This document shows positions 1 through 64,000 of a stretch of DNA of 64,000 nucleotides, piece after piece. Both the position numbers and the translations under genes were made by a program. Numbering within the stretch: the first letter of the stretch is position 1; each line of letters starts with the position of its first letter. The stretch comes from Nemertoderma westbladi (Eukaryota; Animalia; Xenacoelomorpha). The DNA is taken from the NCBI GenBank assembly GCA_032718475.1, contig JAUCBJ010008264.1, forward strand, positions 1-64,000. Direction: 5' to 3'. Below the pieces are notes generated by a model. It did not search any database, was not told the DNA's origin, and was given only the letters and a program-made list of their open reading frames with translations.

Positions 1-109
1 TGTGGTAAAAAGACTCTATATTTAATAGTTTGTGGTTGTTGTCGATAATCGATTACCACATGACGTAGCAAAACACTCATTTTATAGCCAAAAACAATTA
101 CCAATTGAT

Positions 110-870
110 GGAAAGGAGCAGGTTAAGGCCGAGTTTTCTAACCAAAACAACAAACAGTCACTTTACCAAATCAGGGAAAGGAGCAGGTTACAGAGACGGG
201 ATGTTCTAACCAAAACAATAAACAATCACTTAACTAATTGGGGGAAAGGAGCAGGTTACAGAGGCGGGATTTTCTAACCAAAACAATAAACGATCATTTA
301 ACTAATTGAGGGAAAGGGACAGTTTACAGAGGCGGAATTTTCTAACCAAAACAATAAACGATCACTTAACTAATTGAGGGAAAGGAGCAGGTTACAGAGG
401 CGGGATTTTCTAACCAAAACAATAAACGGTCACTTTACCAATTCAGGGAAAGGAGCAGGTTACAGAGGCGGGATTTTCTAACCAAAACAATAAACGATCG
501 ATCATTTAAATAATTGAGGGAAAGGGGCAGGTTACAGAGGCGGGATTTTCTAACCAAAACAATAAACGATCATTTAACTAATTGAGGGAAAGGAGCAGGT
601 TACAGAGACGGGATTTTCTAACCAAAACAATAAACGATAACATTACCAATTGAGAGAAAGGAGCAGGTTACAGAGGCGGGATTTTCTAACCAAAACAATA
701 AACGATAACATTACCAATTGAGGGAAAGGAGCAGGTTACAGAGGCGGGATTTTCTAACCAAAACAATAAACGATCACTTAACTAATTGAGGGAAAGGAGC
801 AGGTTAAGGCCGGATTTTCTAATCAAAACAATAAACAGTCACTTTACCAAATCAGGGAAAGGAGCAGGTT
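110..870. repeat. Tandem minisatellite, ~68-bp unit, ~11 copies
   Basis: Unit GGAAAGGAGCAGGTTACAGAGGCGGGATTTTCTAACCAAAACAATAAACGATCACTTAACTAATTGAG; TCTAACC recurs at 273, 341, etc. Confidence 0.95.
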
Positions 871-3029
871 ATCCGTAACACTACTCAGACAGTAGTCATG
901 ATCCATTATTGATTATAAAACTAATACAGTAATAGGCCTAAATTATGTGAAAGGTATATCCACATTTTCCACAATCCTGCAATCCAGTTTGGCCTATCAA
1001 TTATTTAAAATTTATTAGCACAACCGGTAGGCCTACCATTACCGTATTTAAATGGTAGGCTACACAGTAGGCCTATAGCAGTACCGGTGCCGGTACCGGT
1101 ACTAAAATACAGAAATACCTGCTTTATACCTACATCTGTACATACAATACAGCAAAATAGTCCTATATATACTAATACCGGTACTGATAGCCTGAGAGAA
1201 CAGCAGTAGAGAAACCGGTAGCATGGAACCTAACATTAGACTTTTGGAGGACATAAAAAATAAAAAAAAAAAGACAAAAAAAGGATTTAAACGGACAATA
1301 AAAATTATTGCGTTTAAAAAGCACCTTAAGCAACCAATAATATGTACAGCACAAGGCTCTTATGAAAATAAGCGAAATGTTTCATGGAGTCTACCCAACA
1401 GTTGTTGGTACCCGGCTGGTTCAGTTTTCTGGGTTAGTTAGTTTAATCGACAGCTGTTGTAAACGTCCCAGATATACAAAACCTACGAAGCCTTTAAATT
1501 TCTATTGAGCTTCTTAACCTTAGTTAATAGTATGTTATAACAATGCGAAAATGACCATATTGAGACGCTATATAAATTATGTAGCTTACTGCTCGACATT
1601 ACACTAACTGACTGAATACAGGTAGAACAATAATTAATTATAATTAATGTACGTGACTCCAATTGACAATAATTAGTGAAATGATGTTCAGCTGTAAAAG
1701 TGTAGTTGTGGGTATTTAATTTCGCGTTCCATAATTTTGATAATATTTATAATAACGCACATCGAATCGTTCCCAACATTTTATTCAAGAACTTGTTAAC
1801 AAATGATAAATAAAAGCGTTTACAATTTTCACCTAAAGTACTGAATAATTATTTAGAAAAGCCATTGTTATGTTCATATTCTTGTAATTTACATTATAAC
1901 TTTTATGTTTTGAATTTTTGTGCCAGTGGCATCCTATAATATTTTGTAGTTTAAGGGACTACTTTAAACAAAACTTGTTAAACTTCACTACATACACATA
2001 CTTTAAGTTTCTGAATTTTACTGAACTCTCTACCCAAACGCAATTGGACAAACAACCACGATATCTAAAACATCAAAAGTTTTTAAATATTTTGTTGAGA
2101 TCAAAGTTTAGATAAGACTCCGCTCCTATAGAGACATTCCGGGTTAATGTGCCGGAGGGTGATAGGTGCATTACGAAGCGGAGTTGTAGATAAAGGTTTA
2201 GGGTTCCGTGTGATATGAACACTCAACGACACAGCGGGGTTCGAGATAATCGCAATGCAAACTCACCCATCACTGCAGGAGTAACTGCTTATCTTATTCC
2301 TGGTGTGAAAACCTTTTATGTTAGTTGCGTTCCAGTGGGCGATTATATCATACGATAAATCGCCAACAAATAATACGAATCGCCTTGTAATCCATACTTG
2401 CATTCACCGCCTTAGATTTTTGTACTGTACTAGTAGGGAATGGCATATTTATCGATTTTTTAAGTGTATTAAGAAGGAAAAATATATACAGTATAAAGCG
2501 ACATGATTTTTAGATATACGACCTATTTTATGACGATGAAAGTTTTTGTATCATCTACAATCCCTCATCGCTTGAAATAAGTTTCTTATATATTTAATTC
2601 CGTATAATAACAACAACACATTTTTAAAATGAATAATAAACATTGCGAAGTTGTGAGTTTCATGGCATAAAGTTAAATTATGAGCCGTGAATAGGGCCTA
2701 AGGTTTTCATAGATTATTATCAGGACGGAAATGGAGAAGAAATTTAAAGGAAATGGAAGAGAAGAGACCCCGAGATGGTTTCACCTTCTGCTAGGGAGTA
2801 TTATATATTGGCGATTTAATAATATGTTGTAGGAACTCACGTGAAGGGCTGTAGTCAGTCAGTTGCTCATGTTCAACAAATAATACTGTAATGAAAGAAG
2901 TACCGGTATGTATCAAAATCTATAATGATCTGGTTGTCAGTAGTACCGTAACAGATACTGATAACTTAACCATATCAGTGAATTATTTTATTGTCTCAAT
3001 GTTTTTATCGTTCTCTAGCAACCTCTATT

Positions 3030-3153
3030 TCGAAGCTCAGTATCTTTCGAAGGGACTAAGGTCCATGCTCCACTTGTTGAATATGTTAAGTCGTATCGAA
3101 CTGGTGACCTCCGGGTTGGAAGACTGACACTCTAACTATTTAGCTAGCGGCTC
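3030..3153 (-). mobile_element. Degenerate tRNA-derived SINE head (or tRNA pseudogene)
   Basis: Minus strand GAGCCGCTAGCTAAATAGTTAGAGTGTCAGTCTTCCAACCCGGAGGTCACCAGTTCGATACG has degenerate Pol III A-box (TAGCTAAATAG) and B-box (AGTTCGATAC) at tRNA-like spacing, but no intact acceptor stem. Confidence 0.55.
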
Positions 3154-3784
3154 ATATAAAAGGTAGACCTGGAAATACTATCTGATACTCTGTATGTCCG
3201 CAATTTACCTCCTCATGACAAATAAACCATATTCTAGAACATTTTGTTTATCTTATCCCATACGTAGCTTGGCAACAATGCAATAACTCTATAATCATAC
3301 CATTGTGTAGCTATTCATACATAAACAAAGTGTTCCGGAATAAAAGGGTACGTATTTATTAAATACAATAAAATAGCCTCGCGCCGGTGCAAAACCATAC
3401 AACTTTAGAACGCTCATATCTCAGGTATTTTACGACGAAGTTCCGATTGTGATACATATGTGGAATCCTTGCAAGACCAGCTTTCCAGTGGTACCAACAG
3501 CTATAAGATTGAAGAGTGACTGCGGTGTAATGGGCAATACGAAGACATCTTTTTCAAACGCTTGTAGCTAAAGAATGAAAGCAAAAATACAAATTCTGGC
3601 TCACCCAGCAAGGACGAGGGAGTTGAAACTACAGTATCTCTGTTTCAAATTTCATGCAATCTCATTAAGATTTGTAAAAAAATTTGGGCAGGTATCAGAA
3701 TAACGACACTATATTACAGTGCATGGTGTATAATAGTAGTAATAGTTGTTATGGCAATCATGTTCTCAAAGAAAGCAATTCAAG

Positions 3785-3918
3785 TGAAATACTGAGATAT
3801 TTTTACTTTTTACTACAGTAGTACTGAAATATCTAAGTATTTTAGTACTTTTTACTAAAGGCTGAAATATCTAAGTATTTTAGTACTTTTTACTAAAGGC
3901 TGAAATATCTAAGTATTA
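3785..3918. repeat. Short tandem repeat, 38-bp unit, ~3 copies
   Basis: CTGAAATATCTAAGTATTTTAGTACTTTTTACTAAAGG at 3824, 3862 and partial at 3900; degenerate copy at 3785. Confidence 0.85.
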
Positions 3919-4765
3919 TTTTCTTTATAACGTTTTATCTTCTAAATAATATTAATTATTATTACAATACGTACCATTCAATAATTTAATATGTTAGTGA
4001 TTAGTAACATATTACTATATTATGTGTTCGCTTATTGCAGTTGTATAATGTATATTGTTGTGCCTACAGCGTATACATCAATTACTTTATATTACCATCA
4101 TAGTATTTATATTCACCAGACCTTTTATTTAATTAATATAGCCGCCGGTGGCATAAACTCCGGATATTGAAATACATTTATTCTGAATATTCATCAGTAG
4201 CTGTTTCATCATGGTAACCACTGGATTCAAATCAGTTCCTCTCCCGCCAAAACCGGTATGTAAAATGAAAATCTGGAAAAAATTATACAACCATCGGCCC
4301 TCTTTATATTATAAAATTGTTAAATTGCCAGAATTGCACCTAAATTAGTAGTAGGCCTAAAGTTATGGTATGGCCTACACAGCCCCGCAAATCCCTACAG
4401 GGACAGCTGGACAATACAATGTGGGGATTTGGGGAGTTGGCTGCGGGTTTGCAACCCTCACAATTAGTTCGGCGCAAATCCCTTCCCGCTCAATTAATAT
4501 ATCGTATATTCGATATTAAGGGAAAGGAACACGTGTTACAGTGGCACTATCATTCTAAAACAGAACAACAAAACACAGAATAAGTCTCAATAGAATAGCT
4601 TACATTTTAATTTTTGGTAATATTCAAAAAACTATCAGCGGTTATGGATATGCTATAGGATTTCTTCAATGGTCTTCCTCCTTTAAAGGGGATTTTTAGC
4701 AAAGTGATACAATAATTATTTGAGTTATTCAATAATTGATTTCCGATGTTATGTACTGAGAATAT

Positions 4766-5602
4766 GGATAGGTGGAATTTGTGACAACACCTAAAAACGG
4801 TGACAACAGTCAGCCACAGTCAAAAAAATAGTTGACCATTTTCAAAAATGGCTACAATGTGAATAACAGTAGATCACAGTCCTAAAAGTAATTCTGCCAA
4901 GTTTCAGCTCCGCATATCGCCGCCAAGTCGTAGGAAAACAATCAAACGCCTGGTTACAACACACAAAATGTCCAGACAACACTCTAAATTATGAATTCAG
5001 TATTCTGCAATAGTACAACAATACTGCTTACCAGTTAGGCCTACATTATTGTATACTGTTACTGTATATGCGGATATGCAGTTTATGGATTTCTTTCAAC
5101 CCTTGTCCGTCCTTCTGACTGTTGGTCGATCTGTCGCCGAATGTTTGAAGGCTAATATACATTCCGGCATTCGATGATACAGTATTAATTATAGGCCAAG
5201 GTTGAAATAGTGATAGGCCTACCTACCCGTACCAGCAACAGCGGTACGCTAAGGTTGCAAACCAGCGAGTTACATTCAGTATAAAAATAAATGACAGGCA
5301 GACTGGTGTCTGGCCTGGCGTATTAAAGTATCAATCTACCTCTACCTGTTATTGCAGAATACTGAATGCATGATTTAGAGTGTTGTCCGGACATTTTGTG
5401 TGTTGTCACCAGACGTTTGACTGTTTTCCTACGACTCGCCGGCGATATGCGGAGCTGAAACTTGGCATAATTATTTGTAGGACTGCGATCTACTGCTATT
5501 CAACATTGTTGGTGGCCATTTTTGATAATGGTCAACCACTTTTTTTTACTGTGGCTGACTGTTGTCACCGTTTTTAGGTATAGTCACAAATTCCACCTAT
5601 CC
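4766..5602. mobile_element. Non-autonomous Mutator-like (MULE) element with long TIRs
   Basis: ~245-bp imperfect inverted repeats (4766-~5012 and ~5350-5602) starting GGATAGGTGGAATTTGTGAC; 9-bp flanks TGAGAATAT / TAAGAATAT (8/9 match) fit a MULE target-site duplication; no transposase. Confidence 0.85.
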
Positions 5603-6334
5603 TAAGAATATTTTTAAAGTCTACCATACCATGATGATGGGCTTAGCATCTTACGAAGTCATCAGAGCAACCGGAAGTGTTAAAGTTAGTAGATGGTAAG
5701 GCCAATAACAATCGAAGTGTGAAGCAAATATTGACGCCCGTTAATGGAGCCCCCTGTCACCTTTGTGCTACTCCACATGTAGTCAAGTACCCTGTTGTTC
5801 CACCGTTGTTGATGAAAAACGTTGGGCCCCTACTGGGCTAGACTGGCCAATAAGAATTGTTTAATTACTTTACAGTGGGGTGGCACACCATGGTTCGGTT
5901 GGTGACGAAACACAATGCCCTAGCCACACGCCACGATTAGACAATGAATTTCAAGCACCCAGCTAGCTAACTAACTAAGCATAAATAGCTAACCACCTAA
6001 AACTTCAATGTCAAACATTATAATTACTGGGCGATGTATTTAGTTAGAAATACAGCATGACAACGACAAGTGTTAAAATACATTGACATAGGCAAAATAC
6101 CACAATATCTGTGTCACTTGCTCTTTGTTTGATTCCCTTTAAGAGTCGCAAGGTCAGAACGAAAAATTAATAACGAAAATAAATGACTTACAATGGCTTG
6201 CCATTTGAGTTTCCCTCTTCTCACACCCTTCTGTGCTAATTTTTATGCAGTTTTAGTACATTTGCTGGGAAGTGTTCCAATGTTACTATTACTCATTGGT
6301 TGTGCCATGTAGATGTTATCGCCTAGGCTTATTA

Positions 6335-6638
6335 TAGGAAGGGATTTAGGGGTCTTAAGCTCGAATGATAAGTTTATTTTACCGAAAATAACTTATCTTT
6401 TATTGGCGCAATTGTAGGACTAATCCCTTCACATGCGTACTTTTAAACCACCTTTGAAATTAATACTCCATATCTCAAGAACCTGTGGCCTAGTGGTTGT
6501 TGTCTCGGCTTCACCTGCTACCTGGTTTAAAAGTACGCATGTGATGGGATTAGTCCTACAATTGCGCCAAAAAAAGATAAGTTATTTTCGGTAAAATAAA
6601 CTGATCATTCGATGTTAAGACCCCTAAATCCCTTCCTG
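6335..6638. mobile_element. Tc1/mariner-type MITE
   Basis: ~116-bp inverted repeats (6335-6450, 6523-6638), termini (T/C)AGGAAGGGATTTAGGGGTC...GACCCCTAAATCCCTTCCTG, flanked by TA on both sides. Confidence 0.85.
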
Positions 6639-6939
6639 TATATAATAAATGTATAATAACAAACACAGAAAATGGGACACGATATGGAAAAAAAAAATTT
6701 TTTAATAAACAATATGTGATGATTTATTGGGTAAAATTTCATAAATTTTTCGAATTTGACAAAATTTACATTGATTTGAGGGTATAAAATAGGAAATTTT
6801 GCGATTATATCGACCATCATCAAGAAAAAAACGTAAAACATGTAAAAAAAATACCAAAATTCAAGGCGAAATGTAGTTCTACGCCATAAACATAGAACGC
6901 TTCTCATACAATAAGCATTAAAAGCTACTTGTATCCAAT

Positions 6940-7806
6940 TGTAACGTCCGACACTTTATTTTACATTTTTCCTCAATTACTTTTCTATTGTTTGGAAAAC
7001 CATATCGAAATTAAAATGACTCAATGCCGACGTAGGATGGCGTCTCTTGTGCTATTTATATAAATTCAGGCTACCATAAAGGCTGTGATTTCAGTGATTG
7101 AAATTTAGTAACGTCCGACACTTGTAACGTCCGACACTATTATTATTTAATGTATTTAAAGTCTAAATTGCAGTGTATAGTGTAAAATGCATAAATAAAT
7201 AAAAATAGGTTTCAATTTTTTTGCGATTTTCGACTCAAAATTCACCCCTTAGTATTTTGATGATATATTTGGGAATTGTTTTTGAAATTTAAAATGGTTT
7301 TCAGATTCGGAATCTGCAGATGAAGGCAGTTCTAATGATATCTAGAGTACATTCCAAAGACGAAAAATAAAGCCGACAGAGTTGGCTAAATATTGCTCAT
7401 TTTTATGTAACATTCCGCACAACTTTGAATTGCAAATGTCGGCTTCAAAAGATCTGTAGTGCAATTTAGAAAACCTTTTCGAAAAATAGAATAGTTGAGC
7501 TACATGTTGAGCCCAAAAACAATAACATACCAGTCTTCGGCATTAATTGCAATCAAAAGTAAAATATCTACTGTACAATAAAAAGTGTCCTATTTTTGTA
7601 ACGTCCGACACCTTTTTAAAAGTCAACTGTTTAAGAAGAATAACGTTTCCCAATGCAGGGTATTTGCGATATTCTGAAAGATTTATACATTGTCTCAATT
7701 ATTCAACGCAATCTGATGTCAAAAATTCAAGTATTTTCGTAAATTTTAAGAAAAACATTCAAAAATCGAGAATGTCCGTAACGTCCGATACCGTGGAATT
7801 GCCTTA
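6940..7806. mobile_element. Probable truncated DNA-transposon end with subterminal repeats
   Basis: GTAACGTCCGA(C/T)AC recurs five times (~6941, 7108, 7124, 7598, 7778), the last running into CCGTGGAATTGCC|TTAA; the partner terminus was not found. Confidence 0.4.
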
Positions 7807-8119
7807 ATAGCGATTATCAATTATATGACGTACTGGGCGATGTCATTCTGGCTCTGGCCTACTGTACGATATACAAATAGCACGATTCATATATTTTGTT
7901 TCCCTGAGATATTGCAGTATGAATGGCAATTGTGAGATACAAATATTTATTGAACAACCCGGTTGATATCGGTCAAATAATGTAGGGTAAAACTCTCAAC
8001 TTTCGGGACCCTTCGAAACTTTCGGGGGGCCCGGCAGTTGCCACTACACCCCCCCCCCCCCCCCCCCCCCCAAAGAAAAAAAATAATAATAATCCCTCAT
8101 AGGGTGTGGATTATTGCGG

Positions 8120-8588
8120 TGAAGTGGCTTCTTATAAAGAGGCCAGTTTTTTTTACAATATTTTAATATTTTGATATGGGGAGAGTTCTATAAATTTTAA
8201 TTTGCCTCAATTTGGTCAATGGACGTATTTGAAGTCTCCTCGTTAAGGTCCTTTCCGCGCTGATTTTTTTTGAGCTTTATTTCAAGCTTTTTTTAGTTAA
8301 AACAATTTCTATAAATTCATTTCTTCAAGGTGAATCTGAGAAATTTAGAATGTTAAAACCTAAATCATAGAATAAAGCTAAAAAACAGCTCAAAAAAAGC
8401 TGGAAAAACAGCTCATCCTTATTACTCGTATTATTCGTAGCCAATTCTTATTACTATTTGTATAGAAAATGTTCCAGAACATGTTAGCTATTAAATTAAA
8501 AATATTATGTTGTAGAATAAATATTTTTGTTCTAGAACAATTTTTAACATTTTTTTTTAAACTGGCTTCTTTTTAAGAGGCCACTTCA
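8120..8588. mobile_element. Old MITE with ~30-bp terminal inverted repeats
   Basis: TGAAGTGGCTTCTTATAAAGAGGCCAGTTT at 8120 versus AAACTGGCTTCTTTTTAAGAGGCCACTTCA ending at 8588; target-site duplication not recognisable. Confidence 0.65.
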
Positions 8589-8744
8589 AGTGACCTGTTA
8601 GGCCGTATAAATATAGTAGTCCATGATATTACCCTTTAATGAAGTTGTTGAACATGAACAACATGAACCCTACAAAAACAACACGAATTTACATAACAAA
8701 TAACATTTAAATAACATAACTGCGAAATCATACAAAAACAACGT

Positions 8745-8750
8745 TTTATT
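8745..8750 (-). terminator. Candidate polyadenylation signal of the zinc-finger gene
   Basis: AATAAA on the minus strand ~35 nt after the TAG stop at 8785; AT-rich context makes a chance match possible. Confidence 0.4.
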
Positions 8751-8784
8751 TAGAGTTGTTTGATAATTAAAATAACTTCTCTAA

Positions 8785-10633
8785 CTAACTGGAAGTCCCT
8801 GGCTCGCAGCCAAACAAATTATTATAAAGATCGGAATTGTATTTTAATTCCCCGTGAACCGAATATCGATGTAGATTCAATAGACATTCCGAAACACAAT
8901 CTTTATTGCAGAGTTTACAAACGAACTCAGAAACCAATTTAGTTTTAAGATGACATGACTTATCGCAAGCCAGCTTATGGGTATCGAAGTCAGAATTGCT
9001 GGCGAAGCATTTTGAGCAGTTCTCGCATTTAATGACCTCTTCAATGCTTTCTTGCGATAGACTCCCCTGCTGATCACCACAAAGGTTAAGATCGTGTGCC
9101 GAGTTATTGTGCTCCTGCAGGAGAGTCGAGGACATAAACAACTCCCAACATGTCTCGCATTTGTAAAAGAGTTTGTGGCGTTTCTCCACGTGAGTGTTCA
9201 ATTCGGATTCATTCGAATACACGCTGGAGCAGAAATCGCAGGGAAGCGCTCTCACTGGATTCGAGTTCCGTGGGGAACAACGTTTGGTTGTCTTTCTACC
9301 TCGATGTTCATTTAGACCATTGCTGATGCGCTTATTGGATTGAGGTTTGGGTATATTTCTCTCAGTGCCGCTGTGGTAGTAACTTATATGACCTCGAATT
9401 GATTTGAGCGAATGAAATATTCTATCACTGTTCTCACAGAACTGGCATTTGTACGTGGTCGGTGGGAGAATGTTTCGTACGGATTTAATCATCTCATCGC
9501 GAATCGAAGTGAAGCAGTCGGTGCAGCAATGGATGTTTCGGTACTGTTTCGGTCGCAGATCCCAGGACGGGACCGAGGTAACGGGCTTGTGGCAGATGAC
9601 GCACGGCAGTCTGATGGCGGATTTGGTCTGCAGTTTAGAAGATGGTTTCTTATTGCGTAAAGTTTTACGTATTGGAGAATTTTGGGAGGAATCTCGTTTT
9701 ACAATTTCTGGCTTGGCCGATCCCGTTCTAGATGGTAATCCTAAAGTTGTCACTTTGGATATTGCAGTATCCAATCCTTGACTTGTCGTTACACATGGTT
9801 CCGCAATATCTGATTCTCGACTTGTTATACTTGGTTCCGCAATATCTGATACTCGACTTGTTACACTCGGTGTGACACCTTGTAAACTCTTTGTAAACAA
9901 GATATTATACTCTTGATTCGACAATGTTGGTTCCACACTATCATCTCTTGCACTTGTCACAATAATTGGTGACACAGTATCCGTCTCTTGACTTGTCACA
10001 ATTTGAGACATAGAATCCAATCCTCGACTTGTTGATTGAAAAATATCAAATTCTTGACTTTTTACAGTTGGCGTCACAGATTCTAATTCTAGACTTGCCA
10101 CAATTGGTGTCACAGTATTTGATTCTTGACTTGCCACAATTGGTGTCACAGTATCTGATTCTTGAATTGCCACAATTGGTGTCACAGTATCTGATTCTTG
10201 ACTTGCCACAATTGGTGTCACAGTATCTGATTCTTGACTTCCCACAATTGGTGTCACAGTATCTGATTCTTGACTTCCCACAATTGGTGTCACAGTTTCT
10301 AATTCTTGACTTGCCACAATTGGTGTCACAGATTCTATTTCTAGACTTGCCACAATTGGTGTCACAGTATTTGATTCTTGACTTGGCACAATTAGTGTCA
10401 CAGAATCTGATTCTTGACTTGCCACAATTGGTGTCACAGTTTCTGATTCTTGACTTGCCACAATTGGTGTCACAGATTCTATTTCTAGACTTGCCACAAT
10501 TGGTGTCACAGTTTCTAATTTTATAACACCTGGCGATAAAGTGTCTCGTCGAATCGAATTTATATAAGGGAGGCAACTTTCCAATCTGCAAATCGAAAAA
10601 CAACATTTTAAACCCACAGCAAGGAATAAGAAC
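8785..10633 (-). CDS. Multi-C2H2 zinc-finger gene, terminal exon (12-aa repeat region, one Cys-rich finger, ~5 C2H2/C2HC fingers)
   Basis: 610-aa ORF with fingers such as CDFC..HVEKRH, CETC..HNNSAH, CKLC..HRYSVH. The ORF start is a GTG; the frame extends to acceptor TTATTTCAG|G at 10634/10633 (phase 2); stop TAG at 8787-8785. Confidence 0.9.
10051..10518 (-). repeat. Coding minisatellite, 36 bp x 13, encoding (SDTVTPIVASQE)n
   Basis: 13 in-frame 12-aa units in the 610-aa ORF, followed by degenerate units down to ~9750. Confidence 0.95.
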
Positions 10634-13600
10634 CTGAAATAATTACATAAAAGGACAGTTGTTTATATATACGATTTGGATTTGGGTTTGGATTGAGATT
10701 CGGTTTTTGAAATCGGATTTGTAGCGGTGGTTAACTGGGATTTCAATAATTATTTATAATATCTTAGGTAATAATGATTTAATTACGGAATTTATTTTTC
10801 AAATAAAATATTAACAATCCGAAAAAATTAAAATAATGTTATGTGTCACTTTGGGTCACAGTAAAAATGATATGTATATGTTTTGGTTCTTATGCTAATT
10901 AATTGCTAAAACATTTGTTTGTTGTATACCCTTACATTATACCACTACCTACCCTTACATTATACCACTACCTACCCTTACATTATACCACTACCTACCC
11001 TTACATTATACCACTACCTACCCTTACATTATACCACTACCTACCCTTACATTATACCACTCTACCCTTACATTATACCACTACCTACACTTACATTATA
11101 CCACTACATACCCTTACATTATACCACTACCTACCCTTACATTATACCACTACCTACCCTTACATTATACGACTCTACCCTTACATTATACCACTACCTA
11201 CCCTTACATTATACCACTACCTACCCTTACATTATACCACTCTACCCTTACATTATAACACTACCTACCCTTACATTATACCACTACCTACCCTTACATT
11301 ATACCACCACCTACCCTTACATTATACCACTACCTACCCTTACATTATACCACCACCTACCCTTACATTATACCACTACCTACCCTTACATTATACCACT
11401 ACCTACCCTTACATTATACAACTACCTACCCTTACATTATACCACTCTACCCTTACATTATACCACTACCTACCCTTACATTATACCACTACCTACCCTT
11501 ACATTATACCACCACCTACCCTTACATTATACCACTACCTACCCTTACATTATACCACTACCTACCCTTACATTATACCACTCTACCCTTACATTATAAC
11601 ACTACCTACCCTTACATTATACCACTACCTACCCTTACATTATACCACCACCTACCCTTACATTATACCACTACCTACCCTTACATTATACCACCACCTA
11701 CACTTACATTATACCACTACCTACCCTTACATTATACCACTCTACCCTTACATTATACCACCACCTACACTTACATTATACCACTACCTACCCTTACATT
11801 ATACCACTCTACCCTTACATTATAACACTACCTACCCTTACATTATACCACTACCTACCCTTACATTATACCACCACCTACCCTTACATTATACCACTAC
11901 CTACCCTTACATTATACCACTACCTACCCTTACATTATACCACCACCTACCCTTACATTATACCACTACCTACCCTTAAATTATAACACTACCTACCCTT
12001 ACATTATACCACTACCTACCCTTACATTATACCACCACCTACACTTACATTATACCACTACCTACCCTTACATTATACCACTCTACCCTTACATTATACC
12101 ACTACATACCCTTACATTATACCACTAACTACCCTTACATTATACCACTACCTACCCTTACATTATACCACTCTACCCTTACATTATACGACTACCTACT
12201 GTACCTCTCACATTATACCACCACCTACCCTTACATTATACCACTACCTACCCTTACATTATACCACTACCTACCCTTACATTATACCACTCTACCCTTA
12301 CATTATACCACTACATACACTTACATTATACCACTACCTACCCTTACATTATACCACTCTACCCTTACATTATACCACTACCTACCCTTACATTATACCA
12401 CTACCTACCCTTACATTATACCACCACCTACCCTTACATTATACCACTACCTACCCTTACATTATACCACTACCTACCCTTACATTATACCACTCTACCC
12501 TTACATTATAACACTACCTACCCTTACATTATACCACTACCTACCCTTACATTATACCACCACCTACCCTTACATTATACCACTACCTACCCTTACATTA
12601 TACCACCACCTACACTTACATTATACCACTACCTACCCTTACATTATACCACTCTACCCTTACATTATAACACTACCTACCCTTACATTATACCACTACC
12701 TACCCTTACATTATACCACCACCTACCCTTACATTATACCACTACCTACCCTTACATTATACCACTACCTACCCTTACATTATACCACCACCTACCCTTA
12801 CATTATACCACTACCTACCCTTACATTATAACACTACCTACCCTTACATTATACCACTACCTACCCTTACATTATACCACCACCTACACTTACATTATAC
12901 CACTACCTACCCTTACATTATACCACTCTACCCTTACATTATACCACTACATACCCTTACATTATACCACTAACTACCCTTACATTATACCACTACCTAC
13001 CCTTACATTATACCACTCCTACCCTTACATTATACGACTACCTACTGTACCTCTCACATTATACCACCACCTACCCTTACATTATACCACTACCTACCCT
13101 TACATTATACCACTACCTACCCTTACATTATACCACTCTACCCTTACATTATACCACTACATACACTTACATTATACCACTACCTACCCTTACATTATAC
13201 CACCACCTACCCTTACATTATACCACTACCTACCCGTTACATTATACCACTACCTACCCTTACATTATACCACTACCTACCCTTACATTATACAACTACC
13301 TACCCTTACATTATACCACTCTACCCTTACATTATACCACTACCTACCCTTACATTATACCACTACCTACCCTTACATTATACCACCACCTACCCTTACA
13401 TTATACCACTACCTACCCTTACATTATACCACTACCTACCCTTACATTATACCACTCTACCCTTACATTATACCACTACCTACCCTTACATTATACCACT
13501 ACCTACCCTTACATTATACCACCACCTACCCTTACATTATACCACTACCTACCCTTACATTATACCACCACCTACACTTACATTATACCACTACCTACCC

Positions 13601-16600
13601 TTACATTATACCACTACCTACCCTTACATTATACCACTACCTACCCTTACATTATACCACTACCTACCCTTACATTATACCACCACCTACCCTTACATTA
13701 TACCACTACCTACCCTTACATTATACCACTACCTACCCTTACATTATACCACCACCTACACTTACATTATACCACTACCTACCCTTACATTATACCACTA
13801 CCTACCCTTACATTATACCACTACCTACCCTTACATTATACCACCACCTACACTTACATTATACCACTACCTACCCTTACATTATACCACTACCTACCCT
13901 TACATTATACCACCACCTACCCTTACATTATACCACTCTACCCTTACATTATACCACCACCTACACTTACATTATACCACTACCTACCCTTACATTATAC
14001 CACTACCTACCCTTACATTATACCACTACCTACCCTTACATTATACCACCACCTACCCTTACATTATACCACTACCTACCCTTACATTATACCACTACCT
14101 ACCCTTACATTATACCACTACCTACCCTTACATTATACCACCACCTACACTTACATTATACCACTCTACCCTTACATTATACCACCACCTACACTTACAT
14201 TATACCACTACCTACCCTTACATTATACCACTCCTACCCTTACATTATACCACTACATACCCTTACATTATACCACTACCTACCCTTACATTATACCACT
14301 CTACCCTTACATTATACGACTACCTACACTCTACATTATACCACCACCTACCCTTACATTATACCACTACCTACCCTTACATTATACCACTACCTACCCT
14401 TACATTATACCACTCTACCCTTACATTATACCACTACATACACTTACATTATACCACTACCTACCCTTACATTATACCACCACCTACCCTTACATTATAC
14501 CACTACCTACCGTTACATTATACCACTACCTACCCTTACATTATACCACTACCTACCCTTACATTATACAACTACCTACCCTTACATTATACCACTCTAC
14601 CCTTACATTATACCACTACCTACCCTTACATTATACCACTACCTACCCTTACATTATACCACCACCTACGCTTACATTATACCACTACCTACCCTTACAT
14701 TATACCACTACCTACCCTTACATTATACCACTACCTACCCTTACATTATACCACTACCTACCCTTACATTATACCACTACCTACCCTTACATTATACCAC
14801 CACCTACCCTTACATTATACCACTACCTACCCTTACATTATACCACCACCTACACTTACATTATACCACTACCTACCCTTACATTATACCACTCTACCCT
14901 TACATTATAACACTACCTACCCTTACATTATACCACTACCTACCCTTACATTATACCACCACCTACCCTTACATTATACCACTACCTACCCTTACATTAT
15001 ACCACTACCTACCCTTACATTATACCACCACCTACCCTTACATTATACCACTACCTACCCTTACATTATACCACTACCTACCCTTACATTATACCACTAC
15101 CTACCCTTACATTATACCACCACCTACCCTTACATTATACCACTACCTACCCTTACATTATACCACTACCTACCCTTACATTATACCACTACCTACCCTT
15201 ACATTATCCACCACCTACCTACACCACCTACCCTACATTATACCACTACCTACCCTTACATTATACCACTACCTACCCTTACATTATACCACCACCTACC
15301 CTTACATTATACCACTACCTACCCTTACATTATACCACCACCTACCCTTACATTATACCACCACCTACCCTTACATTATACCACTACCTACCCTTACATT
15401 ATACCACTACCTACCCTTACATTATACCACTCCTACCCTTACATTATACCACTACCTACCCTTACATTATACCACTACCTACCCTTACATTATACCACCA
15501 CCTACCCTTACATTATACCACTACCTACCCTTACATTATACCACCACCTACCCTTACATTATACCACTACCTACCCTTACATTATACCACTCTACCCTTA
15601 CATTATACCACTACCTACCCTTACATTATACCACTACCTACCCTTACATTATACCACCACCTACACTTACATTATACCACTACCTACCCTTACATTATAC
15701 CACCACCTACCCTTACATTATACCACTACCTACCCTTACATTATACCACTCTACCCTTACATTATACCACTACCTACCCTTACATTATACCACTACCTAC
15801 CCTTACATTATACCACCACCTACCCTTACATTATACCACTACCTACCCTTACATTATACCACCACCTACACTTACATTATACCACTACCTACCCTTACAT
15901 TATACCACTCTACCCTTACATTATACCACCACCTACCCTTACATTATACCACTACCTACCCTTACATTATACCACTACCTACCCTTACATTATACCACCA
16001 CCTACCCTTACATTATACCACTACCTACCCTTACATTATACCACTACCTACCCTTACATTATACCACTCTACCCTTACATTATAACACTACCTACCCTTA
16101 CATTATACCACTACCTACCCTTACATTATACCACTACCTACCCTTACATTATACCACTACCTACCCTTACATTATACCACTACCTACCCTTACATTATAC
16201 CACCACCTACACTTACATTATACCACTACCTACCCTTACATTATAACACTACCTACCCTTACATTATACCACTACCTACCCTTACATTATACCACCACCT
16301 ACCCTTACATTATACCACTACCTACCCTTACATTATACCACTACCTACCCTTACATTATACCACCACCTACCCTTACATTATACCACTACCTACCCTTAC
16401 ATTATAACACTACCTACCCTTACATTATACCACTACCTACCCTTACATTATACCACCACCTACCCTTACATTATACCACCACCTACCCTTACATTATAAC
16501 ACTACCTACCCTTACATTATACCACTCTACCCTTACATTATACCACTACATACCCTTACATTATACCACTAACTACCCTTACATTATACCACTACCTACC

Positions 16601-19600
16601 CTTACATTATACCACTCTACCCTTACATTATACGACTACCTACTGTACCTCTCACATTATACCACCACCTACCCTTACATTATACCACTACCTACCCTTA
16701 CATTATACCACTACCTACCCTTACATTATACCACTCTACCCTTACATTATACCACTACATACACTTACATTATACCACTACCTACCCTTACATTATACCA
16801 CCACCTACCCTTACATTATACCACTACCTACCGTTACATTATACCACTACCTACCCTTACATTATACCACTACCTACCCTTACATTATACCACTACCTAC
16901 CCTTACATTATACCACTACCTACCCTTACATTATACCATTACCTACCCTTACATTATACCACTACCTACCCTTACATTATACCATTACCTACCCTTACAT
17001 TATACCACTCTACCCTTACATTATACCACTACCTACCCTTACATTATACCACTACCTACCCTTACATTATACCACTACCTACCCTTACATTATACCACTA
17101 CCTACCCTTACATTATACCACCACCTACCCTTACATTATACCACTACCTACCCTTACATTATACCACTACCTACCCTTACATTATACCACCACCTACCCT
17201 TACATTATACCACTACCTACCCTTACATTATACCACTACCTACCCTTACATTATACCACTACCTACCGTTACATTATACCACTACCTACCCTTACATTAT
17301 ACCACCACCAGACTAACCACTCCTGCACTGGATAGAAACCACTACATACCCTTACATTATACCACCACCAGACTAACCACTCCTGCACTGGAAAGGAACC
17401 ACTACATACCCTTACATTATACCACTACCTACCCTTACATTATACCACTACCTACCCTTACATTATACCACCACCAGACTAACCACTCCTGCACTGGATA
17501 GGAACCACTACATACACTTACATTATATACCCTTACATTATACCACTACCTACCCTTACATTATATCACCACCAGACTAACCACTCCTGTACTGGATAGG
17601 AACCACTACATACCCTTACATTATACCACTACCTACCCTTACATTATACCACCACCTACCCTTACATTATACCAATACATACCCTTACATTATACCACCA
17701 CCTACACTTACATTATACCACTACCTACCCTTACATTATACCACTCTACCCTTACATTATACCACTACCTACCGTTACATTATACCACTACCTACCCTTA
17801 CATTATACCACCACCAGACTAACCACTCCTGCACTGGATAGAAACCACTACATACCCTTACATTATACAACCACCAGACTAACCACTCCTGCACTGGAAA
17901 GGAACCACTACATACCCTTACATTATGCCACTACCTACCCTTACATTATACCACTACCTACACTTACATTATACCACCACCTACCCTTACATTATACCAC
18001 TACCTACCCTTACATTATACCACCACCTACCCTTACATTATACCACCACCAGACTAACCACTCCTGCACTGGAAAGGAACCACTACATACCCTTACATTA
18101 TGCCACTACCTACCCTTGCATTATACCACTACCTACCCTTACATTATACCACCACCTACCCTTACATTATACCACTACCTACCCTTACATTATACCACCA
18201 CCTACACTTACATTATACCACTACCTACCCTTACATTATACCACTACCTACCCTTACATTATACCACTACCTACCATTACATTATACCACTACCTACCCT
18301 TACATTATACCACCACCAGACTAACCACTCCTGTACTGGATAGGAACCACTACATACACTTACATTATATACCCTTACATTATACCACTACCTACCCTTA
18401 CATTATATCACCACCAGACTAACCACTCCTGTACTGGATAGGAACTACTACATACCCTTACATTATACCACTACCTACCCTTACATTATACCACTACCTA
18501 CCGTTACATTATACCACTACCTACCCTTACATTATACCACCACCAGACTAACCACTCCTGCACTGGATAGAAACCACTACATACCCTTACATTATACCAC
18601 CACCAGACTAACCACTCCTGCACTGGAAAGGAACCACTACATACCCTTACATTATACCACTACCTACCCTTACATTATACCACTACCTACCCTTACATTA
18701 TACCACCACCAGACTAACCACTCCTGCACTGGATAGGAACCACTACATACACTTACATTATATACCCTTACATTATACCACTACCTACCCTTACATTATA
18801 TCACCACCAGACTAACCACTCCTGTACTGGATAGGAACCACTACATACACTTACATTATACCACTACCTACCCTTACATTATACCACCACCTACCCTTAC
18901 ATTATACCAATACATACCCTTACATTATACCACCACCTACACTTACATTATACCACTACCTACCCTTACATTATACCACTACCTACCCTTACATTATACC
19001 ACTACCTACCGTTACATTATACCACTACCTACCCTTACATTATACCACCACCAGACTAACCACTCCTGCACTGGATAGAAACCACTACATACCCTTACAT
19101 TATACCACCACCAGACTAACCACTCCTGCACTGGAAAGGAACCACTACATACCCTTACATTATACCACTACCTACCCTTACATTATACCACTACCTACCC
19201 TTACATTATACCACCACCAGACTAACCACTCCTGCACTGGATAGGAACCACTACATACACTTACATTATATACCCTTACATTATACCACTACCTACCCTT
19301 ACATTATATCACCACCAGACTAACCACTCCTGTACTGGATAGGAACCACTACATACCCTTACATTATACCACTACCTACCCTTACATTATACCACCACCT
19401 ACCCTTACATTATACCAATACATACCCTTACATTATACCACCACCTACACTTACATTATACCACTACCTACCCTTACATTATACCACTCTACCCTTACAT
19501 TATACCACTACCTACCGTTACATTATACCACTACCTACCCTTACATTATACCACCACCAGACTAACCACTCCTGCACTGGATAGAAACCACTACATACCC

Positions 19601-22600
19601 TTACATTATACCACCACCAGACTAACCACTCCTGCACTGGAAAGGAACAACTACATACCCTTACATTATACCACTACCTACCCTTACATTATACCACTAC
19701 CTACCCTTACATTATACCACCACCAGACTAACCACTCCTGCACTGGATAGGAACCACTACATACACTTACATTATATACCCTTACATTATACCACTACCT
19801 ACCCTTACATTATACCACCACCAGACTAACCACTCCTGCACTGGATAGAAACCACTACATACCCTTACATTATACCACCACCAGACTAACCACTCCTGCA
19901 CTGGATAGAAACCACTACATACCCTTACATTATACCACCACCAGACTAACCACTCCTGCACTGGAAAGGAACCACTACATACCCTTACATTATGCCACTA
20001 CCTACCCTTACATTATACCACTACCTACACTTACATTATACCACCACCTACCCTTACATTATACCACTACCTACCCTTACATTATACCACCACCTACCCT
20101 TACATTATACCACCACCAGACTAACCACTCCTGCACTGGAAAGGAACCACTACATACCCTTACATTATGCCACTACCTACCCTTGCATTATACCACTACC
20201 TACCCTTACATTATACCACCACCTACCCTTACATTATACCACTACCTACCCTTACATTATACCACCACCTACACTTACATTATACCACTACCTACCCTTA
20301 CATTATACCACTACCTACCCTTACATTATACCACTACCTACCATTACATTATACCACTACCTACCCTTACATTATACCACCACCAGACTAACCACTCCTG
20401 TACTGGATAGGAACCACTACATACACTTACATTATATACCCTTACATTATACCACTACCTACCCTTACATTATATCACCACCAGACTAACCACTCCTGTA
20501 CTGGATAGGAACCACTACATACCCTTACATTATACCACTACCTACCCTTACATTATACCACTACCTACCGTTACATTATACCACTACCTACCCTTACATT
20601 ATACCACCACCAGACTAACCACTCCTGCACTGGATAGAAACCACTACATACCCTTACATTATACCACCACCAGACTAACCACTCCTGCACTGGAAAGGAA
20701 CCACTACATACCCTTACATTATACCACTACCTACCCTTACATTACACCACTACCTACCCTTACATTATACCACCACCAGACTAACCACTCCTGCACTGGA
20801 TAGGAACCACTACATACACTTACATTATATACCCTTACATTATACCACTACCTACCCTTACATTATATCACCACCAGACTAACCACTCCTGTACTGGATA
20901 GGAACCACTACATACCTTTACATTATACCATTACATACCCTTACATTATACCACTACCTACCCTTACATTATACCACTGCCTACCCTTACATTATACCAC
21001 CACCAGACTAACCACTCCTGCACTGGATAGAAACCACTACATACCCTTACATTATACCACCACCAGACTAACCACTCCTGCACTGGAAAGGAACCACTAC
21101 ATACCCTTACATTATACCACTACCTACCCTTACATTATACCACTACCTACCCTTACATTATACCACTACCTACCGTTACATTATACCACTACCTACCCTT
21201 ACATTATACCACTACCTACCCTTACATTATACCACTACCTACCCTTACATTACACCACTACCTACCCTTACATTATACCACCACCAGACTAACCACTCCT
21301 GCACTGGATAGAAACCACTACATACCCTTACATTATACCACCACCAGACTAACCACTCCTGCACTGGAAAGGAACCACTACATACCCTTACATTATACCA
21401 CTACCTACCCTTACATTATACCACTACCTACCCTTACATTATACCACCACCAGACTAACCACTCCTGCACTGGATAGGAACCACTACATACACTTACATT
21501 ATATACCCTTACATTATACCACTACCTACCCTTACATTATATCACCACCAGACTAACCACTCCTGTACTGGATAGGAACCACTACATACCCTTACATTAT
21601 ACCACTACCTACCCTTACATTATACCACTACCTACCCTTACATTATACCACTACCTACCCTTACATTATACCACCACCAGACTAACCACTCCTGCACTGG
21701 ATAGAAACCACTACATACCCTTACATTATACCACCACCAGACTAACCACTCCTGCACTGGAAAGGAACCACTACATACCCTTACATTATACCACTACCTA
21801 CCCTTACATTATACCACTACCTACCCTTACATTATACCACCACCAGACTAACCACTCCTGCACTGGATAGGAACCACTACATACACTTACATTATATACC
21901 CTTACATTATACCACTACCTACCCTTACATTATATCACCACCAGACTAACCACTCCTGTACTGGATAGGAACCACTACATACCCTTACATTATACCACTA
22001 CCTACCCTTACATTATACCACTACCTACCCTTACATTATACCACTACCTACCCTTACATTATACCACCACCAGACTAACCACTCCTGTACTGGATAGGAA
22101 CCACTACATACCCTTACATTATACCACTACCTACCCTTACATTATACCACTACCTACCCTTACATTATACCACTACCTACCCTTACATTATACCACTCTA
22201 CCCTTACATTATACCACTACCTACCCTTACATTATACCACTACCTACCCTTACATTATACCAATACATACCCTTACATTATACCACCACCTACACTTACA
22301 TTATACCACTACCTACACTTACATTATACCACTACCTACCCTTACATTATACCACTACCTACCCTTACATTATACCACTACCTACCCTTACATTATACCA
22401 ATACATACCCTTACATTATACCACTACCTACCCTTACATTATACCACTACCTACCCTTACATTATACCACTACCTACCCTTACATTATACCACCACCTAC
22501 ACTTACATTATACCACTACCTACACTTACATTATACCACTACATACCCTTACATTATACCACTACCTACCCTTACATTATACCACTACCTACCCTTACAT

Positions 22601-25600
22601 TATACCACTACCTACCCTTACATTATACCACTCTACCCTTACATTATACCACTACCTACCCTTACATTATACCACTACCTACCCTTACATTATACCAATA
22701 CATACCCTTACATTATACCACCACCTACACTTACATTATACCACTACCTACACTTACATTATACCACTACCTACCCTTACATTATACCACTACCTACCCT
22801 TACATTATACCACTACCTACCCTTACATTATACCACTCTACCCTTACATTATACCACTACCTACCCTTACATTATACCACTACCTACCCTTACATTATAC
22901 CAATACATACCCTTACATTATACCACCACCTACACTTACATTATACCACTACCTACACTTACATTATACCACTACCTACCCTTACATTATACCACTACCT
23001 ACTCTTACATTATACCACTACCTACCCTTACATTATACCAATACATACCCTTACATTATACCACCACCTACACTTACATTATACCACTACCTACACTTAC
23101 ATTATACCACTACCTACCCTTACATTATACCACTACCTACCCTTACATTATACCACCACCAGACTAACCACTCCTGTACTGGATAGGAACCACTACCTAC
23201 CCTTACATTATACCACTACCTACCCTTACATTATACCACTACCTACCCTTACATTATACCAATACATACCCTTACATTATACCACCACCTACACTTACAT
23301 TATACCACTACCTACACTTACATTATACCACTACCTACCCTTACATTATACCACTACCTACCCTTACATTATACCACTACCTACCCTTACATTATACCAA
23401 TACATACCCTTACATTATACCACCACCTACACTTACATTATTCCACTACCTACACTTACATTATACCACTACCTACCCTTACATTATACCATTACCTACC
23501 CTTACATTATACCACTACCTACCCTTACATTATACCAATACATACCCTTACATTATACCACCACCTACACTTACATTATACCACTACCTACACTTACATT
23601 ATACCACTACCTACCCTTACATTATACCACTACCTACCCTTACATTATACCACTACCTACCCTTACATTATACCACTACCTACCCTTACATTATACCACC
23701 ACCTACCCTTACATTATACCACTACCTACCGTTACATTATACCACTACCTACCCTTACATTATACCACTACCTACCCTTACATTATACCACCACCTACCC
23801 TTACATTATACCACTACCTACCCTTACATTATACCACTACCTACCCTTACATTATACCACTCTACCCTTACATTATACCACTACCTACCCTTACATTATA
23901 CCACTACCTACCCTTACATTATACCAATACATACCCTTACATTATACCACCACCTACACTTACATTATACCACTACCTACACTTACATTATACCACTACC
24001 TACCCTTACATTATACCACTACCTACCCTTACATTATACCACTACCTACCCTTACATTATACCACTATACCCTTACATTATACCACTACCTACCCTTACA
24101 TTATACCACTACCTACCCTTACATTATACCAATACATACCCTTACATTATACCACCACCTACACTTACATTATACCACTACCTACACTTACATTATACCA
24201 CTACCTACCCTTACATTATACCACTACCTACTCTTACATTATACCACTACCTACCCTTACATTATACCAATACATACCCTTACATTATACCACCACCTAC
24301 ACTTACATTATACCACTACCTACACTTACATTATACCACTACCTACCCTTACATTATACCACTACCTACCCTTACATTATACCACCACCAGACTAACCAC
24401 TCCTGTACTGGATAGGAACCACTACCTACCCTTACATTATACCACTACCTACCCTTACATTATACCACTACCTACCCTTACATTATACCAATACATACCC
24501 TTACATTATACCACCACCTACACTTACATTATACCACTACCTACACTTACATTATACCACTACCTACCCTTACATTATACCACTACCTACCCTTACATTA
24601 TACCACTACCTACCCTTACATTATACCAATACATACCCTTACATTATACCACCACCTACACTTACATTATACCACTACCTACACTTACATTATACCACTA
24701 CCTACCCTTACATTATACCACTACCTACCCTTACATTATACCACTACCTACCCTTACATTATACCAATACATACCCTTACATTATACCACCACCTACACT
24801 TACATTATACCACTACCTACACTTACATTATACCACTACCTACCCTTACATTATACCACTACCTACCCTTACATTATACCACTACCTACCCTTACATTAT
24901 ACCACTACCTACCCTTACATTATACCACCACCTACCCTTACATTATACCACTACCTACCGTTACATTATACCACTACCTACCCTTACATTATACCACTAC
25001 CTACCCTTACATTATACCACCACCTACCCTTACATTATACCACCACCTACCCTTACATTATAACACTACCTACCCTTACATTATACCACTCTACCCTTAC
25101 ATTATACCACTACATACCCTTACATTATACCACTAACTACCCTTACATTATACCACTACCTACCCTTACATTATACCACTCTACCCTTACATTATACGAC
25201 TACCTACTGTACCTCTCACATTATACCACCACCTACACTTACATTATACCACTACCTACCCTTACATTATACCACTACCTACCCTTACATTATACCACTC
25301 TACCCTTACATTATACCACTACATACACTTACATTATACCACTACCTACCCTTACATTATACCACCACCTACCCTTACATTATACCACTACCTACCGTTA
25401 CATTATACCACTACCTACCCTTACATTATACCACTACCTACCCTTACATTATACCACTACCTACCCTTACATTATACCACTACCTACCCTTACATTATAC
25501 CATTACCTACCCTTACATTATACCACTACCTACCCTTACATTATACCATTACCTACCCTTACATTATACCACTCTACCCTTACATTATACCACTACCTAC

Positions 25601-28600
25601 CCTTACATTATACCACTACCTACCCTTACATTATACCACTACCTACCCTTACATTATACCACTACCTACCCTTACATTATACCACCACCTACCCTTACAT
25701 TATACCACTACCTACCCTTACATTATACCACTACCTACCCTTACATTATACCACCACCTACCCTTACATTATACCACTACCTACCCTTACATTATACCAC
25801 TACCTACCCTTACATTATACCACTACCTACCGTTACATTATACCACTACCTACCCTTACATTATACCACCACCAGACTAACCACTCCTGCACTGGATAGA
25901 AACCACTACATACCCTTACATTATACCACCACCAGACTAACCACTCCTGCACTGGAAAGGAACCACTACATACCCTTACATTATACCACTACCTACCCTT
26001 ACATTATACCACTACCTACCCTTAAATTATACCACCACCAGACTAACCACTCCTGCACTGGATAGGAACCACTACATACACTTACATTATATACCCTTAC
26101 ATTATACCACTACCTACCCTTACATTATATCACCACCAGACTAACCACTCCTGTACTGGATAGGAACCACTACATACCCTTACATTATACCACTACCTAC
26201 CCTTACATTATACCACCACCTACCCTTACATTATACCAATACATACCCTTACATTATACCACCACCTACACTTACATTATACCACTACCTACCCTTACAT
26301 TATACCACTCTACCCTTACATTATACCACTACCTACCGTTACATTATACCACTACCTACCCTTACATTATACCACCACCAGACTAACCACTCCTGCACTG
26401 GATAGAAACCACTACATACCCTTACATTATACCACCACCAGACTAACCACTCCTGCACTGGAAAGGAACCACTACATACCCTTACATTATACCACTACCT
26501 ACCCTTACATTATACCACTACCTACCCTTAAATTATACCACCACCAGACTAACCACTCCTGCACTGGAAAGGAACCACTACATACCCTTACATTATGCCA
26601 CTACCTACCCTTGCATTATACCACTACCTACCCTTACATTATACCACCACCTACCCTTACATTATACCACTACCTACCCTTACATTATACCACCACCTAC
26701 ACTTACATTATACCACTACCTACCCTTACATTATACCACTACCTACCCTTACATTATACCACTACCTACCATTACATTATACCACTACCTACCCTTACAT
26801 TATACCACCACCAGACTAACCACTCCTGTACTGGATAGGAACCACTACATACACTTACATTATATACCCTTACATTATACCACTACCTACCCTTACATTA
26901 TATCACCACCAGACTAACCACTCCTGTACTGGATAGGAACCACTACATACCCTTACATTATACCACTACCTACCCTTACATTATACCACTACCTACCGTT
27001 ACATTATACCACTACCTACCCTTACATTATACCACCACCAGACTAACCACTCCTGCACTGGATAGAAACCACTACATACCCTTACATTATACCACCACCA
27101 GACTAACCACTCCTGCACTGGAAAGGAACCACTACATACCCTTACATTATACCACTACCTACCCTTACATTACACCACTACCTACCCTTACATTATACCA
27201 CCACCAGACTAACCACTCCTGCACTGGATAGGAACCACTACATACACTTACATTATATACCCTTACATTATACCACTACCTACCCTTACATTATATCACC
27301 ACCAGACTAACCACTCCTGTACTGGATAGGAACCACTACATACCTTTACATTATACCATTACCTACCCTTACATTATACCACTACCTACCCTTACATTAT
27401 ACCACTGCCTACCCTTACATTATACCACCACCAGACTAACCACTCCTGCACTGGATAGAAACCACTACATACCCTTACATTATACCACCACCAGACTAAC
27501 CACTCCTGCACTGGAAAGGAACCACTACATACCCTTACATTATACCACTACCTACCCTTACATTATACCACTACCTACCCTTACATTATACCACTACCTA
27601 CCGTTACATTATACCACTACCTACCCTTACATTATACCACTACCTACCCTTACATTATACCACTACCTACCCTTACATTACACCACTACCTACCCTTACA
27701 TTATACCACCACCAGACTAACCACTCCTGCACTGGATAGAAACCACTACATACCCTTACATTATACCACCACCAGACTAACCACTCCTGCACTGGAAAGG
27801 AACCACTACATACCCTTACATTATACCACTACCTACCCTTACATTATACCACTACCTACCCTTACATTATACCACCACCAGACTAACCACTCCTGCACTG
27901 GATAGGAACCACTACATACACTTACATTATATACCCTTACATTATACCACTACCTACCCTTACATTATATCACCACCAGACTAACCACTCCTGTACTGGA
28001 TAGGAACCACTACATACCCTTACATTATACCACTACCTACCCTTACATTATACCACTACCTACCCTTACATTATACCACTACCTACCCTTACATTATACC
28101 ACCACCAGACTAACCACTCCTGCACTGGATAGAAACCACTACATACCCTTACATTATACCACCACCAGACTAACCACTCCTGCACTGGAAAGGAACCACT
28201 ACATACCCTTACATTATACCACTACCTACCCTTACATTATACCACTACCTACCCTTACATTATACCACCACCAGACTAACCACTCCTGCACTGGATAGGA
28301 ACCACTACATACACTTACATTATATACCCTTACATTATACCACTACCTACCCTTACATTATATCACCACCAGACTAACCACTCCTGTACTGGATAGGAAC
28401 CACTACATACCCTTACATTATACCACTACCTACCCTTACATTATACCACTACCTACCCTTACATTATACCACTACCTACCCTTACATTATACCACCACCA
28501 GACTAACCACTCCTGTACTGGATAGGAACCACTACATACCCTTACATTATACCACTACCTACCCTTACATTATACCACTACCTACCCTTACATTATACCA

Positions 28601-31600
28601 CTACCTACCCTTACATTATACCACTCTACCCTTACATTATACCACTACCTACCCTTACATTATACCACTACCTACCCTTACATTATACCAATACATACCC
28701 TTACATTATACCACCACCTACACTTACATTATACCACTACCTACACTTACATTATACCACTACCTACCCTTACATTATACCACTACCTACCCTTACATTA
28801 TACCACTACCTACCCTTACATTATACCAATACATACCCTTACATTATACCACTACCTACCCTTACATTATACCACTACCTACCCTTACATTATACCACTA
28901 CCTACCCTTACATTATACCACCACCTACACTTACATTATACCACTACCTACACTTACATTATACCACTACATACCCTTACATTATACCACTACCTACCCT
29001 TACATTATACCACTACCTACCCTTACATTATACCACTACCTACCCTTACATTATACCACTCTACCCTTACATTATACCACTACCTACCCTTACATTATAC
29101 CACTACCTACCCTTACATTATACCAATACATACCCTTACATTATACCACCACCTACACTTACATTATACCACTACCTACACTTACATTATACCACTACCT
29201 ACCCTTACATTATACCACTACCTACCCTTACATTATACCACTACCTACCCTTACATTATACCACTCTACCCTTACATTATACCACTACCTACCCTTACAT
29301 TATACCACTACCTACCCTTACATTATACCAATACATACCCTTACATTATACCACCACCTACACTTACATTATACCACTACCTACACTTACATTATACCAC
29401 TACCTACCCTTACATTATACCACTACCTACTCTTACATTATACCACTACCTACCCTTACATTATACCAATACATACCCTTACATTATACCACCACCTACA
29501 CTTACATTATACCACTACCTACACTTACATTATACCACTACCTACCCTTACATTATACCACTACCTACCCTTACATTATACCACCACCAGACTAACCACT
29601 CCTGTACTGGATAGGAACCACTACCTACCCTTACATTATACCACTACCTACCCTTACATTATACCACTACCTACCCTTACATTATACCAATACATACCCT
29701 TACATTATACCACCACCTACACTTACATTATACCACTACCTACACTTACATTATACCACTACCTACCCTTACATTATACCACTACCTACCCTTACATTAT
29801 ACCACTACCTACCCTTACATTATACCAATACATACCCTTACATTATACCACCACCTACACTTACATTATTCCACTACCTACACTTACATTATACCACTAC
29901 CTACCCTTACATTATACCATTACCTACCCTTACATTATACCACTACCTACCCTTACATTATACCAATACATACCCTTACATTATACCACCACCTACACTT
30001 ACATTATACCACTACCTACACTTACATTATACCACTACCTACCCTTACATTATACCACTACCTACCCTTACATTATACCACTACCTACCCTTACATTATA
30101 CCACTACCTACCCTTACATTATACCACCACCTACCCTTACATTATACCACTACCTACCGTTACATTATACCACTACCTACCCTTACATTATACCACTACC
30201 TACCCTTACATTATACCACCACCTACCCTTACATTATACCACTACCTACCCTTACATTATACCACTACCTACCCTTACATTATACCACTCTACCCTTACA
30301 TTATACCACTACCTACCCTTACATTATACCACTACCTACCCTTACATTATACCAATACATACCCTTACATTATACCACCACCTACACTTACATTATACCA
30401 CTACCTACACTTACATTATACCACTACCTACCCTTACATTATACCACTACCTACCCTTACATTATACCACTACCTACCCTTACATTATACCACTATACCC
30501 TTACATTATACCACTACCTACCCTTACATTATACCACTACCTACCCTTACATTATACCAATACATACCCTTACATTATACCACCACCTACACTTACATTA
30601 TACCACTACCTACACTTACATTATACCACTACCTACCCTTACATTATACCACTACCTACTCTTACATTATACCACTACCTACCCTTACATTATACCAATA
30701 CATACCCTTACATTATACCACCACCTACACTTACATTATACCACTACCTACACTTACATTATACCACTACCTACCCTTACATTATACCACTACCTACCCT
30801 TACATTATACCACCACCAGACTAACCACTCCTGTACTGGATAGGAACCACTACCTACCCTTACATTATACCACTACCTACCCTTACATTATACCACTACC
30901 TACCCTTACATTATACCAATACATACCCTTACATTATACCACCACCTACACTTACATTATACCACTACCTACACTTACATTATACCACTACCTACCCTTA
31001 CATTATACCACTACCTACCCTTACATTATACCACTACCTACCCTTACATTATACCAATACATACCCTTACATTATACCACCACCTACACTTACATTATAC
31101 CACTACCTACACTTACATTATACCACTACCTACCCTTACATTATACCACTACCTACCCTTACATTATACCACTACCTACCCTTACATTATACCAATACAT
31201 ACCCTTACATTATACCACCACCTACACTTACATTATACCACTACCTACACTTACATTATACCACTACCTACCCTTACATTATACCACTACCTACCCTTAC
31301 ATTATACCACTACCTACCCTTACATTATACCACTACCTACCCTTACATTATACCACCACCTACCCTTACATTATACCACTACCTACCGTTACATTATACC
31401 ACTACCTACCCTTACATTATACCACTACCTACCCTTACATTATACCACCACCTACCCTTACATTATACCACCACCTACCCTTACATTATAACACTACCTA
31501 CCCTTACATTATACCACTCTACCCTTACATTATACCACTACATACCCTTACATTATACCACTAACTACCCTTACATTATACCACTACCTACCCTTACATT

Positions 31601-34600
31601 ATACCACTCTACCCTTACATTATACGACTACCTACTGTACCTCTCACATTATACCACCACCTACACTTACATTATACCACTACCTACCCTTACATTATAC
31701 CACTACCTACCCTTACATTATACCACTCTACCCTTACATTATACCACTACATACACTTACATTATACCACTACCTACCCTTACATTATACCACCACCTAC
31801 CCTTACATTATACCACTACCTACCGTTACATTATACCACTACCTACCCTTACATTATACCACTACCTACCCTTACATTATACCACTACCTACCCTTACAT
31901 TATACCACTACCTACCCTTACATTATACCATTACCTACCCTTACATTATACCACTACCTACCCTTACATTATACCATTACCTACCCTTACATTATACCAC
32001 TCTACCCTTACATTATACCACTACCTACCCTTACATTATACCACTACCTACCCTTACATTATACCACTACCTACCCTTACATTATACCACTACCTACCCT
32101 TACATTATACCACCACCTACCCTTACATTATACCACTACCTACCCTTACATTATACCACTACCTACCCTTACATTATACCACCACCTACCCTTACATTAT
32201 ACCACTACCTACCCTTACATTATACCACTACCTACCCTTACATTATACCACTACCTACCGTTACATTATACCACTACCTACCCTTACATTATACCACCAC
32301 CAGACTAACCACTCCTGCACTGGATAGAAACCACTACATACCCTTACATTATACCACCACCAGACTAACCACTCCTGCACTGGAAAGGAACCACTACATA
32401 CCCTTACATTATACCACTACCTACCCTTACATTATACCACTACCTACCCTTAAATTATACCACCACCAGACTAACCACTCCTGCACTGGATAGGAACCAC
32501 TACATACACTTACATTATATACCCTTACATTATACCACTACCTACCCTTACATTATATCACCACCAGACTAACCACTCCTGTACTGGATAGGAACCACTA
32601 CATACCCTTACATTATACCACTACCTACCCTTACATTATACCACCACCTACCCTTACATTATACCAATACATACCCTTACATTATACCACCACCTACACT
32701 TACATTATACCACTACCTACCCTTACATTATACCACTCTACCCTTACATTATACCACTACCTACCGTTACATTATACCACTACCTACCCTTACATTATAC
32801 CACCACCAGACTAACCACTCCTGCACTGGATAGAAACCACTACATACCCTTACATTATACCACCACCAGACTAACCACTCCTGCACTGGAAAGGAACCAC
32901 TACATACCCTTACATTATGCCACTACCTACCCTTACATTATACCACTACCTACACTTACATTATACCACCACCTACCCTTACATTATACCACTACCTACC
33001 CTTACATTATACCACCACCTACCCTTACATTATACCACCACCAGACTAACCACTCCTGCACTGGAAAGGAACCACTACATACCCTTACATTATGCCACTA
33101 CCTACCCTTGCATTATACCACTACCTACCCTTACATTATACCACCACCTACCCTTACATTATACCACTACCTACCCTTACATTATACCACCACCTACACT
33201 TACATTATACCACTACCTACCCTTACATTATACCACTACCTACCCTTACATTATACCACTACCTACCATTACATTATACCACTACCTACCCTTACATTAT
33301 ACCACCACCAGACTAACCACTCCTGTACTGGATAGGAACCACTACATACACTTACATTATATACCCTTACATTATACCACTACCTACCCTTACATTATAT
33401 CACCACCAGACTAACCACTCCTGTACTGGATAGGAACCACTACATACCCTTACATTATACCACTACCTACCCTTACATTATACCACTACCTACCGTTACA
33501 TTATACCACTACCTACCCTTACATTATACCACCACCAGACTAACCACTCCTGCACTGGATAGAAACCACTACATACCCTTACATTATACCACCACCAGAC
33601 TAACCACTCCTGCACTGGAAAGGAACCACTACATACCCTTACATTATACCACTACCTACCCTTACATTATACCACTACCTACCCTTACATTATACCACCA
33701 CCAGACTAACCACTCCTGCACTGGATAGGAACCACTACATACACTTACATTATATACCCTTACATTATACCACTACCTACCCTTACATTATATCACCACC
33801 AGACTAACCACTCCTGTACTGGATAGGAACCACTACATACACTTACATTATACCACTACCTACCCTTACATTATACCACCACCTACCCTTACATTATACC
33901 AATACATACCCTTACATTATACCACCACCTACACTTACATTATACCACTACCTACCCTTACATTATACCACTACCTACCCTTACATTATACCACTACCTA
34001 CCGTTACATTATACCACTACCTACCCTTACATTATACCACCACCAGACTAACCACTCCTGCACTGGATAGAAACCACTACATACCCTTACATTATACCAC
34101 CACCAGACTAACCACTCCTGCACTGGAAAGGAACCACTACATACCCTTACATTATACCACTACCTACCCTTACATTATACCACTACCTACCCTTACATTA
34201 TACCACCACCAGACTAACCACTCCTGCACTGGATAGGAACCACTACATACACTTACATTATATACCCTTACATTATACCACTACCTACCCTTACATTATA
34301 TCACCACCAGACTAACCACTCCTGTACTGGATAGGAACCACTACATACCCTTACATTATACCACTACCTACCCTTACATTATACCACCACCTACCCTTAC
34401 ATTATACCAATACATACCCTTACATTATACCACCACCTACACTTACATTATACCACTACCTATCCTTACATTATACCACTCTACCCTTACATTATACCAC
34501 TACCTACCGTTACATTATACCACTACCTACCCTTACATTATACCACCACCAGACTAACCACTCCTGCACTGGATAGAAACCACTACATACCCTTACATTA

Positions 34601-37600
34601 TACCACCACCAGACTAACCACTCCTGCACTGGAAAGGAACAACTACATACCCTTACATTATACCACTACCTACCCTTACATTATACCACTACCTACCCTT
34701 ACATTATACCACCACCAGACTAACCACTCCTGCACTGGATAGGAACCACTACATACACTTACATTATATACCCTTACATTATACCACTACCTACCCTTAC
34801 ATTATACCACCACCAGACTAACCACTCCTGCACTGGATAGAAACCACTACATACCCTTACATTATACCACCACCAGACTAACCACTCCTGCACTGGAAAG
34901 GAACCACTACATACCCTTACATTATACCACTACCTACCCTTACATTACACCACTACCTACCCTTACATTATACCACCACCAGACTAACCACTCCTGCACT
35001 GGATAGGAACCACTACATACACTTACATTATATACCCTTACATTATACCACTACCTACCCTTACATTATATCACCACCAGACTAACCACTCCTGTACTGG
35101 ATAGGAACCACTACATACCTTTACATTATACCATTACCTACCCTTACATTATACCACTACCTACCCTTACATTATACCACTACCTACCCTTACATTATAC
35201 CACCACCAGACTAACCACTCCTGCACTGGATAGAAACCACTACATACCCTTACATTATACCACCACCAGACTAACCACTCCTGCACTGGAAAGGAACCAC
35301 TACATACCCTTACATTATACCACTACCTACCCTTACATTATACCACTACCTACCCTTACATTATACCACTACCTACCGTTACATTATACCACTACCTACC
35401 CTTACATTATACCACTACCTACCCTTACATTATACCACTACCTACCCTTACATTACACCACTACCTACCCTTACATTATACCACCACCAGACTAACCACT
35501 CCTGCACTGGATAGAAACCACTACATACCCTTACATTATACCACCACCAGACTAACCACTCCTGCACTGGAAAGGAACCACTACATACCCTTACATTATA
35601 CCACTACCTAGCCTTACATTATACCACTACCTACCCTTACATTATACCACCACCAGACTAACCACTCCTGCACTGGATAGGAACCACTACATACACTTAC
35701 ATTATATACCCTTACATTATACCACTACCTACCCTTACATTATATCACCACCAGACTAACCACTCCTGTACTGGATAGGAACCACTACATACCCTTACAT
35801 TATACCACTACCTACCCTTACATTATACCACTACCTACCCTTACATTATACCACTAACTACCCTTACATTATACCACCACCAGACTAACCACTCCTGCAC
35901 TGGATAGAAACCACTACATACCCTTACATTATACCACCACCAGACTAACCACTCCTGCACTGGAAAGGAACCACTACATACCCTTACATTATACCACTAC
36001 CTACCCTTACATTATACCACTACCTACCCTTACATTATACCACCACCAGACTAACCACTCCTGCACTGGATAGGAACCACTACATACACTTACATTATAT
36101 ACCCTTACATTATACCACTACCTACCCTTACATTATATCACCACCAGACTAACCACTCCTGTACTGGATAGGAACCACTACATACCCTTACATTATACCA
36201 CTACCTACCCTTACATTATACCACTACCTACCCTTACATTATACCACTACCTACCCTTACATTATACCACCACCAGACTAACCACTCCTGTACTGGATAG
36301 GAACCACTACATACCCTTACATTATACCACTACCTACCCTTACATTATACCACTACCTACCCTTACATTATACCACTACCTACCCTTACATTATACCACT
36401 CTACCCTTACATTATACCACTACCTACCCTTACATTATACCACTACCTACCCTTACATTATACCAATACATACCCTTACATTATACCACCACCTACACTT
36501 ACATTATACCACTACCTACACTTACATTATACCACTACCTACCCTTACATTATACCACTACCTACCCTTACATTATACCACTACCTACCCTTACATTATA
36601 CCAATACATACCCTTACATTATACCACTACCTACCCTTACATTATACCACTACCTACCCTTACATTATACCACTACCTACCCTTACATTATACCACCACC
36701 TACACTTACATTATACCACTACCTACACTTACATTATACCACTACATACCCTTACATTATACCACTACCTACCCTTACATTATACCACTACCTACCCTTA
36801 CATTATACCACTACCTACCCTTACATTATACCACTCTACCCTTACATTATACCACTACCTACCCTTACATTATACCACTACCTACCCTTACATTATACCA
36901 ATACATACCCTTACATTATACCACCACCTACACTTACATTATACCACTACCTACACTTACATTATACCACTACCTACCCTTACATTATACCACTACCTAC
37001 CCTTACATTATACCACTACCTACCCTTACATTATACCACTCTACCCTTACATTATACCACTACCTACCCTTACATTATACCACTACCTACCCTTACATTA
37101 TACCAATACATACCCTTACATTATACCACCACCTACACTTACATTATACCACTACCTACACTTACATTATACCACTACCTACCCTTACATTATACCACTA
37201 CCTACTCTTACATTATACCACTACCTACCCTTACATTATACCAATACATACCCTTACATTATACCACCACCTACACTTACATTATACCACTACCTACACT
37301 TACATTATACCACTACCTACCCTTACATTATACCACTACCTACCCTTACATTATACCACCACCAGACTAACCACTCCTGTACTGGATAGGAACCACTACC
37401 TACCCTTACATTATACCACTACCTACCCTTACATTATACCACTACCTACCCTTACATTATACCAATACATACCCTTACATTATACCACCACCTACACTTA
37501 CATTATACCACTACCTACACTTACATTATACCACTACCTACCCTTACATTATACCACTACCTACCCTTACATTATACCACTACCTACCCTTACATTATAC

Positions 37601-40600
37601 CAATACATACCCTTACATTATACCACCACCTACACTTACATTATACCACTACCTACACTTACATTATACCACTACCTACCCTTACATTATACCACTACCT
37701 ACCCTTACATTATACCACTACCTACCCTTACATTATACCAATACATACCCTTACATTATACCACCACCTACACTTACATTATACCACTACCTACACTTAC
37801 ATTATACCACTACCTACCCTTACATTATACCACTACCTACCCTTACATTATACCACTACCTACCCTTACATTATACCACTACCTACCCTTACATTATACC
37901 ACCACCTACCCTTACATTATACCACTACCTACCGTTACATTATACCACTACCTACCCTTACATTATACCACTACCTACCCTTACATTATACCACTACCTA
38001 CCCTTACATTATACCACCACCAGACTAACCACTCCTGTACTGGATAGGAACCACTACATACCTTTACATTATACCACTACCTACCCTTACATTATACCAC
38101 TACATACCCTTACATTATACCACTACCTACCCTTACATTATACCACTACCTACCCTTACATTATACGACTCTACCCTTACATTATACCACTACCTACCCT
38201 TACATTATACCACTACCTACCCTTACATTATACCACTCTACCCTTACATTATAACACTACCTACCCTTACATTATACCACTACCTACCCTTACATTATAC
38301 CACCACCTACCCTTACATTATACCACTACCTACCCTTACATTATACCACCACCTACACTTACATTATACCACTACCTACCCTTACATTATACCACTACCT
38401 ACCCTTACATTATACAACTACCTACCCTTACATTATACCACTCTACCCTTACATTATACCACCACCTACACTTACATTATACCACTACCTACCCTTACAT
38501 TATACCACTCTACCCTTACATTATACCACTACCTACCCTTACATTATACCACCACCTACCCTTACATTATACCACTACCTACCCTTACATTATACCACTA
38601 CCTACCCTTACATTATACCACCACCTACCCTTACATTATACCACTACCTACCCTTACATTATAACACTACCTACCCTTACATTATACCACTACCTACCCT
38701 TACATTATACCACCACCTACACTTACATTATACCACTACCTACCCTTACATTATACCACTCTACCCTTACATTATACCACTACATACCCTTACATTATAC
38801 CACTAACTACCCTTACATTATACCACTACCTACCCTTACATTATACCACTCTACCCTTACATTATACGACTACCTACTGTACCTCTCACATTATACCACC
38901 ACCTACCCTTACATTATACCACTACCTACCCTTACATTATACCACTACCTACCCTTACATTATACCACTCTACCCTTACATTATACCACTACATACACTT
39001 ACATTATACCACTACCTACCCTTACATTATACCACCACCTACCCTTACATTATACCACTACCTACCGTTACATTATACCACTACCTACCCTTACATTATA
39101 CCACTACCTACCCTTACATTATGCCACTACCTACCCTTACATTATACCACTACCTACCCTTACATTATACCATTACCTACCCTTACATTATACCACTACC
39201 TACCCTTACATTATACCATTACCTACCCTTACATTATACCACTCTACCCTTACATTATACCACTACCTACCCTTACATTATACCACTACCTACCCTTACA
39301 TTATACCACTACCTACCCTTACATTATACCACTACCTACCCTTACATTATACCACCACCTACCCTTACATTATACCACTACCTACCCTTACATTATACCA
39401 CTACCTACCCTTACATTATACCACCACCTACCCTTACATTATACCACTACCTACCCTTACATTATACCACTACCTACCCTTACATTATACCACTACCTAC
39501 CGTTACATTATACCACTACCTACCCTTACATTATACCACCACCAGACTAACCACTCCTGCACTGGATAGAAACCACTACATACCCTTACATTATACCACC
39601 ACCAGACTAACCACTCCTGCACTGGAAAGGAACCACTACATACCCTTACATTATACCACTACCTACCCTTACATTATACCACTACCTACCCTTACATTAT
39701 ACCACCACCAGACTAACCACTCCTGCACTGGATAGGAACCACTACATACACTTACATTATATACCCTTACATTATACCACTACCTACCCTTACATTATAT
39801 CACCACCAGACTAACCACTCCTGTACTGGATAGGAACCACTACATACCCTTACATTATACCACTACCTACCCTTACATTATACCACCACCTACCCTTACA
39901 TTATACCAATACATACCCTTACATTATACCACCACCTACACTTACATTATACCACTACCTACCCTTACATTATACCACTCTACCCTTACATTATACCACT
40001 ACCTACCGTTACATTATACCACTACCTACCCTTACATTATACCACCACCAGACTAACCACTCCTGCACTGGATAGAAACCACTACATACCCTTACATTAT
40101 ACCACCACCAGACTAACCACTCCTGCACTGGAAAGGAACCACTACATACCCTTACATTATGCCACTACCTACCCTTACATTATACCACTACCTACACTTA
40201 CATTATACCACCACCTACCCTTACATTATACCACTACCTACCCTTACATTATACCACCACCTACCCTTACATTATACCACCACCAGACTAACCACTCCTG
40301 CACTGGAAAGGAACCACTACATACCCTTACATTATGCCACTACCTACCCTTGCATTATACCACTACCTACCCTTACATTATACCACCACCTACCCTTACA
40401 TTATACCACTACCTACCCTTACATTATACCACCACCTACACTTACATTATACCACTACCTACCCTTACATTATACCACTACCTACCCTTACATTATACCA
40501 CTACCTACCATTACATTATACCACTACCTACCCTTACATTATACCACCACCAGACTAACCACTCCTGTACTGGATAGGAACCACTACATACACTTACATT

Positions 40601-43600
40601 ATATACCCTTACATTATACCACTACCTACCCTTACATTATATCACCACCAGACTAACCACTCCTGTACTGGATAGGAACCACTACATACCCTTACATTAT
40701 ACCACTACCTACCCTTACATTATACCACTACCTACCGTTACATTATACCACTACCTACCCTTACATTATACCACCACCAGACTAACCACTCCTGCACTGG
40801 ATAGAAACCACTACATACCCTTACATTATACCACCACCAGACTAACCACTCCTGCACTGGAAAGGAACCACTACATACCCTTACATTATACCACTACCTA
40901 CCCTTACATTATACCACTACCTACCCTTACATTATACCACCACCAGACTAACCACTCCTGCACTGGATAGGAACCACTACATACACTTACATTATATACC
41001 CTTACATTATACCACTACCTACCCTTACATTATATCACCACCAGACTAACCACTCCTGTACTGGATAGGAACCACTACATACACTTACATTATACCACTA
41101 CCTACCCTTACATTATACCACCACCTACCCTTACATTATACCAATACATACCCTTACATTATACCACCACCTACACTTACATTATACCACTACCTACCCT
41201 TACATTATACCACTACCTACCCTTACATTATACCACTACCTACCGTTACATTATACCACTACCTACCCTTACATTATACCACCACCAGACTAACCACTCC
41301 TGCACTGGATAGAAACCACTACATACCCTTACATTATACCACCACCAGACTAACCACTCCTGCACTGGAAAGGAACCACTACATACCCTTACATTATACC
41401 ACTACCTACCCTTACATTATACCACTACCTACCCTTACATTATACCACCACCAGACTAACCACTCCTGCACTGGATAGGAACCACTACATACACTTACAT
41501 TATATACCCTTACATTATACCACTACCTACCCTTACATTATATCACCACCAGACTAACCACTCCTGTACTGGATAGGAACCACTACATACCCTTACATTA
41601 TACCACTACCTACCCTTACATTATACCACCACCTACCCTTACATTATACCAATACATACCCTTACATTATACCACCACCTACACTTACATTATACCACTA
41701 CCTACCCTTACATTATACCACTCTACCCTTACATTATACCACTACCTACCGTTACATTATACCACTACCTACCCTTACATTATACCACCACCAGACTAAC
41801 CACTCCTGCACTGGATAGAAACCACTACATACCCTTACATTATACCACCACCAGACTAACCACTCCTGCACTGGAAAGGAACAACTACATACCCTTACAT
41901 TATACCACTACCTACCCTTACATTATACCACTACCTACCCTTACATTATACCACCACCAGACTAACCACTCCTGCACTGGATAGGAACCACTACATACAC
42001 TTACATTATATACCCTTACATTATACCACTACCTACCCTTACATTATACCACCACCAGACTAACCACTCCTGCACTGGATAGAAACCACTACATACCCTT
42101 ACATTATACCACCACCAGACTAACCACTCCTGCACTGGAAAGGAACCACTACATACCCTTACATTATACCACTACCTACCCTTACATTACACCACTACCT
42201 ACCCTTACATTATACCACCACCAGACTAACCACTCCTGCACTGGATAGGAACCACTACATACACTTACATTATATACCCTTACATTATACCACTACCTAC
42301 CCTTACATTATATCACCACCAGACTAACCACTCCTGTACTGGATAGGAACCACTACATACCTTTACATTATACCATTACCTACCCTTACATTATACCACT
42401 ACCTACCCTTACATTATACCACTACCTACCCTTACATTATACCACCACCAGACTAACCACTCCTGCACTGGATAGAAACCACTACATACCCTTACATTAT
42501 ACCACCACCAGACTAACCACTCCTGCACTGGAAAGGAACCACTACATACCCTTACATTATACCACTACCTACCCTTACATTATACCACTACCTACCCTTA
42601 CATTATACCACTACCTACCGTTACATTATACCACTACCTACCCTTACATTATACCACTACCTACCCTTACATTATACCACTACCTACCCTTACATTACAC
42701 CACTACCTACCCTTACATTATACCACCACCAGACTAACCACTCCTGCACTGGATAGAAACCACTACATACCCTTACATTATACCACCACCAGACTAACCA
42801 CTCCTGCACTGGAAAGGAACCACTACATACCCTTACATTATACCACTACCTACCCTTACATTATACCACTACCTACCCTTACATTATACCACCACCAGAC
42901 TAACCACTCCTGCACTGGATAGGAACCACTACATACACTTACATTATATACCCTTACATTATACCACTACCTACCCTTACATTATATCACCACCAGACTA
43001 ACCACTCCTGTACTGGATAGGAACCACTACATACCCTTACATTATACCACTACCTACCCTTACATTATACCACTACCTACCCTTACATTATACCACCACC
43101 AGACTAACCACTCCTGCACTGGATAGAAACCACTACATACCCTTACATTATACCACCACCAGACTAACCACTCCTGCACTGGAAAGGAACCACTACATAC
43201 CCTTACATTATACCACTACCTACCCTTACATTATACCACTACCTACCCTTACATTATACCACCACCAGACTAACCACTCCTGCACTGGATAGGAACCACT
43301 ACATACACTTACATTATATACCCTTACATTATACCACTACCTACCCTTACATTATATCACCACCAGACTAACCACTCCTGTACTGGATAGGAACCACTAC
43401 ATACCCTTACATTATACCACTACCTACCCTTACATTATACCACTACCTACCCTTACATTATACCACTACCTACCCTTACATTATACCACCACCAGACTAA
43501 CCACTCCTGTACTGGATAGGAACCACTACCTACCCTTACATTATACCACTACCTACCCTTACATTATACCACTACCTACCCTTACATTATACCACTCTAC

Positions 43601-46600
43601 CCTTACATTATACCACTACCTACCCTTACATTATACCACTACCTACCCTTACATTATACCAATACATACCCTTACATTATACCACCACCTACACTTACAT
43701 TATACCACTACCTACACTTACATTATACCACTACCTACCCTTACATTATACCACTACCTACCCTTACATTATACCACTACCTACCCTTACATTATACCAA
43801 TACATACCCTTACATTATACCACCACCTACACTTACATTATACCACTACCTACACTTACATTATACCACTACCTACCCTTACATTATACCACTACCTACC
43901 CTTACATTATACCACTACCTACCCTTACATTATACCACTACCTACCCTTACATTATACCACCACCTACCCTTACATTATACCACTACCTACCGTTACATT
44001 ATACCACTACCTACCCTTACATTATACCACTACCTACCCTTACATTATACCACTACCTACCCTTACATTATACCACCACCAGACTAACCACTCCTGTACT
44101 GGATAGGAACCACTACATACCTTTACATTATACCACTACCTACCCTTACATTATACTACTACCTACCCTTACATTATACCACTACCTACCCTTACATTAT
44201 ACCACCACCAGACTAACCACTCCTGTACTGGATAGGAACCACTACATACCCTTACATTATACCACTACCTACCATTACATTATACCACTACCTACCCTTA
44301 CATTATACCACTACCTACCCTTACATTATACCACTACCTACCCTTACATTATACCACCACCAGACTAACCACTCCTGTACTGGATAGGAACCACTACATA
44401 CCCTTACATTATACCACTACCTACCATTACATTATACCACTACCTACCCTTACATTATACCACCACCAGACTAACCACTCCTGCACTGGATAGGAACCAC
44501 TACATACCCTTACATTATACCACTACCTACCCTTACATTATACCACTACCTACCCTTACATTATACCACCACCAGACTAACCACTCCTGTACTGGATAGG
44601 AACCACTACATACCCTTACATTATACCACTACCTACCATTACATTATACCACTACCTACCCTTACATTATACCACCACCAGACTAACCACTCCTGCACTG
44701 GATAGGAACCACTACATACCCTTACATTATACCACTACCTACCCTTACATTATACCACTACCTACCCTTACATTATACCACCACCAGACTAACCACTCCT
44801 GTACTGGATAGGAACCACTACATACCCTTACATTATACCACTACCTACCATTACATTATACCACTACCTACCCTTACATTATACCACCACCAGACTAACC
44901 ACTCCTGCACTGGATAGGAACCACTACATACCCTTACATTATACCACTACCTACCCTTACATTATACCACTACCTACCCTTACATTATACCACTACCTAC
45001 CCTTACATTATACCACCACCAGACTAACCACTCCTGCACTGGATAGGAACCACTACATACCCTTACATTATACCACTACCTACCCTTACATTATACCACT
45101 ACCTACCCTTACATTATACCACTACCTACCCTTACATTATACCACCACCAGACTAACCACTCCTGTACTGGATAGGAACCACTACATACCCTTACATTAT
45201 ACCACTACCTACCCTTACATTATACCACTACCTACCCTTACATTATACCATTACCTACCGTTACATTATACCACTACCTACCCTTACATTATACCACTAC
45301 CTACCCTTACATTATACCATTACCTACCGTTACATTATACCACTACCTACCGTTACATTATACCATTACCTACCCTTACATTACACCACTACCTACCCTT
45401 ACATTATACCACCACCAGACTAACCACTCCTGTACTGGATAGGAACCACTACATACCCTTACATTATACCACTACCTACCCTTACATTATACCACTACCT
45501 ACCCTTTCATTATACCACTACCTACCCTTACATTATACCACCACCTACCCTTACATTATACCACTACCTACCCTTACATTATACCACCACCTACCCTTAC
45601 ATTATACCACTACCTACCCTTACATTATACCACTACCTACCCTTACATTATACCACTACCTACCCTTACATTATACCACTACCTACCCTTACATTATACC
45701 ACTACCTACCCTTACATTATACCACTACCTACCCTTACATTATACCACTACCTACCCTTACATTATACCACTACCTACCCTTACATTATACCACTACCTA
45801 CCCTTACATTATACCACCACATACCCTTACATTATACCACTACCTACCCTTACATTATACCACTACCTACCCTTACATTATACCACTACCTACCCTTACA
45901 TTATACCACCACCTACCCTTACATTATACCACCACCTACCCTTACATTATACCACTACCTACCCTTACATTATACCACTACCTACCCTTACATTATACCA
46001 CTACCTACCCTTACATTATACCACTACCTACCCTTACATTATACCACCACCTACCCTTACATTATACCACTACCTACCCTTACATTATACCACTACCTAC
46101 CCTTACATTATACCACTACCTACCCTTACATTATACCACTACCTACCCTTACATTATACCACTACCTACCCTTACATTATACCACTACCTACCCTTACAT
46201 TATACCACTACCTACCCTTACATTATACCACCACATACCCTTACATTATACCACTACCTACCCTTACATTATACCACTACCTACCCTTACATTATACCAC
46301 TACCTACCCTTACATTATACCACCACCTACCCTTACATTATACCACTACCTACCCTTACATTATACCACTACCTACCCTTACATTATACCACTACCTACC
46401 CTTACATTATACCACTACCTACCCTTACATTATACCACTACCTACCCTTACATTATACCACTACCTACCCTTACATTATACCACTACCTACCCTTACATT
46501 ATACCACTACCTACCCTTACATTATACCACTACCTACCCTTACATTATACCACTACCTACCCTTACATTATACTACTACCTACCCTTACATTATACCACT

Positions 46601-49600
46601 ACCTACCCTTACATTATACCACTACCTACCCTTACATTATACCACTACCTACCCTTACATTATACCACTACCTACCCTTACATTATACCACTACCTACCC
46701 TTACATTATACCACTACCTACCCTTACATTATACCACTACCTACCCTTACATTATACCACCACATACCCTTACATTATACCACTACCTACCCTTACATTA
46801 TACCACTACCTACCCTTACATTATACCACTACCTACCCTTACATTATACCACTACCTACCCTTACATTATACCACTACCTACCCTTACATTATACCACTA
46901 CCTACCCTTACATTATACCACTACCTACCCTTACATTATACCACTACCTACCCTTACATTATACCACCACATACCCTTACATTATACCACTACCTACCCT
47001 TACATTATACCACTACCTACCCTTACATTATACCACTACCTACCCTTACATTATACCACCACCTACCCTTACATTATACCACCACCTACCCTTACATTAT
47101 ACCACTACCTACCCTTACATTATACCACTACCTACCCTTACATTATACCACTACCTACCCTTACATTATACCACTACCTACCCTTACATTATACCACTAC
47201 CTACCGTTACATTATACCACTACCTACCCTTACATTATACCACTACCTACCCTTACATTATACCACTACCTACCCTTACATTATACCATTACCTACCCTT
47301 ACATTACACCACTACCTACCCTTACATTATACCACCACCAGACTAACCACTCCTGTACTGGATAGGAACCACTACATACCTTTACATTATACCATTACCT
47401 ACCCTTACATTATACCACTACCTACCCTTTCATTATACCACTACCTACCGTTACATTATACCACCACCTACCCTTACATTATACCACTACCTACCCTTAC
47501 ATTATACCACTACCTACCCTTACATTATACCACTACCTACCCTTACATTATACCACTACCTACCCTTACATTATACCACTACCTACCCTTACATTATACC
47601 ACTACCTACCCTTACATTATACCACTACCTACCCTTACATTATACCACTACCTACCCTTACATTATACCACTACCTACCCTTACATTATACCACTACCTA
47701 CCCTTACATTATACCACTACCTACCCTTACATTATACCATTACCTACCCTTACATTACACCACTACCTACCCTTACATTATACCACCACCAGACTAACCA
47801 CTCCTGTACTGGATAGGAACCACTACATACCTTTACATTATACCATTACCTACCCTTACATTATACCACTACCTACCCTTTCATTATACCACTACCTACC
47901 GTTACATTATACCACCACCTACCCTTACATTATACCACTACCTACCCTTACATTATACCACTACCTACCCTTACATTATACCACTACCTACCCTTACATT
48001 ATACCACTACCTACCCTTACATTATACCACTACCTACCCTTACATTATACCACTACCTACCCTTACATTATACCACTACCTACCCTTACATTATACCACT
48101 ACCTACCCTTACATTATACCATTACCTACCCTTACATTACACCACTACCTACCCTTACATTATACCACCACCAGACTAACCACTCCTGTACTGGATAGGA
48201 ACCACTACATACCTTTACATTATACCATTACCTACCCTTACATTATACCACTACCTACCCTTACATTATACCACTACCTACCCTTACATTATACCACCAC
48301 CTACCCTTAAATTATACCACCACCAGACTAACCACTCCTGTACTGGATAGGAACCACTACATACCTTTACATTATACCATTACCTACCCTTACATTATAC
48401 CACTACCTACCCTTACATTACACCACTACCTACCCTTACATTATACCACCACCAGACTAACCACTCCTGTACTGGATAGGAACCACTACATACCTTTACA
48501 TTATACCACTACCTACCCTTACATTATACCACTACCTACCCTTACATTATACCACTACCTACCCTTACATTATACCACTACCTACCCTTACATTATACCA
48601 CTACCTACCCTTACATTATACCACTACCTACCCTTACATTATACCACCACCAGACTAACCACTCCTGTACTGGATAGGAACCACTACATACCTTTACATT
48701 ATACCACTACCTACCCTTACATTATACCACTACCTACCCTTACATTATACCACTACCTACCCTTACATTATACCACTACCTACCCTTACATTATACCACT
48801 ACCTACCCTTACATTATACCACTACCTACCCTTACATTATATACCCTTACATTATACCACTACCTACCCTTACATTATAACACCACCAGACTAACCACTC
48901 CTGCACTGGATAGGAACCACTACATACCTTTACATTATACCACTACCTACCCTTACATTATACCACTACCTACCCTTACATTATACCACTACCTACCCTT
49001 ACATTATACCACTACCTACCCTTACATTATACCACTACCTACCCTTACATTATACCACTACCTACCCTTACATTACACCACTACCTACCCTTACATTATA
49101 CCACTACCTACCCTTACATTATACCACTACCTACCCTTACATTACACCACTACCTACCCTTACATTATACCACTACCTACCCTTACATTACACCACTACC
49201 TACCCTTACATTATACCACTACCTACCCTTACATTATACCACTACCTACCCTTACATTACACCACTACCTACCCTTACATTATACCACTACCTACCCTTA
49301 CATTATACCACTACCTACCCTTACATTATACCACTACCTACCCTTACATTACACCACTACCTACCCTTACATTACACCACTACCTACCCTTACATTATAC
49401 CACTACCTACCCTTACATTATACCACTACCTACCCTTACATTACACCACTACCTACCCTTACATTATACCACTACCTACCCTTACATTATACCACTACCT
49501 ACCCTTACATTATACCACTACCTACCCTTACATTATACCACTACCTACCCTTACATTACACCACTACCTACCCTTACATTATACCACTACCTACCCTTAC

Positions 49601-52600
49601 ATTATACCACTACCTACCCTTACATTACACCACTACCTACCCTTACATTATACCACTACCTACCCTTACATTATACCACTACCTACCCTTACATTACACC
49701 ACTACCTACCCTTACATTATACCACTACCTACCCTTACATTATACCACTACCTACCCTTACATTATACCACTACCTACCCTTACATTATACCACTACCTA
49801 CCCTTACATTACACCACTACCTACCCTTACATTATACCACTACCTACCCTTACATTATACCACTACCTACCCTTACATTATACCACCACCAGACTAACCA
49901 CTCCTGTACTGGATAGGAACCACTACATACCTTTACATTATACCACTACCTACCCTTACATTATACCACTACCTACCCTTACATTATACCACTACCTACC
50001 CTTACATTATACCACTACCTACCCTTACATTATACCACTACCTACCCTTACATTATACCACTACCTACCCTTACATTATATACCCTTACATTATACCACT
50101 ACCTACCCTTACATTATAACACCACCAGACTAACCACTCCTGCACTGGATAGGAACCACTACATACCTTTACATTATACCACTACCTACCCTTACATTAT
50201 ACCACTACCTACCCTTACATTATACCACTACCTACCCTTACATTATACCACTACCTACCCTTACATTATACCACTACCTACCCTTACATTACACCACTAC
50301 CTACCCTTACATTATACCACTACCTACCCTTACATTACACCACTACCTACCCTTACATTATACCACTACCTACCCTTACATTATACCACTACCTACCCTT
50401 ACATTATACCACTACCTACCCTTACATTATACCACTACCTACCCTTACATTACACCACTACCTACCCTTACATTATACCACTACCTACCCTTACATTACA
50501 CCACTACCTACCCTTACATTATACCACCACCAGACTAACCACTCCTGTACTGGATAGGAACCACTACATACCTTTACATTATACCACTACCTACCCTTAC
50601 ATTATACCACTACCTACCCTTACATTACACCACTACCTACCCTTACATTATACCACCACCAGACTAACCACTCCTGTACTGGATAGGAACCACTACATAC
50701 CTTTACATTATACCACTACCTACCCTTACATTATACCACTACCTACCCTTACATTATACCACTACCTACCCTTACATTACACCACTACCTACCCTTACAT
50801 TATACCACCACCAGACTAACCACTCCTGTACTGGATAGGAACCACTACATACCTTTACATTATACCATTACCTACCCTTACATTATACCACTACCTACCC
50901 TTTCATTATACCACTACCTACCCTTACATTACACCACTACCTACCCTTACATTATACCACCACCAGACTAACCACTCCTGTACTGGATAGGAACCACTAC
51001 ATACCTTTACATTATACCATTACCTACCCTTACATTATACCACTACCTACCGTTACATTATACCACCACCTACCCTTACATTATACCACTACCTACCCTT
51101 ACATTATACCACTACCTACCCTTACATTATACCACTACCTACCCTTACATTATACCACTACCTACCCTTACATTATACCACTACCTACCCTTACATTATA
51201 CCACTACCTACCCTTACATTATACCACTACCTACCCTTACATTATACCACTACCTACCCTTACATTATACCACTACCTACCCTTACATTATACCACTACC
51301 TACCCTTACATTATACCACTACCTACCCTTACATTATACCACTCTACCCTTACATTATACCACCACCTACCCTTACATTATACCACCACCTACCCTTACA
51401 TTATACCACTACCTACCCTTTCATTATACCACTACCTACCCTTACATTATACCACTACCTACCCTTACATTATACCACTATACCCTTACATTATACCACT
51501 ACCTACCCTTACATTATACCACTACCTACCCTTACATTATACCACTACCTACCCTTACATTATACCACTACCTACCCTTACATTATACCACTACCTACCC
51601 TTACATTATACCACTACCTACCCTTACATTATACCACTACCTACCCTTACATTATACCACCACCTACCCTTACATTATACCACTACCTACCCTTACATTA
51701 TACCACTACCTACCCTTACATTATACCACCACATACCCTTACATTATACCACTACCTACCCTTACATTATACCACTACCTACCCTTACATTATACCACTA
51801 CCTACCCTTACATTATACCACTACCTACCCTTACATTATACCACTCTACCCTTACATTATACCACTACCTACCATTACATTATACCACCACCTACCCTTA
51901 CATTATACCACTACCTACCCTTACATTATACCACTACCTACCCTTACATTATACCACCACCTACCCTTACATTATACCACTACCTACCCTTACATTATAC
52001 CACTACCTACCCTTACATTATACCACTACCTACCCTTACATTATACCACTACCTACCCTTACATTATACCACTACCTACCCTTACATTATACCACTACCT
52101 ACCCTTACATTATACCACTACCTACCCTTACATTATACCACTACCTACCCTTACATTATACCACTACCTACCCTTACATTATACCACTACCTACCCTTAC
52201 ATTATACCACTACCTACCCTTACATTATACCACCACATACCCTTACATTATACCACTACCTACCCTTACATTATACCACTCTACCCTTACATTATACCAC
52301 TACCTACCCTTACATTATACCACTACCTACCCTTACATTATACCACTACCTACCCTTACATTATACCACTACCTACCCTTACATTATACCACTACCTACC
52401 CTTACATTATACCACTACCTACCCTTACATTATACCACTACCTACCCTTACATTATACCACTACCTACCCTTACATTATACCACTACCTACCCTTACATT
52501 ATACCACTCTACCCTTACATTATACCACTACCTACCATTACATTATACCACCACCTACCCTTACATTATACCACTACCTACCCTTACATTATACCACTAC

Positions 52601-53243
52601 CTACCCTTACATTATACCACCACCTACCCTTACATTATACCACTACCTACCCTTACATTATACCACTACCTACCCTTACATTATACCACTACCTACCCTT
52701 ACATTATACCACTACCTACCCTTACATTATACCACTACCTACCCTTACATTATACCACTACCTACCCTTACATTATACCACTACCTACCCTTACATTATA
52801 CCACTACCTACCCTTACATTATACCACTACCTACCCTTACATTATACCACTACCTACCCTTACATTATACCACTACCTACCCTTACATTATACCACCACA
52901 TACCCTTACATTATACCACTACCTACCCTTACATTATACCACTCTACCCTTACATTATACCACTACCTACCCTTACATTATACCACTACCTACCCTTACA
53001 TTATACCACTACCTACCCTTACATTATACCACTACCTACCCTTACATTATACCACTACCTACCCTTACATTATACCACTACCTACCCTTACATTATACCA
53101 CTACCTACCCTTACATTATACCACTACCTACCCTTACATTATACCACTACCTACCATTACATTATACCACTACCTACCCTTACATTATACCACCACCAGA
53201 CTAACCACTCCTGCACTGTATAGGAACCTCTACCTATACCCAC
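10634..53243 (-). other. 42,610-bp GT-AG intron filled by satellite
   Basis: Donor AG|GTGGGT at 53244/53243 and acceptor TTTCAG|G at 10634/10633 are both phase 2; the join reads RRKRN-R-FLFLAVGLK. Confidence 0.82.
10925..53240. repeat. Satellite array, 23-bp monomer CCCTTACATTATACCACTACCTA with 21-, 15- and 60-bp variants, ~42.3 kb
   Basis: Period 23 (CTTACATTAT at 10931, 10954, ...); 60-bp variant carries CAGACTAACCACTCCTG(C/T)ACTGGA(T/A)AG(G/A)AAC; single orientation throughout; roughly 1,600-1,800 units (estimate). Confidence 0.99.
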
Positions 53244-53425
53244 CTATTTCGCTTTCGTCTTACAATCTCATCTTCTAGACTTTGCCATTTGTTTTTGGGT
53301 TTATTCGGTTCAATAGATGCTGTTGGCGTTGCCATAGAAACTGGTCGAGTCTCTATGAGATCCTTTCCGGAATATTCAGCAATCTGGCGAACAATAACTG
53401 ATTTATATGATGAGTCATAAGAGAC
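53244..53425 (-). CDS. Zinc-finger gene internal exon (182 bp)
   Basis: CTTCTAG|GTC acceptor (phase 0); open frame VSYDSSYKSVIVRQIAEYSGKDLIETRPVSMATPTASIEPNKPKNKWQSLEDEIVRRKRN plus AG; donor GTGGGT. Not in the ORF track. Confidence 0.85.
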
Positions 53426-53504
53426 CTAGAAGTAGCTAAACCTATTAACCAACAGTATGTAAGTCTCAATTTAAACATTTCTAAATATTCAATACTGTTT
53501 TTAC

Positions 53505-53826
53505 CTTTATATCGGGTTCTATACCAGAAACTTCCTTTTCCATATCAATTTGTTCCCGATTGCTATCCATTACTGATCGGCCTATTTCACAATCTAAGTC
53601 AACGATAGAAGACTGACTACCATTTAATGCTGTTTGAGAGCTATCCTCATCTTCATCTTCTTGACTTAGATAACGATCCAAAAGTACTTGGCATATATCC
53701 CCGTGTTCCATTGGTTCATCGTCTATGGAGTCTTCATTCATCTCTAGATCATCTACAAGTACTTCGGTTTCATCATCGGGTTCTCCATTATAAAGAACCT
53801 CGTCGTTATTATATCGGGTTATCTTC
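53505..53826 (-). CDS. Zinc-finger gene internal acidic exon (322 bp)
   Basis: Part of the 133-aa ORF; acceptor TATTATAG|G (phase 2; an alternative in-phase CAG lies at 53863); donor AAG|GTAAAA (phase 0); followed by a 79-bp intron. Confidence 0.82.
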
Positions 53827-54561
53827 CTATAATATAATAACAATTTCATTTTCATATCCAAACTGTAACCAGAAATATCCACATGCTATAGTTAGCTATA
53901 ATATCAATGCTATGATAGCCGTGCTATAATAAACAAATTACAGTAGAAATATTAATAATAACAATAATTTTATTGAAGAGTGTGAAAGTATTATATGTCC
54001 AATATATACTATTATGAAAAGCTGGTGATGATTTTGTGTAAAATTCACAACTGTAAGTATAATAAGTGGGTGAGTATATAATACGGTACAATGTTTATAG
54101 GAAGATTGAATTTTTCACTCAAACTACTGTCTAAGTCAAAACGCTGGTGATTCAAGTTAAATGATGGATAAATAATTACAAGGTGCCACTGTTTCCTGTT
54201 CATTGGGGGAAATTTGGAAAGTAATTGGATTATTTTCAGATGAAATTTAATATTTTAAAATTTTTCAAACAATTAATATCTGTTACCATGGATTCTTTTC
54301 AAAAATTCAACATACACAAAAATATGTTAAATATGAAATACGAAAACTTCACTTTATGTAAGATCTGTTTTACTATCAGGCAAGAACCCAGACCCCTCAT
54401 TATTTAATTTGGTAATTATTACACCTTATCCAGATGCAACCACTGGCAAATGCCTACCGCTTTTATCTCACAAATATATTAATATGAATTACAAAAGAAC
54501 AAAAGGTAGATTATTATGAGTCCTTGATTTGCGCACATCTGTTCCGTATGCATATTACCAA

Positions 54562-54801
54562 TTGGGGTGTCGTTTCAGCCTATTTTAAAATATTAACTTA
54601 ATTTCGCGAATATTTAATTTCGACATTCACCATTTAAGGTAACTTTTTAAAGGAAAGTACCAGGTTATAATGGCAGGCTTTTCTAATCAAAACAATAAAC
54701 TAAATTTAGGAACACAGTTAACAGTAAAAATTTAACTTCTAGACACTAATTTTTCAATATTAATTTAACATTCCTGTGTGAAGGTTGAAACGACACCCTA
54801 A
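54562..54801. mobile_element. Small intronic MITE-like element
   Basis: TTGGGGTGTCGTTTCAGCCT ... AGGTTGAAACGACACCCTAA inverted pair (18/20). Confidence 0.6.
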
Positions 54802-54960
54802 TGGGGTTTTTGCGTGAATGTCAGTTTTTTTGTGTATTTTTTTGGCGTCCAGTAATCAGCTGTTATTTGCGTCGATTATTGCGTCGAGACCCCCCCCCCC
54901 GCACACCCCTTTCCATCTGATAATAATATGCTATACAGCAGACAGCCCACACCTACATAC

Positions 54961-55076
54961 CTTGAAGAAACAATATCTTCGCTGTCGCAGCCTTGAACGC
55001 ATTCAGTGGCGTAATCATTAATGTTTGTTAGCGAATCAGGTAGACCGACGCCTTCTATTGGATATTCAATTGAATT
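54961..55076 (-). CDS. Zinc-finger gene internal exon (116 bp)
   Basis: ATTTTAG|AAT acceptor (phase 0); NSIEYPIEGVGLPDSLTNINDYATECVQGCDSEDIVSS plus AG; donor GTATGT (phase 2); both phases match the neighbouring exons. Confidence 0.82.
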
Positions 55077-55730
55077 CTAAAATATATCAATTAAATATCT
55101 CAATTTATTTCAGACTAGTTTAAGTAATATTTGGACCGGCCTAGCAACACCAGCCACTATACAACCACTATTCAGCTAAAATATCGAATCCAAAATTCTT
55201 GATATTTCGTGATAAAATATAATATCGGGTTGGGTATATACAACTACATATACAACTGAGGCGAGTATACTGACACGATACCTATCTCGGTCGGTATATA
55301 TGACACAACCCTTGAGTCAAACTGTGTCAGGTATATGTTCAGGTGTTTGGGGCGTGTCATGCGACATGGCGAGTCCATTCACAAAAAAAATAATTAAAAA
55401 AAAACAATAAATAATAAAAAAAACATGTAAAAAAACAAAACATAATTTAATATTAATTAATATTGCATTAATACCTCACCTAACCCTCAATTTAACAATT
55501 TTATTTATCATAATTTATAAATTTAAAATATTATTGTTGGTATAATCCATCAAGGCCTTCTAGGACATATTATTTATTCAATAAATCCAATAAGTAAAAT
55601 TTATATATTAAATAAATACAATGTTCTATTGTCATAAAGTGTTTTACTAAAATAAAGGCACATTATCATATTGTGACGTGACAGCCCCCCTCCCCACATC
55701 AACATTGTAGATCCCCCTCAATCTATTGAC

Positions 55731-55757
55731 CGTTACGTCATTTATGAACTGCCCCCC
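55731..55757. mobile_element. Possible solo MITE terminus (PIF/Harbinger-like)
   Basis: CGTTACGTCATTTATGAACTGCCCC resembles GGGGC-type termini recalled from memory; partner end not seen. Confidence 0.3.
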
Positions 55758-55912
55758 CAATTAAAATATTAATAAAGTTTAATTCCCTGATTACAAATCT
55801 TTCATACAAACTTTTCAATGTTATTCAAGATGTTTCGATCAATTCTAGAGGTCTCAGTTCAGTAAACATTTCTTTATTATCAAATAGTTCCTAATAACAT
55901 TTACATACAAAC

Positions 55913-58287
55913 CTCTTCTCCGTTTAAGCAATTGTCTTGGATTGATTCACTAAAAACGTTTGGAGATACCAAACTGTTTGGGACATCTGGAGAAATGATT
56001 AACTTGATGCGTTTCGGTTGATCAAATATTGAGGGGTCTGAAAGACCGGACTCCAACGCTGGACCAGGTAAATCGCGTTGATGCCCGTATATGAATTGCT
56101 GAGTGACACCCGATGTCGTGGGTTGAGGTATAATCCGGTTATCGGAAGCAACTGGTTCACTATCAGCTTCCAGTGGAATTCTAACAACCAGTTTTACGTT
56201 TCTTTCCACTGCAGAAGATGGGAGGCAGTAGCCACTGAAGGGCGTAGAGTTCGTGGGTATTCTAACAATATATTTACTTTGGGGGTTTGTAGTTACTGGA
56301 AGCAGTGGTCGCTGCTGTGGAGACGACGTATCATACATTGTCGGTTTATTAGTAATATGAAGTGATCTTTCGGATTCTTTAGGAATATTATTTTCAAGCG
56401 GGAAAGCATTATTGGACACATCCAAAAAACCGCTATTAATTTTTTGATTTTTATGGATAAATATGTGATTCTTTAGAGATGCGGCCAATTGATAACGTTT
56501 GTCACACACTGGACAAATATGACCAGTGCGTTTGATAAAAGACTGTATGGTGCAATTTAAACCATTCTTTCTATTTATGGAGTGGGAAACTACATGAAAT
56601 ATAAGTGATGACTCATCATCAAAACCATCTCCGCAAAAATGACAATAAAAACGCCAATGTTTAATAAAACCCAAAGGGAAAACTCCTTTTTCTGGAATAT
56701 TTGAACTGCCTTTAGATGCTCCATTAACTTGTTGCGCAATTTCACTGCACTCATTTTCATTATCACGGCTATCATTAGCAATAGATTGAGGTGGGTTAAG
56801 GCTGGAATTATTTGTCATTTTATTATTACCAAGAGCAAGACATGTCCTTAATCCGTGGTGATTTGTAATCAACACGCCCACAGTAACACTTCGCGACAGA
56901 TGTACCCCTGGATGCGTCTTTGATAAATGGTTAGAAAGTTCCGAGATTGAAGTGAATATTAAAAAACAGCCGGAACACATAAACCGGGATGGAATAGCCA
57001 AAACCTCCTTGAGAGAGGCGAATGCATGCGACCGATGCCAGGGAGAGCTAGAGTTCAATTCCGGAAAAGATTTTTTTGGAATGCTGTGGGCCAGTTGAAT
57101 GTGTAGAGGCAATAGCTTAGCATTTGGAAATACTGTGCTGCAAAAAAGACATACAGAAAATGTACCAACACTTTTCTTGCCATGAGATTTTGATAAATGT
57201 TTCGCAAGAACTTGCATCTGTGGGAAGACCCTCGGGCAATAGTCGCAAATAAATGGATACTCGGACATGTGCGTTTTAACATGAATGCTAAGAGATTCAT
57301 CACAGCCGAATGTTATGCCACAAGTGTAACAACGGCTTTGGGGTTTATGAGTATGGTAGGTTTTCAATATGTGACAATACAAACTGTGCCTCTTGGAGAA
57401 AGTGAATGAACAGCGCTGGCAGCACAGAGTCTTACCCTCCACGTGGTTGAACAAAATGTGATTTTGTTGTTGGACATAGGTTTGAAATACTACACCACAA
57501 AACTCGCAAGGAAACCACACATTGTGAGTATGAGTGGTCGACATGTGCTCTGACAAAGATACATAGTCTAACAATGTCTTATTGCACATGAGACAAGTAA
57601 TATCTTCGTTATTCTCATGGGAGGGCGATTCGCTCAAACCAGACTTTGTAATATTAGCAATAACGTCCAAACACTTGTTTAATCTTTTAATACTTGAAGA
57701 TCCTGATGGTTTTTTGCCTGATGGGATTTTGGCGGAACTGTGAAGAGGAAATTGTACTTGAGTACTATGATTGTGAACCTCAAAGATATGTTTGTTGAGA
57801 AGATTCAATGATGTAAATCCGAATTTGGCACAAAGTTGACATCGAAGTACCTCGTTCCGCATTAGATCAGCCAAATGAACCTCAAGATCTACTTTTGTGT
57901 TGAACGTTCCCCCACAATGAGTGCAGTTTATACAAGTATTGTCATTATTAGCGAAGGTGTGAATTTGCTTGTGCAACTGTAAGTTATGTAAGTAGTTAAA
58001 TTCAACCCTGCAAGAGTCACATTTAAATTCCCGGTCTGCGAAATGACTCCATATATGGGCATCTAGGGCTGCTAACGTCTGAAATTCCTGGTTGTCACAG
58101 AATCGACACACTGTATCAACAGGACTGTTTCTGGATAGATCTGAGGTTGAGGTTTGCGATTCGTCTCTGGATTTGGGTAAAGCTGGTTGTTGATTTTGTA
58201 GATGAGGTTGCATTGGTTCAGAATTTGCTGCAATTGATGATGATGACCTGATGAGGGCAGTAGAATCTTTCAAGGAAGGTGCACCAC
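55913..58287 (-). CDS. Zinc-finger gene large exon with ~12 C2H2 fingers plus one degenerate finger
   Basis: 809-aa ORF (CRFC..HIWSH, CDSC..HKQIH, CDYC..HLSKSH, CPVC..HIFIH, etc.); acceptor CCTATTTTAG|GT at 58288/58287 (phase 1); donor GAG|GTTTGT at 55913/55912 (phase 0). Confidence 0.92.
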
Positions 58288-58852
58288 CTAAAATAGGAAA
58301 TATTAATTTAGATTTGAAAGTGATGTGCATGCCGAATGGTCTCTACCATTTGGAAAAGTGACTTAATTTGGCATTCCTAACCAAAACAGTAAACGATATA
58401 TATATATATAATTACAAATGGCATTGTTTGTTTCATGTTTAGGCGACGTATTTAATGGACGATTTTGATCCCGATTCGCCATGTGACAATATCAAGACGC
58501 AGTCAGCAAAATATCATTATCAGATATAGAAACAAGTCCAGGTTAGTAAGCTGTCTACGGATCTGTAACGAATGTGTTTAGTTAAATAAACTATCGGCTG
58601 AGAAAAACGCTACGATTTGGGAGATTTTGTTTGAGGAGTTTCCGCTAAAGATATTTGGATTGAAAAAAACGTAGTGAAACAAAACACAGTGAAATAAAAT
58701 GGTTTTTGAGTTTTGCTCTGAAACATCCGAAGTTTGGCTGTTTTCTTATATCCAGTGGGAGATCGTACCATAACTTTACTATCTGATTCGTGAGACTATA
58801 ATGGCCATAATATCTTCTACTATGATGTACTTTTTGGAATTACAGATTTAGT

Positions 58853-58983
58853 CAAGTCGAGTACTTTGAATGTTCTGGAATTAATGATTTTGACAAGTCG
58901 AGTGCTTTGAATGTTCTGGAATTAATGATTTTGAAAAGTCGAGTACTTTGAATGTTCTGGAATTAATGATTTTGTCAAGTCGT
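58853..58983. repeat. Tandem repeat, 41-bp unit, ~3.2 copies
   Basis: CAAGTCGAGTACTTTGAATGTTCTGGAATTAATGATTTTGA at 58853, 58894, 58935. Confidence 0.9.
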
Positions 58984-59499
58984 GGAAGTTGCGGTAAGTC
59001 TAGAAATTTCAATGGGAATCAGATACCGGCCCAAACTCACAAAAAGTGGCCAAAAACGTTTCCCACACGAATCGACTTAATTTTAGAATGATATTTTTTT
59101 GGAACCTAGTAAATTTATACATATTTTTGAAGATCATTTTATGGTCCAACAGATGCACAAAATCATACTGCGACCCCGTCTTTGAAAGACTTTACAGACG
59201 TTTTAGTACTAAAAAAAAGCAGGTTTTTCAATTGTCCAAAAAAGTTGATTGTATTCTGGGGGATGTATTTTGACATCTACTGGGTGTATTTCAACAAGTT
59301 ATAGCTACATTTTAAAGCTAAATAATAGAGGAATGCAATGGAATAACTTCCAAATTGTTTTATTGATATCATATTGAAATACAACAATAGATAATATACC
59401 CCTATTTTTGAAAATTTTTGAAAAATGTTTTTTAAAAATTTTTGAAAAATATTTTTGAAAATTTTTGTCCCAAACGGTAACACCTATTATGATTTTGAT

Positions 59500-59635
59500 T
59501 GAGTACCAGTTAAATAACTGGGAGCAAATCTTGGGATAGGAGTAGCGCCCACCCCTACCCTCGGGTAGAAGCTATCGAAAGAGGAGCCTTCGGGTCGCCT
59601 CCGGCTTCGGCCGACTGTTTGCTTGCTTGCTTTTT
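59500..59635 (+). mobile_element. 5'-truncated SINE 3' portion
   Basis: GC-rich island GGAGTAGCGCCCACCCCTACCCTCGG...GGAGCCTTCGGGTCGCCTCCGGCTTCGGCCG with a (TTGC)n tail; resembles invertebrate SINE tails recalled from memory. Confidence 0.55.
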
Positions 59636-60177
59636 TGTATATGATTTTAGAGATTGGGCACTGTGGGTCAGTGGAACTGCACGCACAGCACACACGCAAA
59701 CAGGTAGAGACCTACTTAAAGCGAAGTGATTTAATGAGTGCGGATACCGCTATCGTTGGCAAATAGATAATGCAGGTGCAGGATGAGTGACAGCTTGTGT
59801 CGTGTCCATCAACCCCAGGACGCGTTACAGCGACAGCACTTGACCTTTTTGACTAACTGACACCCAGCTGCCCAGTTAGGACTTGATGACAACTGGTTGG
59901 ACCTCAACATATACCCGATAATTACTGGCACGTGGTTGATCTAACTGGCACCAAGTTGGACCTGGTGACACTTGGTTGACTAGCCACTGGCGCGCAAAAG
60001 TAAGGTATTTTATATTACAGATACTACTGTAGTAAGTCAATAAATTCGCAAAGGACAGACTGAATGGTTTTCCAAATCTGTGAATGTCTTTGATAGATCA
60101 ATAATGTTTGCTCCCTTATCATTGCCGCTACCAGCTGCTAAACTTATAGTGCCATATAGCAACACAGTCCAAGATTC

Positions 60178-61367
60178 TGCAAAGTCATAATGTTATACAA
60201 AGGCGGATAACCGAGAGATTCTAATAACTACAGGCCCAACTCTCTACTCCCAGTTGTATCTAAAATCTACGAAATAATAATCAACCGCAACTGCAATCCT
60301 ACTTAGCTAAATATAATATACTAAACAAAGCTCAATTTGGGTTCCGTGCTAAAACTTCTACATCGCAAACGCTACTTACAGTAATAGAAAAAATACGCCA
60401 GGCTTTAGACCAAAAAAAATCTACTTGTGCTATTTATATAGATCTAAAAAAGGCCTTTGATACGCTAAACCATAAAATACTAATTTCTAAGCCAGAATCC
60501 TACGGTATCATAGGTACTCCTAACCTACTCTTTGCTAGTTTTCTATTTCAATAGATATAGTAGATTTTAATACGTCTCTATCAATAACCATACCTCGACT
60601 CTTGAACCTCAGCTCTGCGGAGTACCGCAAGGTGGCGCACTTTCTCCTATTCTTTTTCTACTTTATATTAACGACCTACCTAATGCTTCAACCTTATTGT
60701 CCACACTATTCGCAGATGACACTACTCTATACTATTCCAACCCAAATTCTAACGAACTCTAACACTAATATCCAACTAAATAAAGTTGCCGATTGGTTAA
60801 AGGCCAATTGTTTATCACTTAACCTTTCCAAAACTGAATATTCAATATTTTCTAACATAATTAATGATGTGACCCAAATTCCAGGCCTCAAAATTAACAA
60901 TCATAAAATTAATTACTCGGCCAGCACAAAATTCCTTGGAGTTGGGGGTTGACAATAAGTTATCTTGGCAACCATATGTTAAATATATTCTTAAGAAAAT
61001 TTCTAGAACGTCCGGGCTATTCTATAAACTACGTCATATCTTTCCTCTATATATTCTTCGCCAGCTATATTTCAGTCTAATCCACCCCTTCTTACACTAC
61101 GGACTCCTAATATGGGGCAGTACTAATTCTACTACACTCAAACCTCTCAGAATTAAAATCAACAAACTACTCCGTTGTATGACATTCAACCATTATCAGG
61201 CCTCATCAGCTCCTTTATATAAGTCACTTAATATCCCTCTTTACAATGTCTATTTAAACATCAGACTGCTCTATTCATGCATGACATATATTCCCATAGG
61301 ATTAATCCTCTGTCAGATTTAGGTAAATTTAGGTACTTTTTAGAAAACCTCAGCCTCTCACCAGTAT
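60178..61367 (+). pseudogene. Decayed 5'-truncated non-LTR (CR1/L2-like) reverse transcriptase
   Basis: Motifs NYRPNSLLPVVSKIYE, QFGFR, IDLKKAFDTLNH, GVPQG, LFADDT, KFLGV, YFSLIHPFLHYGLLIWG across stops and frameshifts; cut at 61367. Confidence 0.92.
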
Positions 61368-61715
61368 TGTAAGCCGGGTTTTCAGAATAATAATAAGAGT
61401 CCGACAGTCCGATAGTATATTATTATCCACAATAAGGCCAAAACACAAATATAAGTAAAATCAGAAAATAGTAGGATACCATACCGGTAGTACCTACAGC
61501 AGTATAACAGTATAAACAACAGACAGACAGACCAAGAACTACTACTGTCTGCTACAGTCCTACTGTCCTACACGTACACCGCGTATGAATATTTCCTAAG
61601 TACTATATCTAAGAAAAAGGTAGTACGGCGGTTGTATATCATATCTCACATCTACTGTATCTAAGAAAAAGGAAAATGTAGTACGTAGTACGGCGGTTAT
61701 ATCTCATATCTCACA
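61368..61715 (-). repeat. 3' LTR (~348 bp)
   Basis: TG...CA termini with short inverted ends (TGTAAG / CTCACA); directly follows the polypurine tract; the 5' LTR is not in the window for comparison. Confidence 0.75.
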
Positions 61716-61725
61716 TCTTCCCCCC
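61716..61725 (-). promoter_or_regulatory. Polypurine tract
   Basis: GGGGGGAAGA immediately before TGTGAGA on the minus strand. Confidence 0.8.
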
Positions 61726-62437
61726 GGTACAAAACAAATCGCTTGTCCTCAAGCGATTCTACAGTATTACACAATAACTGAAATACGATGTAATTGACAA
61801 CAGTCTAGTAGACACTAAATAAGTAAAAAAAATGGAAATGTCCCTTTACTGAAAATATCAGAGATAAACTATTTCACAACATCAAGTTTCACAATCACAA
61901 CAAACCTAGATTATTTATCAAAGATAAAACAATATGATGCATAACATAATAAATTCCACAATGGCACTTAGTGCAAAACAACCAATATAAAAAAAATGGC
62001 AACTGTTCAGGGATATCTATAGCCTCCTTCCTTTAAGCATTGCTCAATAATAACACCAACAACATATTAGGCCTACTGTACCTTTAGTAATCTACTATAA
62101 AAGCACGTAAACCGCTGCTTACAGAAAGTAATTAATTATATTCTTAGCTTCTAGTCTATAATAAGTCTACCATAGAAAACCCACAAAATGTTACTTACAC
62201 AAACGAGTTTGTTAAATTGAGTTTTTATTTTAAACCAAGAACAAGCATTAAACACAACTACAGTATACATACAGTATGGCTATATATATAAAAAATAAAC
62301 CCCACATGGATTCACTACATTTGACTATACTCGACCCATGTTCCCCATACTTTACATTATTTTCACAGTTTCAATTTTGTTCCTTTCTTATATGGGTCCC
62401 GTACATAGTGTGAGACTTAAAACGCCTCCGACACCAA

Positions 62438-64000
62438 TTAGTCACTCTCAACCGCAGGAACCGTCGCCTCTGACGAATTATCACTTCGGCGAATGTACCT
62501 CTTTAAATCCTTAATATTAACCGTCTTTACCGGTGTTCTAGCCAACACACGTTTGCGGGGTGGTCTAATTCTGTAGGTCAAAGGTGACAACTTCTTTACA
62601 ATAATATATGGACCAGCCCAAGGATGTCGAAGTTTGTTGTTCTTTCGTTTAATGCTACGGTCAAAGTAAAGAACTTGTTGTCCGCAACGAAATTCCTGTG
62701 GAATTTTTATTACAGCTTTGTTCACCCGTTTATCGTGGTACACTTTCTGATGAACCTGGGCTTGCTGCAAACATTTCCGAGCTATATCCTGAGATTCTTG
62801 AAGTCTCCATTTCAACACTTCGGGGTATTCAGCAGTATCAGCGATTATGGAATACGGCCGTTCAATGAATGTATCTACTGGGACACGTGGTGTTCTGCCA
62901 AACATCATAAAGAATGGTGACACTTGTGTGCTACTTTGTTTGCTAATGTTGTAATTAAAAGCAACGAGGGGAAGTGATTCATCCCATCTGTTATTATCTG
63001 TACATGTTAACGACAACATGCTTAACATTGACCTGTTGGTACGTTCTGCCGCACCATTGCAAGCAGGATTATAAACAGCCGTTCTAAGGTGAGTGATGCC
63101 AAAGAGATTTTCTAATTCCTTGAAAAGATCCGAAAGAAAGTTACTTCCCTGATCAGTTAGAATGGTTTCTGGAGATCCGTACACTAGAAAAATATTGTTG
63201 ACAAGAGCTTTAGCAACAGTTGTCGCCTCTTCATTTGGAAGTGGTATTAAGAACCAGTACTTGGTTAAATTATCAATAACAGATAATATTTTGTTATTTC
63301 CATTAACAGTTTGTGGGAACCCCTTTACAATGTCCATAGAATGTCTCTCCATAGTTCTGGAAGGAATGGGAATGGGATGCACAGGCTGTAATGCAGGATA
63401 ACCTTTTCGACGTTGACAGAGGTCACACCCTTTAATATACTTATCAGCAGTCCCTTGCAAGTTAACCCAATAATAACGAGTCTGAATTGATGACATTACT
63501 TTATCAAGACCCAAATGCGATGATTGATCATGAAAATAATACAAGATCTGCTTACGAAGTAGTTCTGGAACAACAACTTGGATAACCTTTGACGATGTCT
63601 TTGCTTTCGAAAAATGTACCAATAATCCATCTACAAGACCATAATGGGTCTTTAGTTTATACATATGTTTCAACTCGCTTAACTCTACATCTGTTGAAGG
63701 TAATGTTCCATATTCTAGAAATGAAATCATTGGTCCTAAGTTCCTATCAGTTCGTTGAAAATGTCGTAACATACTGACAGAAATAAATCCAGAATTCTGC
63801 GGATGACCCACAGATCCAATGAAGTGATGTTGTAACGAATCGATCTCTAAACTGTCATCAACATCACCTGCAGATTGTACAATAGCTTCTATGTCGGAAC
63901 ACTGAGATACAATATCACCAATATCAGTTTCAAGAATGGTAAGATTATGTTCTACTTCATTAATAATATTCTGTAAGGCAGTAGGCTCATCATATGAAGG
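62438..64000 (-). CDS. pol: Gypsy pol polyprotein C-terminus (integrase), 5'-partial
   Basis: HHCC (FHDQSSHLG..CDLC), D-D-E core (SMDI, TDQG, AERTNR), GPY/F motif (WAGPYII); the frame stays open for 63 more codons from 63811 to the window edge. Confidence 0.95.
   Translation of the reverse strand, partial: PSYDEPTALQNIINEVEHNLTILETDIGDIVSQCSDIEAIVQSAGDVDDSLEIDSLQHHFIGSVGHPQNSGFISVSMLRHFQRTDRNLGPMISFLEYGTLPSTDVELSELKHMYKLKTHYGLVDGLLVHFSKAKTSSKVIQVVVPELLRKQILYYFHDQSSHLGLDKVMSSIQTRYYWVNLQGTADKYIKGCDLCQRRKGYPALQPVHPIPIPSRTMERHSMDIVKGFPQTVNGNNKILSVIDNLTKYWFLIPLPNEEATTVAKALVNNIFLVYGSPETILTDQGSNFLSDLFKELENLFGITHLRTAVYNPACNGAAERTNRSMLSMLSLTCTDNNRWDESLPLVAFNYNISKQSSTQVSPFFMMFGRTPRVPVDTFIERPYSIIADTAEYPEVLKWRLQESQDIARKCLQQAQVHQKVYHDKRVNKAVIKIPQEFRCGQQVLYFDRSIKRKNNKLRHPWAGPYIIVKKLSPLTYRIRPPRKRVLARTPVKTVNIKDLKRYIRRSDNSSEATVPAVESD

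What the first reader, a model, noticed from the sequence alone, without database searches (positions are those of the whole stretch)
8785..58287. One zinc-finger gene spliced across a 42.6-kb intron that is almost pure satellite
Seen: five exons chain with GT-AG sites and matching phases (0,2,0,2), totalling 4,844 nt and >1,600 codons with no stop. Two of the exons are invisible to the ORF track. The last junction (AG|GTGGGT at 53244; TTTCAG|G at 10633) spans the whole array, while the other introns are only 79 bp to ~1.1 kb. Known: satellite-filled giant introns occur in Drosophila Y-linked fertility genes (kl-3, kl-5), which need dedicated RNA-binding factors. Inference: this is intron gigantism by satellite expansion in an apparently intact transcription-factor gene, which forces Pol II and the spliceosome through ~42 kb of repeat and may impose a transcriptional delay or an expression threshold.
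Basis: partly seen in the sequence, partly recalled or inferred. Interest (0 to 1): 0.9.

Follow-up and report, generated by a model that had tools for sequence, protein, structure and literature searches.

The report
Splice-donor repeat swells an intron
A 42-kb tandem repeat that starts at a splice donor sits between two halves of what is likely one zinc-finger gene, so the cell would have to splice across about 3,000 look-alike donor sites, but that splice has not been seen in RNA and the repeat likely differs in length between individuals.

Summary
The gene model checks out: five minus-strand GT-AG exons, 4,844 nt, 1,613 codons plus stop, introns of 836, 1,134, 79 and 42,610 nt, the last 99.3% tandem repeat. 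It lacks its start codon. DNA contigs from two studies join each flank to the array. One run that I infer to be RNA fits the intron-2 splice exactly. The giant junction itself is unshown, and a second in-phase acceptor lies at 10585.

This is not kl-3-type gigantism (megabase introns). It resembles the ABCA7 and CACNA1C intronic VNTRs. The intron's first ~60 nt, from the donor on, are a diverged repeat unit. The array holds 2,986 donor-like sites, 330 acceptor-like sites and no AATAAA or ATTAAA. Rough depth ratios suggest 25-39 kb of repeat in one sample and about 16 kb in another, not the 85 kb of a fixed allele.

Best reading: an ordinary ~350-nt intron inflated by a locus-specific, probably polymorphic minisatellite and tolerated, not selected as a timer. 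No orthologue was found. This scan has noted satellite-filled introns in other genomes.

The parts
55913..58287 (-). Modelled exon 1 (internal exon, acceptor-bounded), 791 codons, 12 C2H2-pattern matches
   Evidence: PF13894 84.2 bits, PF00096 49.1 bits, both above cut-off; run X4 record 20 leaves the genomic sequence exactly at 58287 with 408 further letters
54961..55076 (-). Modelled exon 2, 116 nt
   Evidence: donor fits X4 contig geometry; its acceptor is not shown, X4 record 17 runs on to 55339
53505..53826 (-). Modelled exon 3, 322 nt, acidic
   Evidence: X4 record 15 length fits the 54961-to-53826 splice
53244..53425 (-). Modelled exon 4, 182 nt; phase-2 donor at 53243; in-frame stop at 53236-53234 if read through
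53183..53243 (-). First ~60 nt of intron 4: a diverged copy of the 60-nt repeat unit that begins at the donor
   Evidence: alignment
10927..53243 (.). Minisatellite array, 42,317 nt: about 1,420 short units (mostly 23 nt) and 166 60-nt units; sense strand G-rich (GC skew +0.88); 2,986 donor-like GT sites; 330 acceptor-like AG sites in the 60-mers; no AATAAA or ATTAAA
20936..32918 (.). Exact 5,555-nt repeat pair inside the array (20936-26490 and 27364-32918), recent duplication or assembly artefact
10634..10926 (-). Unique AT-rich 3' part of intron 4, 293 nt, with AATAAA at 10796, ATTAAA at 10783 and the acceptor at 10634
   Evidence: identical in X1 and X2 contigs, and in X3 over 10635-10919
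10585..10633 (-). Two in-phase candidate acceptors, exon start 10633 or 10585
8785..10633 (-). Modelled terminal exon, 615 codons plus stop; first in-frame ATG at 10011; 4 C2H2-pattern matches near the end; AATAAA at 8750
10050..10520 (-). 36-nt coding tandem repeat, 13 copies, inside the terminal exon

Best explanation
Two zinc-finger coding blocks on one strand are separated by a 42.3-kb minisatellite that starts at a splice donor, and they are likely one gene whose once ordinary intron (about 350 nt, inferred) was inflated by this repeat and is likely still spliced out. Shown: the array's edge unit is a diverged 60-mer beginning at the donor, and deleting 37 nt between two short direct repeats in the 60-mer yields an observed 23-mer. 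Inferred history: the donor-proximal 60 nt were duplicated in tandem, the 23-mer arose by deletion, and slippage plus unequal exchange built multi-kb higher-order copies. Inferred working: Pol II reads through because the array's sense strand has no canonical poly(A) signal; the true donor wins because it is the first phase-2 donor behind the exon-4 acceptor (exon definition); the decoy donors mostly lack a usable upstream acceptor; use of a downstream donor or of a 60-mer micro-exon would add a stop or frameshift and likely be removed by nonsense-mediated decay. The array is likely confined to this locus, likely variable in length, and tolerated rather than selected.
For: Model arithmetic. 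Stop 8 nt behind the donor, stop 29 nt before the acceptor, first in-frame ATG about 207 codons into the last exon, both candidate acceptors need phase 2, and the only phase-2 donor among 8 GT sites listed around exon 4 is the modelled one. An open frame over the 71 non-redundant codons upstream of that ATG has a rough chance of 0.004. Exon-like GC in all five exons. X1 and X2 contigs run from the last exon into the array and from the array edge through exon 4. Listed loose ends at the array are only 60-mer variants, 1 row not shown. Repeat depth does not exceed what this one array explains. X4, inferred RNA, leaves the genome at the exon-1 acceptor and fits the intron-2 splice. Of 7 exonic differences listed, 3 are synonymous, 4 missense, none a stop (table cut, 45 rows not shown). 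Precedent: ABCA7 VNTR, CACNA1C repeat of 3-30+ kb.
Against: The exon 4-5 junction was not observed in any run. No orthologue ties the halves together. X4 also holds unspliced sequence of introns 1 and 2 and shows no branch at the exon-2 acceptor, so part of the upstream chain is unshown too. In the 36-nt coding repeat 0 of 10 variants are synonymous in the gene frame against 25% possible, while 4 of 10 are synonymous in another open frame: no sign of purifying selection there. 177 array sites match U1 better than the true donor and about 2,810 match equally. 48% of the array lies in exact repeats of 1 kb or more, so its assembled length is uncertain. X1 may be the source sample and so not independent. 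The tool warns that contig depth is not a copy number.
Confidence: 0.6

Rival explanations
1. The gene and array are real but the assembly overstates the length; the true intron is some 8-25 kb.
For: An exact 5,555-nt duplication and 48% of the array in exact repeats of 1 kb or more. Depth per repeat copy is 0.30-0.40 of the deeper unique contigs in X1 and about 0.2 in X3.
Against: In X1 the depth per copy (10.0-10.3 in 4 of 4 records) matches the 10.9 of the contig identical to the window's flank, as expected if one haplotype carries about 39 kb. Most higher-order copies differ by point variants. G-rich repeats can be under-sequenced (own knowledge).
Confidence: 0.15
2. Two transcription units: an upstream gene ending at the stop 8 nt into the repeat, and a downstream gene starting in the 293 unique bases or in the array and translated from the ATG at 10011.
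For: No junction seen and no fused homologue. A TATA-like hexamer lies at 10667 and poly(A) hexamers at 10796 and 10783. Each half would keep zinc fingers.
Against: The upstream gene would have no AATAAA or ATTAAA for 42 kb. The frame is open about 207 codons upstream of the ATG, with exon-like GC and two in-phase acceptors. 293 AT-rich bases leave little room for a terminator and a promoter, and TATA-like words are expected by chance there.
Confidence: 0.1
3. The 42-kb haplotype is a damaged allele: short alleles splice normally, but on this one decoy donors and 60-mer micro-exons cut the yield of full-length mRNA.
For: ABCA7 shows use of the next unit's donor and lower expression with longer alleles. 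330 acceptor-like sites in the 60-mers have 7-10 pyrimidines of 11, like the five modelled acceptors with 7-9, and would add stops or frameshifts.
Against: All five exons of this haplotype are free of stops and frameshifts. No allele-specific RNA data.
Confidence: 0.08
4. Selected intron gigantism as in the Drosophila Y fertility genes: the array is kept as a transcriptional timer or threshold and needs dedicated RNA-binding factors.
For: The intron is 99.3% repeat in an apparently intact gene. The unit has two donor-like sites, which 851 of 20,000 shuffles (4%) reach.
Against: About 100-fold smaller than the kl-3 span of at least 4.3 Mb. The delay would be 11-43 minutes. Length appears to differ between samples. 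Origin from the donor region itself explains donor-like motifs without selection.
Confidence: 0.07

Closest known systems
ABCA7 intron-18 VNTR, human (De Roeck 2018, PMC5954066; passages read)
   Same: A 25-bp unit that begins at and includes the splice donor; use of a cryptic donor one unit downstream gives a premature stop; alleles vary widely.
   Different: Largest ABCA7 allele there is 10,678 bp (about 427 units); here 42,317 bp, about 1,590 units of two sizes with multi-kb higher-order copies and acceptor-like sites. Splicing effects are measured for ABCA7 and unmeasured here.
CACNA1C TRACT 30-bp intronic VNTR, human (PMC13131567; abstract read)
   Same: Locus-specific intronic minisatellite of tens of kb (3-30+ kb) with short and long allele classes.
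   Different: The abstract does not describe it as donor-derived. Here the array makes up 99% of the intron in a gene whose other modelled introns are 79-1,134 nt.
Intron gigantism of Drosophila kl-3 and kl-5 (PMC6508621 passages; PMC6508613 part 1 of 2; PMC11207136 passages)
   Same: An intron made almost wholly of tandem repeat that would have to be transcribed and spliced out.
   Different: Those are hundreds of kb to Mb of simple satellites such as (AATAT)n, Y-linked, spermatocyte-specific, taking about 90 h and needing Blanks and Heph. Here 42.6 kb of 23/60-nt units; linkage, tissue and factors unknown.
Multi-C2H2 zinc-finger proteins (PF00096, PF13894)
   Same: Exon 1 passes both Pfam cut-offs; the last exon's best hits are generic zinc-finger proteins at 25-38% identity.
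   Different: No orthologue or named subfamily found; the last exon alone passes no Pfam cut-off.

Membership tests
Intron gigantism (kl-3/kl-5 type) | Introns of hundreds of kb to megabases | tested here: not met
   42,610 nt against definitions
Intron gigantism (kl-3/kl-5 type) | Repeat makes up over 99% of the locus | tested here: not met
   99.3% of intron 4 but about 85% of the modelled 49.5-kb span
Intron gigantism (kl-3/kl-5 type) | [quoted passage not shown] | tested here: inconclusive
   No run on record as RNA; inferred RNA run X4 does not cover the junction
Intron gigantism (kl-3/kl-5 type) | Y linkage, germline-restricted expression, dedicated RNA-binding factors, visible loops | not testable with these tools
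   No genome held for the window; no expression data
Donor-containing intronic VNTR (ABCA7 type) | Array starts at and includes the exon's splice donor | tested here: met
   First ~60 nt of the intron align to the 60-mer with 4 mismatches and a 2-nt insertion
Donor-containing intronic VNTR (ABCA7 type) | Units carry donor-like sites | tested here: met
   2,986 GT sites with at least 6 of 9 matches to the recalled U1 consensus, 70.6 per kb against 2.6-3.6 per kb elsewhere; a sequence match, not use
Donor-containing intronic VNTR (ABCA7 type) | Length varies between individuals | tested here: inconclusive
   Depth ratios differ about 2- to 3.5-fold between two samples, but contig depth is no reliable copy number
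Donor-containing intronic VNTR (ABCA7 type) | Length changes splicing or expression | not testable with these tools
   No allele-resolved RNA
Recursive splicing (ratchet points) | Pyrimidine tract plus AG directly followed by GT | tested here: not met
   The TAG-GT sites of the 23-mers have at most 4 pyrimidines of 11 upstream; the pyrimidine-rich AG sites in the 60-mers are not directly followed by GT. Definition recalled.
C2H2 zinc-finger protein | C2H2 profile matches above curated cut-off | tested here: met
   Exon 1: PF13894 84.2 bits (cut-off 27), PF00096 49.1 (25.2); last exon below cut-off; 16 pattern matches in the chained frame

The most novel reading that the evidence does not exclude
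A splice donor has amplified itself into a self-tolerating giant intron: thousands of U1-binding sites and no poly(A) signal keep transcription going through 42 kb, and natural alleles from a few kb to 42 kb tune the ratio of full-length to C-terminally truncated zinc-finger protein, giving a ready-made allelic series for how a spliceosome picks one donor among 3,000 equals. A bolder version is U1-site-promoted trans-splicing, as reported for Drosophila mod(mdg4) (PMC4387717, abstract).
Probability: 0.12. Interest if true: 0.75.

Novelty: new member of a known kind. Interest (0 to 1): 0.42.

Why it matters
If the junction is real, an animal gene with otherwise small introns splices correctly across 42 kb holding about 3,000 donor-like and 330 acceptor-like sites. 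That is about four times the longest ABCA7 allele reported in the paper read. If alleles differ in length, the locus allows a direct test of how intron length and decoy density affect donor choice and mRNA yield in one gene. It also shows a simple route to a large intron: tandem amplification of the donor-proximal sequence. Gene finders with intron-size limits would likely split this gene.

Tried and rejected
Whole genome: none held, so no genome-wide search for the repeat, paralogues or upstream exons. Sequencing runs: no RNA holder listed among 8 runs. X4 has no contig on exon 4, on the start of the last exon or on the repeat; these holes are not used as evidence. X8 laid nothing. The letters of X4's loose parts were not among the rows shown, so the upstream exon could not be placed; a scan of 58330-64000 gave 8 weak phase-1 donor candidates, none convincing.

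Homologues: last exon, longer proteins 0 of 404 candidates, near lengths 0 of 1,636; exon 1, near lengths 0 of 5,412 at E 1e-20 (a strict cut-off); whole-library search gave 692 hits at E 0.001, none at 1e-30, best 33% identity; of 8 of these looked up, 4 clusters carried names, all generic zinc-finger or unnamed proteins of wasp and scallop; Atlas gave only generic C2H2 clusters; metagenome contigs 0 of 32 stretches. Rfam: no match.

The open frames on the plus strand of the array are an effect of a unit almost without G and are not taken as a gene. An alternative exon-3 acceptor at 53822 was considered; the 30-letter overlaps of X4 records 15-17 fit the modelled one. Selection test on the 36-nt repeat was inconclusive. 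Absence of AATAAA in a 23-nt unit is expected by chance and is not read as selection. Canonical recursive splice sites: not found. Literature searches listed no paper on this locus or on a donor-derived array of this size outside humans; the library lacks most subscription journals, and supplements were not read. Earlier scan notes: none for this genome or this protein.
Full report
Observation. The window holds a tandem array from 10927 to about 53243. The array is 42,317 nt, 99.3% of intron 4, leaving 293 unique bases at the 3' end. Exon GC is 0.38-0.42, unique intron GC 0.26-0.31. The frame has 16 C2H2-pattern matches, 12 in exon 1 and 4 in the last exon; exon 1 passes two Pfam cut-offs, the last exon none. 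The model has no start codon: exon 1 begins at an acceptor. The host is an animal by inference (spliceosomal introns, multi-finger gene, gypsy and LINE remains); the lineage was not determined and no genome is held.

Is it one gene? From sequence: exon 4's frame stops 8 nt behind its donor, the last exon's frame opens 29 nt before its acceptor, and its first in-frame ATG is at 10011, about 207 codons in. Counting the 36-nt repeat once, 71 codons are open upstream of that ATG, a rough chance of 0.004. Of 8 GT sites listed around exon 4 only the modelled one is phase 2, and both good acceptors at the start of the last exon, 10633 and 10585, need phase 2. Against: the 36-nt repeat shows 0 of 10 synonymous variants in the gene frame (25% possible) and 4 of 10 in another open frame, which is inconclusive but not supportive. 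No homologue joins or separates the halves.

Public runs. Eight runs were listed, 4 holding the gene, none on record as RNA. X1 and X2 behave as DNA: their contigs run through introns 1-3, from the array edge through exon 4, and from the last exon through the 293 unique bases into the array up to 10954 with no differences. Loose ends listed at the array are 60-mer variants only (1 row not shown), so no foreign flank was seen. X1 may be the source sample; X2 and X3 are one sample of another study. X4 is labelled 'DNA?' but I infer RNA: record 20 leaves the genome exactly at the exon-1 acceptor 58287 with 408 further letters, and record 15 (206 nt, 176 laid to 53825) together with records 16 and 17 overlapping at 54960-54989 fits the splice 54961 to 53826 to the base. 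The loose letters were not displayed, so this rests on lengths. X4 also holds unspliced parts of introns 1 and 2 and no branch at the exon-2 acceptor. The giant junction was not covered and stays unshown.

Length. For four X1 repeat contigs, depth divided by the k-mer count in the window is 10.0-10.3; for two X3 contigs 0.87-0.88. Unique contigs have depth 25.5, 32.3 and 34.2, but also 11.7 and 10.9, in X1, and 4.48 in X3. By hand: 25-34 kb of repeat over both haplotypes in X1 (39 kb if 10.9 is the depth of one haplotype carrying it all) and about 16 kb in X3, against 85 kb for a fixed allele. Summed depth in X2 is 0.28 of X1 at similar unique depth. The tool warns that such depth is no copy number, and library bias is possible. 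The figures suggest tens of kb of repeat, no larger reservoir elsewhere in the genome, and variation between individuals or an inflated assembly. The array has an exact 5,555-nt duplication and 48% lies in exact repeats of 1 kb or more.

Anatomy and origin. The array has about 1,420 short units, mostly 23 nt, and 166 60-nt units. The first ~60 nt of the intron, starting at the donor, align to the 60-mer with 4 mismatches and a 2-nt insertion. Removing 37 nt between two short direct repeats in the 60-mer gives a 23-mer seen 12 times, one base from the commonest unit (read). I infer that the donor-proximal sequence of a roughly 350-nt intron was duplicated, shortened and amplified. The sense strand is G-rich (skew +0.88), which would favour R-loops (own knowledge, untested). 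It has 2,986 GT sites with at least 6 of 9 matches to the recalled U1 consensus, 70.6 per kb against 2.6-3.6 elsewhere; the true donor scores 6 and 177 sites score 7. 4% of shuffled units reach two such sites. The 60-mers give 330 AG sites with 7-10 pyrimidines of 11, the modelled acceptors 7-9; exons built from them would stop or shift the frame. Of 12 recalled poly(A) hexamers only one minor variant occurs in the array (5 times); AATAAA and ATTAAA lie at 10796 and 10783. No canonical recursive splice site was found.

Mechanism. Most likely (0.6) the intron is transcribed through and removed in one step, the first donor behind the exon-4 acceptor being chosen by exon definition, with mis-spliced products lost to decay. 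U1 binding might also shield the poly(A) signals near the acceptor, as in telescripting (PMC5499120, search listing only). All of these steps are inferred. Rivals are an inflated assembly (0.15), two units (0.10), a damaged long allele (0.08) and a selected timer (0.07).

Comparison. kl-3 spans at least 4.3 Mb with megabase introns of simple satellites, takes about 90 h and needs Blanks and Heph (PMC6508621 passages; PMC6508613 part 1 of 2; PMC11207136 passages). This intron fails that size test. It looks like the ABCA7 VNTR, whose 25-bp unit includes the exon-18 donor, ranges from 298 to 10,678 bp and shows cryptic-donor use (PMC5954066 passages; also PMC10078293 passages), and matches the CACNA1C repeat in scale, 3-30+ kb (PMC13131567 abstract). 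Eight searches listed nothing on this locus. Earlier notes of this scan describe a 12.1-kb repeat-filled intron and two large intronic arrays in other genomes (unchecked).

Verdict. A real, extreme, probably polymorphic donor-derived intronic minisatellite in a likely intact zinc-finger gene: a new member of a known kind, interest 0.42, with the key junction still to be shown.

Noticed in passing
window 62441-64000 (-): Gypsy-type integrase frame, 520 codons open to the window end (PF17921, PF00665, PF22938), on the gene's strand and probably inside its unplaced first intron.
   Followed up: partly
window 60264-61319 (+): Fragmented LINE reverse transcriptase in three frames (PF00078 on the first piece).
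   Followed up: partly
window 54550-54790: Very high-copy element in intron 2 with joints between opposite strands at 54581 and 54772, MITE-like.
   Followed up: no
window 98-871: 68-nt tandem repeat, 11 copies, whose unit matches about 61 nt of the intron-2 element near 54640-54700 at 79-80%: possibly a transposon-derived minisatellite.
   Followed up: partly
window 59346-59628: Extremely high-copy short repeat, summed depth about 155,000 in X1 and X2.
   Followed up: no
window 4766-5012 and 5350-5602; 6329-6645: A 253-nt inverted pair at 90% identity and a self-palindromic element of about 320 nt.
   Followed up: no
window 10049-10642 (-): Second open frame of 198 codons over the 36-nt repeat, with ATG at 10606 and a Cys-containing 12-residue unit; 4 of 10 repeat variants are synonymous in it.
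   Followed up: partly
window 55077-55339 and 54856-54960: The inferred RNA run X4 covers these intronic stretches next to exon 2: retained introns, a longer exon 2 or an internal start.
   Followed up: no
window 53443-53459: X1 and X2 contigs carry about 53 extra bases in the 79-nt intron 3 relative to the window (pieces of records 1 and 8).
   Followed up: no
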